Shown here in pieces: positions 1-64,000 of a stretch of DNA of 64,000 bases (within the stretch, counting starts at the first letter, position 1; each line of letters opens with the position of its first letter). The position numbers and the translations under genes are program-made. The stretch spans positions 40,941 through 104,940 of the forward strand of contig CAVPRB010000008.1 of NCBI GenBank assembly GCA_963707735.1, given 5' to 3'. The notes under the pieces were generated by a model. It ran no database searches. It saw nothing but the letters and a program-made list of their open reading frames with translations, and had not been told where the DNA came from. The DNA comes from an uncultured Acidobacteriota bacterium (GTDB taxonomy: Bacteria > Acidobacteriota > Terriglobia > Terriglobales > Acidobacteriaceae).

Positions 1-144
1 ATCTTCATGGGCGTGAAAAAGGGCACCACAAAGTACAGCATGGTGGACATCTCCGAGGGAAAGTCCTGCGGCGCCTGCCATACCACGGTTGCGTTTCCTA
101 TTACTGACTGTCAACGCTGCCATTCCAAACCGGTACAACCCTGA
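1..144 (+). CDS. multihaem c-type cytochrome, C-terminal end (5' partial at window edge)
   Basis: Frame +1 is open from base 1 to TGA at 142-144. Translation ...GKSCGACHTTVAFPITDCQRCHSKPVQP contains two CxxCH haem-binding motifs. Confidence 0.6.
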   Translation: MFMGVKKGTTKYSMVDISEGKSCGACHTTVAFPITDCQRCHSKPVQP

Positions 145-156
145 GCAGAGGCGTCT

Positions 157-492
157 ATGTCCAGGACCAGTTTCATCGTGACCTTGCTCTTCATAGGGAT
201 GATTACCCAATTCGGCGTGCGTGCCAGCGGCGAGCCCATCGGGGCGGCGCCGCAAACGGCCCCGGCACAGCAGTCCTGGCAGAGGGAGTTTGAAGACGTC
301 TGCTCCAGGACCCAGGACGCAATGACATTCTCGCAGCAGGAACTCACGGCACTCATTCAACGCTGTGACGCTCTGCAGGGGCGGATTGCCAAGCTCGACG
401 ATACGCAGAAAAGGGTCTACATGGGACGACTACGAATGTGCCGAGGCCTTTATGCCTATGTGCTCGAATCGAAGAGGAACGAGAAAAAATAA
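157..492 (+). CDS. small secreted hypothetical protein
   Basis: ATG at 157; signal-like N-terminus (FIVTLLFIGMITQFGVRA); 111 aa; no recognisable domain. Its 3' end overlaps the next gene's start region. Confidence 0.4.
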   Translation: MSRTSFIVTLLFIGMITQFGVRASGEPIGAAPQTAPAQQSWQREFEDVCSRTQDAMTFSQQELTALIQRCDALQGRIAKLDDTQKRVYMGRLRMCRGLYAYVLESKRNEKK

Positions 493-1297
493 GCAGCAGC
501 CTTTCCTGCTCGCGCTTATTTTCGGAAGCTTGTTCCTGGCGAACAACGCGTGGGCGCAAATCTATTTACCAGGCCCCCCACCGGAACAACCCTCCGACTA
601 TGGCAAGGTGATTCTCGACAACTATTCGCCCGCTGCCGGGATGCATGCTGTTGAGTTCGACCATTGGCAGCACCGCGCCCGCTTCACCTGCCGTCTCTGT
701 CATGTCGATATCGGCTTCGCCATGGAAGCCAAAGCCACCGGAATCCAGGCGGCCACCAATCGCCAGGGTTTCCATTGCGGCGCCTGCCATGATGGCACAA
801 GGGTCTTTGCGGGCAAGACCATCTTCGCCGCCTGCTCGGATGACAGACATGACCAACGCTGCGCGCGCTGCCATTCCGTCGGTGTTCCGAACGCAAGGAA
901 AGAAGAGTACCGCACCTTTACCGCGAAGTTTCCCAAGGCAATCTACGGCGTGGATTGGGAGGCGGCGGAGAAGGACGGACTTATCAAACCCGTCAACTTC
1001 ATCGATGGCGTCTCCGTGCAGCGGCCGCCGATGCAGAGCAGGGAAGATTTTTCCATCAAAGCAGGCTACTCCTGGGTCAACCCGATTGTTTTCTCGCACG
1101 AGAAACATTCCATCTGGAACGGCTGCGAACTCTGCCACCCCGAGATTTTCCCGACCGCCAAGCGAGGCACCGGGCGCTACTCCATGTTTGCCAACATCGA
1201 AGGCCGGTACTGCGGCGCCTGCCATGGAAAGGTCGCCTTCCCGCTCAACAATTGCAGGCTCTGTCACCCACGCGCCCCCACCTGGGTCGCTCAATAG
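452..1297 (+). CDS. hexahaem c-type cytochrome (c3/c7-like)
   Basis: Six CxxCH motifs (CRLCH, CGACH, CARCH, CELCH, CGACH, CRLCH). Signal peptide LLALIFGSLFLANNAWAQ. Start chosen at ATG 452 inside the 365..1297 ORF. Confidence 0.8.
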   Translation: MPMCSNRRGTRKNKQQPFLLALIFGSLFLANNAWAQIYLPGPPPEQPSDYGKVILDNYSPAAGMHAVEFDHWQHRARFTCRLCHVDIGFAMEAKATGIQAATNRQGFHCGACHDGTRVFAGKTIFAACSDDRHDQRCARCHSVGVPNARKEEYRTFTAKFPKAIYGVDWEAAEKDGLIKPVNFIDGVSVQRPPMQSREDFSIKAGYSWVNPIVFSHEKHSIWNGCELCHPEIFPTAKRGTGRYSMFANIEGRYCGACHGKVAFPLNNCRLCHPRAPTWVAQ

Positions 1298-1532
1298 AAC
1301 TGCGTAGTCCCTTCCCGTACCGGACGAAGGCAGAACCCGGTTTAGCAAGCGGTTGGAAGCCGTCGGAAAACCGACGCGGTGTCACGTTGGCCCATTTCCT
1401 CATCAGCGTCCACACACTGTACTCGTTTGCCTTGCGGAGTTTCCCGCGTTCGAGATTTCGTCTTGTCGCCGCAAGCAATAAACTTCGTTCCTCTGCCGCG
1501 GTTTGTGTTCCAATGCATCGCAAGGAGAAAAA

Positions 1533-2195
1533 ATGGGCAACCTATTCCTCTGCACTCTTCCGTTTCTGCTTGCCGGACCGCTCGTCACCGCGCAGGTTGC
1601 GCCTTCAACCGCGGCTGTGGCGGCGCCTCCAGTCGCCCTTCCTGCTCCGTCGCGCAGCGGCGGCATGGCGCTCAACGAGGCCCTGGCACACCGCCGCTCC
1701 ATCCGGTCGTTCCAGCCGGTCAGGCTCACGCCGCAGGAAGTTTCGCAGCTCTTGTGGGCTGCCCAGGGCGTTACCGACGACAAGGGCCATCGCACCGCAC
1801 CATCGGCTCATGCTGAGTACTTTCTCCATCTGTACTTGGCACGGCCCGAAGGCTTCTTCGAATACATCCCCGCTGCCCACGCTCTGCAAAAGATCTCAGA
1901 CAAGTATCTTCGCGCCACACTCTCCTCGCAGCCAACCGTGCAGGCTGCGCCAGCCGTCTTTCTCATTGCCGGCGAGTACGACCGCGCCGCCAAATTAGCG
2001 GATCGCGAAACCGCCCTTCGCCTCGTTAATCTCGAAGCGGGACACACCGCCCAGAATCTGCTGCTTGAAGCCACCGCCCTCGATCTTGGAGCCGTTCCCG
2101 TCGGCGGCATCGACGCAAAACAGACGGCGCGGGCCGCATCCCTGCCCCCCGCCATCACTCCCATCTACCTGGTACCCGTCGGCCATCCAAAATAG
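1533..2195 (+). CDS. nitroreductase-family (SagB-like) protein with signal peptide
   Basis: AAGGAG at 1522-1527 followed by ATG 1533. The stretch LNEALAHRRSIRSFQ and the C-terminal LEAGHTAQNLLLEATALDLGAVPVGG are typical of the nitroreductase fold. Confidence 0.75.
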   Translation: MGNLFLCTLPFLLAGPLVTAQVAPSTAAVAAPPVALPAPSRSGGMALNEALAHRRSIRSFQPVRLTPQEVSQLLWAAQGVTDDKGHRTAPSAHAEYFLHLYLARPEGFFEYIPAAHALQKISDKYLRATLSSQPTVQAAPAVFLIAGEYDRAAKLADRETALRLVNLEAGHTAQNLLLEATALDLGAVPVGGIDAKQTARAASLPPAITPIYLVPVGHPK

Positions 2196-2275
2196 TGGGA
2201 TTCCGGCTGCAAGGCTTGTTTTGTTTGGGGTGGGAGATTCAGGGGTCCTAATCGTCACCTCGGGCATGCCGCGGA

Positions 2276-2896
2276 TCAATTCTCGGCGCTCGCCCCGGCA
2301 TGGCGCTCCACATGACGCAGCACAGCATCCACCTCGCGGCAAATCTCGCCATCGCCGCTAACGACGATGTCGGCGTAGGCTCGCGACGGGTAAACGTGCT
2401 GCCGCGCCATCGGAACAACCGTGCCCCTGTACTGTTCCAGCACACTTTCGCGGCTTCGTCCCCGTTCGCGGATGTCGCGCTCGAGGCGCCTCTCCAGGCA
2501 AACCTCCTCGCCAAGATCGACATAGACTTTGGTCCGCAGCAGCGCACGCAGACTCTCCCAGTAGAGCGCGAACAGTCCCTCGATAACCACGAAGGACCTT
2601 GGCGGAATCTCAAGAGTTTCCCGCGTACGCGTGTGCCTGGTGAAGTCATAAACCGGGCGCGCGATGGGTTCGCCACCGTGCAGTTGGCGCGCCTGGCGCA
2701 GGAGCAGTTCCGAGTCCAGCGCCTCGGGCACGTCAAAGTTAAAGTGGGTGCGCTCCACCGGACTCAGATGGTCGAGTTCGCGATAGTAGGAGTCCAAATG
2801 CAGCAGTGCTGCGTCGAGCCTCTCTGCAACGCGCTCGGCGAGATAGCTCTTACCTGCGCAGGAGGGTCCGGCAACACCGATCAGATACGGCCTCAT
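2276..2896 (-). CDS. udk: uridine kinase
   Basis: P-loop GVAGPSCAGKSYL at the N-terminus, about 206 aa, uridine kinase/PRK-family layout. Reading frame intact. Confidence 0.85.
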   Translation of the reverse strand: MRPYLIGVAGPSCAGKSYLAERVAERLDAALLHLDSYYRELDHLSPVERTHFNFDVPEALDSELLLRQARQLHGGEPIARPVYDFTRHTRTRETLEIPPRSFVVIEGLFALYWESLRALLRTKVYVDLGEEVCLERRLERDIRERGRSRESVLEQYRGTVVPMARQHVYPSRAYADIVVSGDGEICREVDAVLRHVERHAGASAEN

Positions 2897-2944
2897 GATT
2901 TCGCAATTCTACAAGGAAATACGAGGCTTCCGAAGGCCGTCCCA

Positions 2945-3828
2945 TTACTTTCCTTCAGCCGCAACCCTGGGAAGAATTGCGGTAAGGAGGGCGAGGAACG
3001 TTTCGCGCACGCGCTCGCCTGTCTCCAGCACTTCCTCATGATTGATCTCGCCCGCGGACAATCCCGCGGCCATGTTGGTGACGCATGAGATGGCAAGAAC
3101 ATCGATTCCCATGTGCCGCGCCACGATTGACTTCGGGCACCGTGGACATGCCGACCAGATCGGCGCCAATGGTGCGCAGATAGCGGATCTCCGCGGGAGT
3201 TTCATAACTCGGGCCGGCCAGCGCGGCGTAGACGCCTTCCTTCAGATCGATGCCAAGTTCGCGCTGCCGCCTCCTGCGCAAGGCGGCGATAGCTGCGGCA
3301 ATAGGCCTCGCTCATACCCGGAAAGCGCGGCCCGAAGCGATCGTCGTTCGGTCCGTTGAGCGGGTTGGTGCCCTGCAGATTGATGTGATCGCTGAGCAGG
3401 ACCAGCGCGCCCTGGCGGTAGGCGGAGTTGATGCCTCCGGCGGCATTGGTGAGCACCAGGCTCTTTACCCCAAGCCGGCCCAGCACGCGCACCGGAAACG
3501 CGGCTTCGCGGCTGCTGTAACCCTCGTACTGATGAACCCGTCCCTGCATGGCCGCAACGGTAAGATCGCCGATCTTTCCAATCACCAGGCGCCCGGCATG
3601 GCCAACGGCGGTGGAGCGCGGAAAATTCGGAATGTCAGCGTAGGGAATGACCACTGAATCTTCCAGCTCTTCGGCAAAAGCACCCAGACCGGAGCCCAGC
3701 ACGACCGCAATTTCCGGCACTCCCAGGTGCGGCTTCTGCGAAAGCTGCATGCGAATCACCATGGCCGCGGATTCGGCGCGGGTGAACTCATCCATCGCCA
3801 TGTGCTTTACATCTGCGTGCGAACTCAT
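2945..3828 (-). pseudogene. punA: purine nucleoside phosphorylase (trimeric PNP type), needs two frame changes
   Basis: PNP sequence is spread over three frames. ORF 3202..3828 carries VLGSGLG, GHAGRLVIG and MQGRVHQYEGY. ORF 3036..3281 carries [39 protein letters not shown] 2945..3205 carries [22 protein letters not shown]. The shifts lie near 3290 and 3130. Confidence 0.8.
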
Positions 3829-5058
3829 AACAACACTCCCACAATGCAGGCCGACATCAGGTTCGCCATGGTTCCGGCGATCATAGCCTTAAAGCCAAGC
3901 CGGGCAAGGTCGCCGCGGCGCGAAGGCGCCAGCGCGCCGAGACCGCCAATCTGAATGCCGATGGAACTGAAATTGGCAAAGCCGCAAAGCGCAAACGTGG
4001 CGATGGTGAACGAGCGCGGATCCAGCGCCGCTTTCTGCCCGCCAAGCATGGTGAAGGCAACCAGTTCATTCAATACCATGCGCGTGCCCAGCAGGTTGCC
4101 GATGGCCATGCAATCATGCCACGGCACTCCGATGATAAAGGCGATGGGGGCAAAGAGTACGCCGAAAATCTTCTCCAGGCTCGCCGGAAACCAGGCGAAG
4201 CCGTGCGCGGCGAAGAAGATTGTGCGCGCCGCCCAGCAGGGAGTTGATGAGGAAGATGATGGCCAGGAATGAAATCAGCATGGCGGCCACGTTCAACGCC
4301 AGTGCAAGGCCGTCGCTGGTTCCCTTGGCCGCCGCTTCCAGCACGTTGCTGGCGCGCTCCTCCTTGGGCAATGCGGCGCCGCTGGCGGTCTCTGGAACTT
4401 CGGTCTCCGGCACCAGCATCTTGGCCACGGTGAGGGTTCCGGGCGCGGTCATGATCACGGCGGCCAGCAGGTGCTCCGGAGCTACGCCGGTGGCAATGTA
4501 GGCGGCCATGATGCCGCCGGAGACGTGCGCCATGCCCGCCGTCATCACCACCATGAGCTCAGACTGGGTGAGGCGCGGAAGATAGGGGCGAATGGTGAGT
4601 GGAGCTTCGGTCTGTCCCATGACGATGGAGGCGGCGACGTTGAGCGACTCCGCACCGCTGGCACCCATGGTTTTTTCCATGACCACGGCGACCATGCGAA
4701 TCAGAAACTGCATCATGCCGAAGTAGTACAGAATGGAGAAAAATGCGGCGATGAAGATGATGGCGGGCAACACCTGGAAGGCGAAGATGAAGCCGAGATT
4801 GGAGTTCTGCGCCCCAGCTTCTCCGAAGACAAAACGGGAACCCGCAAATGAGCAGGCAAGCAAACGCTTTGCGCCTTCTCCGGCCTTTGCGATCGCCAGT
4901 TGTCCCCACCACACCTTGGTCACGAAGACGGCGAAAAGCACCTGCAAGGCGATTCCGGTGGCCACGACCCGCCAGCGAATGGCTTTGCGGTTGGTGGAAA
5001 AGAGCCAGGCAGCGGCCAGCAACAAGAGCAGTCCGAGCACTCCGGTGAATCGTCCCAT
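3825..5058 (-). pseudogene. nupC: NupC/CNT-family nucleoside transporter, one frame change
   Basis: Transporter sequence starts at MGRFTGVLGLLLLLAAAW (ATG 5058) in ORF 4114..5454. The conserved C-terminus (FAPIAFIIGVPWHDCMAIGNLLGTRMVLNELVAF...) continues in ORF 3825..4127. The shift lies near 4210-4225. Confidence 0.8.
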
Positions 5059-5347
5059 CGCTTCCCTCTCAGATCGAATGGAGCCGAATCGAGCAGACTC
5101 GCGCTGCGTCATCTCTAAGATTAACCTGCACAGCTGCGGTTCCGGCGCGCCGATGGAGTACGCCGCGCAAAGAACCGGCCTGGCCTCGTCAAAACGCTCA
5201 ACTAAGTTGGAGCCAGCGGTACAGAGATACCAGCCGCCCAGGACAAGTCCGGCATAGCCCGCCGTCGCGCACTCGATGGCCGGGACAGAGCCGTTTGCGA
5301 AAGCCAGGATGTCTTCGCGATGCGCCGGGTGCGGCAACCCGCTCACA

Positions 5348-6061
5348 TCACTTTGCGCCAAGCTCCTTGACGATGGCCACACTGGCGCTGGCGCCCACGC
5401 GGCTGGCTCCGGCATCGACCATGGCCAGCAGGTCGGAGGCGGTGCGGATTCCACCCGCCGCTTTGACTCCGATCCTGTTGCCGACCACGCCGCGCATCAG
5501 CGAAACGTCGGCGGCGGTGGCGCCGGCGCTGGAAAAGCCGGTGGAGGTTTTCACAAAATCCACTTCCACGGCGGCCGCCAACTGGCAGACCAGAATCTTT
5601 TCTTCCGTGGTCAACAGCGCGGTTTCAATGATGACCTTGAGCAGCGCGCCGGAGCGATGGCAGAGATGCGCCAGCGACTGCATCTCCATTTGCACCAGGT
5701 CGCGGTCGCCGCTCTTGAGGGCGCCGACGTTGATCACCATGTCGAGTTCGGTGGCTCCCAGGCGCAGCGCATCACCGGCCTCGGCCAGCTTGGAGGTAGA
5801 GGTGGTGGCGCCCAGCGGAAACCCGATCACGGTGCCGACCACCACGCCGGTTCCGCGCAATTCAGCCTTGCACTGCGCGATGTTCGAAGGGTTCACCATC
5901 ACCGAGTAGAAGCCGTACTCGGCGGCTTCACGGCAGAGCTTGGCTACCTGCTCGCGCGTGGCTTCCGGTTTTAGAAGGGTATGGTCAATGAGCTTCGCCG
6001 CCAGGCGCCAATCGTTGCGAATGGCTTCAGCGGAGGGATTCAAACTGATCGCATGCGACAT
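5348..6061 (-). CDS. deoC: deoxyribose-phosphate aldolase
   Basis: LIDHTLLKPEAT, DMVINVGALKSGD and FVKTSTGF (Schiff-base Lys) motifs. Start taken at MSHAISL; an upstream ATG at 6100 is also possible. Confidence 0.85.
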   Translation of the reverse strand: MSHAISLNPSAEAIRNDWRLAAKLIDHTLLKPEATREQVAKLCREAAEYGFYSVMVNPSNIAQCKAELRGTGVVVGTVIGFPLGATTSTSKLAEAGDALRLGATELDMVINVGALKSGDRDLVQMEMQSLAHLCHRSGALLKVIIETALLTTEEKILVCQLAAAVEVDFVKTSTGFSSAGATAADVSLMRGVVGNRIGVKAAGGIRTASDLLAMVDAGASRVGASASVAIVKELGAK

Positions 6062-6143
6062 CCAATTACCTGCTTCGGCCGCTACGCGGCCGTCGTGCAT
6101 AGAATGGCTCCGCCTAGTGTACGACGAAGCGAGCGCGCCGCCG

Positions 6144-6659
6144 CTACGGAACCACGCAAATATCCGGAAGATTGCGGTAACGTTCGGCATAGTCCATTCC
6201 GTATCCCACAACGAACTCATCGGGAATCTCAAATCCCACGTAGTCGGCCTGGATGGGCTGCTGACGGCGGCACTTCTTGTCCAGCAGGGCTGCGATTCTG
6301 AACGCCTTGGGATGGTGCGCCAGGATCATTTTTTTCAGATAGGACATGGTCAATCCAGTGTCGAGAATGTCTTCGACCAGGATGACGTTCTTGCCCTCCA
6401 TCGACTGATCGACGTCCTTCAGCAATTTGACTTCGCCGCTGTTCTGCTTCTGGTTGCCGTAGCTGGAGACGGCGATGAAGTCGAAGGTGGAGTCCAACTC
6501 GATCTGGCGCGCGAGGTCGCTGAGAAAAATTGCCGCGCCCTTGAGCACGCCCACCAGAACCACCGGCTCTCCGGCAAAATCCTCGGAAATCTGCTGGCCC
6601 AACTCGGCGACACGGGCAGCAATCTGTTCACGCGAGAAAAGTACTTTCAGCTCCGGCAC
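6144..6659 (-). CDS. hpt: hypoxanthine phosphoribosyltransferase
   Basis: PRPP-binding motif NVILVEDILDTGLT and C-terminal VGYGMDYAERYRNLP. Likely GTG start at 6659, since the ORF extends upstream without homology. Confidence 0.8.
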   Translation of the reverse strand: MPELKVLFSREQIAARVAELGQQISEDFAGEPVVLVGVLKGAAIFLSDLARQIELDSTFDFIAVSSYGNQKQNSGEVKLLKDVDQSMEGKNVILVEDILDTGLTMSYLKKMILAHHPKAFRIAALLDKKCRRQQPIQADYVGFEIPDEFVVGYGMDYAERYRNLPDICVVP

Positions 6660-6854
6660 GATGCGTTGCTCCAGAAACGGCAGTAACGCAGCAGGAAAGG
6701 GAGAAAAGGGATAGTAGAAGGTATCGGCAAAAGTTGCAAGCCGGCAGACAACCCGAGAGTTCAGTGACTTCCCGGCCAGCGCCAAACCATCATTTCGCGA
6801 TATGATCGAGACGGTTCCCACTTACATAGGGCCAGTCCGCCCCTGGAGGAAGCC

Positions 6855-8466
6855 ATGCGCCAGCGCAGCGCGGGAAGGTTGTCCATTTTCCTTGTCGCAG
6901 TTCTCACCATCGGTGCCTCTGGATCACAGATCCAGGCGTTCAAAAACTCTCCGGCACGGCCGGCCACCGCAGCTCAGCAGGTTGCCAAAGAACAACAGTC
7001 CGAAGCTCGGCCCGCAACCGAGACCCCGGAGGGACGCGCGGAAAAAGCTCTGAACGAGGCACGCGGCAACAATGGCGCGCTCTACGCCCTGCTGAAAGAA
7101 GATGCCAAAGGGCGGCGACCTGCACAATCACCTTACCGGCGCGGTTTACGCAGAGAGCCTGATACAGTTTGCGGCCGACTCCGGATTGTGCATCGATCGC
7201 CAGTCGCTGGCGCTGGCGCAGGCGCCCTGCCAGCCCAACCAGGCCGAAGCGCGCCAGGCATTGAGCGATCCGGAGCTATACCGCGACGCGATTGATGCCT
7301 GGTCGATGCGCGATCTTAAGCCCGGGGCCAATGGGCACGATCATTTCTTTGACACGCTTCTCCAAGTTTGGTCCCGCAACCGAAGCCCACATGTCGCAGA
7401 TTCTCGCCGAAGTGACCCAGCGCGCCGCCGACGGAAACGTGCAGTATCTGGAACTGATGGTCTCTCCCGACCACGGACGCGCCTCGGCACTGGGCGCGCA
7501 AGGCTCGGCTACGACGCCGACTTCGCCGCGATGCGCCAGAAGCTTCTGGACGCGGACTTTGCCAACGCGGTGGAGGAGGCGCGCAAAAACCTGGACGCCA
7601 TGGAACAGGGCAAGAACGAACAGCTGCAACTGCGCCAGCGAGCCCGAAGTTCACGGCCGGCGCCTGCTCGGTGCACGTCCGCTACATCTACACCGTGTCG
7701 CGCGCCGCAAAGCCGGCACAGGTGTTCGCGCAGATGCTGATGGGCTTTGAGTTGGCCAGCCGCGATCCGCGCGTGGTTGCGCTGAACCTGGTGCAGCCCG
7801 AGGACTGGTACGTGCCCATGCACGACTTCCACCTCCACATGCAGATGCTGAACTACCTCAAGAGCGTGTACCCAAGCGTGCACATCACGCTGCACGCCGG
7901 AGAACTGGCGCCCGGCATCGTGCCGCCCGATGGGCTGCGCTTCCACATCCGCGAGTCCATCGAGTTGGGCAAGGCCGAGCGAATTGGCCACGGCGTGGAT
8001 GTGATGTACGAAGAACAATCCGCACGAACTGCTGGCCACGATGGCGCGCCGCAACGTAATGGTCGAGATCTGCCTGACCTCGAACGAGGGCATTCTCGGC
8101 GTCCGGGGACGGCAGCATCCGCTGGCAATGTACTTGAAGGCAGGGGTTCCGGTGGCGCTGGCGACCGACGACGAGGGCGTTTCCCGCTCCGAGATGACGC
8201 GCGAGTATGAGCGCGCCGTGCTGGACCAGGGACTTGACTACGTTACGCTGAAGAAGATGGCGCGCACCAGCCTGGAGCATGCTTTTCTGCCGGGCGCCAG
8301 CCTGTGGAGCGATGCTCACAAATTTACTCCGGTGCATGAGTGTGCCGGCGACCGGCCCACCACGGTGCCCAGTCCGGCCTGCATGCGATTCCTGAACGGC
8401 AGCGAAAAGGCGCGCGAACAGTGGCGTCTGGAACGCCGCTTCACCGACTTTGAAAGCAAGTTCTAG
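6855..8466 (+). pseudogene. add: secreted adenosine deaminase, at least five frame changes
   Basis: The signal peptide is in ORF 6855. Conserved segments alternate between ORFs 7102, 7292, 7102 again, 7671 and 8041. They include MPKGGDLHNHLTGAVYAESL, GHDHFFDT, AEVTQRAADGNVQYLELMVSP, VHITLHAGE, ERIGHGVD, EICLTSN and ATDDEGVSRS. The shifts lie near 7095, 7350, 7495, 7640 and 8020. Confidence 0.75.
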
Positions 8467-8487
8467 CCCGCGCGCGAACACATCGGT

Positions 8488-9405
8488 TTAACCGCGCGGG
8501 TTACTGATTCGGGAGTTCGCGGTGATCGCCATGGATGGCCCGGGCTCGCCGGCCGAATCCACCCATGCCGTGTACCACATGTTCAAAAGCATCTGCGCGC
8601 CGCGTCCGAGTTGCTGGCGGATGAACTCGCGCGACTCCGGCGTTCCTTTGCCATCAAAGCCGCCAGCCTTCTCCAACTGGTAGGCCCGCTCGATCCTCGA
8701 CCGCGACTCGCGCAGGTAGGCAATATAGTCCTCGAAGGGGTGATCAAGATGTCTTGGCGCGCCGACCAGATCCGCGATATGGGTGACCTCCGGATTGGCG
8801 TTCACAAACGCCGTCTCCATCTTCGAATGAACGTCATGCGAAGTGGAGTAGCCCTTGGGATTCGGCCCCACCCAGCCGTTATATTGGATCGAGGTGTGCA
8901 TCGGGTTGGAACCGTCACCAACATAATGGCCGAGCCAGCCCGCGTAGAAGATGGCGTTGGCTTCGGCATCGGCGGTCGAGCGCCCTCGGCCTGGGCGTGG
9001 CGAAACTCGCGGAAGGCGACCTTCAGGCGGTCGAAGACTTCGATGGTAGATATAGGGCTGAAACCCGATTTTCTCCGGCGGCGGCACGCCGTCCTGGGGA
9101 TGTTGCGCGCGATATTGGTAGACAGCCTGGATGAATGCATAGCGGTCCGGCGGAAACGGCTTGAGCCAGTCCACGTACTCAAGATCGATGAAATGATCCG
9201 GAGCTTGTGCGTCATTCAGAGGCTTTTCCAGGTTGGAGCGCCAGCGATCCGGCTCCGGTCCCAACCATCCGATGCGACTTGAGGCAGCCTTGAGAAAATG
9301 TGGCATATCAGCCGGAATTTTTTCGGCAGCCGCGCGGTTGATGGTTGTGTGTCCAACGTCACCCCAGCCTGGGGCCAGCGTCGGCAGCAAAACCGCCGCT
9401 AGCAA
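8488..9405 (-). CDS. S1/P1-type nuclease (zinc-dependent), secreted; contains a locally out-of-frame segment
   Basis: N-terminal GWGDVGHTTI motif, plus APDHFIDLEY and WLGHYVGDGSNPMHT. About 70 nt (8978-9048) read as an Arg/Pro-rich stretch in the main ORF. The same bases read as TIEVFDRLKVAFREFRHAQAEG in another frame. Confidence 0.65.
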   Translation of the reverse strand: MLAAVLLPTLAPGWGDVGHTTINRAAAEKIPADMPHFLKAASSRIGWLGPEPDRWRSNLEKPLNDAQAPDHFIDLEYVDWLKPFPPDRYAFIQAVYQYRAQHPQDGVPPPEKIGFQPYIYHRSLRPPEGRLPRVSPRPGRGRSTADAEANAIFYAGWLGHYVGDGSNPMHTSIQYNGWVGPNPKGYSTSHDVHSKMETAFVNANPEVTHIADLVGAPRHLDHPFEDYIAYLRESRSRIERAYQLEKAGGFDGKGTPESREFIRQQLGRGAQMLLNMWYTAWVDSAGEPGPSMAITANSRISNPRG

Positions 9406-9464
9406 TAATCAGCAAACGCAAAGCAAGGTTTCCGCATAAAGAGCGTCAGCCTCGGAGATGAACT

Positions 9465-9788
9465 CTAGCACAGCGCGATCGAAAATTCACTGAAACAAGG
9501 GGCCGCCGGACTGCTTCCATGCCGGCCGCAGTTTTCCTCGCGATGTCGTTCGGTGAAATATTCCGGCAATCGCCCTTTGCGAACCTCCCACCAGGCATAA
9601 CTGAAAAAAAGCGCAAGCACCCAGGAGATGCCGACAAACAGCACTCGCACCCAGCCTGCCGGCAATCCCTGCACCAGGCCGATGGTCCCGGCCACCGCGG
9701 CAATCCACCACAGCAGCGCCACAAATCCCAGGCGACGGCGCGCTCCGGCAATGTTCTGTGGTTCCAGGCTCTTCCCCGTCTCCGTCAT
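9465..9788 (-). CDS. small membrane protein (two predicted TM helices)
   Basis: 107-aa ORF with two hydrophobic stretches (LGFVALLWWIAAVAGTIGLV and VLFVGISWVLALFFSYAWW). No recognisable domain. Confidence 0.4.
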   Translation of the reverse strand: MTETGKSLEPQNIAGARRRLGFVALLWWIAAVAGTIGLVQGLPAGWVRVLFVGISWVLALFFSYAWWEVRKGRLPEYFTERHREENCGRHGSSPAAPCFSEFSIALC

Positions 9789-9876
9789 GATTGATCTCTA
9801 GTGTGATTTTCCGTGCGCGGCACACCCAGCCTCAAACCGCGCAAGCGACGGCCGGCGAGGTCATTTTCTCACGGTA

Positions 9877-10338
9877 TCAGGCGTATGCCAGCGAGCAGGA
9901 ACGCTTCCTGGCAAGGTATTCCCGCAACTCCTCAAAGCCCGCAAAAACCTGCGAGGCACATCCCAGGAGCCAGCCGCTGAGTTGTTCGACCGGCAGCTTG
10001 GTCACCAGGTACACGGGCACGCCGCGACGGTAGGCCACGGTGAGTTCGCCTTGCGTGCCGGCGTCCCTGCCCGCGTGCTCGTCCCAGTAGGCCACCAGTG
10101 CATCGCAACGCTCCTCGACCCAGTCCAAATCGTATTGAATGACCTTGCGGATGGTCTGTTGAAAGCGGGGAAGATCGGTTTGCTTCCAGCCGCGAAATTC
10201 GCGGGCTTCCTCGTCGGTCAGGTCCTTTTTCTCGTCGAGCGCGGGATCATAAACATCGTGTCCCAACTCGTGAAGAAGACGCGTGACCTCGGCCCGCCAG
10301 GCTTTAGCCATGGTCGGGAGAAGATTCGATGACGCCAC
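9877..10338 (-). CDS. nucleoside 2-deoxyribosyltransferase-like protein
   Basis: About 150-aa ORF with DAGTQGELTVAYRRGVPVYLV, which resembles the catalytic-Glu region of the family. Sits in a nucleoside-salvage context. GTG start at 10338 or ATG at 10311. Confidence 0.5.
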   Translation of the reverse strand: MASSNLLPTMAKAWRAEVTRLLHELGHDVYDPALDEKKDLTDEEAREFRGWKQTDLPRFQQTIRKVIQYDLDWVEERCDALVAYWDEHAGRDAGTQGELTVAYRRGVPVYLVTKLPVEQLSGWLLGCASQVFAGFEELREYLARKRSCSLAYA

Positions 10339-10540
10339 ATAAATAAATCAGCATTTGAGGAACCCGCCAATCTTGACGGGAAAACTGATTGTCGTTCGCA
10401 ATGCATCCCAAGGTCAACCAGAAACTGCGGCGTAGCAGGCAATAAGCGGGCAGGATGGCGGCAGGCAGCCACGGCTCGACGCAACCGGCCCCGACCCCCG
10501 CAATGGATCCTGCCGGGAAATTCGCTACAGTGGCCACGGG

Positions 10541-11258
10541 TTAGCGCACACGCAGGAGTTGCGGCAGCAGCTCCCCGGCCCTGCCCTCGAAGACCCGGGT
10601 GAATGCCGCGGCGTTGGCTGGATGCTCCGGCCCCACGTAATAGGTGCGCACGGGCGCGCCGCCGCCGTGGCGCTCATTGCCCAGCGCACAAAACTTGCCG
10701 CCGGTTGCACGACGCCGGAGGTTCCAACTAACCAGCATCACGGTACAGCGTTGCAATTCTTCGATGATTCGTTCCATGTGGAATGGCATCTCGCCGAACC
10801 AGACGATATTCGGCCGGATGCGTCCGCCGCACTCGCAGCGGCGGTGCTCCGCTGCGCTCTCATATAGGCGCGCGTCGGGAAACGGCTCGCGCACGCAACG
10901 ATCGCAGCGGGACTGGAAGAGCTCTCCATGCATGTGCACCAGGTTGTGGGAACCCGCGCGCTCATGCAGGTCGTCCACGTTCTGCGTGCACAGGAAATAG
11001 CGCTCGCCCAGCCTGCGCTCCAACTCCGCCAGCGCCAAATGCGCGGCGATTCGGCTGGGCGCGCGAGGCGGCTTTCCGGCGCACGGAGTAAAAGCGCCAG
11101 ACACGTTCTGGATCGCGCTTCCATCCACGCGGTGACGCCACATCTTCCACCCGCTCGCCTTCCCACAGTCCGCCCGGACCGCGAAACGTCGCCAGCCCAC
11201 TTTCGGCGCTGATCCCCGCGCCGGTCAGCACGAAGACGTGATCGCCATCGCCAATCAC
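10541..11258 (-). pseudogene. cobB: Sir2-family NAD-dependent deacylase, about three frame changes
   Basis: [15 protein letters not shown] is in ORF 10962..11258. [11 protein letters not shown], the Zn-ribbon cysteines and IVWFGE are in ORF 10541..11200. PAASFVRWA is in ORF 10525..10710, after which the sequence returns to the previous frame. Confidence 0.75.
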
Positions 11259-12197
11259 AATCCGTTTGAGAGCGTCATGCCATTGCTCCTACTTTGATTT
11301 CTCCCAAGGCCCTTCGATTGCGCTTCCAACGAAGCCGCAAAATGCTCCAGCACGAACTGCCAATCATGCCCGCCGGGATAGATGTGCGCCTCGTGCGGAA
11401 CCCCGCGCTGCAGTGAGCAGTTTATCCATGGCTACCGTTCCGGCATTGAAGCCATAGCGATCCTGTGCGCCGCAATCGAAATAGATCGTCATTCGCTTGA
11501 GCGCCGGCAGCGAGGCCGCACGCGCCAGTTGAAACGCCGAGTTCTTTTCGTAGAACGCCATATCGGGCGGATTGCCGAAGATCGTACCCATCAGTTCTTG
11601 CTGCCACTGCTGGGAGAGCTCACGCGGCAAATGCTCGATCAGGGCGGGCATGTTCGCGCTGACCACGGCAAACTTTTCCGGATACTTGAAGGCATAGTGC
11701 AGCGCGCCGAATCCGCCCATGGAGATTCCCATGATTCCACGCTGTGAGCGGGTTGTGCCGATGCGGTACTTTTTTTCCATCGCAGGTAGAAACTCTGCTA
11801 GAAAGAAATCTTCATAGCGGAATTTGCCGTCCCTGGAATTGATGTAGAACGAGGCAAACCCCGCCGGCGCCACCACGGCGAACTCGCCAATCTGCTTCTC
11901 GCGCATGAGGCGGTCATAAATCGACCACCCGCCAAGATTGACCAGCGACTGCTCGTTGTCTCCCAACCCATGCAGATAATAGGCCACCGGATAACGCCGC
12001 GCCTCGTCCACCGCGTAACTGGGCGGAAGCATCACGCAGTAAGGCACCGGACGAGCCAGGACCTTGCTTTCCAGCGTCGAGCACTCCACCTTTGAATGAG
12101 CGGCGGGGGACTGGGCAACGCAGAGCGCAAGCAGAGCTGAATAAGACACCCGAGCACGGCCATCCAACGGCTTGCAGCTTTCATTTTCACCCCGCAA
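11255..12197 (-). pseudogene. alpha/beta-hydrolase esterase (esterase D / enterochelin-esterase-like), one frame change near the 3' end
   Basis: GxSxG nucleophile elbow GISMGGFGA. After about 11405 the conserved end VPHEAHIYPGGHDWQFVLEHF continues in another frame to TGA at 11255-11257. That stop overlaps the Sir2 GTG start. Confidence 0.65.
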
Positions 12198-12225
12198 TAA
12201 TACATTTATATATGTCGATGCAAGG

Positions 12226-13536
12226 TCACTCGTAACGCAGCGCCTGCACCGGATCGAGCCTGGCGGCGCGCGCCGCCGGATAGATGCCGGCCAGCACGCT
12301 GACCAGCACGCTGAAGCTAATGGCTGCGGCGACCAGCCACAGCGGAACCGTCCAGAGATTTTCCGCCGGCATCTTCATTCTGTGCAGGTAGAGGTTGGTG
12401 CCGAGGTTAATGGCGCGCCCGATGACCCATCCCAGCGCCACGCCCAGCGCGCCGCCGGCCAGACCCATGGTGGCGGCTTCGGCAAAGAAAAGCTTCTTCA
12501 CGTCGAGCGTCGCTGGCGCCCAGAGCCTTCATGATTCCGATCTCGCGGCGCCGCTCCAGCACCGCCATCACCAGCGTATTCACAATCGCCAGGGAAGCGA
12601 CAGCCAGCGCCAGCGATCCGAAGATTCCCAGGAACATATCCAGCACGGCAAAGAAGCGCCGGATGCTCCGGGTCGCGTCCAGATAGGAGTAGGCCGAGTA
12701 ATTCATCTGTTTCACCGACTCTTCCACCTTCTCCGCGTAGGCCGCCGATTTCATGCGTGCCGTGAGCATCGAATAAGTGCGCTCGCCCGGCGCGGAGCGA
12801 ACCAGTTGCTGGGTATCGGCAGGCTGCATCAGGTTCGCATGGCCTCGGCCGTTGCGGTGGGCAGAAAGACGCGCGCCCGGCTGATCATGCGCATGCCGCC
12901 GAATGGCTCTTCGTCCAGTATCCCGACAATGCGGAACTGTTTCTCCTTGCGTTCGATGCTGAAGCTCGCGGGGTTGTCGCCACTCTGGCGCTCGGCATAG
13001 CGCACGGTGAGAGTTTTGCCCAGCACCCAATCCGGATCCTTCTCCAGCTTCTTGGCAAAGTCGCGCTGCAGCAAAACTTCATCGGCGTTCGCGGAGGTGA
13101 AAAACCTGCCCTTCACTTTTTCCACCGCGTCTTCGTCGCGCGCCGACCACGGAAGTCCCGCCAGCAGCGTGAAGTTGGTCTTGCCGCCGTACTCCACCTC
13201 GGACATCGCCCGGACCTCGGGTACAACTTCCTCCACGCCGGGCAGCGCCGCAATTCTTGCGCGCGCATCGTCATTCAGCACCGGAGACTCCTCGGGCTTG
13301 GCGTCGGCGTTCTCTTCCATGTTCCGGATGTCCTGCCTGCTGGTAACAAAAACGGTCTGGAACATCCCGGACTTCATGAGCTGGTGATTGGCGAATCCCT
13401 GCAATCCGATGCCGAGCGAAAGCATGGCAACCATTGAGGCCACGCCGACGGCGATACCCATGGTGGTAAGTGCATTGCGCAGGCGCGCGTTGCGCATGTT
13501 GCGAGCCGCGAGTTCAATCAGGTCCTGGCGAATCAT
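12226..13536 (-). pseudogene. FtsX/MacB-type ABC transporter permease, two frame changes
   Basis: The N-terminal TM helix plus periplasmic domain is in ORF 12829..13536. The middle (LGIFGSLALAVASLAIVNTLVMAVLERRREIGIMKALGAS) is in ORF 12407..13030. The C-terminal FtsX helices are in ORF 12226..12501. Confidence 0.75.
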
Positions 13537-14243
13537 GGCAGCGCCTCCACGCCCGGCACCAATCTTCCATCCGCCATGTGCAGCGACTTGCGGGCGTAGT
13601 GCGCGGCCAGTGCCGGGTCGTGCGTCACCATCAATACGGTCACGCCCATTTTTTCGTTCAACTCGCGCAGCAGCGCCATCACCTCGTGACCATTGCGGCT
13701 GTCCAGATTTCCGGTTGGCTCGTCGGCCAGCAACAGCGAGGGGCGATTGGCCAGGGCGCGCGCGATCGCACCCCGCTGCTGCTCGCCGCCGCTCAACTCC
13801 GTCGGCTTGTGATTGGCACGATGAGCCAATCCAACTTTGGTGAGCAGCTCCAGCACGCGGCTTCGCCTTTCACCGCGCGGCGACTCCGCAAACCGAAGCG
13901 GCAGTTCGACGTTGTCGGCCAAGGTCATGGTGGGCACAAGGTTGAAGGATTGAAAGATCATGCCAACCGTCAGCCGGCGGTGGCGAGCCAGCGCCTCAGA
14001 GTCCATCACGCTCAGATCCCGCCCAGCGACCACGATGCTGCCCGCGCTCAGCCTGTCCAGCCCGGCCAGAAGATTCAGCAGGGTGGACTTGCCCGAACCC
14101 GATGGTCCCAGCAAGGCAGCAAATTCTCCGCGCGCGATGGTAAAGCTCACGTCCTCGACCGCGCGCACGATGGAGTCACCCATCGTGTAATGCCGGCTGG
14201 CGCCACGCGCCTCCATGGCCAACGCGCCGTTCTCTCCACTCAT
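13533..14243 (-). CDS. ABC transporter ATP-binding protein (MacB/LolD-like)
   Basis: Walker [10 protein letters not shown], signature LSGGEQQR, Walker B LLLADEPT. Overlaps the permease start by 4 nt. Confidence 0.9.
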
Positions 14244-14368
14244 TCTTTAGCCGTTCCCTTCCCCGCCACCTTTTAGTGTATTTGACGCGTTGCCAAGCGG
14301 ATATGGCGCATCCATCCGTCATCTTCCGTATTTTCCGGCCACAGCGCCACCAAGGCCGTTTTTTGCCA

Positions 14369-14398
14369 TTGACCTCGGTGGCACTCTCTGTTTAGGAT
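14369..14398 (+). promoter_or_regulatory. candidate sigma-70 promoter of the his operon
   Basis: TTGACC at 14369-14374, an 18-nt spacer, then TAGGAT at 14393-14398, just upstream of the leader ATG at 14407. Confidence 0.3.
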
Positions 14399-14406
14399 CA
14401 TTGCAC

Positions 14407-14487
14407 ATGAATTCTTCGCTTCATCACCGCCATCATCATCATGACCATACGGCGATTGTGTCGGCGGAGGCGAGCGGAACCCTGTAA
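14407..14487 (+). CDS. hisL: histidine operon leader peptide
   Basis: 26-codon ORF MNSSLHHRHHHHDHTAIVSAEASGTL. Seven His fall within nine consecutive codons (6 CAT, 1 CAC). It lies directly upstream of a terminator and the his genes. Confidence 0.7.
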   Translation: MNSSLHHRHHHHDHTAIVSAEASGTL

Positions 14488-14509
14488 TAGGCAATCATTC
14501 AAGCTCTGG

Positions 14510-14547
14510 CCCGCTGGTGCAATCAAACCCAGCGGGTTTTTCTTTTT
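14510..14547 (+). terminator. intrinsic terminator (attenuator) between leader and hisI
   Basis: Stem CCCGCTGG (14510-14517) pairs with CCAGCGGG (14529-14536). The loop is 11 nt and is followed by TTTTTCTTTTT (14537-14547). Confidence 0.7.
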
Positions 14548-14583
14548 GCCGCTTCGGATGAAGGCTCCAGTGATGCCAGTCCA

Positions 14584-14943
14584 ATGAGGACCAGGACAAT
14601 GCAGATCGATTTTGAAAAGATGGGAGGACTCGCCCCGGCCATCGTGCAGGATGCCGACAACGGCGAGGTTCTCATGGTGGGCTTCATGAATCAGGAGGCG
14701 CTCGACAAGACGCTTCAGACCGGCTACGTAACCTTCTATAGCCGCACCCGCAATACGCTGTGGACCAAGGGCGAGACCAGCGGCAATCGCCTGCGCCTCG
14801 CCTATGCAGCAACTGATTGCGACAACGATACCCTTCTCTGCAAGGTGCGCGTCGAGGGTGACGGCCTGGTGTGCCATGAAGGCACGCGCTCCTGTTTCAC
14901 CAAACCCATCCCCGTCTCCCGATCGGAGGTCTCCAATGCCTAA
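14584..14943 (+). CDS. hisI: phosphoribosyl-AMP cyclohydrolase (monofunctional HisI)
   Basis: [36 protein letters not shown] and the C-terminal Cys cluster ([11 protein letters not shown]...CH). There is no HisE domain. ATG 14599 is an alternative start. Confidence 0.85.
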
Positions 14944-15808
14944 GATTCGACTTGGCATTCCAAAGGGCTCGCTGCAGGACGCGACCATCGCATTGTTTGC
15001 CGCCGCCGGATTCAAGATTTACGCCAACGGCCGCTCGTATTTTCCCTCCACCGACGATCCCGAACTGGAATGCATGTTGATCCGCGCCCAGGAAATGGCC
15101 CGTTATGTCGAGCAGGGCGTGCTCGACGCCGGACTCACCGGGCTCGACTGGGTGATCGAGAGCGGGCGCCAGGTCGAGGCCGTCTGCGATCTTATCTACT
15201 CCAAGCAAAGCCGGGGAGGCGTGCGCTGGGTGCTCGCTGTGCCGGAAGAGTCGACCGTGCAGCGCGCCGAGGATCTCGCCGGTAAAATCATCGCAACCGA
15301 GCTGGTGGAAGTAACCAGGAATTACTTCAGCGCGAGGAATATCCCGGTGCAGGTGGACTTCAGTTGGGGCGCCACCGAAGTGAAGCCGCCGATGCTGGCC
15401 GACGCCATCGTCGAGGTCACCGAAACCGGAAGCTCGCTGCGCGCCAATCGCCTCCGCATCGTGGAGACCGTGCTCGAATCCAACACCCAGGTGATCGCCA
15501 ACAAGAAAGCCTATGCCGACGAATGGAAGCGCCGCAAAATCGACAACATTGCCCTGATGCTGCAGGGCGCCATCGCGGCCCAGGGACGCGTGGGACTGAT
15601 GCTGAACGTGCAGCAGAAGGACTTGGCAGGAGTGCTCGCCGTGTTGCCCGCGCTCAACTCACCGACCATTTCCGCACTCAGCAACTCCGACTGGGTCGCC
15701 GTCAACACCATCCTCGAGGAAACCGTCGTGCGTGATGTGATCCCACGCCTGAAAGCTGCGGGCGGCACTGGAATCGTCGAGTATCCGCTAAATAAGGTGG
15801 TGATGTAA
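14936..15808 (+). CDS. hisG: ATP phosphoribosyltransferase, long form
   Basis: [14 protein letters not shown] start at ATG 14936, 290 aa including the C-terminal regulatory domain. Overlaps the hisI end and the hisD start. Confidence 0.9.
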
Positions 15809-17064
15809 TGAAACTGCTCAGTGGCGAGGAGGCAGCGCAAGCCGTCGTCTCGCTCGCTCATCGCTACGCTTCGTTTGATCCCGAGGTGGAGAAGACCGTC
15901 GCCGGGATCGTCAACCAAGTGCGAACCGCAGGCGATGCCGCCCTGCTGGAGTACGCACACAAACTGGACGGGCTGGCCGAGGGTGCGCCCATGCGCGTCT
16001 CCGCCGAAGAGTTGCAAGCCGCGCTCGCCATGGTGAGTCCCGAGTTCATTCACGCCATCGAGACCGCGGCAAGAAATATCCGCAACTTCGCCGAGTGGCA
16101 ACTGCCGCGCCCCTGGCTGCGCACGATTCATCCAGGGCTGCGCGTGGGCCAGGCGATTCGCCCGCTGGAGTCCGTGGCCTGCTACGCCCCCGGCGGCCGC
16201 CATCCCCTACCCTCCACCGTGCTGATGACCGTAATCCCCGCACAGGTGGCGGGTGTGCAGCGCATCGCCGTCGCATCGCCGCGCCCGGCGCCGGAAACGT
16301 TGGCGGCAGCGGCCATCATCGGCGTCACCGAGTTCTACCGCATCGGTGGAGCCCAGGCGATCGCAGCATTTGCCTACGGCACGAAGAGCATTCCAAAGGT
16401 CAACAAGATCGTTGGGCCCGGTAACACTTACGTCACCCTGGCGAAAAAGCTGGTCGCCTTTGATTGCGGCATTGACTTCCTCGCCGGGCCTACGGAGATT
16501 GTCTACTGCGCAACCGAGGGCAACGCGGAGTTTATCGCCAGCGACCTGGTGGCGCAGGCCGAGCACGACCCGGAGACGCTTGCCATCTTCGTAACCGCCA
16601 GCACCCGTCTGGCAAAGTTGGTGGTCAAGTACGCCACCGCCATGGCCCAGGACAATCCGATTGCAAGCCGGTCCCTGGCCGCGCGCGGAGTGGCCCTGGT
16701 CGCCAGGAGCCGCAAACAGGCACTCGAGTGGACCAATGAGATCGGCGGAGAACATGTAAGCGTGCCCCCGGAAGACGTGTACGACGTCAAGTGCGCCGGC
16801 TCCATCTTCCTTGGCGACTACACGGCGCAATCGCTGGGAGACTACGCCAGCGGTCCCAACCACACCCTGCCCACGGGCAATGTGGCGCGTTATCGCGGCG
16901 GGCTCAATGTGATTGATTTCGTTCGCATCATCACCTATCAGGAAGCCAGCCGCAAGGGTCTGGAGAAGATCGCGCCAACGGTTCTGCTGCTGGCCGAAGC
17001 AGAGGGTTTGAAGGGCCACGCCGCAAGCGTGCGCGTAAGGCTGAAGAATGAGGGCCGCAAATGA
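15808..17064 (+). CDS. hisD: histidinol dehydrogenase
   Basis: 418 aa, with a typical HisD sequence including QAEHD and the GDYASGPNHTLPT motifs. Confidence 0.95.
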   Translation: MKLLSGEEAAQAVVSLAHRYASFDPEVEKTVAGIVNQVRTAGDAALLEYAHKLDGLAEGAPMRVSAEELQAALAMVSPEFIHAIETAARNIRNFAEWQLPRPWLRTIHPGLRVGQAIRPLESVACYAPGGRHPLPSTVLMTVIPAQVAGVQRIAVASPRPAPETLAAAAIIGVTEFYRIGGAQAIAAFAYGTKSIPKVNKIVGPGNTYVTLAKKLVAFDCGIDFLAGPTEIVYCATEGNAEFIASDLVAQAEHDPETLAIFVTASTRLAKLVVKYATAMAQDNPIASRSLAARGVALVARSRKQALEWTNEIGGEHVSVPPEDVYDVKCAGSIFLGDYTAQSLGDYASGPNHTLPTGNVARYRGGLNVIDFVRIITYQEASRKGLEKIAPTVLLLAEAEGLKGHAASVRVRLKNEGRK

Positions 17065-18170
17065 ACACTGAGCTGCGCGCCCGCCGTGCCGTCGAAATTC
17101 TGAAGGAGTATCACCCGCCACTTGGCGACCGCGACGGACTGCGCCTCGACTTCAACGAGAACGTGGATGGCTGTTCGCCTCTCGTGCTCCAGACCCTGCA
17201 CGCCATCACCGCCGAGACGTTGAACAAATATCCTGAGCGGGAGCCCGGCGAGCGCGCCGTCGCCGAGCATCTTGGAATCTCCTCCGGGCAGGTATTGCTG
17301 ACCAACGGCGTGGACGAAGCAATTCACCTGCTTGCGGAATCCTACCTTGAACCGGGGGATGAGACGCTGATCGCCGTGCCGACCTTCAGCATGTATGAGA
17401 TCTACGCGCTGGCAACCGGCGCGGCAGTTCGCACCGTACCATCGGACGCGGCCTTCAGGTTTCCCGCCAATGCCCTGTTGGCTGGCATCACGCCGGAGAC
17501 GCGCCTCATCTGCATCGCCAGTCCCAACAATCCTACGGGAACCGTCGCGACTCGCGCGCAACTGCTCGCCATCGTGCGGGCCGCGCCACAGGCCGCCGTG
17601 CTCATCGACGAGGCCTACATTCATTTCGGAGGCGAGAGCCTGCTGGATCAGGTCGGCATCATCGACAATCTCTTTGTCAGCCGGACTTTTTCAAAAGCGT
17701 ACGGACTGGCGGGTTTCCGTCTTGGCGCATTGCTCGGCTCCCCCAGCCAGCTGAAGATGCTGCGCCGCGTCGCCTCGCCCTACAACGTAAACGGCATCGC
17801 CCTAACCTGCCTCGGCGCGGCGCTCGACGATGGCGATTACATCGCCTGCTATGTGGCGCAGGTCCTCGAGGGCCGGAGCCTGCTGGAAGACTTCTACCGC
17901 ACCCATGGCATTCCTTTCTGGCCCTCGCAGGCCAACTTCGTGCTCGCCTATTTCGGCAGCTATCGCCAGGCCCTGGTGGGGGAGATGCGCCGGCGCGGCA
18001 TTCTCGTCCGCGACCGCAACAGCGATCCCGGCTGCCAGGGCTGCGTGCGCATCACTCTCGGCAATCGTCTGCAGACCGCGCGCCTGCTGCGCGAACTTCC
18101 CGCGGCGCTTCGTAGCATCGCCTTCACGCCGCAACCGCATCCCACCCTCGCCGCCAAGGAGGCACAATGA
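17061..18170 (+). CDS. hisC: histidinol-phosphate aminotransferase
   Basis: Class II aminotransferase; PLP lysine context [16 protein letters not shown]; operon position. Confidence 0.9.
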
Positions 18171-18778
18171 CCAAGTCCGCGAAACCTCTGTCCCGAGGCA
18201 CCGAACTCGAACGTAACACCACCGAAACCCGGATCGCACTCGCGCTCAACATCGACGGCACCGGAATCTACAAGGTGGAGACCGGAATCCGCTTTCTCGA
18301 CCATATGCTCGAGTTGTTCACCCGCCACGGAGGATTCGACCTGGCGCTGGCCTGCCGCGGTGACCTCGATGTCGATCAGCATCACACTGTCGAAGACGTT
18401 GGCATTGCTCTCGGTGAAGCGTTTGATCGCGCCCTTGGCGACAAGAAAGGAATCCTGCGCGCGGGATACTTCCTGATGGCGATGGATGAAACCCTCGGAA
18501 TTGCCGCCGTGGACTTGAGCGGACGCGCCGCTTGCGTGGTCGATACGAAGGTGCGCGCGCGTCTGGTAGGCGATCTGCAGAGCGAGTTGGTTTTCGATTT
18601 TTTCGAGGGCTTTGCGCGCGGAGCACGGGCCAACGTGCATCTGAAAACCATGTACGGACGTTCTAACCATCACAAGATCGAAGCGCTCTTCAAGGCATTT
18701 GCCCGTGCTCTCCGCGCTGCCTGCAGCAAGGATCAAAGGCTGGCCGAGATGTTGCCGTCCACCAAGGGGCTTCTGTAG
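18167..18778 (+). CDS. hisB: imidazoleglycerol-phosphate dehydratase
   Basis: [29 protein letters not shown] and [15 protein letters not shown] motifs. No fused phosphatase domain. Confidence 0.95.
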
Positions 18779-19399
18779 ATGATCACGCTCATCGATTACA
18801 AAGCTGGCAACCTGACCAGCGTGCGCAAGGCTTTCAACTATCTTGGGCAGCAGTCCGTGGTCACCGGCGACCCTGCGCTCGTGCGCGACGCCGAGGCTCT
18901 GGTGCTTCCGGGCGTGGGCCACTTCTGCACCACCGAGAGGCTGGCCTCGAGCGGCGTGCGCGACGCGGTCCTTGAGGCGATTGCGCGCGGTGTCCCCTTT
19001 CTGGGTATCTGCGTCGGCATGCAATGGCAGTTTGCCGGCTCAACCGAAGCTCCGGAAACACAGGGTCTCGGGCTCTTCGAGGGCGCGTGCCAGCGCTTCC
19101 GCACCAGCCTCAAGGTGCCACACGTGGGATGGAACCGGATTCGCCGCACCGCGGCGGCCGAGCCGTCGCGCCTACTCGGCGGAGTGCCCGACGATAGCTT
19201 TGTATACTTCACCCATTCCTATCGCGCGCCGGTCGTCGCCGGTGTATCTGCCGTGACCACCTACGGCGAAACCTTCGCCGCATCGGTCGAGCGCGAAAAC
19301 GTCTTCGGCACCCAGTTCCATCCGGAAAAATCCGGCGACACCGGTTTGCGGATTCTCAAGAACTTCTGCGACTATGCGGCGGAACGGAGCGCGCGATGA
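18779..19399 (+). CDS. hisH: imidazole glycerol phosphate synthase, glutaminase subunit
   Basis: LPGVGHF, the GICVGMQ catalytic Cys, and FHPEKS. Confidence 0.95.
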
Positions 19400-20196
19400 G
19401 CACGGGAATCACCAAGCGCATTATTGCCTGTCTCGACGTGACCAAGGGGCGCGTGGTAAAGGGAGTGCAGTTCGTGGATCTGATTGACGCCGGAGACCCA
19501 GCCGAACTCGCACATCTCCACGCCACCAGCGGCGCCGATGAAATCGTGTTGCTTGACATCACTGCCACCAGCGACGCGCGTCCCATTCTCATCGACGTGG
19601 TCCGGCGCACCGCACTTCAGCTCTTTGTGCCTTTTACCGTGGGAGGCGGCGTGCGCTCGCTCGACGATGCCAGCACGCTCTTTGATGCCGGGGCCGACAA
19701 GATCAGCATCAATTCCGCCGCCATCAAGACTCCCGCGATCATCACGGAGATTGCCGAGCGCTTCGGCTCCCAGGCCGTCATTGTCGCCATTGACGCCAAA
19801 CGCAAGCCTGCGGCGGAGGGTGCCGCCGTCTCCAGTAACGTGCCCGCCGAGGTTTATCTTGCCGGAGGCCGCATCGCGACCGGCCACGACGCCGTCGCGT
19901 GGGCGCGCGAGGCCGAGTCTCGCGGCGCCGGAGAGATTCTGCTCACCTCGATGGACTGCGATGGAACCCGCGCCGGCTTCGATTGTCCGCTCACCGCGGC
20001 CGTTGCCAACGCTGTGAACATCCCCGTGATTGCCAGCGGCGGCGCGGGCTCGGGCGATCACTTCGTGGAAGTATTCAAATCCGGATGCGCCGATGCCGCG
20101 CTCGCCGCCTCCATCTTCCATTTCGGCATTCACGATCTGCGCGAGTTGAAAGCGCAACTGCAACGCGAAGGCATCCCGGTGCGGCTACCTTGTTGA
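19396..20196 (+). CDS. hisF: imidazole glycerol phosphate synthase, cyclase subunit
   Basis: [22 protein letters not shown] and AASIFHF motifs. Confidence 0.95.
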
Positions 20197-20246
20197 GGGC
20201 GCTGATATACTCGATACACGCATCCCGAACACGGAGGCTTGGCCCC

Positions 20247-20807
20247 ATGGCCGATTCCGAACTTATAATCTTTTGTAGGCAGGTGAGGAAAAGGTCGCAG
20301 GAAAACAAACAGGCGTTAGTCCTCCTACAGCGGAACGCTCTTACTGGCAACGTGATGGGTGTTCTGCGGCAAGAGCTTGACTCCATGGTTCGCTGCATTT
20401 TCCTCCTGTCCGTCACTGATAGGCAATATCGACAACGATTGCTCGAAGATTCTGTGAGCGGCAAACCATGGCGCACCGTGGACGGCAAGCGCAAAATCAC
20501 CGACAGAGAGATGGTTGATTTGTCGAGCAAGCTGCATGGCTGGACTCAGAATGTCTACGCCTTCGGCTGCGGTTTCATACATCTGTCAGCCTTCCACGAC
20601 CCTAATCGAGACCCGCTTGATTCGTTGACGCCCGAGGATCGCAAGGACATTGCCCACTACCTTCGGTGCTACCACGGCGTAACGATAGACCGTACAACCA
20701 CGTTCCACGAAATCAAGCGAGTACTTCCCGCTGTTTTTGACAAGATCTCAGCCAATCTTGAATGTTGCGTAAAGGATCTTGAGGCTGATTCAGAATTGAC
20801 GGACTGA
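20247..20807 (+). CDS. hypothetical protein inserted between hisF and hisA
   Basis: 186-aa ORF from ATG 20247, visibly more AT-rich than the flanking his genes. No domain recognised. One Rx4H string (RKDIAH) is noted. Confidence 0.55.
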   Translation: MADSELIIFCRQVRKRSQENKQALVLLQRNALTGNVMGVLRQELDSMVRCIFLLSVTDRQYRQRLLEDSVSGKPWRTVDGKRKITDREMVDLSSKLHGWTQNVYAFGCGFIHLSAFHDPNRDPLDSLTPEDRKDIAHYLRCYHGVTIDRTTTFHEIKRVLPAVFDKISANLECCVKDLEADSELTD

Positions 20808-20881
20808 CGAGCAACCAGGCGCATCATGCCGCGTCGCCCTTCATCACATCTATTAACATTTGTTACCCAGGACTTAACTAA

Positions 20882-21556
20882 ATGCTTATTCCCTCAATTG
20901 ATCTGATGGGCGGCAAAGTCGTCCAGCTTGTGCAAGGCAAGGACAAGGCGCTCGAATTCGACGACCTCGAATACTGGATCGACCGCTTTCTTCCCTATCC
21001 AATGGTGCAACTCATCGATCTGGATGCGGCCATGGGCACGGGCGAAAACACCGCGATCATTCATCACATCTGCCAGCACCTTCCGGTGCAGGTTGGCGGC
21101 GGAATTCGCTCCGTCGAAGCCGCATCGAAGATGTTCGAAGCCGGAGCAAAAAAGGTCATCATCGGCTCGGCGCTGTTGAAGAATGGCGGTATGGATCTGC
21201 AGATGGCGCAGGCCCTGTCGCACTACGCCGCACCGGCGCGCCTGCTCTTCGCGGTCGATTCCCGTGGCGGCAAAGTCTCGGTGAAAGGTTGGCGGGAAGG
21301 CACTGCGCTAACGCCCATGGATATGATGCGGCAGACCGGGGAATACTGCTCCGGCTATCTCTACACTCACATCGACACCGAGGGAACGATGCGCGGTTTT
21401 CCCTTCGAGGTGATTGCAAAACTAAAGGAAGCAACTTCGCGCAAACTCATCGTTGCCGGCGGCATCAAATCCATGGAAGAAGTAAACCGGCTCCACGCCG
21501 AGGGCGTAGACTCCGTGGTGGGCATGGCCGTTTACACCGGGGCTCTCGAGGCGTAG
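20882..21556 (+). CDS. hisA: HisA-type ProFAR isomerase
   Basis: MLIPSIDLMGGKVVQLVQG, VQVGGGIRS and the VAGGIKS (beta/alpha)8 phosphate-binding motifs. 224 aa, lower GC than hisI-hisF. Confidence 0.8.
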   Translation: MLIPSIDLMGGKVVQLVQGKDKALEFDDLEYWIDRFLPYPMVQLIDLDAAMGTGENTAIIHHICQHLPVQVGGGIRSVEAASKMFEAGAKKVIIGSALLKNGGMDLQMAQALSHYAAPARLLFAVDSRGGKVSVKGWREGTALTPMDMMRQTGEYCSGYLYTHIDTEGTMRGFPFEVIAKLKEATSRKLIVAGGIKSMEEVNRLHAEGVDSVVGMAVYTGALEA

Positions 21557-21659
21557 CGCGGCCAGGCTCCATGGCGGCCGTTTCCTGCTTTTGATAACCT
21601 TTGCAGTGGGGTAAATACGTCGATCAAGTCCCGGAACCCGGCGCCGGGCCAGGAGCCAA

Positions 21660-24143
21660 GTGTCACAGGCACAAGTCGTTTCATCCGTGGAATTCAGCGG
21701 TGGGGATCAGTCGCGGGAGAGCGTCTTCAATCTTTTCCGGCGCTGGGGATATCTCCAGGCAGACCTCGATCCACTCGGACAGTTTCCCCGTCTTGATTAC
21801 TCCGAGCTGAAGATCAGCGGCCCGGACGCCGAGCGCGCCCGCGAAATCTACTGTGGCAGCATCGGCGCCGAGTTCATGCACATTCCCTATCCCGAACGCC
21901 GTCAGTGGATCATCGACCGTCTGGAAGGTCCGCAGTCCGAGGTCAATCGCGAAGCCATTCTCAAGCAACTGCTCGAGGCCGACATCTTTGAGCAGATGTT
22001 GCAGACGCTCTACATTGGCACCAAGCGCTTTTCGCTCGAAGGCAACACCGCCCTGATTCCCATGATGGAGGAGATTCTGGCCGGAGCCGCGGTGCACGGC
22101 GCCGAGGAATGCGTCATGGCCATGAGCCATCGCGGGCGCCTCACCGCCATCTACAACACCGTGGGCCGTTCCGCAACCGACATATACGCGGGCTTTGAAG
22201 ATGTTGATCCGCGCTCCATCCTTGGCGGCGGCGATGTGAAGTATCACCTTGGTGCCACCGGCTTTCGCGACTTCAGCGGTCAGCGCATGCGGATTCACCT
22301 GGTCAGCAATCCCAGCCACCTGGAGGCCGTCGATCCCGTCGCGCTGGGACGCGTTCGCGCCAAGCAAACCCGGCGCGGCGCCGAGGGCAAACGCCAGGTC
22401 CTGCCCATCCTCATGCATGGCGATTCTGCTTTTGCCGGACAGGGTATCTGGGCCGAGACGCTCAACATGAGCTACCTGCCGGGCTTCGAAGTCGGCGGCA
22501 CCATCAACATCATCGTCAACAACCTGCTCGGCTTCACTACCAATCCAAGCGAATACGCCAGCGGACGCTTTGCCAGCGACCTCGCCAAGCGCCTGCCCAT
22601 TCCAATTTTCCATGTGAACGCGGAAGACCCCGACGCAGTTGTCCGTATCGGCCGGCTGGCGCTTGAATACCGATACAAGTTCGCTTCCGACGTACTCATC
22701 GACCTCATCGGCTATCGCCGCCACGGCCACTCGGAAATCGACGATCCCACCATCACCCAACCCATCGTCTACGCCAAAATCAGGGTCCATCCGCCGCTTT
22801 ACGAAATCTACGCCAAGCGGCTGGGCATCGACGTCACAGCTCAGGTTGCCGAATCCAGGGCGCGCTACCAGCAGGCCAAGGCAGATGCCAAAGCCATGAT
22901 CAAAACGCCGCTGTTGTATGAGCTGCCCGATTACTGGAACGGATTCTTCGGCCGCAAATGGTTACCAGCCAACGAAATTGACACCGGCGTCGCGCCCGAG
23001 GAACTCATGCGTCTGGGCCTGAAACTTGGCGAATACCCGGCGGGCTTCCACATCCATCCCAAGGTCGCCGCCCTGTTCAAACAACGCCAGGAGATGGCGC
23101 TAGGTAAGCGTCTCATCGACTACGGCATGGCCGAAGCCCTGGCCTTCGCCAGCCTGGTCAGCAGCGGGATTCCGGTTCGAATGAGTGGGCAGGATTCGCG
23201 CCGCGGCACCTTCAGTCATCGTCACTCGTGTCTCATCGATGTTGAGGACGAGAGCGAATACATGCCTCTGCAGCATATCTCCCCCGGCCAGGCCCTCATC
23301 GAGATCCATAACTCGGAGCTTTCCGAAGCCGCCGTCCTCGGTTTCGAGTACGGATATAGCCGCGATTATCCCGAGACGCTCACCCTCTGGGAGGCACAGT
23401 TCGGCGACTTCGCAAACAGCGCCCAGATCATCATCGATCAGTTCATCAGCGCTGGCGAAGAAAAGTGGGGTTTGCTGTCAGGACTCGTGCTGCTCCTGCC
23501 ACACGGCTATGAAGGTCAGGGACCCGAGCATTCCAGTGCCCGGATGGAGCGTTATCTGCAACTGTGCGCGCGTGACAATATGCAGGTATGCCAGCCATCT
23601 TCGGCGGCGCAATTCTTCCATCTCCTGCGCCGTCAGGCTCTGCGCAAATGGCGCAAACCGCTCATTTGCTTCACTCCCAAGAGCATGTTGCGCCATCCCG
23701 ATGCCGCTAGCGACCTGGCTGCGCTCAGCGCTCCGCGATTCAAAACCGTGGTTGCAGACCGGGGCGCCGATCCCGCCGAGGTCAGGCGTGTCCTGCTCTG
23801 TTCGGGCAAAATTGGCCACGATCTTGAGGCTGAACGCAAACGGTTGAACCATGGCTCCACGGCTATTCTTCTCCTCGACCAGCTCTACCCCTTCCCGGAG
23901 CACGACCTCCTGGACGCCCTCGCCCCTTACAAGAACGCGCACGAACTGGTGTGGGTGCAGGAAGAGCCTGCCAACATGGGCGCGCACAGTTTTGTGAGAC
24001 CCCGCCTGCGCCGCCTGGTCGGCGAGCGGCTTCCCGTGCGCTCCATAAAGCGCCAGGCAGCGGCAAGCCCTGCTACCGGTTCGGCCAAGGCTCACCAGTT
24101 GGAGCAGCGCGCGCTGCTTGCGCTGGCGTTCGCCGGTTTCTGA
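21660..24143 (+). CDS. sucA: 2-oxoglutarate dehydrogenase E1 component
   Basis: 827 aa, GTG start. Recognised from RWGYLQADLDPLG, HGDSAFAGQG and HGYEGQGPEHSSAR. Confidence 0.9.
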   Translation: MSQAQVVSSVEFSGGDQSRESVFNLFRRWGYLQADLDPLGQFPRLDYSELKISGPDAERAREIYCGSIGAEFMHIPYPERRQWIIDRLEGPQSEVNREAILKQLLEADIFEQMLQTLYIGTKRFSLEGNTALIPMMEEILAGAAVHGAEECVMAMSHRGRLTAIYNTVGRSATDIYAGFEDVDPRSILGGGDVKYHLGATGFRDFSGQRMRIHLVSNPSHLEAVDPVALGRVRAKQTRRGAEGKRQVLPILMHGDSAFAGQGIWAETLNMSYLPGFEVGGTINIIVNNLLGFTTNPSEYASGRFASDLAKRLPIPIFHVNAEDPDAVVRIGRLALEYRYKFASDVLIDLIGYRRHGHSEIDDPTITQPIVYAKIRVHPPLYEIYAKRLGIDVTAQVAESRARYQQAKADAKAMIKTPLLYELPDYWNGFFGRKWLPANEIDTGVAPEELMRLGLKLGEYPAGFHIHPKVAALFKQRQEMALGKRLIDYGMAEALAFASLVSSGIPVRMSGQDSRRGTFSHRHSCLIDVEDESEYMPLQHISPGQALIEIHNSELSEAAVLGFEYGYSRDYPETLTLWEAQFGDFANSAQIIIDQFISAGEEKWGLLSGLVLLLPHGYEGQGPEHSSARMERYLQLCARDNMQVCQPSSAAQFFHLLRRQALRKWRKPLICFTPKSMLRHPDAASDLAALSAPRFKTVVADRGADPAEVRRVLLCSGKIGHDLEAERKRLNHGSTAILLLDQLYPFPEHDLLDALAPYKNAHELVWVQEEPANMGAHSFVRPRLRRLVGERLPVRSIKRQAAASPATGSAKAHQLEQRALLALAFAGF

Positions 24144-24374
24144 GGTTGGCTGCCCTCTGCGGATGCCGCGCCGGGCCGCCTTCGCGCCGGCACATCCGGG
24201 GTCAGCACCGCGCCGCCATCTTCGCCGCCATCCCTCTTCTCCAGAAATATTTCGTTCATCCTTTCTTCTGCGGATACGTGGTTAGGTTTTAGACTTTTTA
24301 AAATAGAGCAAAGATGTTTTACTATCGCTACATATCTTCGCGCCATCGCCGTCAAACTCGTAGGAAGGGACCAA

Positions 24375-24965
24375 ATGGTAAACGAGACGATCACGCAAGG
24401 ACTCAGACCGTACTTGATCGGGGAGAAAATCCGTGCCTTGAGACTCAAGAAGAGCATGGGACTGGTCGAGCTTGGCAACCACACTGGCCTGTCTGCTGCA
24501 TTGCTTTCAAAGATCGAGCGCGGCAAACTGATTCCTACTCTTCCCACGTTGTTGCGCATTGCCATGGTCTTCAGCGTTGGACTGGAATTTTTCTTTGACA
24601 ACAACCGCAATCGCAACCTGGTCGAGGTAATTCGCAAAGGCGAGCGCACGCGCTTTCCCGAGCGCCCCGGCTCCGACGCCAGCTCCTACTGGTTTGAGAG
24701 TCTCGACTTCAAGGCCAGTGAACGTAAGCTCAACTCGTTCTATGCCGAGTTCGTTCCGATTCCTTCCGACCAGTTGAAGCCGCACCAGCACACTGGGATC
24801 GAAGTGCTGTTTGTCATCGAGGGCACGCTCAATCTGAAAATTGGCGGAGAAGATTTCGAACTCGCCGCCGGCGACGCCATCTACTTTGATAGCTCCATGC
24901 CCCACTACTATCTGCGCATCAACGAGGCGGGAGCATGCAAGGCGCTGGTGGTAACCGCCGGGTAG
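24375..24965 (+). CDS. XRE-family transcriptional regulator with C-terminal cupin domain
   Basis: HTH stretch IRALRLKKSMGLVELGNHTGLSAALLSKIERGK, followed by the cupin stretch HQHTGIEVLFVIEGTL...GDAIYFDSSMPH. Confidence 0.8.
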   Translation: MVNETITQGLRPYLIGEKIRALRLKKSMGLVELGNHTGLSAALLSKIERGKLIPTLPTLLRIAMVFSVGLEFFFDNNRNRNLVEVIRKGERTRFPERPGSDASSYWFESLDFKASERKLNSFYAEFVPIPSDQLKPHQHTGIEVLFVIEGTLNLKIGGEDFELAAGDAIYFDSSMPHYYLRINEAGACKALVVTAG

Positions 24966-25006
24966 AGCCGTCCCAGGGCGGACGGCACATAGAGATCGAA
25001 TGAGCG

Positions 25007-25560
25007 TTGGTGAGCACTTTCAACGGCCATCAATATCCCGAACTGCAACTGGCTGGGCCCCGCGAGTACGCCGGGCGCCGCGGCTGGGAAATTGCCGGTG
25101 AGTACACCGACCAAGGCGTGTCAGGCTCGAAAGAGTCCCGTCCCGAGCTAAACCGGCTCATGAGTGACGCCCACCGGCGCGCTTTGAGGCAGTGCTCGTC
25201 TGGAAGATTGGTCGTTTCGGCCGCTCACTAAAGCACATCGTGAACGCATTGGCCGATCCTGGCGCGGACGGCGTCGCGTTTATGAGCCTTCGCGACAACC
25301 TCGACCTGGGCACGCCACCCGGTCGGATGATGTTCCAGATCATCGGGGCCATGGCGGAATTCGAGCGGGCGCTGATTCAGGAGCGGGTCAAGGCCGGACT
25401 GCGGAACGCTAAACCGAAGGGCAAGCGGCTCGGCCGTCCGCGGCGGGTTGTGGACTCTTCCAGAATTGCTAATCTGCGTTCTGCGGGCGCTTCCTGGCAG
25501 GCTGTTTCGCGAGAGCTAGGGGTGGGGCTTGCCACTCTGTACCGGGTAACTGCCACCTAA
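25007..25560 (+). pseudogene. serine recombinase/resolvase, N-terminally eroded and frameshifted
   Basis: VSTFNGHQ...GVSGSKESRPELNRLMSDA is in ORF 25007. LVWKIGRFGRSLKHIV...AEFERALIQERVKAGL...HTH is in ORF 25192. The shift lies near 25180, and a stop codon sits directly upstream of the Ser region. Confidence 0.75.
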
Positions 25561-25932
25561 CACTGGTTGACGTCAATGCATGGCTGCCCAGTGGGATCTT
25601 GCGGCGTCCGCCTGGCCTGTTGCAGCCGAGCCGCGAACCGCAAGCAGTGCTTCGCCGTTCGGTCACAGAAGCAGCTTTGGTCATGCGAAACCGCTCAAGA
25701 GCAGCGCGATCTCGTGGGCTCGCGGCCGAACAGGATATTCCCACGCAGCTTTCTTGGGGCCTCCCGGCTGGAGATTCACGACCGGAGAACTGCCGGTTCC
25801 GGGATCCGCCGGTACCGTGCGCAAACACAAATGTGGCGTATCATCCGATGGGCCGGCATTTCGATCCATCCATTGCATTCCAGGTGCGTCTACGGAGTCT
25901 GTCTTTTTCTCGCCTCGCTCAGGAGGTCGCAT

Positions 25933-28900
25933 ATGTCCCGGATCCCGCTTTGCTCCCCATTATTGTCATTGGCCGGTCTCGCGCGCGGGGCTGTGAGGAG
26001 CGGTAGGTTCACGGTTGGCTTTGCGCTGTTGCTTATGGTGTTGGCGGGCGGGAGTTACGCGTTCGCGTCCGCCAACACTACGACGACCCTGGCAGTGACG
26101 AGCGGAGGCGGCGCGGTGACCACGGTCGCATCCGGTGCGGTGGTGACGCTGACGGCTACTGTCACCGTAGGCGGCGCGCCGGTGACGCTGGGCACGGTGA
26201 ACTTCTGCGACGCTTCGGCGACGTACTGCACGGACATCCGTGTCGTCGGCACGGCGCAGTTGACGACGGCCGGGACGGCTGTGCTCAAGTTCCGTCCGGG
26301 AGTCGGAAGCCACAGCTACAAGGCAGTTTTTGCCGGGACCACCACCAACGCCGCCAGCACCTCCAGCACAGCGGCGCTGACCGTAACACAATCCGGGCTC
26401 TACGCATCGACCACCACGATTGCGTAAAGTGGCAGTGTGGGCAACTACACGCTGACGGCGACGGTGGTCGGCAACGGCAGAACGGCGCCCACGGGGACGG
26501 TGTCGTTCCTCGATACGAGCAATGGGAATGCGGTGCTCGGCACGGCAACGCTGGGAGCGGGCACGGCAGGACCCAACTTCTGGAACTCTTCGAACCCGGC
26601 GGCGGGCCTCTCTGCGAATGCCGTTGCAGTAGGTGACTTCAACGGAGATGGCATCCTGGACCTGGCGGTGGCGGACGGGTCAGGCGATATAACGGTGCTG
26701 CTAGGCAACGGCGACGGGACGTTTACGTTGGCGGCGGCGAGCCCGGCGACAGGCACAGTTCCCAATTCCATCGCGACAGGTGACTTCAACGGGGACGGCA
26801 TCCTGGATCTGGCCGTGGGGAGCGAGGGCTACGGCACGGTAAAGGTGCTGTTGGGCAACTTCGGCGGGGACGGAACCTTCACGGAGATCGCCACCGTGCA
26901 GTCAGGCCCCTCCAATTCCATCGCGGTAGGCGATTTCAACCGGGACGGAATCCTGGACATGGCAGTGGCGAACGGTGCCGGTGGCGGGGTAACGGTGATG
27001 CTGGGCGACGGCGATGGGACGTTCACGGTCATGGTACCGAGTCTGGGAACAGGGTCCGATCCCAATTCCATCGTGGTTGGTGATTTCAACGGGGATGGCA
27101 TACCGGACCTGGCGGTGGTGTGCAATAACCAGTTTTATGGCCCGGGCACGGTAACGGTGCTGCTGGGCAATGGGGACGGAACCTTTACGGCGGCGGCGAG
27201 CCCTGGGACGGGCGTGTATCCCAGTTCCATGGCGGTAGGCGATTTCAACGGGGATGGAATACTGGACCTGGCTGTGGCGAACCTAGGTGAGCCTACGGGC
27301 GACGGCACGGTGACAGTGCTGCTGGGCAACGGGGATGGGACGTTTACGGCCACGGCTACGAGCCCGGCGACAGGCGAATGGCCCGATTCCATTGAGGTAG
27401 GTGACTTTAACGGGGACGGCATCCCGGACCTGGCCGTGGCGAACGAAGACAGCAACACGGTAACGGTTCTGCTGGGCAATGGGGATGGAACGTTTACTGC
27501 GGCACCAACGAGCCCGGCGACGGGCATCAATCCGATTTCCATCGCGGTGGGTGACTTCAACGGAGACGGCATCTCGGACTTGGCTGTGGCGAACGCCGGC
27601 AGCGAGAAGGCGACGGTACTGCTCGCAGGGAGAACGGCTGCAACCGCAACGGCGAGCGGAATCGCGCTGCCGGTGGCCACGGGCACCCACTTGGTGCTGG
27701 CAAGCTACTCCGGTGACAGCAATTACGGAGCCGGCACCTCCGCCACAACCAGTTTGACCGCAACCCAGGGTACTCCGACAGTGAGCGTGACGGCGTCGGC
27801 TAACCCAGTGGCCTACGGGATAGCCGTGACTTTGAAGGCAACGGTCACCGGTAGCGGACTCACACCCACCGGGACAGTCACCTTCTACGTTGGCACTACG
27901 CCGTTAGCTAAGGGCACACTCAGCGGCGGTGTATACCCCTACCCGACGAATACATTTGCGCCAGGTTCCTACTCCATCACGGCTTCCTATGCGGGCGATA
28001 GCAACTACGTGGCCGCAACCTCGGCGGCGCTTGGTTTGACGGTAACTCAGGGAACGCCGACGATTGTGTGGCCAGCGCCCGCACCGATCACCTATGGAAC
28101 CAACCTCAGCGCCATTCTGGATGCAGCGGCCCAGAACGGCTCCGGCACAAACGTCCCTGGCACTTTTGCTTATACTGCGACGTCAGCCGGCGGAACGGCC
28201 GTGCCCGTAACAGCGGCAACGATCCTTGGAATCGGCAGCTATACACTCGGCGCGAGCTTTACGCCAGCATATTCCAACCTCTACACGTCGGCTACGGGTT
28301 CCGTCCAACTGACCGTGAACCCGGGAGCGCAGATCATTACCTTCCCGAATCCGGGTACTCAGACCTATGGCGCAGCTCCGATCACGTTAAAGGCAACGGC
28401 ATCTTCGGGGCTAGCGGTTAGCTACACGGTGACCGCTGGTCCGGCGACGGTGAGCGGCGAAACGCTGACGATCACCGGGGCTGGATCGGTAACGGTAAGA
28501 GCGACGCAGGCTGGTACGTCGAGCTACCCCGCCGCAACGCCGGTCAGCGTGACCATTACGGTGAACAAAGCCGCGCTCACAGCGACGGCCAACAGTTTGT
28601 CGAAACTGTACGGGGCAGCGAACCCAACGTTGACGTACGCGATCACGGGTTTTGTGAACGGGGATAGGAGCGCGGTGGTATCGGGCGCGGCGTCGCTGAC
28701 GACGGCGGCGACGGCAGCGTCAGCGGTGGGGACGTATCCAATAGCGTTTTCGACCAAGAGTCTGACGGCGGCCAACTATAGCTTTACGTACGCGAGCGGA
28801 ACGCTGACGGTCTACAACACCACCTCGCCCATGCTCTTGGAGATGTCGTCGAGTGGCGCGACGGCGGGCGGCGCGGGATTCACGCTGACGGTTACGGGCG

Positions 28901-29349
28901 CGAACTTCGAGGCGAAGTCGGCGGTGCTGTGGAATGGTGCGGTGCGCAAGACCACCTATGTCAGCGGCACACAGTTGACGGCGGCGATCGGCGCGGCGGA
29001 TATTGCGAAGGAAAAGACAAACCTGGTAACGGTTGCCAATCCTGCGCTGAATCCAGGAACGTCGGCGGCCCTGCCGTTTGTGGTGATGAGTGCAACACCG
29101 GTGGCGGCGATCTCCAGCGGCTCGATCGCCGTGGCAGCCGGCAGCAGCGGCAGTCACGTGTTGACCTTAACCGGCACAGACTTTGTTACGAGCTCGGCGG
29201 TCGGATGGAATGGCTCGAGCCTGGCGACGACCTACGTGAGCCCGTGGCAGATCTCGGCGGTGATCACGGCATCGAACTACAACTCGCTGGCAGCCAACGT
29301 GACGGTGAAGAATGCAGCGGGCACATCGCCCGGCTTTGAGTTGCGATGA
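25933..29349 (+). pseudogene. giant secreted FG-GAP (7-blade) / Ig-like / IPT-domain protein interrupted by an in-frame TAA
   Basis: AGGAGG at 25921 followed by ATG 25933. ORFs 25567..26427 and 26437..29349 share one frame and are separated only by TAA at 26425-26427 (TTIA*SGSVGNYTL). Contains seven VGDFNGDGI-DLAV / VLLGNGDGTFT blades, Ig-like repeats, and two IPT-like C-terminal domains. Confidence 0.75.
26629..27595 (+). repeat. seven FG-GAP blade-coding repeats (in-frame, diverged)
   Basis: The core GT(A/G)GG(T/C)GA(C/T)TTCAACGG(A/G)GA(T/C)GGCAT recurs seven times at intervals of about 130-190 nt. Confidence 0.8.
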
Positions 29350-29492
29350 GGAGTGCGGCGGAGAACAGTGCCTCAAGGAGCCACACGCGCCCGCTGAGCT
29401 TGGCTACGCGGAAGCCTTTGTTAGATTTGCGCAGTTCATAACCAGGGTAAGCCCGGCGGCAGCAGGCAACCGGGCAGAAGAGAAGAGAGGAT

Positions 29493-30647
29493 ATGAGTAT
29501 GACAAGGTTTGCGGCAATGATGGTTGCGGTTGCGATGCTGACCATGGCCCCGGCCTGGGCACAGACGGCCACCGGCGCCGATGCCGGCGCCGCGGCGTAC
29601 GTGAACCAGGCGGGGGTGGCAAAGGCCGCGGCCGGTCTGAAGGCGGACATTTCGGCTTCGGGCGCGGGCGTGGGCTTTGTGCCGGTGTTTACCGACACCG
29701 CGGGCGACCTGGGCAACTCGCTCCTCTTCCAGTCGGGCAATTTTGTGGGCATTGGCACCAGCGCGCCGGCCGAGGCGCTGGAAGTTTCCGGCGCCAATCC
29801 CACCCTGCGCATCGACAACTACTCGAACAACCTGGGCGACTCGCCCAACTTCAACTTCTGGTCGGCGCGCGGCACCTCGACCACGCCGCTGGCCACCCAG
29901 AGTGGCGACAACCTCGGCCAGTTTGCCGCGGCCGGATACAACGGTTCGGCGTTTCCGGGCAGCAAGGTGAAGGTGACTTTTCTTGCCACCGAGAACTGGA
30001 CCGCATCGGCCAACGGCAGCGCCATGACGTTTGCCACCACGGCCAACGGCAGCACCGCGCGCGCCGAGCGGATGCGCATTGACAACACCGGCAACATCGG
30101 CGTTGGCACCACCACGCCGGCCTATCCGCTGTCGGTCAACGGCGTGGTGCAGAGCCTGACCGGAGGCTTCCGTTTCCCTGACGGCACGGTGCAGGCGACG
30201 GCCTCGGTGGGCGGCGGTGGCAGCGTGACGCTGAGCTCGCCCGACGGCTCGATTACGGTGGGCGGCACCGCGGGAGTGGTCCCGCAGGTGGTGGCCAACG
30301 TCAAACTCACGGGCAGCTACGGACTGGGCACGACGCAGACGATTTACACGGCCACGGCCGACGGGTTTTACCGCGTCTCGGTCTACATGAACGTGGGCAC
30401 CTCGGGCACCTGCGCGTCGGCTCCGTGCGCGGGCGAGGCGGTGACGATCCAGTGGAACGACGGGGTCTCGACGACGGCGCTGGCGACGGCCAACTGCAAC
30501 CTGGTGACGGTGTGCGGCTCCTCGGTGGTGACGCCGGTGTGGGTCAAGAGCGGGCAGAAGATCAGCGCCTATGGCCAGAGCTACGGCTCCGGCACAACCC
30601 CCACGGGCGGCAGCTACAACGCCTACGTGCTGGTGGAGCAGCTGTAG
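29493..30647 (+). CDS. secreted protein with tail-fibre-like N-terminal region
   Basis: Signal peptide MMVAVAMLTMAPAWAQ. The motifs GNFVGIGTSAP and ERMRIDNTGNIGVGTTTPAYPL resemble tail-fibre/BclA-type stalk repeats. Confidence 0.6.
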   Translation: MSMTRFAAMMVAVAMLTMAPAWAQTATGADAGAAAYVNQAGVAKAAAGLKADISASGAGVGFVPVFTDTAGDLGNSLLFQSGNFVGIGTSAPAEALEVSGANPTLRIDNYSNNLGDSPNFNFWSARGTSTTPLATQSGDNLGQFAAAGYNGSAFPGSKVKVTFLATENWTASANGSAMTFATTANGSTARAERMRIDNTGNIGVGTTTPAYPLSVNGVVQSLTGGFRFPDGTVQATASVGGGGSVTLSSPDGSITVGGTAGVVPQVVANVKLTGSYGLGTTQTIYTATADGFYRVSVYMNVGTSGTCASAPCAGEAVTIQWNDGVSTTALATANCNLVTVCGSSVVTPVWVKSGQKISAYGQSYGSGTTPTGGSYNAYVLVEQL

Positions 30648-31720
30648 CACCGGGAGCAACACCGCCGGCAACCGCGCGCTCTCCCGCGCCGTTCCACATG
30701 AGGCCGGGCCTGCAACGGCGCGGCCTCATTGTCTTGATGGCACGACCCTGGAATGGGTTCGATTTGTTGTCGCACGGGTGGGCGCAGGGGCCGTGGAAAG
30801 AGACGGTAACCAAATGTCCGAACAGAATGAACCCGATTTGCTTGGCGGTAGCCCCGTCATTCGTCCGGAACAGCGTAGAGCTGTCGGAAGTATCGGCGCG
30901 CCCCTCGCAAGCTCGGCTAGAGATGCCTCTTGCCTCCCTCACGGTCGCTAACGTTCGCAGCAAGCGCAACCGCGCCTCATGAACAACACCCTTGCCTTCA
31001 CTTGCTGTTCTAGACGCTCCTGCCTTGCTCTGGCAGTCCGTCGCAAGCCGCCCCGCGGGCGCGCGGCGAGAACTTGTGTCGATCCTGCTCTTGTAACGCC
31101 AGCAGTTCGCCCCCGCAGCTCACTGGAAGTAAAGGACTGGCGGGGTCACGCGCGAACCGCTCTCCAGAAAACTCTCCTTTTCACGCGTGCGCCCCCGGCA
31201 ACTCATCGCATGTTCACGGGAAAGATCAACTCAGCAACGCGACGTGAGGAGGTCGGACCAAGGAATGCTCCGCTCTCAGCCGCCCCGAGGCGACTCCCCT
31301 TCCCGCGTTCCGCCCCGGACTGATCAGGGCAGGATAAAAACCGGGGAACTGCCGGCAGGATTCATAACTGTAATTGGCTGGCGTGAATAGCCGGAAGCCG
31401 GAAGCTCGGCGGTCAGTTGCAAGGGCTGATGTATGTAGTTGAGAGCGAGGCACCATTCCAGTACACGACCGAAGCCGAAACAAAGTCCGGGCCCGCTAGC
31501 AAGAGAATGGTCCCGTTGCCGCGCACTGTGTCAGAGACCGAGGCCGAACTGATACGGGCAATCGGAGAGTCGGAGAGCACGGCAACGGGCGCGCCGCTTG
31601 TAATGCTGGCAGAGGAGGCCGATGCAGTGGCCACCGTAATTAGAGCGGAACCAGGGTTGTTATATCCATAGTTGTGGGGGTGAGTAGAATTGAGTTGGCG
31701 ATCTCCGCGACGGCGAACGA

Positions 31721-32673
31721 ATGGCACAGGCTTATTCTGATGATTTGCGCTGCAAGCTATTGGAATCCTATGAGGTAGGCGACAGCAGTCTGCGGGAGTT
31801 GGCGCAACAGTTCCGGGTCAGTTTCGGGTACAGCAAGAAGATTCGTCGGCAACAACTGCTGACCGGGCAGAAAGAGCGGCCTGCGCAGTTGCGTCACGGT
31901 CCGGTGAGCCGGATCGATTCCGCTGCCCAGGAGAAGCTGCGCGGCTGGCTCCGCCTGCAGCCGGACTTGACCGAGGTGGAGTTGCGCGACCGGCTCGGCG
32001 AGGCCGGGGTTTGCGTCTGCAAAAGCCGGATTGGGCAGGTCTTGCGGGCGATGGGGTTGCGGCGTAAAAAAAATCCCTCCACGCCGCCGAGCGCGACCGC
32101 GAAGCCAACCGCCAGCGGCGCGAAGAATTCCTCGCCACCATCGCCACGATCCCGCCGGAAAGGCTGATTTTCCTCGACGAAAGCGGAGTGACCACGCAGA
32201 TGACGCGGCCGTGGGGACGAGCGCCGAAGGGCGAGCGCATTGCCGAAGCCGCGCCGCAAGGCCACTGGAACGTGCTGACCACGCTGGGTGCCATGAGCCT
32301 GCGCGGCATCGTCGCCGCCATGACCATCGAAGCGGCCACCGATGCCGACGTCTTTGCCGCCTATATCGAACAGGTGTTATGTCCGAAACTGCGGCCCGGC
32401 GACGTGGTCATCCTGGACAATCTGTCGGCCCACAAGGTTCAAGGAATCGAAGCGTCGATTACCGTCTGCGGCGCACGGCTGATCTATCTGCCGCCCTACT
32501 CGCCGGACCTGAACCCCATCGAAAAAGCATGGTCCAAGTTCAAGCAGTTCTTACGAACCGCCAAAGCTCGCACCGCCGAAGCGCTGGACCAAGCCGTCAC
32601 CGAGGCCCTGAAAACGATCACCGCCGACAACGCAGCCGCTTGGTTCCGCCACTGCGGATACGGGACACATTAA
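31721..32673 (+). CDS. IS630 transposase (two frames joined by -1 slip)
   Basis: The HTH part is in ORF 31721. The DDE part (LIFLDESGVT..., VILDNLSAHK..., PYSPDLNPIEKAW) is in the -1 frame and runs to 32673. Confidence 0.85.
32066..32073 (+). other. A8 slippery run, candidate programmed -1 frameshift site
   Basis: AAAAAAAA lies exactly where the transposase sequence moves from frame 0 (RRKKN...) to frame -1 (KKSLHAAERDREANRQRREEF...). Confidence 0.5.
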
Positions 32674-33176
32674 TCATGGTTTCGCTCTAACGCGGTTCCC
32701 TCCTGCGTAAGATATTCGGCTGGGACGGTGGCCACCAACTGAGTGGCTGCGATATAGCCAGTCGGAATTAGAAAACCGTTCCACAGCACAACTGAACGGT
32801 CGTTGAAATTGGAACCGCTGATTGTCAACGTGAGGCTCTCACCGTTGGCAACGACGCTGCTGGGACCCGCGGCGGAGAGTATGACAGCGTTCGAAACATT
32901 CACTGGCTGCATCGACGCCAATGTTGGACTGCGAACCACATACAGATCCTCGCCGTTGGAACCGCTGTTCTCGGACAGGAGGCAACGCCGTCGGTTCCCC
33001 AGCGGGTCAGTGCCACGGGGATAGCGGAGTGGAGCTGGGAAAACACCAGCGTACCAACCAAATTGAGCGGCTGCTCTGCGACGGCGGATAGCCGCTGCTG
33101 AAACTCAACGGCAAAACTCGTCCGCCTCGTCGATGTTCGCCGGGGTAAATCGCGCTCCCTGCAAGTAAGCCATCAG

Positions 33177-33317
33177 CTAGTACTGCAGACCGAAGAAGAC
33201 GGTGTTGGGAAACATTCCGCCCCGCGATTCAAAGTAAGAACAAACGCTCGTGGTGCGAGGAGGATACTGCTCCCAGTGCGTGAACTTATAGCAATCGGGT
33301 CTCAGTAAGAAATCCAT
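33177..33317 (-). pseudogene. nicotinamide phosphoribosyltransferase N-terminal stub (46 codons)
   Basis: MDFLLRPDCYKFTHWEQYPPRTTSVCSYFESRGGMFPNTVFFGLQY followed by a stop. This matches the conserved NAMPT N-terminus, and nothing follows it. Confidence 0.6.
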
Positions 33318-33372
33318 GGAGCTTCCTTTTCCCTGACCGCGATCACGCCCGCACGAGTACACTTGCTTGAGC

Positions 33373-34494
33373 TTACGCCATCGTATCCGGTGTGAAAATT
33401 CGGCAACAGGCACCAGGCGCGTTGTTTTGTTTTCTGCTCAAACCCTCTCGCTCCGCCCTTACCTGAATCAGTTCTCCTACAATGCTGACTGCCAGTTCCT
33501 CCGGTGTCTCCGCCCCGATATTCGTACCAATTGGCGCGTAGACAGCCGCGAGTTCCTCTCTCCTAAATCCCTGTTTAATGAGTTCCTCGAAGAGCTTATC
33601 GCGCTTGCTTCGGCTGCCGATCATGCCGATGTAGGCGGCATTGCTCCGCAGTAGCTGTTCCAGCACGATTTTGTCGAAGAGATGACCTCTGGTCACGATC
33701 ACGAGATAACTGTTTTCATCAAGAGCCAACTCCGGCAACTTGCGAAATGAATCGATGACCATGATTTCCGCAGGCTCGCCGAATCTCTTTCGATTGGCAT
33801 ATTCTGCGCGATCATCCAAAACAACCGTTTTGAAACCAACACTCGCGCCCAGAGGCGCGATCCTTTGCGAAACGTGACCGGCGCCGAAGAGATAGACGGT
33901 TCCTGCCGGTCGAAGGGGTTCCACTAGAAATCGTTGATTGTCGAGCACCTCTGCGTGAATGGATATCTTGGCGGGCCCGGCAATCATCTTCTCCAGGATG
34001 TTCGGATCACAATCGATCTTGCCGATCAGAGTCTTGTCCGGCTTTACCAGACACCATTGCCTTTTTAGAGCTGCGCCGATTGGCGCTTTGTCCAATATGG
34101 TTACAAGCCAGGCTTTTTCTCCGCGTTCATAGACATCCGCCGCCGCTTCGCAGACCATGCGGCTATTCTCATCCGCTGCATCCACGAAGTCGATGAGGAC
34201 TTCCCCCGTGCCGCCGCAGATCATGTCCATCCCAGCCGCGTCCTTGCTCGTCAGGTCAAACCTCTGTATTACCGTCTGCCTGGCAGACAGCACCTCCAGG
34301 GCCCCGCGTATGGCATCCGCTTCCAGCCGCCCACCACCGATGCTGCCGGCGCTCGACCCACCGGCGCGGATGATCATCTTCGCACCGTCTGTGCGCGGCG
34401 CTGAGCCGATGTTGTCAAAGATGGTCGCAACGGCGAAGCTTTCTCCACTTCGCAAGAGCTGCACCATCTCTTGGTACAACTTCTTTGGGTTCAT
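33373..34494 (-). CDS. xdhC: XdhC-family molybdenum cofactor insertion chaperone (long form)
   Basis: The XdhC/CoxI N-domain carries SIGGGRLE and MICGGTGEVLIDF. The Rossmann domain carries VYLFGAGHVSQ and VTRGH..D. An extra segment of about 100 aa separates them. ATG at 34494. Confidence 0.8.
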   Translation of the reverse strand: MNPKKLYQEMVQLLRSGESFAVATIFDNIGSAPRTDGAKMIIRAGGSSAGSIGGGRLEADAIRGALEVLSARQTVIQRFDLTSKDAAGMDMICGGTGEVLIDFVDAADENSRMVCEAAADVYERGEKAWLVTILDKAPIGAALKRQWCLVKPDKTLIGKIDCDPNILEKMIAGPAKISIHAEVLDNQRFLVEPLRPAGTVYLFGAGHVSQRIAPLGASVGFKTVVLDDRAEYANRKRFGEPAEIMVIDSFRKLPELALDENSYLVIVTRGHLFDKIVLEQLLRSNAAYIGMIGSRSKRDKLFEELIKQGFRREELAAVYAPIGTNIGAETPEELAVSIVGELIQVRAEREGLSRKQNNAPGACCRIFTPDTMA

Positions 34495-34540
34495 AGTTCC
34501 TCCCGATTCATCTCTTGTGTCCAGCAATATTGCCTTGGAT

Positions 34541-34980
34541 TCACGGTGCAGCGGTGGCTATTAATTTAGCTAACCACGTTTGGATCTGGTCGCGGACCTC
34601 GCGGAAGAGAGCCACTGGTTCATCGGTTGTGGCCGCGGCTGGATCGCGAAAGCTGTGATGGACTCGCTTCTCAGTGCCGGGAAATATCGGGCATGACTGC
34701 TTTGCGTTGTCGCAGACCGTGACGACATAATCGAACTGCTAGCCCAGGAATTCATCAACTGGTTTTGAACGGCAGCCAGAAATCTCTATGCCAACTTCGG
34801 ACATGGCCTTGACCGCATTCGGATTCAATCCAACCGGCCTTGTGCCCGCGCTGAAAACATCGAAATTCTCGCCAGCCTTTCGCGCGACAGGCCCGCGCCA
34901 TCCGGCCGCGAGCGGAATTGCCGGTGCGGAGAAACAAGACTTTGCATCGTTCTTGCACGAACCTCACCTCTTTCCGCTGG
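34541..34980 (-). pseudogene. arsC: LMW-PTP-type arsenate reductase/phosphatase, decayed
   Basis: KVLFLRTGNSARG has Arg (CGC) where the catalytic Cys of CTGNSxRS should be. A frame change follows. An in-frame TAG then occurs in ...[29 protein letters not shown]... Confidence 0.65.
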
Positions 34981-35119
34981 TCGGGGTTGCTGAGGCCAGG
35001 CCGGCAACAGCAACATCGATGCCGACATTCGGCGTCAACCCGCCGAAAGCGCAAGCCCCGACCCAAATCGCTTCCTCCAGGCGCCAGGCCTCGTCCTTCA
35101 ATCGCGTCTGGCCACGAAA

Positions 35120-36367
35120 CTATGGACAAGGAGAAGCGGATCGCGCTTTCGGGAATGGTTCCACCGCTCCTACGTTATTCGAGAGAAGGTGGACTTTTAT
35201 CTCCTCCCCTGAGCGGAATGAGGTGCGCTCGGGTGGAAGGACCGCCAGAGCATCAGCATGGAGCAAGGTTCTCAAGAAGCGGGTGTCTTGATTGCCGGCA
35301 CTCCACGCCAAAAGTTTTCCATCCCTGGATTCAAGCCGGACGCGCCATAAGCAGGTCTTGCCAGGTACGTTTCGCAGATCCTCCTGAAGGATCGCAGCGA
35401 CGTATGGCTTGATAACGCACGGATAGCCCATCATTCGCAGAATGGCCGGGCGGACAAGCTCTTCGAAGGTAACCACTGCTGAAACGGGATTGCCGGGCAG
35501 CGAAAAAACCGGCTTTCCATTCTTCACTCCAAATGCAGTGGACTTTCCTGGCTTCATATCAATTCTCCAGAAGACTTGCTGTACATCGAGCTCCTGGAGA
35601 ATCTCACGGACCATGTCGCGGTCCCCTACCGAGACGCCTGCCACGGTGATCAGCACGTCGGCGCGGAGTCCCTCGCTTAACTTCTGCCGCAGGCTCTCCC
35701 GATTGTCTGTGGCAACACCAAGAATCAATGGCGCGCCTCCGGCCTCCTTAACTGCCGCTGCGATTGCCACGGAGTTACTGTTGAACACCTTACCAGCAGA
35801 GAGTGGTTGACCCGGTTCGACCAGTTCATCACCGGTTGCGAGAATGGCGACGCGAGGATTGCGATATACGCCCACCGATGTCCTGCCAAGAGACGCGAGC
35901 AGGCTAATCTCGGGCACGCGTACCGGGGTACCAACAGCGAGGGCAACTTCTCCAAGGCGGATGTCCTCTCCTTGCCTTCGAATATGCTGGCCGAGCACGA
36001 CCTCCGCCTTGATGCTGACCGCATCCTTGAGTTCTTCGGCATCCTCGAATGGGACAACCGCATCGCATCCCGGCGGGACAGGGGCTCCGGTCATGATTCT
36101 GACCGCACTCCGAGGGGCCACCTTAGCAGTCGCGACCGCACCCGCGGGAAGGTAGCCGCTGATCTTCAGCAATGCGAAACTGCTGCGATCCTTAAGTCGC
36201 ACGGCATAGCCATCCATCGAAGAATTGTCAAACGAGGGCAAGTTCACGGTGGCCATCACGTCTTCTGCCATCACTCTTCCGAGAGATTCGAGAAGCCCGA
36301 CCTGCTCGACTCCCATGAGCGCCACATGGTTTAGAATCTTCTCGCGCGCCTCTTCAAAACTCAACAT
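35120..36367 (-). CDS. moeA: molybdopterin molybdenumtransferase
   Basis: MLSFEEAREKIL start, SSMDGYAV motif, and a MoeA four-domain length of 415 aa. Confidence 0.9.
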   Translation of the reverse strand: MLSFEEAREKILNHVALMGVEQVGLLESLGRVMAEDVMATVNLPSFDNSSMDGYAVRLKDRSSFALLKISGYLPAGAVATAKVAPRSAVRIMTGAPVPPGCDAVVPFEDAEELKDAVSIKAEVVLGQHIRRQGEDIRLGEVALAVGTPVRVPEISLLASLGRTSVGVYRNPRVAILATGDELVEPGQPLSAGKVFNSNSVAIAAAVKEAGGAPLILGVATDNRESLRQKLSEGLRADVLITVAGVSVGDRDMVREILQELDVQQVFWRIDMKPGKSTAFGVKNGKPVFSLPGNPVSAVVTFEELVRPAILRMMGYPCVIKPYVAAILQEDLRNVPGKTCLWRVRLESRDGKLLAWSAGNQDTRFLRTLLHADALAVLPPERTSFRSGEEIKVHLLSNNVGAVEPFPKARSASPCP

Positions 36368-36632
36368 GGCGATCTTCGCCCTTCCTACGCGGCACTTTGT
36401 GCACGACCTCAACGGGCAGGCCCGGATGCAGTGCACTTCCCTCCAACACAAGCGCAAATAACCCGTTGCGCGGCATTCTGCAGCCGCCAGTTGTGTGGTA
36501 GATCACACATCGCGTGGGGCAGTCCTTGCCGATCCGGTTCGGTTCATCCTGCAGCAACTTCCCATCTGTCATGGCAGGACTCCGCACCGTCCCAGTCGCT
36601 AGAGCATTCACCCGAAGAATCAATTCGCTCAC
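36354..36632 (-). CDS. short MOSC-domain-like protein
   Basis: 92 aa. IGKDCPTRCVIYHTTGGCRMPRNGLFALVLEGSALHPGLPVEV resembles the C-terminal half of small MOSC proteins found next to moaA. The N-terminal half is missing. Confidence 0.4.
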   Translation of the reverse strand: MSELILRVNALATGTVRSPAMTDGKLLQDEPNRIGKDCPTRCVIYHTTGGCRMPRNGLFALVLEGSALHPGLPVEVVHKVPRRKGEDRHVEF

Positions 36633-36634
36633 CG

Positions 36635-37651
36635 TCAGCCTCCGATCTGGCTCATCGCGAAAGGACTGTCCATGGCGCGGGGAGCAACCTTTCCGGCAAC
36701 GTAGGATTGGAACTCCCGACGCGCGTCCTGCACCTTCATCGTTCGCAGTGTGCGGGGCAGATCAAGGGTCGTGGTATCCATCAGGCACCGGCGAATCTGG
36801 CCGCGTGCATCCATGCGCAGTCTCTCGCAACTCTGGCAGAAGGGATGGGAGCGAGGGGTGATCCATCCCACGGTCAACAAACTTCCGCGCCAGTTCAGCA
36901 GCGTCCTTCTTGCTGACGATCCGGTCACTTCCTGTACGGGCACAGTCTCAGCATTCAACTTGCTGCAGACCTCGTCAACAGAGATGAACTCGGACTCGCA
37001 CCACCCGTGCTCGGTCCCGGTTCGCATCAATTCGATGAATCGGATTTCAAAACCTAAGCGAGATGCAAAACTCAATAAACGAGGTACTTCCAGTCTCCAG
37101 GTGGAGCGCCGCAAGACGGTGTTGATCTTGATGGGAGTCAGCCCGGCGGTACGGGCGGCCTCGATGCCGGCCAAGGTGCGTTCAAGGCTCCCGCCGCGAG
37201 TGATCTCCGCAAATCTCGCTGGGTCAAGGGAATCAAGCGAAACATTGACGCGATTGAGTCCCGCCTTTTTCAGACTCCAGGCCATCTGAGACAACAATGT
37301 TCCGTTGGTAGTGAGCGAGACTTCCTGAATCCCGGGGACCGCGGACAATTGCTCAATCAGAGGCTCAATCCCACGGCGCACCAAGGGTTCTCCGCCGGTG
37401 ATCCTCACCCGGCGGATTCCGGTTTCGGAAACCAGCCAGTTCACCAGCCATACCAATCCTTCCAATGGCAGCAGGTCAGAGTGTGAGACCTTGGTGACAC
37501 CCTGCACGGGCATGCAGTAGCGACAACGGAAATTGCACAGATCCGTAATCGAGAGGCGGAGCAACTGTAACCGCTGCAACGGGCGCAAAAGAGCGGCTGC
37601 CTCGAGGGAGACCTTAAGGTTGGAGTCTGCCTGCGCCAATGGAGCCGGCAT
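36635..37651 (-). CDS. moaA: GTP 3',8-cyclase (radical SAM)
   Basis: LRLSITDLCNFRCRYCMP (a CX3CX2C motif), GGEPLVR, and C-terminal Cys residues (CQSCERLR). ATG at 37651. Confidence 0.9.
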   Translation of the reverse strand: MPAPLAQADSNLKVSLEAAALLRPLQRLQLLRLSITDLCNFRCRYCMPVQGVTKVSHSDLLPLEGLVWLVNWLVSETGIRRVRITGGEPLVRRGIEPLIEQLSAVPGIQEVSLTTNGTLLSQMAWSLKKAGLNRVNVSLDSLDPARFAEITRGGSLERTLAGIEAARTAGLTPIKINTVLRRSTWRLEVPRLLSFASRLGFEIRFIELMRTGTEHGWCESEFISVDEVCSKLNAETVPVQEVTGSSARRTLLNWRGSLLTVGWITPRSHPFCQSCERLRMDARGQIRRCLMDTTTLDLPRTLRTMKVQDARREFQSYVAGKVAPRAMDSPFAMSQIGG

Positions 37652-37997
37652 CGTATTCCCTTTCCTAGGCTTGAGTTTGCGCCATTGCAAATTCTTGTTT
37701 GCAGGTGGATACTCGCACACCCACCTCCGTCTTATCAACATTCTTCAAGTTGGCTGCCGAGGCGGCTGGAGTTGTAACCTGAACCCGACCCAAGCCTTAC
37801 CACGCGTGGACCAACCCCGGGAACGCTACGTACTATACCTCTGGAGCAGCCAGAGCTGCCCACATGCCGTTTTTCTTTTATCACCAGTCGTGTTCCGATA
37901 TTGAGCACGAGTTGCGCTCAACTCCTCAACATCGCGCTTTGCTGGAACCGGCACGGATGCCGCTTTCACCTCGGTTCAATCCAGGAGACGATCGGCC

Positions 37998-38258
37998 TCA
38001 CTTTTTGTAGTAGGCCGCGTTCAAAGCCGCAAAGTGCTGCAGTTCCTCCGGCAGCTCTTCAATCGAGAAGATAGCCTCGTTTTCGCAGGCTGCTATGCAC
38101 GAACCGCAGGTAATACACTTCTTGGGGTTAATGTATAGCTGCTTTACGCCCTCGTACCCCGGCTCCTCTTTCTTGGGATGAATGGCCTTCTTCTGGCAGA
38201 CAGGAATACACTTCATGTCTTTAATGCATTTGTCCGTGATGACGCTAAAACTGGGCAT
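37998..38258 (-). CDS. small ferredoxin (two Fe-S cluster motifs)
   Basis: 86 aa. Carries DKCIKDMKCIPVC and CITCGSCIAAC cysteine clusters. It is the last gene of the hydrogenase transcription unit. Confidence 0.75.
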   Translation of the reverse strand: MPSFSVITDKCIKDMKCIPVCQKKAIHPKKEEPGYEGVKQLYINPKKCITCGSCIAACENEAIFSIEELPEELQHFAALNAAYYKK

Positions 38259-38320
38259 GATTTCCAATCTCCTGATGAGTTCAAACAAATTACGCCGGGG
38301 CAATATCTACTGGCCGCCAA

Positions 38321-39403
38321 TCACCGGTCCGTGCATGAGTAACAGGGATCGATCGAAGCCTGGATTAACGGCGTATCCGCAAGTCGAGCGCCACGAACCA
38401 TGCAGCGAATCGCCGGCATGTTGGCAAAAGTTGGAGTCCGCACATGGACGCGGCTGGGTGAATCCGATTCCTCTTCCCATGAAACGCTGTAGAACACCTC
38501 TCCGCGAGGCGCTTCGACGCGGCTGAAGCCTCTTCCCGACGGAAACTCCAATTCCTCGCCGCCCGCGTGCAAATCGCCGGAAGGTAGTTTGGCGAGGGCC
38601 TGCCGGAGAATGCGGCAGCTCTCCAGAATCTCCAGCGCGCGCACTACGAGGCGGGCTTTTACATCTCCGGAATGATCCACGGGCACATTGAATTCCATTT
38701 CTTCATAGGCGGCGTAAGGGGCTGCGCGGCGAATGTCCTGCGATAGTCCGGAGGCGCGTGCGGTAGGTCCGACGACACCCAGGGAGCGCGCCTGTTCTTC
38801 GCTGAGGACACCAATACCGGCACACCGGGACAGGGCGGTGCGGCTGGAAGTGAAGATCGGGATAATGGTTTTCACCATGTCCCGTTCCAGGTCGTCAATC
38901 ATAAGAAGAATTGTGGCCGGATCGGTGATGTCGCGATTGACCCCTCCAACGCGGTTCATCGAATAGTTAACCCGATTCCCGGAGATGGCTTGCAGCACGT
39001 CCATTACTTTCTCGCGAATGGCGAAGCAGGTCATGAACATGGTTTTAAAGCCCATGAGCTTGCCTGCAATACCGGCCCATAGTACATGAGAATGCAGACG
39101 CTCCAGTTCAGCTATGATTACGCGGATATACAGTGCGCGCGGAGGAGGACTGAGCTCAAGGACCTGCTCTATGGCCTGACAGATAGAAAGCGTGTGAATG
39201 TTCGAACAGATGCCGCAGACGCGCTCCATCAGGGCGATGACCTGGATGTGGTTGCGTGTTTCGGCCAAATGCTCGATGCCGCGGAAGTTGAACCCAATAT
39301 GAATCCTGGCGTCCTGGACGGTTTCGCCGTCGCAGATCAGGTCAAGCTTGTAGGGTTCCTCTAAGGCGGGGTGGTAAGGTCCCATTGGAATCTGATAGCT
39401 CAT
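38321..39403 (-). CDS. group 4 [NiFe]-hydrogenase large subunit (EchE/MbhL/NuoD-like)
   Basis: 360 aa. The N-terminal Ni-binding motif is RVCGICSNIH. The C-terminal motif DPCYSCTDR is followed directly by the stop codon, so there is no cleavable extension. Confidence 0.9.
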   Translation of the reverse strand: MSYQIPMGPYHPALEEPYKLDLICDGETVQDARIHIGFNFRGIEHLAETRNHIQVIALMERVCGICSNIHTLSICQAIEQVLELSPPPRALYIRVIIAELERLHSHVLWAGIAGKLMGFKTMFMTCFAIREKVMDVLQAISGNRVNYSMNRVGGVNRDITDPATILLMIDDLERDMVKTIIPIFTSSRTALSRCAGIGVLSEEQARSLGVVGPTARASGLSQDIRRAAPYAAYEEMEFNVPVDHSGDVKARLVVRALEILESCRILRQALAKLPSGDLHAGGEELEFPSGRGFSRVEAPRGEVFYSVSWEEESDSPSRVHVRTPTFANMPAIRCMVRGARLADTPLIQASIDPCYSCTDR

Positions 39404-39807
39404 TCGGCCTCCTCGCGCAGGTTCACGCCCACCTTGTCGCCCGCTCGCAGCATGAGGGACTCGTAATCCCGTCCAATGAAGTTGATGGCAAAGTATTCGT
39501 GGATCTCACGTTCGATCCAGTCGGCTGCCTCGCAGAGGTCGTAGATGCTATCCACCTGGCCATTCTCCACCTGCACTTCAAAGCTCAAGAGCTGGCCATC
39601 TAGGTCCCAGTGGTAGTCCATGACGATGCCGCCGTGCTCTGGCAGTTCGGTGGCGGTAATAGTGATGAATCGCGCCTTGCGGCCTTTCATGAGCGTCGCC
39701 AGTTTGCGCACATCAAGTGCCCCTGCGGCCAGCCAGTTCGAACCGCCCTTCTGCTCCCAGAGTTCGTTCAGTTCCAAGTCCGATGGGATGCTGTCGATTG
39801 TGCTCAT
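39400..39807 (-). CDS. NuoC/30-kDa-like hydrogenase subunit
   Basis: 135 aa with a C-terminal WIEREIHEYFAINFIGRD-type NuoC signature. Confidence 0.75.
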   Translation of the reverse strand: MSTIDSIPSDLELNELWEQKGGSNWLAAGALDVRKLATLMKGRKARFITITATELPEHGGIVMDYHWDLDGQLLSFEVQVENGQVDSIYDLCEAADWIEREIHEYFAINFIGRDYESLMLRAGDKVGVNLREEAE

Positions 39808-40229
39808 TTTGCCTCTCCCGAAGACGGAGTTGCTTCCGTCCCGTTTGGAGCCGGAGGCGCCTCTGGCTTTGCTTTTGGCGGTAGCTGCGGGCGCTGCGAG
39901 GTTTGGGTGAAATTCAATTCATCTCGCTTGAAGTAAATCGGCGGGCACGCCGCGTCCTGGGTGAGCGCATGCGCTTCGCAACCATCCACGCAGCGTCCGC
40001 AATAAGTGCATTGGCCGGGATCGTAGCTCCAGGTGTAGGCTGTGCGGGTAGGGCGGAAGGTGATGCCTCGCGACGTGCAGCGATAGGAGCAGATGCCGCA
40101 ACCCGTGCACAACTTGGCGTCATAGCGCACAAGACCGCGGTACCCCAGATCCGCCGGCGGGCGTTGCGGAAAGCGCAAGGTGACGGAGCCGCCCATGAAG
40201 TTCTTGAATAACAGGTCCAGAATGTTCAT
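39804..40229 (-). CDS. NuoI/EchF-like 2x[4Fe-4S] subunit
   Basis: Starts at MNILDLL (ATG 40229). Carries CTGCGICSYRC and CTYCGRCVDGC motifs and a Pro/Ala-rich tail. Confidence 0.75.
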   Translation of the reverse strand: MNILDLLFKNFMGGSVTLRFPQRPPADLGYRGLVRYDAKLCTGCGICSYRCTSRGITFRPTRTAYTWSYDPGQCTYCGRCVDGCEAHALTQDAACPPIYFKRDELNFTQTSQRPQLPPKAKPEAPPAPNGTEATPSSGEAK

Positions 40230-41140
40230 AGCTTGAGCCTCATCAGCAGCGCGGATGAAACGCCGAGCACGGCGAAGATCACAGCGCATCGCCAGTAGAA
40301 GCGCACCGAGGAATCGATTGCCAGGCGGGCGGTTGCCGTCGCCACCACGGAGAGCAGCAGAACTACCGCGAAGGAGAATGCAATGAAAATCGCGGCCGCC
40401 AGCCAGACATTGCCGACCTGCGGAGCGACCAGCGCTGCAACCAATCCGGTAGCGGCCACCCACTCCAACCCGTGCGCAAGCTCCCAGAGTGCCAACTCGG
40501 GGCCTGCGTACTCAGTCAGCGGTCCGGCGTACATCTCCTGCTCCGCATTGGTGACAGAGAAGGGATTGAGGTGCAGCTTTGCGGGCAGGCAGACGAGGAT
40601 CGCCAGCACTCCAAGCCAGCGCAGCGGTGAAGCGTGCGACTGCGCCAGCGCTTGCAGGCTGAACGTATGTTGCGAAGCCGCAATGGCGACGACCGCCATG
40701 AGGAAGACAACGTTGTAGGAGATGCTCATCACCGCCTCGCGCGCGGAGCCAATCTCACCCCACAGGGAGCGGGAGGAAAAACCGGCGGCAATGACAAACA
40801 TCGAGGGCAATTCCAGCAACGAGAGCAGCAGGATGAGGTCACCGGCAAATCCGCCGGAGCGCGGGACCACCGGAAGCAGTCCAACCGCCCCGGCCGCCGC
40901 GGCCACGGAGAGAACCGGCCACGTCCTCATCAACCAGCCGCCCAGTCCGCTGCGCGAGGGAACATCCTTGCTCATCAACTTAACGAAGTCAAAGAACGGC
41001 TGCATGAAGGGCGGACCCATGCGCTGTTGCATCACGGCTACTGCTTTGCGTTCTGCCCAAAGGAAGAACCAAGCGGTAGGAATGGCAAATAAAAGGCCCG
41101 GAAAGATCAGGAGACGCAGCAATGCGGTAGTCAGATTCAT
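40226..41140 (-). CDS. NuoH/EchB/HycD-like membrane subunit
   Basis: 304 aa, polytopic. N-terminal AERKAVAVMQQRMGP is typical of the NuoH family. Confidence 0.85.
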   Translation of the reverse strand: MNLTTALLRLLIFPGLLFAIPTAWFFLWAERKAVAVMQQRMGPPFMQPFFDFVKLMSKDVPSRSGLGGWLMRTWPVLSVAAAAGAVGLLPVVPRSGGFAGDLILLLSLLELPSMFVIAAGFSSRSLWGEIGSAREAVMSISYNVVFLMAVVAIAASQHTFSLQALAQSHASPLRWLGVLAILVCLPAKLHLNPFSVTNAEQEMYAGPLTEYAGPELALWELAHGLEWVAATGLVAALVAPQVGNVWLAAAIFIAFSFAVVLLLSVVATATARLAIDSSVRFYWRCAVIFAVLGVSSALLMRLKL

Positions 41141-41619
41141 TGTGCTTTCTCCTCTGTGGTTACGCTATCTTCGTGCCGTGCAGACAGAATTTCCGCGGCC
41201 TTGGCAATGCCTTGCAGGATGGAGTCGGGACGCGGAGGACAGCCGGGAACATAGACGTTGACAGGAATGTGACGGTCGAGTGGACCATCCAATACCCGGC
41301 TGTCAATGAATGCATTGGTCGAAGCCGGGCAGGAGCCGATAGCTACAACAGCTTTGGGGCCGTAGACCTGTCCGTACACGGTCTTGATGGCATTGACCGC
41401 GGTATGGGTAATGGGTCCCGTGACGCAGACGATATCCGCGTGCCGCGGACTGGCTTCCAGCTTTACGCCCAACTGCTCGGCGTCATAGCGTGGCGTCAGG
41501 CTGGCAATCAATTCGATATCGCAACCGTTGCAGCTACCCGAATTCATGTGGAACAGCCACGGACTCTTGCGGCGGCTCATGCAAATCAATCGTTTCAAGA
41601 GACTCATTGCATCCCCCAA
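41137..41619 (-). CDS. [NiFe]-hydrogenase small subunit (NuoB/EchC-like)
   Basis: SGSCNGCDIE, AIGSCPAS and VPGCPPRP provide the four cysteines of the proximal [4Fe-4S] cluster. Confidence 0.9.
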   Translation of the reverse strand: MGDAMSLLKRLICMSRRKSPWLFHMNSGSCNGCDIELIASLTPRYDAEQLGVKLEASPRHADIVCVTGPITHTAVNAIKTVYGQVYGPKAVVAIGSCPASTNAFIDSRVLDGPLDRHIPVNVYVPGCPPRPDSILQGIAKAAEILSARHEDSVTTEEKAQ

Positions 41620-44600
41620 GGTACGGCCTGGAAGACATTTGGCCAGAGGCCGCCTGCCAGAAGCAGGACCACAAGAAGGACAATCATGACCTTTAAGATC
41701 ACAGGTTCCTGACCGGTTCTTGCGCCGTCAGGCGCGGAACCCCACCAGCACCTGGTCAGCGCGAGCACAAAGGCGATTAGCGCAAGCGCAGAGGAGAGCA
41801 CGAAGACAGCCAGCATCCAGGGACCTATCTGAAGAGCGGTATCGTACAGCCTCCAGCGCCCGAGGAAACCAATGGTCGGTGGCACACCCAGCATGGCCAG
41901 CATTCCGAAGACAAAGCCAAAACCACTGAATGGATAGCGCACGGTGAGGCCGGTACTTTCAGCCGAAAGGGCACCTTCGCCTTCCGGTGCGCTAAGGCAG
42001 GCAAAGAGTAGAGCCTTGGCGAGAGCATGCGCAACCGCGCCCAACATGGCACCGCTCATGCCTAATGCATTCGCAGAAGCCAAGCCCAGCATCAAAAACC
42101 CAATATCCTCCACGGAGGAAAGCACCAGAAGCCGCTTCAAGTCGCGCTGCGAGAGCATTAGAATCGCACTGATGAAGGCCGAGGCGGCGGCGATGCCGAG
42201 CCACAGAGACATGGGAGTGATCATCCACGGCGAGACCTGGACGATGGCATAGAACTCGCCGAACGCTGCAATATCGAGTACCGCGATGATAAGTCCGAGC
42301 ACGAGTGCAGGAAGCTCATCGGCCAGCTTCAGCAACCAGACAAAGAACGGAACCACGGCCAGCTTGACGAAGATGCTCGTGATCAGCAGCGCCCGCGCCG
42401 TGTTGGCGTCGCCCCGTGCCGTCATCAGATCGCTGCCGATCAAACTCAAGGCGGAAATTGCGATGACGCACAGGTAAGTGAGCCTGGAGGAGAGCTGGGT
42501 TGCCGCACTCCAGACGAGCAGGACGGCCAGCACGGCGCCCAGTTCCAGCAACCCCAGACGCAGTGATGGACCGGGTACGGCAAGACCCGCAACCGTGGCA
42601 ATGGCGGATGCCGACATCAGGGGAGCAAAGCGCTGCCAGGCTTTCGAGGACAAGGCAGCCAGTATCAGAGCCGCTCCACTCACCGCGCACGCAACCATCA
42701 GAGCGTGAGGAATGTGCTGCACTCGCGCGGTGGATTCGCTGGCCGTGATCTGCGGAGCGAAGAAGCGCACTCCGGCAAAGACGACTGCGGCGAGGACTAC
42801 CATGGCAGCGACCGCGCGCTGTTCAAACTCCGCGATGACTTGCCCGAGGGCCGACGAAATAGCAAGCATGCCTCGCCAAACACCAAGGTAGAAGCCATCC
42901 ACGTTGGACCAGCGGAAAAAGTCGCTCCAGCTTTGCGCCAGTATGTAGGAGAAATCGCGCGCGGGTAGTCGGCCTTCCCCAACGAAGGGTTCGCCACCGG
43001 TAAAGACGCCGCTGCCGCCCGCCCCGGCAAGGGCAGCGCCTCCGACCACCACCACGTGGCGGGAAGAACTTGCCATCGCATAGACAAGTCCGCCGAAAAT
43101 CAGTGAGACCACGGCCAGCACAAGACCCCAGGTGGTAAACCAGCTTCCTGCCGTCGCGGTGAGTCCGAACCACGTAACCTGGATGCCCGTGCCCAGACCA
43201 AGGGCTCCGAGAACCGGGTTCAGGAGGTAGTTCACGGCAAGCTGTGGCGCAATCCCCAGTACCAGGCTGCCTGTAGCTACCAGGCCCAAACCAAGTTGCA
43301 TGCTGAATGGAGCTTCATGAGCGTGTTCGCTGGCCTCGGTCGGAGAACCGAGAAACACGGAGTCGGTCGCCTGGATACAACAGAAGACCGTGCCCAGACT
43401 GGCGATCCATGCGGCCAGGGCCGGAGCGATCCAGCCCGCCTGTAGCGCAGCGGTGTAAAGCATCCATTTACTGGCGAAGCCGCTCATTAGGGGAATCCCC
43501 ATCATGCTGCCCGCGCTGATCAGCCAGGCGAAGGTTGTGCGCGGCATTTTGGCGGCGAGTCCTCCGAGTTTGTTCATATCCCGCGTGCCGGTTGCGTGCT
43601 GCACGCTCCCGGCGGTCAGGAAGAGACCTCCTTTGAAGAATCCGTGATTGAGGCAGTGCAATAGTCCGGCGGTGATCGCGAGAGGTGTTCCGATGCCGAT
43701 GCCCGTGATCATGTAACCGATCTGGCTCACGGTACTAAAGGCAAGCATCCGCTTCAGGTCGGTTTGCACCATGGCATACATGACACCTACGACCATGGTG
43801 ATAGTGCCGATCCACACCATCAGCGTCCCGCAGTGCACCGGCAGCGGACCGAAGCTGTAGAGACGAGCGGCAAGATAGACACCGGCGGTCACGTAGCAAG
43901 CCGCGTGCAGTAAGGCGCTGACCGGGGTTGGAGCTGCCATGGCCTCTGGAATCCAGGTGTGTAGCGGCACTTGGACGGACTTTGCAACCAGGGAAACAAA
44001 CGTCAATAGGAAGAGCCCGCCGGTAAACGAGCGGGCTACCGCGGGATCAGTCCAAAGACTGCTGCCCGTACGGCTGTAGATAATGAGAATCGCGGCGAGC
44101 AGACCATAGCCAGCGAGGTGGGTCATCAGCAAAACCTTGCGAGCTCCCTCTACAGCCTCTTTGTTCTGATACCAGAAGCCCACCAAGGCGAAGGAGCACA
44201 GACCGGCGACCTCCCACCAGAAATAGAAGATGAAAAGGTTGGCGCTCCACACCATGCTGACGAAGCCGCCAATGAAGACGAGCATGATGGCGTAAAAACG
44301 GGTAGTAGCGGCATCCTCGGCCATGTAGTCGATGGAATACAGCAGCACGATGCCGCCGATACAGGTCGCCATAAACGCGAAAAGAACACTGAGCGCGTCC
44401 ACATGAAGGATGAGAGCCAGCGGCCCATCCCATTGCGAGAGGCGAAGATCCAGGGAACGTCCTCCCATCACCAAGGGAATGGTGGAGACCACAGCCAGCA
44501 GGGCCGGCGCACAACACAGGACCGCCAGAACACCCTTGGTCCGTGCTGGGAGCAGACGGGCAAGCAGCAGTTGCAACGCGGCCCCCACCAGAAGCGAACA

Positions 44601-44633
44601 CGGCGCGATCACTAGTAGCGTTGCGGTTGTCAT
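41604..44633 (-). CDS. fused antiporter-like membrane subunit (NuoL/M/N, EchA/MbhH family), 1009 aa
   Basis: The N-terminal 500 aa or so show NuoL-type features (WEVAGLCSFALVGFW, HAACYVTAGVYL, KGGLFLTAG). A second polytopic module follows in the same ORF. Confidence 0.85.
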   Translation of the reverse strand: MTTATLLVIAPCSLLVGAALQLLLARLLPARTKGVLAVLCCAPALLAVVSTIPLVMGGRSLDLRLSQWDGPLALILHVDALSVLFAFMATCIGGIVLLYSIDYMAEDAATTRFYAIMLVFIGGFVSMVWSANLFIFYFWWEVAGLCSFALVGFWYQNKEAVEGARKVLLMTHLAGYGLLAAILIIYSRTGSSLWTDPAVARSFTGGLFLLTFVSLVAKSVQVPLHTWIPEAMAAPTPVSALLHAACYVTAGVYLAARLYSFGPLPVHCGTLMVWIGTITMVVGVMYAMVQTDLKRMLAFSTVSQIGYMITGIGIGTPLAITAGLLHCLNHGFFKGGLFLTAGSVQHATGTRDMNKLGGLAAKMPRTTFAWLISAGSMMGIPLMSGFASKWMLYTAALQAGWIAPALAAWIASLGTVFCCIQATDSVFLGSPTEASEHAHEAPFSMQLGLGLVATGSLVLGIAPQLAVNYLLNPVLGALGLGTGIQVTWFGLTATAGSWFTTWGLVLAVVSLIFGGLVYAMASSSRHVVVVGGAALAGAGGSGVFTGGEPFVGEGRLPARDFSYILAQSWSDFFRWSNVDGFYLGVWRGMLAISSALGQVIAEFEQRAVAAMVVLAAVVFAGVRFFAPQITASESTARVQHIPHALMVACAVSGAALILAALSSKAWQRFAPLMSASAIATVAGLAVPGPSLRLGLLELGAVLAVLLVWSAATQLSSRLTYLCVIAISALSLIGSDLMTARGDANTARALLITSIFVKLAVVPFFVWLLKLADELPALVLGLIIAVLDIAAFGEFYAIVQVSPWMITPMSLWLGIAAASAFISAILMLSQRDLKRLLVLSSVEDIGFLMLGLASANALGMSGAMLGAVAHALAKALLFACLSAPEGEGALSAESTGLTVRYPFSGFGFVFGMLAMLGVPPTIGFLGRWRLYDTALQIGPWMLAVFVLSSALALIAFVLALTRCWWGSAPDGARTGQEPVILKVMIVLLVVLLLAGGLWPNVFQAVPWGMQ

Positions 44634-44810
44634 GCAGTGCTGACCTGCAAACCAGAGGCCAAAGTTCGGCCAGGCGCTTGCTCACGATATGTTTGGAATT
44701 GGCCATGTTGGTCTTTGCTCCTCCATCAAGAAAATGCTGTACCCGGGAACCAGAATCCGTTGTATGCTAGTGCCCCGCAGATTAATGATGAGCGGTTCAC
44801 GAGGATCACT

Positions 44811-46811
44811 ATGCCCCCGGACCTCACCCTTGGGAGAAAGGCGTGGGAGCTCTTTCTGGAGAAGGAAGTGCTGGATTCCCGTTTGGTTCGCACTGCCGTC
44901 GCCAATTCCTGGCAGCGCTGTCGAACTCTAAACATCGATGCCCTGCACAACAGTGATCCTCAAGACGACGGAGCCCGGAATCTGGAACAGCGCCTCTGCG
45001 AAAAGGAGCAACTCACCCGCATTGCGCGGCCATTCATGCAGGACTTGCACCATTTTTTCAGCGGCTCGGCATTCCAGGTCGTGCTCACGGACGAAGACGG
45101 ATTTCTTCTGGAAGTGATTGGAGACAAAGGAATTGTCTCCCGTACCCGCCAAGTGCATCTTTGTCCCGGTTCCAGTTGGAGTGAGGGGAAAAAGGGTACC
45201 AACGCCATCGGTACTGCACTGGTGGAGCGCGCACCGGTCCAGATCTACGCGTGGGAGCACTTCTGCGAAGAGAACCAGTTCCTCACCTGTTCCGCTGCCC
45301 CCATCTCTGATCCCGAAGGCAAGGTTATCGGCTGCCTCGACCTCAGCGGAGACTGGCACGAAGCAAACCCGCACACCATGGGCATGGTGGTTGCCGCAGT
45401 GCGCGCTATTGAGAATCAATTAAGGCTGGAACTAGCCACCCGCAAACTGTACGCGGCTTCGCGTTACTCCAGGGCCCTGCTTCACGGTATCGCGGACGGT
45501 CTGGTCGCCATTGACTGTAATGGCATCGTGACCGACATCAACGCGCGGGGAGGCGAGATCTTCGGCGTAAATCCGGCAACGGCCAAAGGGCGTTCATTGT
45601 CAGTGGTTTGCCCCTGGAACCCGCCGCTGCTCCAAGTTCTTAAGAACGGCAAGGATTACGACAATCAAGAAATCGTGATCTCCAAGCTTGGCAAGCGCAT
45701 CGTCAGCTCAGCTGCTCCGCTGCGAGACGAGGATGGCGGCATCGTCGGCGCAGTTGCTTTCTTCCGCGAGATCAGTGACCGCAATGCCAAGCACTCCCCG
45801 ATGGTCTATTGCCATCGCCATACTTTTGACGATATTGCGGGCGAAAGCCCGGCAATGAAGGCGGCGAAGGACTGGGCAATTCTGGCGTCGGCGTGCAATT
45901 CGACGGTGCTGATTCTAGGTGAGAGTGGTACTGGGAAAGAGTTGTTTGCCAACGCCATTCACAACACCAGTGTTCGTGGCCACGGGCCGTTTGTTGCCAT
46001 CAACTGCGCTGCAATCCCGGAAAGCCTGATTGAAAGCGAGCTTTTCGGATACGTCGATGGTTCCTTCACGGGCGCAAAAAAGGGCGGCCAGCCGGGGAAG
46101 TTTGAAATGGCAAATGGTGGCAGCATATTCCTCGACGAAATCGGGGATATGTCGCTGAATGTGCAAGCTAAATTGCTCCGTGTGCTGCAGGAGAGAAGGG
46201 TCTCGCGTATCGGTTCCTCGAAGGAAACCGATGTGGATATTCGAATCATCGCAGCGACCCATCGCGATCTGACAAAAGATGTCGAGGTTGGACGATTCCG
46301 TGAAGATCTTTACTACCGGCTGGCAGTGCTGGAAGTCAAGGTTCCACCATTGCGCGAGAGACCGCAGGATATAACCCCGCTGGTGCGTTATCTCGTCAGG
46401 AAGATCTCCCTGCGCCTCGACCGCCCCCCTGTGGATGTCGATGCCGAGTGCCTGCGCCGCATGACGGCATATTCGTGGCCTGGGAATGTCCGGGCCATGG
46501 AGAACGTGCTGGAAAGAGCCCTGGTGCGAATGGGCGATGAACGTGTGCTGAAGCTCGAACATCTCGGACTTCCACCCGAGGGCGCCCTGCCGGTTACGGA
46601 CCCCGACCTCAGCCTACGGGCAGAGAAAGAGAAGACGGTACCCGCCATTAGAACTTTGCGCGACATGGAAAGAGCAGCAATCGCCGAAGCCTTGAGTGCG
46701 TGCTGCGGCAACATAAAAAAGACCGCTGCCCGTCTGGGCATCGCCCGCAATACGCTCTACCGCAAAATGGAAGACTACGATCTGCTTCTCGACGATGGGC
46801 ATAATAAGTAG
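44811..46811 (+). CDS. sigma-54-dependent transcriptional activator (AcoR-like: GAF-like/PAS/AAA+/HTH)
   Basis: Walker A GESGTGKE, GSFTGA (the GAFTGA loop), and a C-terminal HTH (AARLGIARNTLYRKM). ATG 44811 was chosen within ORF 44637..46811. Confidence 0.9.
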   Translation: MPPDLTLGRKAWELFLEKEVLDSRLVRTAVANSWQRCRTLNIDALHNSDPQDDGARNLEQRLCEKEQLTRIARPFMQDLHHFFSGSAFQVVLTDEDGFLLEVIGDKGIVSRTRQVHLCPGSSWSEGKKGTNAIGTALVERAPVQIYAWEHFCEENQFLTCSAAPISDPEGKVIGCLDLSGDWHEANPHTMGMVVAAVRAIENQLRLELATRKLYAASRYSRALLHGIADGLVAIDCNGIVTDINARGGEIFGVNPATAKGRSLSVVCPWNPPLLQVLKNGKDYDNQEIVISKLGKRIVSSAAPLRDEDGGIVGAVAFFREISDRNAKHSPMVYCHRHTFDDIAGESPAMKAAKDWAILASACNSTVLILGESGTGKELFANAIHNTSVRGHGPFVAINCAAIPESLIESELFGYVDGSFTGAKKGGQPGKFEMANGGSIFLDEIGDMSLNVQAKLLRVLQERRVSRIGSSKETDVDIRIIAATHRDLTKDVEVGRFREDLYYRLAVLEVKVPPLRERPQDITPLVRYLVRKISLRLDRPPVDVDAECLRRMTAYSWPGNVRAMENVLERALVRMGDERVLKLEHLGLPPEGALPVTDPDLSLRAEKEKTVPAIRTLRDMERAAIAEALSACCGNIKKTAARLGIARNTLYRKMEDYDLLLDDGHNK

Positions 46812-47104
46812 TTTTTCTAAGACCGATGTTCCTTGCATATCAAGTGTTCCAGAATTGAGCATAATTTTGTGTTCAATTTTGGCGCACTAGTCAATTCTTG
46901 AACAGCACAATACCGGCGATCTCCCAATTTGCAATTGATTTTTGGCCGCCGTTCGCCGATGGCTGCGCCGGCGTAGCACGATCCGGCAAGTCGCCAAGCC
47001 TCTCATCTCCGCGCGCGTTTCCACCTACACCCATGGGCAATACAGCGCACTGTGGCCGCCAGATATATGGCGACCCCTGCTAGCTCGCGAACGCCATGGG
47101 TCCG

Positions 47105-47120
47105 TGGCACTTTGATTGCA
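47105..47120 (+). promoter_or_regulatory. sigma-54 (-24/-12) promoter
   Basis: TGGCAC-tttga-TTGCA matches the TGGCAC-N5-TTGCW consensus exactly. It lies about 320 nt upstream of the mop ATG and downstream of the activator gene. Confidence 0.6.
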
Positions 47121-47441
47121 GGTTCGCAAGAACAGGTTGATGACAGGATCGCGCCGGGTGTCAACCCTCAAGAGTCATTACGAGCTCGGCGTACGGTTTT
47201 CCTACGGCTAATAGGCGACGTTGATTCAGGCTGCTACTTGTAAGAGCGTCCGGCGGCCAAGCAAAGCGAGGTTTGCGGTTCCGCGACCTATTTCGATTTG
47301 TCCCTCATAGCCCGCCGAATTGCGAACCGGACGGATCGCTGGAAGAGGCTTCAGGATTAGCAAAACAGATGGAAGCCGCCGGCATCCCGCCGGGCGGCCG
47401 GGAACGATACAACAACGGAAGAAAGGAACGAGGTTGAGTCC

Positions 47442-50183
47442 ATGGAAAAAAGGATTCTCAATGTAAATGGGGTAGACCGCACGCTCATCGTCAACCCGGA
47501 GAAGAATCTGGCGCAGGTATTGCGCGAGCAACTCCTGTTGACGGGCTGCAAGATATGCTGCAGCGAAGGCCAGTGCGGCACCTGTACGGTGATCGTTGAC
47601 GGCGCAGTTACCCGCGCTTGCATGATTCCAATGAACGAAGTGGAAAAGGGTGCCAAGATTTCCACCATTGAAAGCCTGGGAACTCCGGACAACCTGCATC
47701 CTCTGCAGGTAGCCTGGATGGCCAATGGGTCCGCACAGTGCGGCATCTGCACCCCCGGCTTTCTGATGTCCGCAAAAGTCCTGCTTGACACCAATAACAA
47801 TCCAACACGCGAAGATGTGCGGACATGGTTTGAGATAAACAACAACCACTGCCGTTGCACCGGCTACAAGCCGCTGGTGGATTCGGTGATGGACGCAGCC
47901 GCCGTCCTGCGTGGAGAAAAGAAGAAGGAAGACCTGCTGTTTGAACCGGTTGAGAACGGCTCGATCATGGGTTCCAAGTATCGCCGCCCTTCGGCTCTTG
48001 CCAAGGTGACCGGCGCCTGGGACTTCGGCGCCGATGTCGCCCTGCATATGCCGCCGGACACATTGCGTCTGGCTCTGGTGCAGTCCGAGGTTTCCCACGG
48101 CAACATCAAAGGCATTGATTCCTCAGAAGCCGAGAAGATGCCCGGCGTGGTAAAGGTTTTGACCTGGAAGGACGTCAAGGGCAAGAACGCCATCACCGGC
48201 CTCATTACCTTCCCGACAAACAAGGGCGATGGCTGGGATCGTCCGATTCTCTGCAAGGAAAAGGTGTTCCAGTTTGGCGACGCCATCGCAATCGTCTGCG
48301 CCGATACGGAAGATCATGCCCGCGCCGCGGCAGCCGCGGTCAAGGTTGATATTGAAGTCCTTCCGGCTTACATGAGCGCCCCCGCTGCCATGGCTCCGGA
48401 CGCCCTCGAGATTCACCCCGGGGTACCAAACGTTTACTTCGAACAGGGTGTGAGGAAGGGCGAGGATACCGCGCCCTTGATGGAGAAGGCCGCTTACACG
48501 GTAGAAGCTGAGACCTACTGCAGCCGTCAGCCTCACCTCCATCTTGAGCCCGATTGCGGCCTGGCCTATATGGACGAAAGCGGCCGCCTGACCATCCATT
48601 CCAAGAGCATTGGTCTGCACCTGCACCATGCCATGATAGCCCCCGGCCTCGGCATCGAGCCGGAGAAACTCCGTCTCATTGAGAATGGTGTCGGCGCAAC
48701 CTACGGTTATAAGTTCAGTCCGACGATGGAAGCCCTGCTAGGTGTTGCCTGCATGGCGACCAGTCGCCCGGTTTCGCTGGTTTACAACCAGTTCCAGAAC
48801 ATCACCTACACCGGCAAGCGCTCCCCGGTCGAAATGAAAATCAAGCTAGGCGCCGACAAGAACGGCAAACTGACTGCCATGGAGCACACTTGGTGGGTCG
48901 ACCACGGCCCGTATTCTGAATTCGGCGATTTGTTGACCGTCCGTCAGGCACAGTTTACCGGCGCCGGTTACGACATCTCGAATATCCGCGCCCTGGGACA
49001 TACGGTTTGCACCAACCATGCATGGGGCTCGGCGTTCCGCGCCTATGGCTCTCCGCAATCGTTCCTGGCTTCGGAAATCGCCATGGACATGCTGGCCGAG
49101 AAGATGGGGGTGGATCCATTCGAGCTGCGCTACAAGAACATCTATCGCCCGGGCGCAACCACTCCTACCGGTCAGGAACCGGATGTGTTCTGCCTCGAAA
49201 ACCTCTTTAATCTGCTCCGTCCGAAGTATGAAGAGGCCAAGAAGCGCTGCAAGGAACTCTCCACTCCAGAGAAACCTCGTGGCGTCGGTCTGTCGCTGGG
49301 CATCTATGGCTGCGGTCTCGACGGTCCGGATGGAGCGGCAACCGCAATCGAACTGACGCCAAACGGCGTGACTATCTTTGCCACCTGGCAGGACCACGGC
49401 CAGGGCGCTGACCTTGGCGCGCTGACGATTACCCATGAAACCCTGCGTCCGCTTCACCTGCATCCGTCGCAGATCAAGCTGGAATTGAACGACACCCTGC
49501 TACCCAATAGCGGTCCTTCGGGCGGCAGCCGTTCCAACGTCATGATCGGCAATGCCTTGAAGGTTGGCGCTGAGATGCTGATGAATGCCATGCGCAAGCC
49601 TGACGGCACCTATCGCACCTACGACGAAATGGTGGCGGAGAAGATTCCGCTCCGTTACGACGGCAAGTGGGTCGCCGCTGACTGCACTGCCTGCGATGCG
49701 GTTACCGGCCAGGGCAAGCCCTTCCCGATCTACATGTACGAACTGTTTATGCCTGAGGTCGAGGTCAACACCAAGAACGGCAAGGTGAAGGTGGTAAAGT
49801 TCACCACGGCAGTTGACGTGGGCACCATCATCAACCGCGCCACCGTCGAGGGCCAGATCTATGGCGGCATCGCCCAAGGCATTGGACTCGCGCTGACCGA
49901 GGACTTCGAGGACCTGAAGTTCCACACTACCTTGAGGAACTGCGGCCTGCCTTCCATCAAGGACATTCCAGACGACTTCGAGATCCTGTTCCAGGAGACC
50001 CGGCGCCCACTCGGACCCTTCGGGGCCGCGGGCGTCGGCGAAGCGCCTCTAACCGCTCCGCACCCGGCGGTGCTGAACGCGATCCACAACGCGTGCGGCA
50101 TCCGCATTCTGCGGGTACCGGCGCTGCCCAAGGTCGTCAAAGCAGCCCTTGACGCAAAGGAGAAGCAGGCAGTGCACGCTTAA
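47442..50183 (+). CDS. mop: Mop-type aldehyde oxidoreductase (xanthine-oxidase family; 2x[2Fe-2S] plus Moco domains, no FAD domain)
   Basis: 913 aa. The N-terminal cluster motifs are CSEGQCGTCTV, CGICTPGF and CRCTGY. They are followed directly by the molybdopterin-binding domains. This is the same architecture and size class as the Desulfovibrio gigas MOP. Confidence 0.9.
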   Translation: MEKRILNVNGVDRTLIVNPEKNLAQVLREQLLLTGCKICCSEGQCGTCTVIVDGAVTRACMIPMNEVEKGAKISTIESLGTPDNLHPLQVAWMANGSAQCGICTPGFLMSAKVLLDTNNNPTREDVRTWFEINNNHCRCTGYKPLVDSVMDAAAVLRGEKKKEDLLFEPVENGSIMGSKYRRPSALAKVTGAWDFGADVALHMPPDTLRLALVQSEVSHGNIKGIDSSEAEKMPGVVKVLTWKDVKGKNAITGLITFPTNKGDGWDRPILCKEKVFQFGDAIAIVCADTEDHARAAAAAVKVDIEVLPAYMSAPAAMAPDALEIHPGVPNVYFEQGVRKGEDTAPLMEKAAYTVEAETYCSRQPHLHLEPDCGLAYMDESGRLTIHSKSIGLHLHHAMIAPGLGIEPEKLRLIENGVGATYGYKFSPTMEALLGVACMATSRPVSLVYNQFQNITYTGKRSPVEMKIKLGADKNGKLTAMEHTWWVDHGPYSEFGDLLTVRQAQFTGAGYDISNIRALGHTVCTNHAWGSAFRAYGSPQSFLASEIAMDMLAEKMGVDPFELRYKNIYRPGATTPTGQEPDVFCLENLFNLLRPKYEEAKKRCKELSTPEKPRGVGLSLGIYGCGLDGPDGAATAIELTPNGVTIFATWQDHGQGADLGALTITHETLRPLHLHPSQIKLELNDTLLPNSGPSGGSRSNVMIGNALKVGAEMLMNAMRKPDGTYRTYDEMVAEKIPLRYDGKWVAADCTACDAVTGQGKPFPIYMYELFMPEVEVNTKNGKVKVVKFTTAVDVGTIINRATVEGQIYGGIAQGIGLALTEDFEDLKFHTTLRNCGLPSIKDIPDDFEILFQETRRPLGPFGAAGVGEAPLTAPHPAVLNAIHNACGIRILRVPALPKVVKAALDAKEKQAVHA

Positions 50184-50203
50184 CCCTGCGCTCTGTAACG
50201 GCC

Positions 50204-50235
50204 GGCTGAAACGAAATCAAGGTTTCGTTCCAGCC
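50204..50235 (+). promoter_or_regulatory. intercistronic stem-loop after mop
   Basis: GGCTGAAACGAAA-tcaagg-TTTCGTTCCAGCC pairs at 12 of 13 positions. A weak T-rich tail follows. Confidence 0.4.
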
Positions 50236-50315
50236 GTGTCTTAAATGCTTTTACCGCGCAAGCCTGATGACTGGAACAACTGGTCGTGGAGTTGTTCGCA
50301 GAGGAGAGCAGCGTT

Positions 50316-52610
50316 ATGGATCGCGAGCGCGTCAAGCGGTGGGAGGCGCAATGCATCCAGGAGCAGGCGCCAGCCTGCAATGCTGCTTGTCCAGTACACG
50401 TAGATGCCCGGGGACTGCTGGAATGCGTTCGTAAAGGAGATTTCAAGCGCGGACTCAAAATCTTTGCCAACTCCATTTTCTTGCCGCAAATCGTTGCGCG
50501 CATCTGCGATCATCCCTGTCACGGATTCTGTAAACGCGGCGAAGCGGGTGAGCCCCTGAACATTTCGGCGCTGGAACGCGCCTGCGCCGAGTATGGCGGT
50601 ACCGCGCCCGAGGTGCGGCGGCTTTCCGCAAAGCACCAGCGTGTAGCCGTGGTCGGCGGTGGTTTGAGCGGTGTGGTGGTCGCCCTCGATCTCGCAGCCA
50701 AAGGTTACGAGGTTTCGATCCTCGAGGCGTCCGATCAACTGCTTGGCCGGCTCCGCAGGATTGGCGAACATCTGCTGCCGGAAAAGTGCATCGAGACGGA
50801 CCTTGCACTGCTCGAACAGCTTGAAGTCTCGGTGCAATGCAACACGCGGGTATCGCTTGATGGCCCGGCGCCGAATCTCGATTCCCTAACGCAAGACTTT
50901 GACGCTGTTTATCTGGGATGTGGCGACGGTTGGCTATCTGCAGACGGCCATCGCATTGAGATTGATTCCCTGACCTACGCCACAAACAACTCCAAGGTAT
51001 TTGCCGGAGGGACGCTGCGCTATTCGCCCGCGCAGTTCTCGCCGATTACCTCGGTCCAGGACGGCCGCTATGCAGGACTATCGATCGACCGTTTCCTGCA
51101 GGGAGCATCGCTTTCGGCGAGCCGCGAAACGCAAGGGCCGCAGCCTTCCCGTCTCTATACAAACACTTCCGGATTTACTCCGCTGCCGCAGGTACGCGCC
51201 CTGGATCCCCTCGCCGGATATACCCGAGAAGAAGCACAACGGGAGGCCGAGCGGTGCTTCCCCTGTTCCTGCGTGGAGTGCGTGAAAGTCTGCGCGTATC
51301 TGGAGAATTATCGCTCCTATCCGAAGCGTTATGTGCGGGATATCTACAACAATCTCAGCATCGTGATGGGTGTGCGGAACCTGAATCGCATGATCAATTC
51401 CTGTTATCTCTGCGGTTTGTGCGCTGCGGTGTGTCCTGAAAAGCTGAACATGGCGGAGGTGTGCCTGGATGCGCGCCAGAGCATGGTCGCGGACAAGAAA
51501 ATGCCGGCCTCCGCTCATGACTTTGCCTTGCGGGACATGGCGTTCAGCACCGGGGAAGCCTTCGCCATGGCGAGGCATCAGCCGGGTTACGCAACCAGCG
51601 AGGCCGTTTTTTTTCCGGGATGCCAGCTCGCCTCCTCATCGCCTGAGCATGTGCAGTCCTGCTATGAGTTTCTATGCGAGACGCAGGTGGGCGGGGTGGG
51701 GCTGGTCATGAATTGCTGCGGCGCTCCGGCTCTGTGGGCCGGGCGGAATGACATCTTTGAGATGTCGCTGCGTGCGTTGGAGAAGGTATGGGGAGAGATG
51801 GGGAATCCGCGAATCATCACCGCGTGCTCGTCCTGCTATCGTACGCTGAAACAATTCATGCCCCAGTTTCAGGTTGAATCACTTTGGCCGCACCTCAATC
51901 ATGAGAATCTCCCACGGCTCAGCTCCCAGGATTCTGAGCGGGAATTCGCCATTCACGATCCCTGCGCGACCAGAGGCGTGGGTGAAGTAGAAGACGGCGC
52001 TCGCCAACTGCTGCGGCACCTGGGAGTCGAACCAAAAGAACTCAACGAGCGCGGGTTCACGACCTGCTGTGGCTATGGCGGACTGGCCCGTTTTGTGAAT
52101 CCTGATCTGGCGGACAAAACCGTGGCGCGGCGTGCTCAACAGAGCGAATCCGATTATGTGACATACTGCGCCATGTGTCGCGACAGTTTTGCCCGCCAAG
52201 GCAAACGGGCGCTGCATGTTCTGGATTTGATATTCGCGGGCGCTGAGAACGATCCGGCGGCGCGTCCGGATCCTGGTTTTTCGCGGCGTCAGGAAAACAG
52301 GGCTCATCTCAAGACGCGTCTTTTGCGGGAACTCTGGGGAGAAGAGGGAAGGAAATTGGAACCGTCCATAAAATTGCTGATCCCGGAAGAAGTCAGGGCG
52401 TTGCTGGAGCAGCGCATGATTTTGGAGGATGACGTGCGCAGCACGATCGAGCACGCCGAGCAGAGCGGGGAGAAACTCAAGCATCCGGCCACTGGTCACT
52501 GGCTGGCTTGTCATCGCCCCAGTTGTGTTACCTACTGGGTTGAGTACTCGGCGGGGGAATCTGCTTTCCAGGTTCACAACGCGTACTTACACCGGATGCA
52601 GGTGCGCTGA
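50316..52610 (+). CDS. fusion protein: GltD-like Fe-S/FAD-NAD(P) module plus 2x[4Fe-4S] plus two CCG (HdrB/HdrD-like) domains
   Basis: GAGGAG followed by ATG 50316. The N-terminal Cys motifs resemble the glutamate synthase small subunit. VAVVGGGLSG is a Rossmann motif. CFPCSCVECVKVC and CYLCGLCAAVCP are cluster motifs. The CCG-type cysteines occur in FFPGC...NCCG and HDPC...TCCGYGG. Confidence 0.8.
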   Translation: MDRERVKRWEAQCIQEQAPACNAACPVHVDARGLLECVRKGDFKRGLKIFANSIFLPQIVARICDHPCHGFCKRGEAGEPLNISALERACAEYGGTAPEVRRLSAKHQRVAVVGGGLSGVVVALDLAAKGYEVSILEASDQLLGRLRRIGEHLLPEKCIETDLALLEQLEVSVQCNTRVSLDGPAPNLDSLTQDFDAVYLGCGDGWLSADGHRIEIDSLTYATNNSKVFAGGTLRYSPAQFSPITSVQDGRYAGLSIDRFLQGASLSASRETQGPQPSRLYTNTSGFTPLPQVRALDPLAGYTREEAQREAERCFPCSCVECVKVCAYLENYRSYPKRYVRDIYNNLSIVMGVRNLNRMINSCYLCGLCAAVCPEKLNMAEVCLDARQSMVADKKMPASAHDFALRDMAFSTGEAFAMARHQPGYATSEAVFFPGCQLASSSPEHVQSCYEFLCETQVGGVGLVMNCCGAPALWAGRNDIFEMSLRALEKVWGEMGNPRIITACSSCYRTLKQFMPQFQVESLWPHLNHENLPRLSSQDSEREFAIHDPCATRGVGEVEDGARQLLRHLGVEPKELNERGFTTCCGYGGLARFVNPDLADKTVARRAQQSESDYVTYCAMCRDSFARQGKRALHVLDLIFAGAENDPAARPDPGFSRRQENRAHLKTRLLRELWGEEGRKLEPSIKLLIPEEVRALLEQRMILEDDVRSTIEHAEQSGEKLKHPATGHWLACHRPSCVTYWVEYSAGESAFQVHNAYLHRMQVR

Positions 52611-52611
52611 A

Positions 52612-52824
52612 ATGAGTGCGGGAGAGGAATCGCAGGCCGCGGTGCCGCTGATCTGCTGCAAGTGTAATCTGACGCTTGTCAAATCCAAGGTGATAGCCTC
52701 CTATCTGGGCAGCGAATTTCCCATCGAACTCCTAAAGTGTCCGGGGTGCGGCATTGTGCATGTGCCGGAGTCGCTGGCAACGGGCAAGATGATGCAGGTC
52801 GAACAAGCGTTGGAGGACAAATGA
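52612..52824 (+). CDS. small Zn-ribbon protein (CxxC...CxxC)
   Basis: 70 aa, MSAGEES...ICCKCN...KCPGCG. The ATG lies 1 nt after the preceding stop, and the gene's own stop overlaps the next ATG (ATGA). Confidence 0.6.
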   Translation: MSAGEESQAAVPLICCKCNLTLVKSKVIASYLGSEFPIELLKCPGCGIVHVPESLATGKMMQVEQALEDK

Positions 52825-53588
52825 TTCCTGGTGCTGAGTGCGACCTGCGGTACAGGTACGGGCCGGGGAAGGCCCCCGGCTGTGCGGGAGTGCTGGCGCA
52901 TCCAGGCGGATTCGGACTGACCTTGCGTGCGATAGAGCTTGCCCGGTTGAATAAGGGCGCACGTGTTTTGGACCTGGGATGCGGCTCGGGGGAGAGCGTC
53001 CAGCTACTGCGAGCGATCGGCATTGACGCGATCGGATTGGATCACGCGCTCTTGTCTCTCCATCGATCTGCAGCGGAGAACGGCTCATGCGTCGAAGCCT
53101 CCGCCGAGGAACTACCCTTTGCGGATTCGTCCATGGATGGAGTACTCGCGGAGTGCAGTCTTTCGGAGATGTGGAAGCCGCAAAGGGTGCTGGCAGAGTG
53201 CGCCCGTGTTCTCTGTCCCGGTGGCCGGTTGATGATTTCAGACATTTACGCGCGCAATTCCAATTCCCAGGCGATCAGGGCCATCCGGAGCCTCCAGGGA
53301 ACATGCGCATCAGCGATGTTTGTGCGCGAGGAACTGGAGAGTTGGCTGCACGAAGCGGGCTTCGCGCCGCAGTGTTTTGAGGATCATTCGTGCGCTCTTC
53401 GCGAGTTCGTCGCGCGCTTCATCTTTGATCACGGTTCGATAGAGCCGCTATGGGAGGAGGAAGCGCACGCATCGAATGCGCAGGCAATTGCTGCCGCTAT
53501 GAAGCAGGCGAGAGCGGGTTATTTTCTCCAGATTTCCACTTATGTGGAGGGAAGGGTGAAGGAAAATGGGAACCGCGATGCGAGATGA
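52821..53588 (+). CDS. class I SAM-dependent methyltransferase
   Basis: Motif I VLDLGCGSGE and motif post-I/II (DGVLAECSL...LCPGGRLMISD). Confidence 0.8.
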   Translation: MIPGAECDLRYRYGPGKAPGCAGVLAHPGGFGLTLRAIELARLNKGARVLDLGCGSGESVQLLRAIGIDAIGLDHALLSLHRSAAENGSCVEASAEELPFADSSMDGVLAECSLSEMWKPQRVLAECARVLCPGGRLMISDIYARNSNSQAIRAIRSLQGTCASAMFVREELESWLHEAGFAPQCFEDHSCALREFVARFIFDHGSIEPLWEEEAHASNAQAIAAAMKQARAGYFLQISTYVEGRVKENGNRDAR

Positions 53589-54028
53589 CGAGTTTGGAAT
53601 CATGGAACTTGCCATGCGCGGATTCAACTGCAGCCAGATACTTGTTTTGATGGCCCTGGAGGCACAGGGCCGGGAGTGTCCGGATCTGGTGCGCGCCATG
53701 ACCGGCCTGCTCTCCGGCCTCGGCTGCGGAAAACTCTGCGGAGCTCTTACCGGGGGATGCTGCGTGCTGGGAATGTATGCCGGCAAGGATTCCGTCGAAA
53801 ACAACGCGGATCACCCGATTGCAGACCATGCTCGCGAATTTTGTAGAGTGGTTCGAATCGGAATACACGACTCGATACGGCGGCATCAACTGCGCGGAGA
53901 TTGTGCAGGACGACGCGCGCCTGAGAATGACGCGCTGCCAATCGATCGTCATGGAAAGCCTGGAAAAACTCAGGGAAATTCTTGCGGATCATGATTATGA
54001 GTTCAGCCAGCAGCCACATTCCGTCTAG
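53566..54028 (+). pseudogene. C-GCAxxG-C-C family protein, one frame change
   Basis: GFNCSQ...GCGKLCGALTGGCCVLG is in ORF 53566. The conserved C-terminus LQTMLANFVEWFESEYTTRYGGINCAEIV...RCQSIV is in ORF 53777..54028. The shift lies near 53818. Confidence 0.7.
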
Positions 54029-55154
54029 GGAGCCGGCGCCGGGGATCGCAGCGATCATTCTTGCTGCTGGATACTCGTCACGCATGGGGCAGTTTAAGCC
54101 CCTGTTGCGGATGGGTGATTGCCTGGTGATCGAATCCGTTGTGCGGATGTTTTTCAATGCTGGAATCTCAAATGTTAACGTGGTGGTGGGTCATCGCGCA
54201 CAGGAACTGTACCCGGTTGTCGAGGCTTCGGGCGCCAAGTGCGTGCCGAATCCTGAGTTTGATCAGGGCATGTATTCGTCCGTGTGTGCGGGCGTAGCGG
54301 CACTGCCGGTTGGTGTTGAGGCGTGCTTCGTGATCCCTGCAGACATTCCGCTGGTGCGGGCGAGCACAATTCGCCGCATGGTTCGCTACTTCTTTGCAGA
54401 AGAGAGCAAACCAGTGGTCTATCCGGTCTTTGAGGAACGCCGGGGACATCCACCGCTGATTTCCCGTGCGGTTCTGTCGGAAGCATTGGCAGGCGGGCCA
54501 TTCGCGAGTCTCTCCGCGCTGCTGGCGAACCATGAGGACGAGGCGTTCAATCTTTTTGTGCCGGATGAGGGCATTCACCTCGATCTGGACACGCCAGAGG
54601 ACTTGACCAGAAGTTGTGAGATTGCTTCGCACCGTGAGATTCCCAGTCCACGGGAGTGCGAAGCTCTTTTGGCTTGCTATCAAAGTGATGGTCTGGTGAT
54701 TCGACACTCACGGGCGGTTGCGGAGGTTGCGTACCGCATGGCGTTGGCCTTGGCAGAGAGAAAACTCCCGCTTGACCCTTACCTGGCGAGGGCAGGCGGG
54801 CTTTTGCATGATCTGGCCAAAGGTATGGATGACCATGCCGGCGCCGGTGCGCGCCTTCTCCGTGATTTCGAGTTTGAGAATGTCGCCCGCGTGGTGGCGG
54901 CACACACCGATTGCTCCTCAGATGAGCAGAAATTGGACGAGGCTGCGATCCTCTACCTGGCAGACAAACTGGTGAGCGGCGAGCAGCTGGTGGGACTGGC
55001 GCAGCGCTTCCATCGGTCACGGGAGAGGTTTCGCGAAAACCCCCACGCCTTGGCCGCGGTTCTGCGGAGGCAAGCCCGGGCGGAAGCGATTGCCAAGGAA
55101 GTTGAATCCTGCCTCGGGGTTGAATTGCAATGCCTGCTCGGCGCTACGCGGTGA
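53991..55154 (+). CDS. MobA/MocA-like NTP transferase fused to an HD-domain phosphohydrolase
   Basis: N-terminal AAIILAAGYSSRMGQFKPLL matches the MocA/MobA signature. The C-terminal region has HS...GLLHDLAKG...AAHTD, typical of HD domains. Confidence 0.8.
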   Translation: MIMSSASSHIPSREPAPGIAAIILAAGYSSRMGQFKPLLRMGDCLVIESVVRMFFNAGISNVNVVVGHRAQELYPVVEASGAKCVPNPEFDQGMYSSVCAGVAALPVGVEACFVIPADIPLVRASTIRRMVRYFFAEESKPVVYPVFEERRGHPPLISRAVLSEALAGGPFASLSALLANHEDEAFNLFVPDEGIHLDLDTPEDLTRSCEIASHREIPSPRECEALLACYQSDGLVIRHSRAVAEVAYRMALALAERKLPLDPYLARAGGLLHDLAKGMDDHAGAGARLLRDFEFENVARVVAAHTDCSSDEQKLDEAAILYLADKLVSGEQLVGLAQRFHRSRERFRENPHALAAVLRRQARAEAIAKEVESCLGVELQCLLGATR

Positions 55155-55173
55155 GAACAGGGAAGGCAAGAAT

Positions 55174-56616
55174 ATGGCGGTGCAAACAATGAGCGGGGCT
55201 GTCAGAAAGTTGGGAGTAACGGAAAGCGTTTGCCCGCACTGCTTGCGCCGCATCGATGCCGAACGAATTGCCGAAGGAGACGACGTTTTTCTTCGTAAGA
55301 ACTGTCCTGAACATGGGCCGTTCCAGACTATTCTCTGGCGCGGGTTGGAATCCTACAGCGCCTGGGCAGACAAGAGGATGGTGCCGTCTCGTCCACCTTC
55401 CTGCTCAGCTGGCACGTCGCGCGGATGTCCGTTCGACTGCGGCCTCTGTTCCGAACACCGTCAGCACACCTGTTGCGTGGTCCTGGAGGTGACTCAACGC
55501 TGCAATCTGAATTGCCCGGTTTGCTTTGCTGACGCAAAATCGGATGGCAGAATTGATCCCAGTCTCAAGGAAATCCAGGTTTGGTGCCAGACCCTGTTAA
55601 GCAACGGTGGTCCGTATAATATTCAGCTCTCCGGTGGAGAACCGGCCTTGCGTGACGATCTTCCGGAGATCGTCCAGATGATACGGGCATGCGGCTTCAG
55701 TTTCGTGCAACTGAATACCAACGGCGTTCGACTCGCCCAGGACCGTGACTACGCGAGGCGGTTGAAGGATGCGGGACTTGGCTGCGTCTTTCTGCAGTTC
55801 GACGGCGTTTCCGAGGCGGTCCACCGTAAGATTCGCAGCCTCGACCTCCGCCAAGTCAAGGATGCTGCGATTCGCATCTGTACTGATTATGAATTGGGAG
55901 TTGTGCTGGTGCCCACGCTTGTGCCCGGCGTCAACACCGCACAGATTGGCGACATGATCCGGTTTGCCATCGCCAACGCGCCCACCGTCCGTGCGATTCA
56001 CTTTCAGCCCGTCAGCTACTTTGGCCGCTACCCGTCACTGCCTCAAGATTCTGATCGCATCACGCTACCGGAGGTGATGCAGAGGATCGAGGAACAGACC
56101 GCCGGCCTCTTTTGCGCGAAGGATTTCTACCCTGCTTCGGGCGAGAACGCTTTTTGCGAATTTCACGGGAAATTCTGGTTGCGTCCTGATGGCCGGGTTG
56201 AGCCCGCGGTGCGGCCCGTAGTTTCGTGTTGTGCACCGCCCCGCGATGAACGCCTGGTGCAACTCGGAGCCGAACCAGATGGAAACGGCGAAGCAGCGCG
56301 GCGGGCGCGCAAGTTTGTTGCGCAGCACTGGGCGCTTCCGCCGCTGAAGCCTGTGTCCGTCCCCGAGGCGGGAATCGATGTCAGCAGCCTTGATGCATTC
56401 CTCGCCCAGAATAGGCATTCTTTCTGCATCTCCGGCATGGCTTTTCAGGATGCATGGAATCTCGATCTCACCCGCTTGAAAGAGTGTTTTCTGCATGTCC
56501 TCTCTCCGGACCGGAAAATGGTTCCGCTCTGCGCCTACAATCTCACCGGCATCGACGGTCGCGCGCTCTATCGAACATTCGGTATCGCGCAGGCTGAGGC
56601 CGGAGGCGTGGCATGA
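55174..56616 (+). CDS. radical SAM protein with N-terminal Zn-ribbon and large C-terminal domain
   Basis: CPHCLRR...CPEHG ribbon, GCPFDCGLCSEH, the radical SAM triad CNLNCPVC, and LSGGEP. 480 aa. Confidence 0.85.
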   Translation: MAVQTMSGAVRKLGVTESVCPHCLRRIDAERIAEGDDVFLRKNCPEHGPFQTILWRGLESYSAWADKRMVPSRPPSCSAGTSRGCPFDCGLCSEHRQHTCCVVLEVTQRCNLNCPVCFADAKSDGRIDPSLKEIQVWCQTLLSNGGPYNIQLSGGEPALRDDLPEIVQMIRACGFSFVQLNTNGVRLAQDRDYARRLKDAGLGCVFLQFDGVSEAVHRKIRSLDLRQVKDAAIRICTDYELGVVLVPTLVPGVNTAQIGDMIRFAIANAPTVRAIHFQPVSYFGRYPSLPQDSDRITLPEVMQRIEEQTAGLFCAKDFYPASGENAFCEFHGKFWLRPDGRVEPAVRPVVSCCAPPRDERLVQLGAEPDGNGEAARRARKFVAQHWALPPLKPVSVPEAGIDVSSLDAFLAQNRHSFCISGMAFQDAWNLDLTRLKECFLHVLSPDRKMVPLCAYNLTGIDGRALYRTFGIAQAEAGGVA

Positions 56617-57959
56617 ATACCTCTCTTGCCGCGATTCGGAAAACGCCTTTGGAGAATTGGATTGCGCATCGCATCGATGTCGCTCCTGGGACGCTTACGC
56701 CAAGCGACCTATCGCGATACCAGGTGGCAAAGCTGCGCCAGACTCTGGGCTGGGTACGAGAACGCAGTTCATTCTACTCGCGTCATCTTAGCGGCTTCGA
56801 TGAATCTTCGCTGCGGTCGATGGAGGACGTGCGCCGGATTCCATTTACTACCGCGGCGGACCTTTCCCGGCATGCATCGCGTTTCCTTTGCGTTTCGCAG
56901 GACGAGATTCAACGGGTTGTGACTCTGGCGAGCAGCGGCACCAGCGGAGAGCCGAAGCGCCTTTTCTTCACTGCATCAGACCAGGAGTCCGCGCTCGACT
57001 TCTTCGAACACGGCGTATCGACCCTGGCGGAGCGCGGAGACACGATGTTGATCGCCCTTCCCGGCGAACGACATGGAAGCGTGGGCAATTTGCTTGCCAA
57101 GGGAATCGAACGATCCGGTGTGAGGCCGGTCGCGTATGGGCTGATCTCGAATCCCGCGGATGTTTTAGAGACGATGGCGCGCGAGTGCGCAACCAGCATC
57201 ATCGGGTTCCCGGTGCAGTTGTTATGTCTCGCAAATCAGCGCGGTCGGCTTGCAGACCGGGTCTTTTCTAAGCTGCGCAGCATTGTGTTGTGCAGCGATC
57301 ACGTTCCATCGGCCGCCGTCCGGACATTGCAACAGCGCGCCGGGTGCGAAGTGTTTGAACATTATGGCATGACCGAGATGGGATTAGGCGGCGGGGTGGA
57401 TTGCCAAGCCCACGCCGGTTATCACCTGCGAGAGGCTGACCTCCTGTTCGAGATTGTAGATGTTCGAAGCGGAGAGCCAATGCCCGACGGAGAGATGGGA
57501 GAGGTCGTGTTTTCGACTCTTACGCGCCAAGGAATGCCGCTGATCCGATACCGGACCGGCGACATCTCTGGTTTTTCCGCGGAACGGTGTCCATGCGGTA
57601 CCATGCTGAAGACTTTGCAACGTATTCGCGAACGGTCCGATGGCAGAATTTCTCTTGGCCCTTGTGGCGAAATCAACATGGCCGTTCTAGATGATGCCTT
57701 GTTCGAGGTTCCAGGCCTGGTTGATTTTGCCGCCATTCTGACTCGTGCCACGACGGCAGAACTTCGGATTGTGTGCCAACTTCTGTACACCGAGGAACAG
57801 TCTGCAATTCATTCCGCAGTCGAGCGGTTAGAACAGAACGTAATTGCAATTGAGCGCGGGCGGCGGAGTGGAGAATTGCGGTTGCGAGTCGAGGTGGCAT
57901 CCAAACCGTTCGTGTTCAACGGCGCGAAAAGAAGGATCGAGGTGCGCGGAGAGCAATGA
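56613..57959 (+). CDS. PaaK/F390-synthetase-family adenylate-forming ligase
   Basis: SSGTSGEPKR AMP-binding motif, YGMTE, and a length of about 448 aa typical of phenylacetate-CoA-ligase-like enzymes. Confidence 0.85.
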   Translation: MNTSLAAIRKTPLENWIAHRIDVAPGTLTPSDLSRYQVAKLRQTLGWVRERSSFYSRHLSGFDESSLRSMEDVRRIPFTTAADLSRHASRFLCVSQDEIQRVVTLASSGTSGEPKRLFFTASDQESALDFFEHGVSTLAERGDTMLIALPGERHGSVGNLLAKGIERSGVRPVAYGLISNPADVLETMARECATSIIGFPVQLLCLANQRGRLADRVFSKLRSIVLCSDHVPSAAVRTLQQRAGCEVFEHYGMTEMGLGGGVDCQAHAGYHLREADLLFEIVDVRSGEPMPDGEMGEVVFSTLTRQGMPLIRYRTGDISGFSAERCPCGTMLKTLQRIRERSDGRISLGPCGEINMAVLDDALFEVPGLVDFAAILTRATTAELRIVCQLLYTEEQSAIHSAVERLEQNVIAIERGRRSGELRLRVEVASKPFVFNGAKRRIEVRGEQ

Positions 57960-58615
57960 ACCCAAGCAAGCTCTATCTCGTGCGGCACGGTGAGATCATC
58001 TCTGTGAGTGGCAAGAGGTACATCGGGCAACTGGAGGCGCCGCTGAGCGAACGCGGAGTGGAGCAGGCCTGGGCCCTCCGCAACTGGCTGGAGCCGATCG
58101 AATTTTCCCGAATCCTATGCAGCGATCTCACCCGTTCCGAACGAACGGCAAAGATCATCACCGGCCAACGGGAAGTCCCCATTCAGGTGCGGTCTGAACT
58201 GCGCGAAGTCAACCTTGGCGATTGGGAGGGCGTCAGCTTTCGCGAGATCGCGACCCGCTTTCCCGCAGATTTCGAAGCCCGGGGAAGAGATTTGGAACAC
58301 TGGCGCCCTCCGGGAGGAGAGAGTTTTGCCGACTGCTGGAATCGTATCTCTCCAGTTCTGGATAAGGTCCTATCCAACCCAGGGGGAAACATTCTTATTG
58401 TCGGCCACGCGGGCGTTAATCGGTTAATTCTGTGTGCCGCGCTCGGAATCCCGACAGCCAACCTGATGAGCCTGGGTCAAGATTACGGCTGTCTGAACAT
58501 CATCGAGTACAACGATCAGCGCTGCCGCCTGCAGCTGCTGAACTATGCACCGTTGGTAACCGGGATGGCCATGCAGGCTACGCAAGTCAATTCCCAGCGC
58601 AGGGCGAGCAGATGA
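57956..58615 (+). CDS. histidine phosphatase family protein (CobC/PGM-like)
   Basis: LVRHGE (the RHG motif), SDLTRS, and a downstream GHAG motif. Confidence 0.85.
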   Translation: MNPSKLYLVRHGEIISVSGKRYIGQLEAPLSERGVEQAWALRNWLEPIEFSRILCSDLTRSERTAKIITGQREVPIQVRSELREVNLGDWEGVSFREIATRFPADFEARGRDLEHWRPPGGESFADCWNRISPVLDKVLSNPGGNILIVGHAGVNRLILCAALGIPTANLMSLGQDYGCLNIIEYNDQRCRLQLLNYAPLVTGMAMQATQVNSQRRASR

Positions 58616-58628
58616 GAGGTAGGACGCG

Positions 58629-59804
58629 ATGGCAATCGTATACTTAGACAACAACGGCACGACTCCCTTGCTACCGGAAGTACTGGAAGCGATGATGCCC
58701 TACTTCCGGGAGGAATTCGGGAATCCCTCCTCCATTCATGCGTGCGGCCGGCGTGCGCTCGCTGCTCTGAAGCATGCGCGCACCTCCGTGGCAAGTATGC
58801 TGGGGTCCCGGGCAACAGAGATTATCTTTACCAGCGGCGGGACAGAAGGCGATAATCTTGCGCTCCTCGGAATGGTTGCCCCGGGAGACCACGTCATTAC
58901 CTCCGTCATTGAACACAGCGCGATCCTGCAGACCTGCCTCTACCTCGAGCACATCGGCTGCCAGGTTACGCGGATTGGAGTGAGTTCCGACGGGCGGATC
59001 GACCCTGATGATGTGCGCAAAGCATTGCGGCCGAATACAAAGCTCATCTCAGTCATGATGGCAAATAACGAGACTGGGGTGCTGCAACCGGTCCAGGAGA
59101 TCGGAGACCTCGCCAAGGAGGCCGATGTGTGGTTCCACACCGATGCCGTGCAGGCCGCGGGCAAGGTCGCCATCGACGTCGCTCGGCTCGGCTGCGATCT
59201 GCTGACGATCACTGCGCACAAGATCCATGGCCCGCAGGGAACCGGTGCTCTGTTCGTGCGCCGAGGAACCCCGCTGCGTCCGCAGATTCACGGTGGTCAT
59301 CAGGAGAACGGGCGGCGCCCCGGCACCGAAAATATTCCCGGAATCGTTGGCCTCGGCCGCGCCTGCGAGATTGCGCGGCGTGGATTGAGTGATGGCTCAA
59401 TGGCACGGATTGGTTCATGGCGCGACAAATTGGAAGCAGCGGCGCTGGAGCAAATTTCAGGGACCGGCGTGAATGGCGCGAACGCCCCGCGGGTTTCGAA
59501 TACGTCCAACATTTACTTCGATCATGTGGGAGGTGACGCACTGGTCCTGGCGCTCGACGAACTCGGGATCGCTGTCTCGCGCGGAGCAGCCTGCAATGCG
59601 GGCGAGGCCGAACCCTCCAGCATTCTCATGGCGATGGGGCTCAGCGGCGAGCGTTCGCGGTCCAGCTTGCGCTTTAGCATCGGGAAGGCAGACTCGGAAC
59701 CAGACATCGACTATCTGATCTCCGTCTTGCCCGGCGCCGTACGGCGGCTGCGTGAAGCATCGCCATTCTTCTCAACTTCGCAATCGGTCATAACCCACGG
59801 ATGA
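58629..59804 (+). CDS. nifS: cysteine desulfurase (NifS/IscS class)
   Basis: SGGTEGDN, the PLP lysine in ITAHKIHGPQG, and the active-site Cys in SRGAACNAG. Confidence 0.9.
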   Translation: MAIVYLDNNGTTPLLPEVLEAMMPYFREEFGNPSSIHACGRRALAALKHARTSVASMLGSRATEIIFTSGGTEGDNLALLGMVAPGDHVITSVIEHSAILQTCLYLEHIGCQVTRIGVSSDGRIDPDDVRKALRPNTKLISVMMANNETGVLQPVQEIGDLAKEADVWFHTDAVQAAGKVAIDVARLGCDLLTITAHKIHGPQGTGALFVRRGTPLRPQIHGGHQENGRRPGTENIPGIVGLGRACEIARRGLSDGSMARIGSWRDKLEAAALEQISGTGVNGANAPRVSNTSNIYFDHVGGDALVLALDELGIAVSRGAACNAGEAEPSSILMAMGLSGERSRSSLRFSIGKADSEPDIDYLISVLPGAVRRLREASPFFSTSQSVITHG

Positions 59805-59840
59805 TATGAGTTCTGCGGCCCGCATGGATGGGAGAAGACA

Positions 59841-60671
59841 ATGGATATCTATAGCGAAATCTGCAACCTGAAACGTCAGGGAAGACGCTCTGCCTTGGCC
59901 ACCATTGTGAATGCCAGGGGTTCCATCCCATCGGTTACGGCAGCAAAGATGCTGGTCCGCGATGACGGTTCGATCCTTGGTACCATCGGTGGCGGTTGTG
60001 TTGAGAACGATATCCGCAATGGGGCGATGGAAGTGATGAAAGACGAGAAGCCGAGGACGTTCAACTTCAATCTCGACCAGCATCCAGACGATGATACCGG
60101 CTTGGTCTGCGGCGGTGCGCTTCAAGTTTTCGTCGAGCCAGTTATTCCACCCCCATTGCTGTACGTCTTCGGCGCCGGTCACGTGGGCTTCAATATCTAC
60201 AAGGTTGCGCAGATCGCCGGTTTTGAGGTTGTCGTCGTCGATGATCGGGACACCTTCGCAAATCGTGAGCGATTTCCAGACGCGCTTGATGTTCATGCAG
60301 GCGACATGGACCTGATGATGTCGCAACTCGCCCCCCCGGACAGCTCTTTTATCGCAATTGTTACCCGGGGCCACCGCCATGACATGCGCGTCCTGCGCTG
60401 GGCGGTAGATACCATGGCACGTTACATCGGCATGATCGGTTCGGGGCGCAAAGTGCTTACCGTCTTCGGAGAGCTGGAGAAACAGGGCGTCTCACGCGAA
60501 AAATTAATGCAGGTATATGCTCCCATCGGCCTGCAAATAGGTTCGGTGACACCGGAGGAGATTGCCGTGTCCGTGGTAGCGGAGTTGATTGCCATCCGCC
60601 GCCACTGCGAAATTCCAATGCCGCATTCGCGCAATCGAATTCGCGACGACGAGCCGGCCACAACCAAGTAG
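59841..60671 (+). CDS. xdhC: XdhC-family molybdenum cofactor insertion chaperone (short form)
   Basis: TIGGGCVE and LVCGGALQVFVEP in the N-domain; LYVFGAGHVG and VTRGHRHD in the Rossmann domain. Confidence 0.85.
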   Translation: MDIYSEICNLKRQGRRSALATIVNARGSIPSVTAAKMLVRDDGSILGTIGGGCVENDIRNGAMEVMKDEKPRTFNFNLDQHPDDDTGLVCGGALQVFVEPVIPPPLLYVFGAGHVGFNIYKVAQIAGFEVVVVDDRDTFANRERFPDALDVHAGDMDLMMSQLAPPDSSFIAIVTRGHRHDMRVLRWAVDTMARYIGMIGSGRKVLTVFGELEKQGVSREKLMQVYAPIGLQIGSVTPEEIAVSVVAELIAIRRHCEIPMPHSRNRIRDDEPATTK

Positions 60672-61100
60672 CCAATGCAAACCCATAGGGTATTTCAGCG
60701 CGAGCCGTTCAATGTGGCGCTTGACCTTCTCCAACTCGCGACTGATCGGCGTCAACTATTCGTTCCAGTGAACGACAACTATTTCCCCCTATCGTGTTGC
60801 CTCATCCAGGGATGTTTCCGAAGCTTCCAGATAAAAATGTTACCGAACAGAGTGCTTCTCCGGAGCATTCAGCATTGCGTTGTCTGAGTTGGCGAAGAAG
60901 CGGCTGAGCGAAAAAGAAACGGGCGGCGAAGCGTGCTGCGAAGAAGGCGGCGGTTGTCACGGCGACGGTAAAGGAAGCGCAACATTAGGCGGTCACGTTA
61001 CTGCCTATCCGGGAGGTGTGTCGAGCACCTCCCAATCACTCTTGATGTCGCAGTGGCATTTAACAATTGTTCCGCAGATCGTCAGAATGGGAGTATCCAC

Positions 61101-61420
61101 ATGAAGCTGCACACATCTGCCGCCGGAATTTTTCTGGCTGGTGTCATTGTCCTCATCTGCGCCGGGTCGGCCACACCATTGTGGGCGCAAGCGCCGACCA
61201 GTAAACCGTCTCCCAAAGTCATCATTTTGGACGCCCATGGTGGAGACTACCTGCAACTGCTGGGTGGGGCTCCAGAGAGCGTTACCATGCGGTCGGGGTT
61301 GGTGATACTGGCTCCTCAGCACTCGGTCGGGAAGCACAGCACCGGTCGGAATGAGGAAATTCTGATCGTACTGGCGGGAAAGGGCGAGATGATGTTCAAG
61401 GACAAGCCATCTCTGACTAC
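61101..61420 (+). pseudogene. secreted cupin-like protein, 3' part replaced
   Basis: Signal peptide plus SGLVILAPQHSVGKHSTGRNEEILIVLAGKGEMMF (cupin strands). After about 61420 the frame reads as nonsense, while the opposite strand reads protein-like. Confidence 0.35.
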
Positions 61421-61439
61421 CAACGGGACGCTTCGTGAT

Positions 61440-61556
61440 GCGTTCAGGCGGCGGCACAGAAACGCGATGCTTGCGAATGTATCTTTTGCGCGTTCCTTCG
61501 CCAACGTAGTACGGAACGCCTTGTTCATTACGATAGATGTAGGTGTAGTTGTTCAT
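61440..61556 (-). pseudogene. GIY-YIG-like N-terminal fragment
   Basis: MNNYTYIYRNEQGVPYYVGEGTRKRYIRKH resembles the GIY...YVG...R...H nuclease core. The rest of the 183-aa ORF is antisense to the cupin and is not protein-like. Confidence 0.3.
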
Positions 61557-61698
61557 ACACCCTAATACTGGAAGTTTCTTTTGTTCCTGAGCTGAATTCT
61601 CTAGGGCACCTTCGGGGTGCCCTTTATCATTGCCCGGTAATGAAGCAACAAAGCTGATACGGAACAGTAGAGTGTAGGTTCAACTAGGAGAGAAAAGA

Positions 61699-61890
61699 AT
61701 GAGCATCATGCCGACGCACGAAGAGGTTAGGGAAAGAGGAGCGGAGCAGGCCGTTCCGATTGACCACCAAGCCGAGCAGACCCGATTGTTACGCAGCATC
61801 CGTTGCTACGTCGCTTGGGCATTCTGGCTGGCCGTTGCACCTGCTATCGCAGTTGCCCTCATCTATCTGGTTGTCTTGGTGGCGAAATAG
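61699..61890 (+). CDS. small membrane protein
   Basis: AGGAGAG followed by ATG; 63 aa with one C-terminal TM helix (WAFWLAVAPAIAVALIYLVVLV). Confidence 0.35.
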   Translation: MSIMPTHEEVRERGAEQAVPIDHQAEQTRLLRSIRCYVAWAFWLAVAPAIAVALIYLVVLVAK

Positions 61891-61899
61891 GAGAGAGTC

Positions 61900-62454
61900 A
61901 TGAAGAAGATTTTGGTGTTGGTCATCATGCTGTTGATGTGTGCTGCGTCCATGTGGGGGCAGCAATGGAAAACGGACACAAAGACTGACGCGCTAACTGG
62001 GGAATCGTTTGTGAGCTACACCCTCACCGGAAAATATCTGACACCGCCAAGCCAGAACCCGGACACGCCACCCACCATTAAGCTGCGGTGCGACCCCAAG
62101 CCTCATCATCGGGTTTCTGGGAAGTTGCTCGCTGGCTTTATCGTCGTGAACACGGTACTCGATCTGGAGAACGGTGGTCACAGCACAGTGAAGTACAGGC
62201 TGGACGATGGAAAGCCCCAAACCGCCGTTGGCCTAGCCTACAGCACCGACTATCAGGCAATCAGTATTGATGATCTCCTTCTAATGAACATGCTCTGGGG
62301 GCATATGTTCTTTCACAAGCCCAACTCCAACCCACAGGTCCACAAGGTCGTGATTGCCGTGCAGGAGCACCTTGGTGGTCAGATTGTCATGCAGTTTGAT
62401 ATGCCGGATGCCTCACAGGTGAGTACATCCTGTGGGGCGGAGTATCTAAAGTAG
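61900..62454 (+). CDS. secreted hypothetical protein
   Basis: GGAGAG followed by ATG. Signal peptide MKKILVLVIMLLMCAASMWG. 184 aa, followed by an intrinsic terminator. Confidence 0.55.
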   Translation: MKKILVLVIMLLMCAASMWGQQWKTDTKTDALTGESFVSYTLTGKYLTPPSQNPDTPPTIKLRCDPKPHHRVSGKLLAGFIVVNTVLDLENGGHSTVKYRLDDGKPQTAVGLAYSTDYQAISIDDLLLMNMLWGHMFFHKPNSNPQVHKVVIAVQEHLGGQIVMQFDMPDASQVSTSCGAEYLK

Positions 62455-62473
62455 GAGAGCGACGCCACATCAT

Positions 62474-62500
62474 GGCACCCTTCGGGGTGCCTTTTGTTTT
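62474..62500 (+). terminator. intrinsic terminator
   Basis: GGCACCC-ttcg-GGGTGCC stem-loop followed by TTTTGTTTT. Confidence 0.6.
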
Positions 62501-62646
62501 GCAGGAGGTTCCTAAGAGTACCTTTTTCCGCGCAAATCGGGGACACAGGAGTGCCCACAAGATGGGCACTTTCCTCTTTGGCAAAACTTGATGTTGTTGG
62601 AAAGAAAAGAAAAGTGGCGTTTATTCCGTGACTTTGTTTGGTGATT

Positions 62647-62695
62647 TGGCGTCCCCGGCGGGATTCGAACCCGCGTTATCGCCGTGAAAGGGCAT
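62647..62695 (-). tRNA. tRNA-Glu(UUC) 3' fragment only (anticodon arm to CCA); not a complete gene
   Basis: The minus strand reads TGCC-CTTTCAC-GGCG-ATAAC-GCGGG-TTCGAAT-CCCGC-CGGGGAC-G-CCA. This closely resembles the 3' two-thirds of bacterial tRNA-Glu. No matching 5' acceptor strand (GTCCCCG) or D-arm lies upstream. Confidence 0.55.
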
Positions 62696-62742
62696 AGACG
62701 GAGCTGAAAATAAAGGGATTACGTTCCCGAGCAGGAGCTTCA

Positions 62743-62848
62743 TTCCTTTCCCTTCCGGCGTGTTCACGAGAATGGAGCCGATCACGGTACGCTCCGTCTC
62801 TGTGCTCGCCGGCAGCCCACGGTCAAGAGAAAGTGCAGGGCTGCTCAT
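62743..62848 (-). pseudogene. DnaB-like helicase N-terminal stub
   Basis: MSSPALSLDRGLPASTETERTVIGSILVN resembles the DnaB N-terminal consensus (P..-.-AE-.-vLGsiL). The reading frame then runs into the tRNA fragment. Confidence 0.3.
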
Positions 62849-63156
62849 TCGGGCTTCCTCCGGTTACGCGCCGCCAAGGACTGCTGCTCGCTCACAGGCT
62901 GTACGCCGCTCGTCTGCACTGGAACCAGATGGCTCCCGTCGGTGAACCAGAACGAGTTGACCTTCTTTCCAGCCTTCCGCGCTACCTGCGCACGCTCCAA
63001 AATCCGCTCCCCAGCAACCTGCATCGAACAGTGCTCTTTCTCGGCAACGATCTTGATTGCCTGGGCCGCCGTGGTCAGGGTGCTGGAAGTGAACGGGACG
63101 CTCATCTCCTCCCAGAACTTCCGTGCGTACTCCAGTTCGGTGAACTCGTCATTCAT
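62845..63156 (-). CDS. hypothetical protein
   Basis: 103 aa from MNDEFTELEYARKFWEE. No recognisable domain and no clear ribosome-binding site. Confidence 0.3.
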   Translation of the reverse strand: MNDEFTELEYARKFWEEMSVPFTSSTLTTAAQAIKIVAEKEHCSMQVAGERILERAQVARKAGKKVNSFWFTDGSHLVPVQTSGVQPVSEQQSLAARNRRKPE

Positions 63157-63207
63157 GGAGGAACACTTCTCTTCTTTTCTTGAAGATGAAGAAGAAGATG
63201 AAGAGCA

Positions 63208-63429
63208 TCTATCCAAGAGCGCGTGCGCGCCGGATTGCGGAACGCTCGCAACAAGGGGAAGCGCTTGGGCCGCCCGCCAGCAGCCGTCAACATCACAGCG
63301 ATTGACCGTCTACGTGTCTCCGGGCTCGGCTGGCGCACCGTGGCGAAGAAGATGGGCCTCGGAGTAGGCACCGTCGTCAGGGCGTCGCAGAAGTTCCCGG
63401 CGCAGTCAGTTTCGATCTGTTCTCGGTAG
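63208..63429 (+). pseudogene. serine recombinase C-terminal (HTH) remnant
   Basis: IQERVRAGLRNARNKGKRLGRPPAAV...GWRTVAKKMGLGVGTV is colinear with LIQERVKAGLRNAKPKGKRLGRPRRVV...SWQAVSRELGVGLATL of the 25192..25560 copy. The catalytic domain is absent. Confidence 0.65.
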
Positions 63430-63506
63430 TCTAACCTCGCCTGATAGCGCGACGGTGTCGTGTCGTCAGGCGCGCTAACCGCATTTCGTCGAAAAAGGAG
63501 ACAGCA

Positions 63507-63869
63507 ATGGATAACGTATCGCCCACGCCCAAAAGCAACCTGACCACAGTCGGTGAACTCTGCAATGCCCCGCGCACCGAACAGCAATACCCTCACGGGA
63601 GAGTAGTCGTTGACTTCGATGGAAGTAAATTCGCCCGCGTCAAACACCAGGATAGTGACTCAGTTTCGGGGCCCGAGGGTAGATGGATTATCGGATTCCA
63701 CGGCTTCGATGAATCGTATATGACGGCTGTTCCAGATTCCGCCTGCGTGATTAATCCCAGTGATCGTGGCGCTGTAGCCACGATGCTTCGAGAGTATGTC
63801 CCCATCGAAGATGTAGATGAACTCCTAAGCGTGCTTATGGAGCGCAAACGCAGCACGGAAAGAAATTAG
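63507..63869 (+). CDS. hypothetical protein
   Basis: AAGGAGA followed by ATG at 63507. 120 aa, no recognisable domain. Confidence 0.45.
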   Translation: MDNVSPTPKSNLTTVGELCNAPRTEQQYPHGRVVVDFDGSKFARVKHQDSDSVSGPEGRWIIGFHGFDESYMTAVPDSACVINPSDRGAVATMLREYVPIEDVDELLSVLMERKRSTERN

Positions 63870-64000
63870 CTGGATGTTTTCACCGCGCCACGTGAGGTAG
63901 CAAGAGCCGGAGAGAGTATCAGCTCTTCGGCTCTTTTCTCTTCAACTTGGTCATCTTCGAGAGGCCTTTCTGCTTCTTCACCAGTGCTTTCTCACTTTCG

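Follow-up and report, generated by a model that had tools for sequence, protein, structure and literature searches.

The 64-kb window (the whole stretch of DNA analysed) comes from a peat-soil Acidobacteria group and contains, at positions 33373–60671, a block in which the genes for a ferredoxin, a Mop-type molybdopterin aldehyde oxidoreductase (Mop) and a membrane-bound hydrogenase are arranged around a single sigma-54 activator gene, encoding an enhancer-binding protein (EBP). Genes for XdhC, MoeA, MoaA, the ferredoxin and the six-gene hydrogenase operon run leftward on the minus strand; those for the EBP, Mop and a GltD/Hdr-like fusion run rightward on the plus strand, followed by nine accessory genes that end with a second XdhC at 60671. 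Pfam and NCBIfam searches found every gene named in the earlier note intact, with its boundaries unchanged. The same note had remarked on the absence of a formate dehydrogenase or CODH, and neither was present among the window ORFs scanned with Pfam; hyp genes were likewise not detected among these, which included the larger ORFs in the remainder of the 64-kb window.

The hydrogenase operon begins with a NuoL/MrpA-like membrane subunit of 1009 aa (41604..44633, minus strand, as for the whole operon), in which Pfam recognizes Proton_antipo_N and two Proton_antipo_M stretches. With its two antiporter-domain matches this subunit, 1004–1023 aa long in relatives, is presumed to be the ion-translocating module. 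It is followed by the NuoB-like hydrogenase small subunit (41137..41619; Oxidored_q6) with the four proximal-cluster cysteines (CNGC...GSCP...GCPP in sequence), a NuoH-like membrane subunit (40226..41140; NADHdh), a NuoI-like 2x[4Fe-4S] subunit (39804..40229; Fer4 families) and a NuoC-like subunit (39400..39807; Complex1_30kDa). The NuoI-like protein has 141 aa, the length also called for the gene in relatives, and its NCBIfam HycF/NuoI-like matches fall under the cut-off. The last gene encodes the group 4 [NiFe] hydrogenase large subunit (38321..39403; Complex1_49kDa and NiFeSe_Hases), which has both the N- and C-terminal Ni-binding cysteine motifs (RVCGICS and DPCYSCTDR), and whose closest solved structures are the P. 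furiosus MBH (6cfw_L, 4e-77) and, next, HycE (7z0s_E).

On the plus strand, the EBP gene (44811..46811) encodes a MimR_N/GAF/PAS sensor, an AAA+ domain and an HTH_8 domain, as assigned by Pfam and by precomputed MimR_N annotation in orthologues. EBP identity is 57–83% among hydrogenase-linked loci, whereas the EBPs at L022 and L023, two unlinked Mop loci, have 38–39%. Mop (47442..50183), with 2x[2Fe-2S] and a Moco domain, scores 1567 bits with the NCBIfam equivalog NF045668 (cut-off 1100), aligns colinearly with structure 1sij of D. gigas MOP (1245 bits) and retains the catalytic glutamate context GVGE; on this sequence evidence we regard the two enzymes as true orthologues. The gene after Mop in all loci examined encodes an Fe-S flavoprotein partner (50286..52610), which scores 992 bits against NF045663 (cut-off 530) and carries Fer4_20, a partial Pyr_redox_2, Fer4_17 and CCG. 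Its architecture is that of an NfnB/GltD-like N-terminus (2x[4Fe-4S] and a FAD-binding part) joined to an HdrD-like CCG domain. Only residues ~21–219 match NfnB-type modules (8oh5_C, 9n5u_A, 5jca_L and 4ylf_B), and this N-terminus resembles the ferredoxin-facing [4Fe-4S]2/FAD module of such enzymes.

The accessory genes begin with one that the earlier note had left out: a DUF7479 zinc-ribbon-like protein of 70 aa (52612..52824), which aligns in translation with its DUF7479 counterparts in L018 and L021 and is kept downstream of the partner gene in all fetched Mop-centred loci (L018–L023 and L104). It is followed by a SAM-dependent methyltransferase (52821..53588; Methyltransf_11/25), a C_GCAxxG_C_C putative redox protein (53566..53994; PF09719), a MobA/MocA-like nucleotidyltransferase-HD fusion (53982..55154; NTP_transf_3 and HD) that is a candidate molybdopterin cytidylyltransferase, a radical SAM enzyme with an HMPTM-type zinc ribbon (55090..56616; Radical_SAM and Zn_ribbon_HMPTM), an adenylate-forming AMP-binding enzyme (56613..57959; AMP-binding), a histidine phosphatase family protein (57956..58615; His_Phos_1) and a NifS-like class V aminotransferase (58629..59804; Aminotran_5), a candidate sulfur donor for Moco sulfuration. 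The second XdhC chaperone (59841..60671; XdhC_CoxI and XdhC_C) is the final gene, and it also corresponds to the final XdhC-type gene in the operons of L018, L019 and L104.

The pattern TGGC-N7-TTGCW has just two matches in the 64 kb. These are the predicted sigma-54 promoters of the hydrogenase operon (P_hyd, TGGCCTCTGGTTTGCA, 44646..44661, minus strand, ending 12 nt before the ATG) and of the Mop operon (P_mop, TGGCACTTTGATTGCA, 47105..47120, plus strand), which flank the EBP gene and are correctly oriented for the divergent operons. P_mop, the sole exact TGGCAC-N5-TTGC match in the window, is positioned 322 nt ahead of the Mop ATG, is kept in L004, L014 and L015, and precedes a leader with no Rfam match. 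P_hyd is unchanged within an intergenic alignment that otherwise diverges. A sigma-54 promoter adjoins the NuoL-like start codon in all 11 distinct loci examined that have the hydrogenase together with Mop/EBP (linked loci), at a spacing of 11–12 nt in 10 of them and of 15–21 nt in L019. About 40 unlinked hydrogenase loci have a different promoter-like motif, and no sigma-54 promoter, at that position. Judging from these alignments, the hydrogenase promoter is specifically swapped for a sigma-54 promoter in the linked loci.

An upstream activator motif (UAS) with the consensus GTGTTC-N7-GAGCAC was found upstream of P_mop and between the ferredoxin gene and moaA. The P_mop side has a tandem predicted pair (GTGTTCCAGAATTGAGCAT and GTGTTCAATTTTGGCGCAC, 46844..46887, plus strand) that is invariant in the alignment, occurs in every linked locus scanned and is missing in the unlinked hydrogenase loci L007–L013. 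The predicted pair in the ferredoxin/moaA gap (37890..37932) consists of an exact GTGTTCCGATATTGAGCAC at 37890-37908 and a second site 24 nt away, and has an equivalent in the same position in L004, L014, L015, L025 and L047. Counted at a threshold of at least 10 bits, sites form clusters in as many as three places in a linked locus and otherwise occur only as isolated 10–11-bit matches; clusters before P_mop, after the ferredoxin gene or before P_hyd do not occur in the unlinked loci. The earlier note had asked whether the two operons share their regulation: sigma-54 promoters surround one EBP gene, and six of nine linked loci scanned also have a UAS upstream of P_hyd (132–156 nt away in L015, L025, L035, L047 and L049, and 261 nt in L092), but the motif scan detected none near P_hyd in the window or in its two closest relatives, L004 and L014. 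In the window, co-activation would depend on the sigma-54 promoter and on the neighbouring position of the EBP gene. We consider the hydrogenase and Mop operons to be probably under common regulation. A further sigma-54-like element, TGGCGCTCGACTTGC(A/G), lies within the 3' end of the large-subunit gene (38378..38393, minus strand); it is missing in unlinked loci with the identical peptide and in the remaining linked loci, and the window, L004, L014, L015 and L025 keep it at synonymous positions.

All carriers of the linked arrangement are uncultured MAGs or metagenome contigs. The order of Mop operon, EBP, six-gene hydrogenase and 86-aa ferredoxin recurs at 91%, 87% and 79% large-subunit identity, with different flanking genes in each case, and rearranged linked versions occur on contigs of 65% and 70.6% GC; in L019 moaA and DUF3034 stand between EBP and Mop, and in L020 the accessory genes are in inverted order. 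Across linked loci the GC content ranges from 57 to 71%, and nine of the 12 large subunits from linked loci group in a single clade (NJ bootstrap 82%). The linkage, whose conservation the earlier note had set as a test, is thus conserved in part, being present in five of 31 evaluable metagenome loci, the other 26 (~84%) of the hydrogenase family being unlinked. Most Mop operons, too, are unlinked to a hydrogenase (Terracidiphilus L018, Telmatospirillum, Dissulfurispiraceae and Lucifera), as are most of those in other phyla. Neither partner thus needs the other, and the word "dedicated" in the earlier note finds no support; from these comparisons, the pairing is more than an accident of one genome, yet not obligatory. 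It could be argued that two independently useful anaerobic modules, functionally unrelated, happen to sit on one island that is mobile or prone to recombination and move with it. A DDE_3 transposase, a resolvase fragment and truncated genes mark the left border, the block is slightly poorer in GC (0.58) than the rest of the window (0.61), and Mop is 73–84% identical over several phyla, which suggests horizontal transfer. However, the linkage outlasts rearrangements and GC amelioration, its carriers differ in flanking genes, and the promoter swap and common UAS indicate regulatory integration beyond mere proximity, so that we regard this already disfavoured explanation as highly improbable.

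The ferredoxin gene (37998..38258, minus strand; Pfam Fer4 families) encodes 86 aa with the pattern CxxDxxCxxxC...CxxCxxCxxxC. It was previously read as a plain 2x[4Fe-4S] ferredoxin; in fact an aspartate replaces one cysteine, and this is kept in 12 loci. The gene accompanies the EBP in five of five loci, versus none of 23 without an EBP (Fisher p = 1e-5). The relative L104 has the EBP, Mop and a sigma-54-driven ferredoxin but lacks the hydrogenase, which makes the ferredoxin a member of the Mop regulon. We propose that this protein is the redox link between the Mop side and the hydrogenase.

Genes gathered around one sigma-54 activator, with matching control sequences, suggest that the block probably converts aldehydes to acids and H2. 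The reading that we moderately favor, with function judged from gene content and sequence, is a substrate-induced "aldehyde hydrogenlyase" in which Mop, ferredoxin and hydrogenase act in series within a one-EBP sigma-54 regulon. A small carbonyl-type inducer, which we infer to be an aldehyde or related compound, would activate the AcoR/MimR-type EBP, and this, acting on GTGTTC-N7-GAGCAC sites, would turn on the local Moco genes together with the Mop and hydrogenase-ferredoxin operons. Mop would oxidize the aldehyde to the acid, and electrons may pass from its two [2Fe-2S] clusters to the NfnB-like/HdrD-like Fe-S flavoprotein, its constant partner, and from there to the dedicated 86-aa ferredoxin. 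The six-subunit hydrogenase would then oxidize the ferredoxin and give off H2, probably with ion movement through its NuoL-like subunit; the net reaction would be R-CHO + H2O -> R-COOH + H2. With potentials of about -580 mV for acid/aldehyde and -414 mV for H+/H2, this reaction yields roughly -32 kJ/mol, sufficient for ion translocation. The arrangement would be analogous to formate hydrogenlyase, in which FdhF-Hyc has the sigma-54 activator FhlA, and to the CODH-CooF-Coo chain. For the D. gigas MOP, an aldehyde-to-H2 chain was rebuilt in vitro (Barata 1993, as cited in PMC3565340), and in Sulfurospirillum a Mop-like protein is up 142-fold in pyruvate fermentation with H2 from a group 4 hydrogenase (PMC6242987).

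The CCG domain of the partner suggests another electron exit, to a disulfide or quinone. This is one of the points in favor of an alternative in which the same EBP switches on Mop and hydrogenase as a parallel anoxic or fermentative response and the two are not electron-coupled: the hydrogenase would vent ferredoxin electrons of general metabolism (e.g. from PFOR), and Mop would detoxify aldehydes with another acceptor reached through its partner. The Mop/partner pair in other phyla operates without a hydrogenase, and no conserved redox partner adjoins the unlinked members of the hydrogenase family, for which the earlier note had asked about a different known partner. Lacking a fixed partner, these unlinked enzymes look like general ferredoxin-pool hydrogenases. 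Against such uncoupling, the dedicated ferredoxin occurs exclusively with the EBP, either immediately downstream of the hydrogenase genes or, in L104, next to EBP and Mop with no hydrogenase, a pattern difficult to account for unless it serves the Mop system, and the sigma-54 promoter is specifically substituted at the hydrogenase of linked loci. We therefore judge parallel induction to be unlikely, though deserving of some weight.

The chain could also run in reverse, with H2 uptake and an ion gradient providing reduced ferredoxin, with which Mop would reduce carboxylic acids, first to aldehydes and onward to alcohols, or which would supply the radical SAM maturation enzymes of the operon. 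Ech-type enzymes are reversible and organic acids are abundant in acidic peat, but acid reduction with H2 costs about 32 kJ/mol, it is not known for XO-family Mop enzymes, and Pfam found no alcohol dehydrogenase encoded in the block. The precedent of acetogenic Clostridia, in which aor is under sigma-54/AorR and its product turns acetate into acetaldehyde (PMC6615313), involves a tungsten AOR of another family than Mop. This direction seems improbable, and we infer flow toward H2.

The Moco genes on the minus strand comprise MoaA, a radical SAM enzyme for the first Moco synthesis step (36635..37741; Radical_SAM and Mob_synth_C), with its likely start at 37651; MoeA, for molybdenum insertion into molybdopterin (35120..36457; MoeA_N, MoCF_biosynth and MoeA_C), whose real start is probably downstream of the ORF start and which is kept in L004 and L014; and a long-form XdhC-type Moco insertion chaperone (33373..34527; XdhC_CoxI and XdhC_C). 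The earlier identification of moaA, moeA and XdhC thus stands, but the set is partly degraded, moaC and a MOSC/MoCF gene being gone relative to the 91% relative, a point that counts against the aldehyde hydrogenlyase reading. At their position, where moaC and MOSC-MoCF are intact in L004 and L005, the window has a 92-aa ORF (36354..36632, minus strand) that aligns by tblastn to part of the L004 MOSC/MoCF gene (62% over 53 aa) and is a leftover from this loss. The XdhC at 33373..34527 is not present in the 91% relative L004 and is 57–63% identical to the XdhC of Dissulfurispiraceae and Lucifera Mop operons, and MoaA was found in every linked locus having sufficient downstream sequence.

When the window was annotated by six-frame ORFs, Pfam and NCBIfam, the gene layout described in the earlier note was reproduced. 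The hydrogenase–ferredoxin operon occupies minus-strand positions 44633 to 37998 and encodes, in this order, a NuoL-like subunit (1009 aa), a NuoB-like small subunit, NuoH-like, NuoI-like and NuoC-like subunits, the [NiFe] large subunit (360 aa) with both nickel-binding Cys motifs, and a ferredoxin (86 aa). Beyond the ferredoxin, MoaA, a 92-aa remnant ORF, MoeA and XdhC continue on the same strand down to 33373. The plus strand carries a sigma-54 enhancer-binding protein (EBP) gene at 44811-46811, the molybdopterin aldehyde oxidoreductase of the xanthine oxidase (XO) family, Mop (47442-50183), its Fe-S flavoprotein partner (50286-52610), and a DUF7479 gene (52612-52824) missed in the earlier note. 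These are followed on the plus strand by genes for a methyltransferase, a C_GCAxxG protein, a MocA-like/HD protein, a radical SAM enzyme with an HMPTM zinc ribbon, an AMP-binding enzyme, a histidine phosphatase, a NifS-like enzyme and a second XdhC, which ends at 60671. The absence of the usual electron donors was likewise borne out, as neither formate dehydrogenase nor CODH was found by Pfam, including among the larger ORFs of the remainder of the window, and no hyp genes were detected in that same ORF set. The remainder encodes a his operon, a 2-oxoglutarate dehydrogenase E1 gene, transporters, FG-GAP/Big_3_5 surface proteins, a resolvase fragment and a DDE_3 transposase.

Several minor features were noted around the block. 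Two large secreted proteins (286 and 970 aa) with FG-GAP, Big_3_5 and MBG domains at 25567-29349, adjoined by the resolvase fragment (25192-25560), are unrelated to the main finding. The molybdenum cofactor (Moco) side is degraded in comparison with the 91% relative, having lost moaC and a MOSC/MoCF gene, with the 92-aa remnant at 36354-36632. Just outside the block, at 31721-33413, a split DDE_3 transposase gene is accompanied by NAMPT_N and TIG fragments, which together suggest a recent rearrangement at this left edge. An ENA copy of the locus (L001, ERZ25039481 contig_13202) has frameshift-split NuoL-like, NuoH-like, EBP and MoeA genes that are intact in the window; these frameshifts are probably assembly errors of that version and not pseudogenes.

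As judged from its motifs and subunit set, the hydrogenase is a group 4 enzyme. Its NuoD-like large subunit (Pfam Complex1_49kDa and NiFeSe_Hases) contains the nickel ligands RVCGICS (residues 61-67) and C-terminal DPCYSCTDR, in columns that are invariant in the family alignment, and the NuoB-like small subunit (Oxidored_q6) has the four conserved Cys of one [4Fe-4S] site. Pfam identified the membrane subunits as NuoH-like (NADHdh) and NuoL-like (Proton_antipo_M), and the solved structures nearest to the large subunit were P. furiosus MBH (6cfw_L, 4e-77), followed by E. coli HycE. The enzyme differs from three known types: no formate dehydrogenase domain was present in the scanned window ORFs by Pfam and the NuoC-like protein (135 aa) and large subunit are encoded separately, not fused as in group 4a; no CODH of the Coo type (4c) was present in these ORFs or among the genes called in the examined linked loci; and the six genes include a single antiporter-like gene with no Mrp module, as opposed to the MBH type (4d). 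NCBIfam has no subgroup-specific model for the large subunit. Thousands of homologues were retrieved, the best being labelled as Terracidiphilus/Acidobacteriaceae MAGs from peat and soil, while the nearest clusters beyond the family were at most 55% identical, unnamed MAG proteins with generic labels, as seen among 50%-cluster representatives. In published surveys, Terracidiphilus MAGs were described as having hydrogenases of groups 4b (with formate dehydrogenase) and 4d, the non-formate group 4 enzymes being labelled 4d (PMC9599518).

Mop scored 1567 bits against the curated family model NF045668 (cut-off 1100) and contains all five Pfam domains, with two [2Fe-2S] sites, the a/b hammerhead and two Moco-binding domains in one polypeptide. 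It is colinear end-to-end with the D. gigas MOP structure 1sij (1245 bits) and retains the GVGE context of the catalytic Glu. Mop is predicted to be an aldehyde-oxidising enzyme with an MCD cofactor, to which the genes of the block for a MocA-like nucleotidyltransferase, two XdhC proteins and a NifS-like enzyme point indirectly. The partner protein (NF045663, 992 bits) matches, over its first ~220 residues, the [4Fe-4S]2/FAD module that faces ferredoxin in NfnB-type enzymes, with the NAD(P)H-binding half unmatched, and its C-terminal half is HdrD-like with a CCG domain. The fusion joins only the NfnB/GltD N-terminal half, with its two [4Fe-4S] clusters and a portion of the FAD domain, to the CCG domain; its NCBIfam name, 'diclust_near_Sec', hints at a nearby selenocysteine in some members. 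The core operon, comprising Mop, partner, DUF7479, methyltransferase, GCAxxG, MocA/HD, radical SAM, AMP-binding, histidine phosphatase, NifS-like and XdhC genes, is kept across phyla at 73-84% Mop identity, and the accessory set from DUF7479 to histidine phosphatase (window 52612-59804; L018-L023, L104) follows Mop and partner in at least four phyla. This set, whose radical SAM enzyme carries a zinc ribbon of the HMPTM (pterin methylase) type, may act in the modification or maturation of the pterin cofactor.

Comparison with homologous loci (L-numbers) was used to evaluate the linkage. The order of Mop, EBP, six-gene hydrogenase, ferredoxin and MoaA is retained in L004-6, L014 and L015-17 (91, 87 and 79% large-subunit identity), although their outer flanks differ and additional genes stand between EBP and Mop in L014 (one) and L015 (two). 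Mop and hydrogenase are also linked, in altered gene order, in L019 (65.5% GC) and L020 (70.6% GC), the Mop of the latter being labelled Anaeromyxobacter; a homologue search with the L020 NuoL N-terminus returned fragments only and did not reach the hydrogenase side of that contig. Loci L007-L013 (67-78% identity) have the six hydrogenase genes only, and a metagenome scan with the large-subunit alignment added 80 further loci. Conversely, the Mop operon occurs without the hydrogenase in a Terracidiphilus MAG (L018), Telmatospirillum siberiense (L021), a Dissulfurispiraceae MAG (L022) and Lucifera butyrica (L023). In a neighbor-joining tree, nine of the 12 linked large subunits formed one clade (bootstrap 164/200), and the other linked loci, L028, L035 and L092, were placed among unlinked sequences. 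The linkage is thus conserved in part (L004-6, L014, L015-17, L019 and L020) but not for most hydrogenases of this family or most Mop operons, and because both partners mostly occur apart, calling the pairing 'dedicated', as the earlier note did, is too strong. Clustering of the flanking ORFs of unlinked hydrogenases gave no alternative redox partner that recurs in more than 12 loci; hydrogenases with no conserved redox neighbour fit a general ferredoxin-pool enzyme.

Inspection of the intergenic regions revealed how the two operons are probably co-regulated. Just two sites in the 64 kb fit the pattern TGGC-N7-TTGCW (the spacing of TGGC-N8-TTGC was wrong, and this pattern was discarded): one lies on the minus strand (44661-44646) and stops 12 nt short of the hydrogenase ATG, and the other is on the plus strand (47105-47120), upstream of Mop. 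The former is invariant within an otherwise poorly conserved intergenic alignment. In every linked locus examined a sigma-54 element adjoins the hydrogenase start codon at 11-12 nt (15-21 nt in L019), including L028, L035, L092 and the high-GC L020, whereas ~ 40 unlinked loci carry there a conserved TCACATC...(T/C)A..AT motif, ~ 7 nt before the ATG, which looks like a different promoter or operator. Of the signs that the hydrogenase has been recruited into the regulon, this promoter swap is the clearest. In linked and unlinked loci alike, the first hydrogenase gene appears to be on a leaderless or nearly leaderless mRNA. One unlinked Terracidiphilus locus, L008, has a perfect TGGCACCCGTCTTGCA (4589-4604), 52 nt upstream of the hydrogenase operon and additional to the TCACATC-type motif, with no EBP gene within 10 kb. 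Inside the large-subunit gene, at its 3' end, a sigma-54-like element was kept in only five linked loci and was dropped as a general feature.

The EBP consists of GAF, PAS, Sigma54_activat, AAA_lid_14 and HTH_8 domains by Pfam, with MimR_N in its orthologues, and thus combines sensor, AAA+ and HTH parts; effectors in this family are acetoin/acetaldehyde for AcoR and acetone for MimR. The two promoter regions of the window share no 11-mers, and its putative activator sites (UAS) emerged only from the alignment of relatives, in which the Mop-upstream region contains a tandem GTGTTC-N7-GAGCAC pair. The same pair stands between ferredoxin and moaA at 37890-37932, with no convincing conserved -24/-12 element between it and moaA. 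With a weight matrix built from the tandem sites (threshold at least 10 bits; loci of 11-25 kb), scores at or above the threshold were almost confined to these two places, with isolated 10-11-bit matches in three loci. The matrix also placed a UAS ahead of the hydrogenase promoter, at a distance of 132-156 nt in L015, L025, L035, L047 and L049 and of 261 nt in L092. No hydrogenase-side UAS was found by the matrix in the window, L004 or L014, and the hydrogenase-side enhancer of the window has either decayed or become unrecognisable. Family-wide, one EBP plausibly drives all three units (Mop operon, hydrogenase-ferredoxin operon and local Moco genes). The suggested shared regulation is thus probable, resting on sigma-54 promoters at both operons and a common UAS, with the undetected hydrogenase UAS of the window weighing against it. 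That Mop and hydrogenase are parallel, uncoupled members of this one regulon is the likeliest of the three alternatives to a coupled chain.

Among the metagenome loci, EBP was present in 5 of 31 with sufficient upstream sequence and ferredoxin in 6 of 67 with sufficient downstream sequence, and their co-occurrence was perfect (5/5 vs 0/23; Fisher p = 1e-5). Locus L104 has EBP, MoaA, the Mop operon and a 51% identical ferredoxin, divergently transcribed with a sigma-54 promoter, and no hydrogenase; this arrangement indicates that the ferredoxin is part of the Mop/EBP unit. In the linked loci, the hydrogenase genes are inserted between the sigma-54 promoter and the ferredoxin. That Mop and hydrogenase merely hitch-hike together on a mobile island is disfavoured, and is the least likely of the three alternatives, because the promoter swap, a conservation that tolerates rearrangement and this ferredoxin pattern all stand against it. 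The first cluster motif of the ferredoxin is CxxDxxC, with a conserved Asp for the second Cys, a feature it shares with the ferredoxin between AOR/POR and MBH in P. furiosus. Two side observations concern these loci: L092 (11147-12019) has two tandem ferredoxin copies, one with Ala instead of Asp, and L104 (2123-5178) encodes, just past the ferredoxin and a TOBE gene, a PFL-like glycyl-radical enzyme and activase, possibly another anaerobic source or sink of aldehyde.

The best-supported reading, in which function is predicted, is an inducible chain in which electrons would pass from Mop through the partner flavoprotein and ferredoxin to the hydrogenase and H2. Aldehyde oxidation coupled to proton reduction yields ~ -32 kJ/mol, which the NuoL-like subunit with its two antiporter domains could exploit. 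The same chain running in reverse, as H2-driven acid reduction, is the second likeliest of the three alternatives. Returning to the forward chain, we tentatively suggest, with somewhat less than even confidence, that peat Acidobacteria and at least one high-GC, Anaeromyxobacter-labelled lineage have a third hydrogenlyase, an inducible, ion-translocating aldehyde:proton oxidoreductase, in which Mop, the NfnB/HdrD-like partner and a dedicated Asp-ligated ferredoxin would feed the six-subunit group 4 hydrogenase. Hydrogenlyase modules, known for formate and CO, are used to model both minimal respiratory chains and how complex I arose; if true, the addition of an XO-family aldehyde oxidoreductase as a third donor, hard-wired at the genetic level, would broaden this class. 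It would also give a physiological role to the long-studied, functionally enigmatic Mop and its uncharacterised partner, and conserve energy from aldehyde oxidation with no external electron acceptor. Acidobacteriaceae are abundant in acidic peatlands, where H2 feeds methanogenesis, and the module would there be a previously unconsidered source of H2 for methanogens. Hydrogenase alone, Mop alone, EBP with ferredoxin and Mop (L104), and the full module form a natural series for dissection, with the promoter swap as a clear genetic handle. In Sulfurospirillum fermenting pyruvate and producing H2 via a group 4 hydrogenase, a Mop-like protein was strongly induced (PMC6242987).

Formate hydrogenlyase and Coo already follow the principle that a regulator which senses the substrate controls a donor enzyme hard-wired to its group 4 hydrogenase. 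By analogy, the closest organisational counterpart is E. coli formate hydrogenlyase (FdhF with Hyc/Hyf) and FhlA, in which a Mo enzyme for a low-potential, one-step substrate is likewise tied to a group 4 [NiFe] hydrogenase and a GAF-domain sigma-54 EBP senses the substrate, as the EBP of the window may do. The donor here, in contrast, is an XO-family enzyme (predicted MCD, 2x[2Fe-2S]) and no formate dehydrogenase is found in the scanned ORFs, whereas FdhF belongs to the DMSO-reductase family; the NuoC-like and NuoD-like proteins fused in HycE are separate; and a free ferredoxin and the Fe-S flavoprotein are proposed to be interposed, while the formate hydrogenlyase donor docks on HycB. The CooS-CooF-CooMKLXUH system of Rhodospirillum and Carboxydothermus resembles the window in hydrogenase gene content and order, with six genes, one very long NuoL-like (CooM-like) subunit and an adjoining gene for a ferredoxin-type carrier, and in a substrate sensor that turns on the entire system, a role which the EBP would have here by analogy. 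It differs in its CODH and CooF, neither of which was found in the scanned window ORFs, in its regulator, CooA instead of a sigma-54 EBP, and in the swapped order of the small-subunit and NuoH-like genes, the window enzyme being classed only to group 4. In P. furiosus, whose MBH is the nearest solved structure, the CxxDxxC ferredoxin is reduced by aldehyde oxidation and hands its electrons to a group 4 hydrogenase that translocates ions, to which the proposed chain may be likened; its AOR, however, is a tungsten enzyme of a family unrelated to Mop that feeds a general ferredoxin pool with no genetic linkage to MBH, and MBH, which includes an Mrp module, is built of 14 subunits as against six here. 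D. gigas MOP is of the same family as Mop, and its chain reportedly included flavodoxin, a cytochrome and a periplasmic hydrogenase, yet it has no reported genetic linkage or common regulation with a hydrogenase. Aldehyde-dependent H2 formation by D. gigas MOP was reconstituted in vitro (Barata et al. 1993, cited in PMC3565340). Literature searches returned no described pairing of Mop with a group 4 hydrogenase, which the earlier note had considered new.

The 322-nt leader of Mop was also analyzed. An Rfam search of 33-61 kb (E <= 1) found no Moco riboswitch in it, and its interpretation as a remnant of a DUF3034 gene was rejected, as tblastn gave no similarity. A DUF3034 gene does lie between the sigma-54 promoter and Mop in L014 (1229-2164), L015 (1084-2019) and L019 (9061-9969); its product ends in YAF and has a signal peptide, so that it resembles a beta-barrel protein of the outer membrane. 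In Telmatospirillum L021, a Phenol_MetA_deg channel gene (6784-7929) is located near the Mop operon, and together these genes hint at a hydrophobic or aromatic substrate imported from outside.

What the first reader, a model, noticed from the sequence alone, without database searches (positions are those of the whole stretch)
47442..60671. Mop-type aldehyde oxidoreductase operon carries a co-linear accessory gene set of mostly unassigned function
**Gene order (tightly packed, several ATGA or 4-nt overlaps)**
1. 913-aa Mop-type molybdoenzyme.
2. GltD-HdrCB-like fusion.
3. 70-aa Zn-ribbon protein.
4. SAM methyltransferase.
5. C-GCAxxG-C-C protein.
6. MocA-like NTP transferase fused to an HD domain.
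7. Radical SAM enzyme.
8. PaaK/F390-synthetase-like adenylating ligase.
9. Histidine phosphatase.
10. NifS.
11. XdhC.

**What known Moco biology explains.** The MocA-like part fits cytidylylation to the MCD cofactor used by Mop-type enzymes. NifS plus XdhC fits sulfuration and insertion, as described for Rhodobacter XDH maturation.

**What it does not explain.** The radical SAM enzyme, adenylating ligase, methyltransferase, phosphatase, C-GCAxxG-C-C protein and Zn-ribbon protein are unaccounted for. Together they look like a small-molecule or cofactor tailoring pathway (activate, C-modify, methylate, dephosphorylate).

**Possible precedent.** I recall NCBI protein-family names of the form DVU_1551 / 1553 / 1555 / 1556 / 1557. 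They refer to a conserved neighbourhood next to the Desulfovibrio vulgaris aldehyde oxidoreductase, for which I know no assigned function. That recollection is unverified here. Finding the same set in a high-GC, aerobic-looking lineage would extend an uncharacterised system.
Basis: partly seen in the sequence, partly recalled or inferred. Interest (0 to 1): 0.85.

Follow-up and report, generated by a model that had tools for sequence, protein, structure and literature searches.

The report
Aldehyde oxidoreductase operon with helper genes
The gene set is real and conserved, but it is an already catalogued, still uncharacterised companion cluster of the classic molybdenum aldehyde oxidoreductase; here it also sits back-to-back with a membrane hydrogenase operon, so aldehyde oxidation may drive hydrogen production.

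Summary
All 11 genes are present at 47442-60671. Eight proteins, Mop included, pass curated NCBIfam models for this neighbourhood: pterin_aldehy, diclust_near_Sec, DVU_1557, DVU_1556, DVU_1551, TrsS, DVU_1553, and DVU_1555 once a frameshift is allowed for.

The set travels with Mop across at least six phyla. Of 45 fully flanked loci, 39 have Mop; all 35 with TrsS also have Mop; 29 carry all ten genes. It is also present in D. gigas, whose enzyme was crystallised with ordinary MCD. NCBI already applies these names to Acidobacteria, so this is a new member of a known, functionally unassigned kind.

What this analysis adds:
- The histidine phosphatase is a core member, and gene fusions tie it, the ligase and TrsS to the MocA-HD enzyme.
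- The Zn-ribbon protein is a detachable domain of the Fe-S/flavin protein.
- NifS is lineage-specific.
- The operon is half of a sigma-54 divergon. The other half holds a group-4 [NiFe]-hydrogenase, ferredoxin, MoaA and MoeA.

Best model: Mop plus redox partners plus a dedicated cofactor line. The chemistry of TrsS, the ligase and the methyltransferase remains unknown.

The parts
33373..34527 (-). Long-form XdhC, the 'XdhC family aldehyde oxidoreductase maturation factor'
   Evidence: NF045664 scores 401.9 bits against a cut-off of 350, over the full profile. It is the last gene of the divergent operon.
35120..36457 (-). MoeA molybdopterin molybdotransferase
   Evidence: Pfam MoeA_N, MoCF_biosynth and MoeA_C; NCBIfam MoeA/Glp about 360 bits. 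MoeA-type genes recur in 14 related loci and beside D. gigas mop.
36635..37741 (-). MoaA GTP 3',8-cyclase
   Evidence: TIGR02666 scores 297.6 against 284. The same position is kept in L093 and L094.
37998..38303 (-). 2x[4Fe-4S] ferredoxin
   Evidence: Ferredoxin models hit. It follows the hydrogenase large subunit in L091, L093 and L094. Ferredoxin genes also lie upstream of XdhC-Mop in 6 proteobacterial loci.
38321..39403 (-). Group-4 [NiFe]-hydrogenase large subunit
   Evidence: Pfam NiFeSe_Hases and Complex1_49kDa. Both Ni-Fe binding motifs are present, RVCGICSNIH and DPCYSCTDR.
39400..39807 (-). NuoC-like hydrogenase subunit
   Evidence: Weak NuoJ/30 kDa match. Complex1_30kDa is recorded for the identical gene in L091.
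39804..40463 (-). Fe-S subunit (HycF/NuoI-like). The true start is probably near 40229.
   Evidence: Matches the formate hydrogenlyase Fe-S subunit and NuoI models. Gene calls of 133-141 aa in L091, L093 and L094.
40226..41140 (-). NuoH-like membrane subunit
   Evidence: Pfam NADHdh; NuoH models.
41137..41619 (-). NuoB-like hydrogenase small subunit
   Evidence: NF005012 scores 119.9 against 116.
41604..44633 (-). NuoL/MrpA-like antiporter subunit (about 1000 aa)
   Evidence: Mrp subunit A and NuoL models at 340-360 bits. The first gene of the divergent operon.
44646..44661 (-). Candidate sigma-54 promoter for the hydrogenase operon, TGGCCTctggtTTGCA
   Evidence: One of only two relaxed -24/-12 matches in 64 kb, and it points into the operon. 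It is identical in the same-organism assembly L091 and near-identical in the distinct genome L094, but was not found in L093.
44637..46811 (+). Sigma-54 enhancer-binding protein (GAF-PAS-AAA+-HTH_8, AcoR/MimR type). The true start is probably near 44805.
   Evidence: Pfam; NCBIfam DhaR/PrdR-like. MimR_N is recorded for orthologues.
47105..47120 (+). Sigma-54 promoter TGGCACtttgaTTGCA, 322 nt upstream of mop
   Evidence: The only strict match in 64 kb (expected 0.06). Conserved between the EBP gene and mop in L002, L093, L094 and L091.
47442..50183 (+). Mop-type molybdopterin (MCD) aldehyde oxidoreductase
   Evidence: NF045668 scores 1567 against 1100. It is 60% identical to D. gigas AOR over the full length, with all 8 [2Fe-2S] Cys and Glu869 conserved.
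50286..52610 (+). NfnB/GltD-like 2x[4Fe-4S]/flavin module fused to an HdrC-like dicluster and two HdrB-like CCG domains
   Evidence: NF045663 scores 992 against 530. Pfam Fer4_20, Pyr_redox_2, Fer4_17 and CCG x2. PDB NfnA/NfnI-type modules. It always follows Mop (39 of 39).
52612..52824 (+). DVU_1557 / DUF7479 four-Cys Zn-ribbon protein
   Evidence: NF045645 scores 90 against 60. C15, C18, C43 and C46 are invariant. It is fused to the C-terminus of the preceding protein in three genomes.
52821..53588 (+). DVU_1556 family SAM methyltransferase
   Evidence: NF045667 scores 218 against 155. E111-C112 is invariant in 47 of 47 sequences.
53566..54028 (+). DVU_1555 family C-GCAxxG-C-C protein, interrupted by a +1 frameshift at the C-run 53814-53816
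   Evidence: The two profile halves lie in two frames. Deleting one C restores a gap-free alignment. The same indel is in Logan contig L084, and two other contigs break exactly at 53814.
53982..55154 (+). DVU_1551 family MocA-like NTP transferase fused to an HD phosphohydrolase
   Evidence: NF045665 scores 417 against 315. The HD motif residues are invariant. It has 702 representative clusters at E<1e-30.
55174..56616 (+). TrsS radical SAM enzyme (Cys form)
   Evidence: NF045646 scores 625 against 490. GDGT-MAS 7tol scores 293 bits. It has a rubredoxin-like CxxC-x20-CxxH motif, an N-terminal CxxxCxxC motif, the radical SAM CxxxCxxC motif and C-terminal Cys.
56613..57959 (+). DVU_1553 family PaaK-like adenylating ligase
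   Evidence: NF045666 scores 451 against 300. PaaK 4r1l scores 120 bits. C264, C326-P-C328 and K439 are invariant.
57956..58615 (+). CobC-like histidine phosphatase
   Evidence: TIGR03162 scores 172 against 163. The catalytic residues R10, H11, R60, E84 and H151 are conserved. Present in 37 of 45 loci and fused to NTP-HD.
58629..59804 (+). NifS-like class-V cysteine desulfurase (an Acidobacterial addition)
   Evidence: TIGR03402 scores 477 against 531. Homologues of 67-80% identity occur only in Acidobacterial loci.
59841..60671 (+). Short-form XdhC paralogue
   Evidence: NF045664 scores 284 against 350; Pfam XdhC_CoxI and XdhC_C. It is paired with NifS in the Acidobacterial loci L001, L002, L003, L004, L006 and L007.

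Best explanation
**What it is.** This is the Acidobacterial copy of the conserved Mop aldehyde-oxidoreductase neighbourhood. NCBIfam encodes that neighbourhood as pterin_aldehy, diclust_near_Sec, DVU_1557, DVU_1556, DVU_1555, DVU_1551, TrsS, DVU_1553 and XdhC_rel_AOR.

**Layer 1, catalysis.** Mop oxidises an aldehyde to the acid at Mo-MCD and passes two electrons through its two [2Fe-2S] clusters. The homology is shown; the activity is inferred.

**Layer 2, electron transfer.**
- The NfnB/HdrCB-like protein and its detachable Zn-ribbon domain are Mop's dedicated redox partner or reactivating reductase. The C-GCAxxG-C-C protein probably belongs with them.
- In this lineage a ferredoxin and a group-4 energy-converting [NiFe]-hydrogenase are encoded in the divergent operon. 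Both operons sit under sigma-54 promoters flanking one AcoR/MimR-type activator.
- They could therefore turn the low-potential aldehyde electrons into H2 with ion translocation, as an FHL- or CODH-Ech-like unit. This is inferred from synteny.

**Layer 3, cofactor supply.** MoaA, MoeA, MocA-HD with the CobC-like phosphatase, two XdhC proteins and NifS make, cytidylylate and insert the cofactor. This is inferred from homology and context.

**Layer 4, unknown step.** TrsS, the DVU_1553 ligase and the DVU_1556 methyltransferase carry out an unknown step on the same cofactor line. Gene fusions support the link. The reaction itself is unknown.
For: **Identity.** HMM scores pass the curated cut-offs.

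**Co-occurrence.**
- 45 fully flanked loci, anchored on NTP1551, span Acidobacteriota, Thermodesulfobacteriota, Bacillota, Alpha- and Betaproteobacteria, Spirochaetota and Bacteroidota.
- Mop, the Fe-S/flavin protein, DVU_1557 and XdhC occur together in 39. TrsS is in 35, always with Mop. All ten genes are in 29.
- Four Mop-anchored look-ups all show the set, D. gigas among them.

**Link to the cofactor line.**
- Fusions: NTP-HD+TrsS (861 aa), NTP-HD+His phosphatase, NTP-HD+ModE domain, and ligase+NTP+HD+His phosphatase (1083 aa).
- Recurrent neighbours: MoeA in 14 loci and ModA/B-like transport genes in 5.
- The NTP-HD and phosphatase pair also sits beside another XDH-family enzyme.

**Redox layer.**
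- The Fe-S/flavin protein is fused to DUF7479.
- Its N-terminus resembles NfnB modules.
- The four-gene set is co-upregulated on syngas/H2 in C. ljungdahlii.
- D. gigas AOR activity depends on the dithiolene redox state.

**Hydrogenase link.**
- The Ni-Fe motifs are intact and the six-subunit set is complete.
- The same divergon occurs in two further Acidobacterial genomes.
- A hydrogenase large subunit lies directly upstream of XdhC-Mop in five alphaproteobacterial species.
- The passing XdhC_rel_AOR sits in the hydrogenase operon.
- The sigma-54 promoters are at 47105 and 44661.
- An aldehyde-to-H2 chain was reconstituted in vitro for D. gigas.
Against: - No protein of the accessory set has been characterised. 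All functional steps are inferences.
- D. gigas carries TrsS, the ligase, the methyltransferase and C-GCAxxG-C-C next to mop. Yet its native enzyme is described with ordinary pyranopterin cytosine dinucleotide and no modification (1.28 A structure from own knowledge). A stable tailoring of Mop's cofactor is therefore unlikely.
- Three Syntrophobacteraceae loci carry the methyltransferase, TrsS, NTP-HD and the phosphatase, and two of them also C-GCAxxG-C-C and the ligase, with no Mop within about 6 kb.
- TrsS and/or the methyltransferase are missing in some Mop loci: L019, L030, L041 and L042.
- The hydrogenase adjacency is absent from most lineages. It is also absent from two Acidobacterial genomes with 77-79% identical large subunits.
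- The second sigma-54 site is only a relaxed match; chance gives 2 or more matches in 22% of shuffles.
- Sampling was anchored mainly on NTP1551.
Confidence: 0.55

Rival explanations
1. The six genes for the methyltransferase, C-GCAxxG-C-C, TrsS, the ligase, NTP-HD and the phosphatase build a separate nucleotide-linked small molecule or thiol cofactor. That product would not be Mop's MCD. It would serve as cosubstrate or prosthetic group of the HdrB-like Fe-S/flavin protein.
For: - The module stands alone in Syntrophobacteraceae loci: all six genes in L027 and L050, four in L049.
- The mix of enzyme types resembles cofactor pathways: nucleotidyl transfer, adenylation, radical C-C or C-S chemistry, methylation and dephosphorylation. 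The Hcg route to FeGP is one example (own knowledge).
- HdrB-type CCG domains act on small-molecule disulfides in Hdr (own knowledge).
- D. gigas Mop itself shows unmodified MCD.
Against: - The NTP-HD and phosphatase pair also serves other XDH-family enzymes that lack the Fe-S/flavin protein.
- The best general match of the NTP domain is MocA.
- There is a ModE fusion, and the neighbours are XdhC, MoeA and ModAB.
- No candidate product is known.
Confidence: 0.2
2. The ligase and its partners form a catabolic route around Mop's substrate or product. One example would be acid activation to a CoA thioester after aldehyde oxidation, or a PaaK-type aromatic pathway. On this reading they are not maturation factors.
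For: - The ligase is PaaK-like, with invariant adenylation residues including K439.
- NCBIfam calls it an 'AMP-dependent CoA ligase'.
- Mop makes carboxylic acids.
- The activator is of the AcoR/MimR type.
Against: - The PaaK models score 110-130 bits against cut-offs of 646-700.
- No paa, beta-oxidation or thiolase genes lie in the clusters.
- The ligase is fused to NTP-HD and the phosphatase.
- An invariant Cys triad is not found in PaaK.
- The set is kept across organisms with very different carbon metabolism.
Confidence: 0.12
3. The accessory proteins are an in vivo repair or reactivation system. It would re-reduce or resulfurate the oxidised dithiolene or Mo site of Mop rather than act in primary assembly.
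For: - D. gigas AOR switches between inactive and active forms with the dithiolene redox state, and is reactivated by dithionite plus sulfide.
- The cluster is rich in thiol and Fe-S redox proteins: HdrB-like CCG domains, DVU_1557 and C-GCAxxG-C-C.
- NifS is added in Acidobacteria.
- It is compatible with an unmodified final cofactor.
Against: - It gives no direct role for a methyltransferase, an adenylating ligase or an NTP transferase.
- It overlaps the best explanation and cannot be separated from it by sequence alone.
Confidence: 0.15
4. TrsS is simply a bacterial tetraether or membrane-spanning lipid synthase (Tes/GDGT-MAS type) of an acidobacterium, placed next to Mop by chance.
For: - The second-best family is Tes at 372 bits, and GDGT-MAS scores 293 bits in the PDB.
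- Acidobacteria make branched GDGTs (own knowledge).
Against: - The Tes score is below its cut-off of 450, while TrsS passes at 625 against 490.
- GDGT-MAS residues 333-443 do not align.
- TrsS sits with Mop in 35 of 35 loci across phyla.
- TrsS is fused to NTP-HD.
Confidence: 0.02

Closest known systems
NCBIfam Mop-AOR neighbourhood families (NF045663-NF045669, NF045645, NF045646), named after D. vulgaris DVU_1551-1557. TrsS comes from Haft & Tolstoy 2025, mSystems 10:e0141724.
   Same: - The same families pass the curated cut-offs.
- The same co-linear block lies next to a Mop-type enzyme.
   Different: - The gene order differs: NTP-HD sits between C-GCAxxG-C-C and TrsS.
- A NifS and short-XdhC pair is added.
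- The long XdhC has moved to a divergent hydrogenase/Moco operon.
- C-GCAxxG-C-C is frameshifted.
- TrsS is the Cys form.
- The source paper could not be read, so its functional proposal is unknown to me.
Desulfovibrio (Megalodesulfovibrio) gigas aldehyde oxidoreductase MOP/AOR (PDB 1VLB, 1SIJ)
   Same: - 60% identity over the full length.
- The same domains, cluster ligands and catalytic Glu.
- The D. gigas locus carries the same accessory genes.
   Different: - D. gigas has no NTP-HD in cis, and adds nitroreductase and HEAT genes.
- It has no adjacent hydrogenase.
- Its electron chain to H2 was reconstituted with soluble flavodoxin, cytochrome c3 and hydrogenase.
MCD assembly and insertion for xanthine-oxidase-family enzymes: E. 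coli MocA, and Rhodobacter XdhC with NifS4 (own knowledge; review PMC2997495 listed)
   Same: - A MobA-like NTP transferase domain.
- An XdhC chaperone.
- A class-V desulfurase.
   Different: - The NTP transferase is fused to an active HD domain and paired or fused with a CobC-like phosphatase.
- The MocA model is below its cut-off (121 against 186).
- NifS is lineage-specific.
- D. gigas AOR does not need the sulfido ligand.
GDGT-MAS / Tes (MJ0619) tetraether lipid synthase
   Same: - The rubredoxin-like motif, the N-terminal auxiliary cluster motif, the radical SAM motif and the C-terminal cluster region are all kept.
- Radical H-abstraction with possible C-S(cluster) chemistry is therefore plausible.
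   Different: - It fails the Tes model.
- The middle region (GDGT-MAS residues 333-443) is not aligned.
- The genomic context is a molybdoenzyme, not lipid synthesis.
Formate hydrogenlyase and CODH-Ech (Coo): a soluble low-potential oxidoreductase coupled to a group-4 membrane [NiFe]-hydrogenase
   Same: - A six-subunit group-4 hydrogenase with an Mrp/NuoL-like subunit and a ferredoxin lies next to the oxidoreductase genes.
- The donor couple is very low-potential. The acid/aldehyde couple is about -580 mV (own knowledge).
   Different: - The donor module would be a Mop-type Mo-MCD enzyme.
- The coupling is inferred from synteny only, in three Acidobacterial and five alphaproteobacterial genomes.
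- The hydrogenase subgroup was not classified.
C. ljungdahlii tandem four-gene sets (Aklujkar et al. 2017, PMC5640608)
   Same: AOR, an FAD/CCG fusion protein, a four-Cys protein and C_GCAxxG_C_C, recognised as a unit and upregulated on syngas/H2-CO2.
   Different: That paper did not treat the ligase, XdhC, NTP-HD and phosphatase genes that follow (L042). C. ljungdahlii lacks TrsS and the methyltransferase.

Membership tests
NCBIfam Mop-AOR neighbourhood (DVU_155x/TrsS set) | Mop passes NF045668 pterin_aldehy (cut-off 1100) | tested here: met
   1567.5 bits, profile 2-904 of 905.
NCBIfam Mop-AOR neighbourhood (DVU_155x/TrsS set) | NF045663 (530), NF045645 (60), NF045667 (155), NF045665 (315), NF045646 (490) and NF045666 (300) are all passed | tested here: met
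   Scores are 992.4, 90.4, 217.7, 416.8, 624.6 and 451.1 bits.
NCBIfam Mop-AOR neighbourhood (DVU_155x/TrsS set) | DVU_1555 C-GCAxxG-C-C protein passes NF045669 (cut-off 103) | tested here: inconclusive
   101.2 bits for the N-terminal part and 56.5 bits for the C-terminal part in another frame. The gene is split by a 1-nt insertion.
NCBIfam Mop-AOR neighbourhood (DVU_155x/TrsS set) | XdhC_rel_AOR NF045664 (cut-off 350) | tested here: met
   Met by 33373-34527 (401.9 bits). Not met by the in-operon XdhC at 59841-60671 (284.4 bits).
NCBIfam Mop-AOR neighbourhood (DVU_155x/TrsS set) | Co-linear occurrence with Mop in other genomes | tested here: met
   29 of 45 loci have all ten genes. TrsS occurs with Mop in 35 of 35. 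Four of four Mop-anchored loci carry the set.
Xanthine oxidase family, D. gigas Mop subtype | A single chain with two [2Fe-2S] domains and Mo-MCD domains, no FAD domain, and the catalytic Glu | tested here: met
   Full-length match to 1SIJ/1VLB at 1245 bits. Cys 40, 45, 48, 60, 100, 103, 137 and 139 and Glu869 are conserved.
Tes / GDGT-MAS tetraether lipid synthase | NF045702 cut-off of 450 and an alignable lipid-binding middle region | tested here: not met
   371.7 bits. GDGT-MAS residues 333-443 are not aligned.
PaaK phenylacetate-CoA ligase | TIGR02155 (646) or NF041878 (700) | tested here: not met
   109.8 and 130.3 bits.
MocA molybdenum cofactor cytidylyltransferase | TIGR03310 cut-off of 186.45 | tested here: not met
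   120.7 bits on residues 24-208. The homology is at domain level only. CTP specificity cannot be tested here.
CobC alpha-ribazole phosphatase | TIGR03162 cut-off of 162.9, and a cobamide-synthesis context | tested here: inconclusive
   171.9 bits passes. But no cob genes are nearby, and the gene is fused or paired with NTP-HD beside molybdoenzymes.
NifS cysteine desulfurase | TIGR03402 cut-off of 530.75 | tested here: not met
   477.5 bits. Membership of class-V aminotransferases is clear.
Selenium-dependent molybdenum hydroxylase | TIGR03311 cut-off of 830; Sec codons or selD/yqeB/yqeC nearby | tested here: not met
   439.3 bits. No in-frame TGA aligns to Cys in TrsS or C-GCAxxG-C-C in the 80 loci. 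selD, yqeB and yqeC were not searched genome-wide.
Group-4 energy-converting [NiFe]-hydrogenase | The L1 (RxCGxCxxxH) and L2 (DPCxxCxxH/R) motifs, with NuoB-, NuoC-, NuoH-, NuoI- and NuoL-like partners | tested here: met
   The motifs are seen and the subunits. Subgroup (4e, 4f or 4g) was not tested.

The most novel reading that the evidence does not exclude
TrsS is a GDGT-MAS-like radical SAM enzyme that is a selenoprotein in some lineages. With the Cys-triad ligase, the DVU_1556 methyltransferase, MocA-HD and the CobC-like phosphatase it would form a previously undescribed assembly line. The product would be a new derivative or transient intermediate of the pyranopterin dinucleotide, or a new nucleotide-linked cofactor. 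The Mop/HdrB-like redox system would need that product.

In Acidobacteria and Alphaproteobacteria the same system would feed a group-4 hydrogenase, forming an 'aldehyde hydrogenlyase'.
Probability: 0.2. Interest if true: 0.85.

Novelty: new member of a known kind. Interest (0 to 1): 0.55.

Why it matters
D. gigas AOR has been a model molybdoenzyme for 40 years. Its physiological substrate, its true electron acceptor and its in vivo activation are still open questions. The 2023 historical review never mentions an operon.

A ten-gene companion set conserved across at least six phyla includes a radical SAM enzyme, an adenylating ligase and a methyltransferase, tied by fusions to the MCD-forming enzyme. 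This marks an unrecognised step in molybdoenzyme biogenesis or function. It could be tested in genetically tractable D. vulgaris.

The hydrogenase link would add an aldehyde-driven member to the formate- and CO-driven hydrogen-evolving respiratory complexes. That is relevant to fermentation and H2 cycling in peat and soil Acidobacteria.

Tried and rejected
- **Pterin C-methylase reading of TrsS.** The Pfam name 'Zn_ribbon_HMPTM' suggested it. Rejected: MJ0619/HMPTM_METJA is GDGT-MAS, and the pterin methylase claim was not corroborated.
- **ArsM-like three-Cys metalloid site in the methyltransferase.** Only C112 is invariant. C162 is kept in 26 of 47 sequences and C21 in 2 of 47. Kept as a weak lead only.
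- **Selenoprotein forms.** No in-frame TGA aligns to Cys in TrsS or C-GCAxxG-C-C in the 80 loci.
- **Moco riboswitch or other known RNA in the 322-nt leader or elsewhere in 44000-64000.** None found.
- **A general sigma-54 promoter upstream of mop in all lineages.** Not found within 600 nt in 28 loci. It appears only where an EBP gene is adjacent.
- **Hydrogenase adjacency as a general Acidobacterial feature.** Two loci with 77-79% identical large subunits lack the Mop cluster.
- **First profile for the genome scan.** It was too diverse, so a 12-sequence alignment was used.
- **Haft & Tolstoy 2025.** The paper could not be retrieved.
- **Literature on DVU_1551-1557.** Searches found nothing.
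- **Structure prediction.** Not run. Single-sequence models and a missing coordinate output would not have answered the substrate question.

Full report
**1. Observation**

NCBIfam and Pfam scans give these identities:

| Gene | Family | Score / cut-off |
|---|---|---|
| Mop | NF045668 | 1567 / 1100 |
| Fe-S/flavin fusion | NF045663 'diclust_near_Sec' | 992 / 530 |
| 70-aa protein | NF045645 DVU_1557 family, DUF7479 | 90 / 60 |
| Methyltransferase | NF045667 | 218 / 155 |
| C-GCAxxG-C-C | NF045669 | 101.2 / 103 |
| MocA+HD | NF045665 | 417 / 315 |
| Radical SAM | NF045646 TrsS | 625 / 490 |
| Ligase | NF045666 | 451 / 300 |
| His phosphatase | TIGR03162 CobC-like | 172 / 163 |
| NifS-like | TIGR03402 | 477 / 531 |
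| XdhC | NF045664 | 284 / 350 |

Mop is 60% identical to D. gigas AOR over its whole length. All eight [2Fe-2S] cysteines, Glu869 and the active-site residues are conserved.

**2. Two corrections to the anatomy**

*The C-GCAxxG-C-C gene is frameshifted.*
- Profile positions 2-88 are read in one frame and 76-140 in the next.
- The break is at the C-run 53814-53816. Deleting one C gives '...NNADHRLQTML...', which aligns without gaps to homologues.
- An independent Logan contig carries the same indel. Two others begin exactly at 53814.
- Another assembly of the same organism is riddled with split genes. A systematic homopolymer error is therefore as likely as a real allele.

*The XdhC that passes the AOR-specific model is elsewhere.* It is not the one in the operon. 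It is a long-form gene at 33373-34527 on the opposite strand (402 / 350).

**3. Conservation**

The MocA-HD family has 702 representative clusters at E<1e-30. A profile scan of one genome per species found more than 522 relatives, and I kept 80 loci.

tblastn of all window proteins against them covers 45 loci with full 10-kb flanks:
- Mop, the Fe-S/flavin protein, DVU_1557 and XdhC occur together in 39.
- The ligase is in 37 and the His phosphatase in 37.
- C-GCAxxG-C-C is in 36, the methyltransferase in 35 and TrsS in 35.
- All 35 TrsS loci also have Mop, and 29 loci carry all ten genes.

The taxa include Acidobacteriota, Syntrophobacteraceae, Desulfobacterales, Maridesulfovibrio, Geobacter, Sporomusa, Desulfotomaculum, C. 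ljungdahlii, Rhodoplanes, Cohaesibacter, Propionivibrio, Spirochaetota and a Pedobacter MAG.

Four look-ups anchored on Mop all show the set: D. gigas, Desulfobacter hydrogenophilus, an Acidobacteriota MAG and Nitratidesulfovibrio termitidis.

NCBI already names Terracidiphilus MAG proteins 'DVU_1551 family NTP transferase'. TrsS is credited to Haft & Tolstoy 2025. The window is thus a new member of a catalogued neighbourhood, not an extension into unknown territory.

**4. Modular structure**

*(a) Redox unit: the Fe-S/flavin protein with DVU_1557.*
- DVU_1557 always follows the Fe-S/flavin protein, and in three genomes it is fused to its C-terminus.
- The N-terminus of that protein resembles NfnB/GltD 2x[4Fe-4S]/flavin modules. 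The rest is an HdrC-like dicluster and two HdrB-like CCG domains.
- Aklujkar et al. saw AOR, this fusion protein, the four-Cys protein and C_GCAxxG_C_C as tandem four-gene sets in C. ljungdahlii, upregulated on syngas/H2.

*(b) MocA-HD with the His phosphatase.*
- The phosphatase directly follows NTP-HD in most loci and is fused to it in P0131 and L027.
- The pair also follows a three-subunit 4-hydroxybenzoyl-CoA-reductase-like enzyme in a Pelotomaculum MAG, with none of the other genes present.
- The catalytic residues of the HD domain and of the phosphatase are invariant.

*(c) TrsS, the ligase and the methyltransferase, together with C-GCAxxG-C-C.*
- These genes can be missing while Mop stays (L019, L030, L041, L042).
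- With NTP-HD and the phosphatase they can stand alone without Mop nearby, in three Syntrophobacteraceae loci: all six genes in L027 and L050, four in L049.

*Fusions tie these pieces together.*
- NTP-HD+TrsS, 861 aa with both models passed.
- Ligase+NTP+HD+phosphatase, 1083 aa.
- NTP-HD+ModE domain.

*Recurrent extra neighbours.* MoeA occurs in 14 loci and beside D. gigas mop. ModA/B-like transport genes, ferredoxin and, in Sporomusa, a class-V aminotransferase also recur. NifS at 67-80% identity is confined to Acidobacterial loci.

**5. What TrsS and the ligase look like**

*TrsS.*
- Its closest solved relative is GDGT-MAS (293 bits).
- It keeps the rubredoxin-like C-x2-C-x20-C-x2-H motif, the N-terminal auxiliary C-x3-C-x2-C motif, the radical SAM motif and the C-terminal cluster cysteines. 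It has additional invariant Cys100, Cys328 and Cys353.
- GDGT-MAS is MJ0619/HMPTM_METJA. Its old pterin-methylase annotation was not corroborated, and it couples inert carbons through a C-S(cluster) intermediate. The Pfam name 'HMPTM' is therefore no evidence for pterin chemistry.
- TrsS fails the Tes model (372 / 450).

*The ligase.*
- It is PaaK-like (120 bits to 4r1l) but far below the PaaK cut-offs.
- It has an invariant Cys264 and Cys326-Pro-Cys328, besides the adenylation lysine.

**6. A constraint from D. gigas**

The organism whose native AOR gave the crystal structures has the Fe-S/flavin protein, DUF7479, the methyltransferase, C-GCAxxG-C-C, TrsS, the ligase, XdhC and the phosphatase directly downstream of mop.
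- The enzyme is described with ordinary pyranopterin cytosine dinucleotide and Mo bound by two dithiolene sulfurs and three oxygens.
- Its active form carries oxo rather than sulfido, and its activity depends on the dithiolene redox state.
- A stable, visible tailoring of Mop or its cofactor is therefore unlikely. Insertion, a transient intermediate, reactivation, or a product used by the Fe-S/flavin protein all remain possible.
- The Rhodobacter-type 'NifS+XdhC sulfuration' reading is weak for the family.

**7. Surroundings: a divergon with a hydrogenase**

Head-to-head with the activator gene lies a - strand operon running from 44633 down to 33373. In order, it encodes:
- a NuoL/MrpA-like antiporter subunit;
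- NuoB-like, NuoH-like, HycF/NuoI-like and NuoC-like subunits;
- a [NiFe]-hydrogenase large subunit with intact RVCGICSNIH and DPCYSCTDR motifs;
- a ferredoxin, MoaA, MoeA and the long XdhC_rel_AOR.

*Regulation.*
- The activator is GAF-PAS-AAA+-HTH_8 of the AcoR/MimR type.
- A perfect -24/-12 element, TGGCACtttgaTTGCA, sits at 47105-47120. It is the only strict match in 64 kb (expected 0.06).
- That element is conserved in L002, L093 and L094, and in L091, a second assembly of the same organism.
- A relaxed element, TGGCCTctggtTTGCA, sits at 44661-44646 and points into the hydrogenase operon. It is also present in L094 and in the same-organism assembly L091.
- These are the only two relaxed matches in the window. 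That count alone is not significant.

*Recurrence.*
- The same divergon occurs in two further Acidobacterial genomes, with large subunits 91% and 87% identical.
- It is absent from two genomes with 77-79% identical large subunits.
- In five alphaproteobacterial species (Cohaesibacter, Rhodoplanes, Consotaella and two MAGs) a motif-intact group-4 large subunit lies directly upstream of XdhC-Mop on the same strand.

*Interpretation.*
- The acid/aldehyde couple is far more negative than H+/H2 (own knowledge).
- An aldehyde-to-H2 chain was reconstituted in vitro with D. gigas proteins.
- An FHL- or CODH-Ech-like 'aldehyde hydrogenlyase' is therefore a reasonable inference for these lineages, but an untested one.
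- I found no paper using such terms.

**8. Verdict**

The system is a known, curated, functionally unassigned neighbourhood, and this locus is a new member with lineage-specific additions.

The best model has four layers: catalysis, redox partners (including a hydrogenase here), cofactor supply, and an unknown TrsS/ligase/methyltransferase step tied to the cofactor line. I hold it at about 0.55.

The rivals are a separate cofactor or cosubstrate (0.2), repair or reactivation (0.15), a catabolic side pathway (0.12) and lipid synthesis (0.02).

**9. Limits**
- Sampling was anchored mostly on NTP-HD.
- No experiment exists for any accessory protein.
- The key paper could not be read.
- The hydrogenase subgroup was not classified.

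Noticed in passing
window 33373-44633 (- strand): A divergent operon encodes a six-subunit group-4 [NiFe]-hydrogenase with intact Ni-Fe motifs, a ferredoxin, MoaA, MoeA and the long-form XdhC_rel_AOR. It lies head-to-head with the sigma-54 activator of the Mop operon. The same layout occurs in L093 and L094. A hydrogenase large subunit lies upstream of XdhC-Mop in five alphaproteobacterial loci.
   Followed up: partly
window 53814-53816: A one-base insertion in a C-run splits the C-GCAxxG-C-C gene. The same indel is in Logan contig L084. Contigs L083 and L085 both start exactly at 53814. Another assembly of the organism (L091) has many split genes, so an artefact is plausible.
   Followed up: partly
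window 47105-47120 (+) and 44646-44661 (-): These are the only two sigma-54-type -24/-12 matches in the window. They flank the activator gene and point outwards into the two operons. The mop-side site is conserved in L002, L093 and L094, and in L091, a second assembly of the same organism.
   Followed up: partly
L050:8474-11725; L027:9977-11755; P0130; P0131; P0235: Rosetta-stone fusions occur in other genomes: ligase+NTP transferase+HD+His phosphatase (1083 aa), NTP-HD+phosphatase, NTP-HD+TrsS (861 aa) and NTP-HD+ModE N-terminal domain.
   Followed up: partly
L027, L049, L050 (Syntrophobacteraceae MAGs): The methyltransferase, TrsS, NTP-HD and the phosphatase, plus C-GCAxxG-C-C and the ligase in L027 and L050, occur with no Mop, Fe-S/flavin protein or XdhC within the locus. 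They lie next to a two-component sigma-54 regulator. Whether Mop is elsewhere in these genomes is unknown.
   Followed up: no
L007:3514-9470 (Acidobacteriaceae MAG): HdrB-like, HdrA-like, MvhD-like and sulfhydrogenase beta/gamma-like genes lie directly upstream of NTP-HD, the phosphatase, NifS and XdhC, with no Mop in the locus.
   Followed up: no
window 61005-61556 (-) and 61603-61623 (+): An unannotated 183-aa ORF has an N-terminus (YIYRNEQGVPYYVGEG) that looks GIY-YIG-like, but it has no Pfam or NCBIfam hit. It overlaps a 170-aa + strand ORF. A strong hairpin with a T-run follows at 61603. GC content drops to 54% beyond 60 kb.
   Followed up: no
L081 (D. gigas CP006585.1) 12800-13414 and 21244-21861: The D. 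gigas version of the cluster has a nitroreductase gene inserted between mop and the Fe-S/flavin gene, and a HEAT-repeat gene at the end. It has no NTP-HD gene in cis.
   Followed up: no
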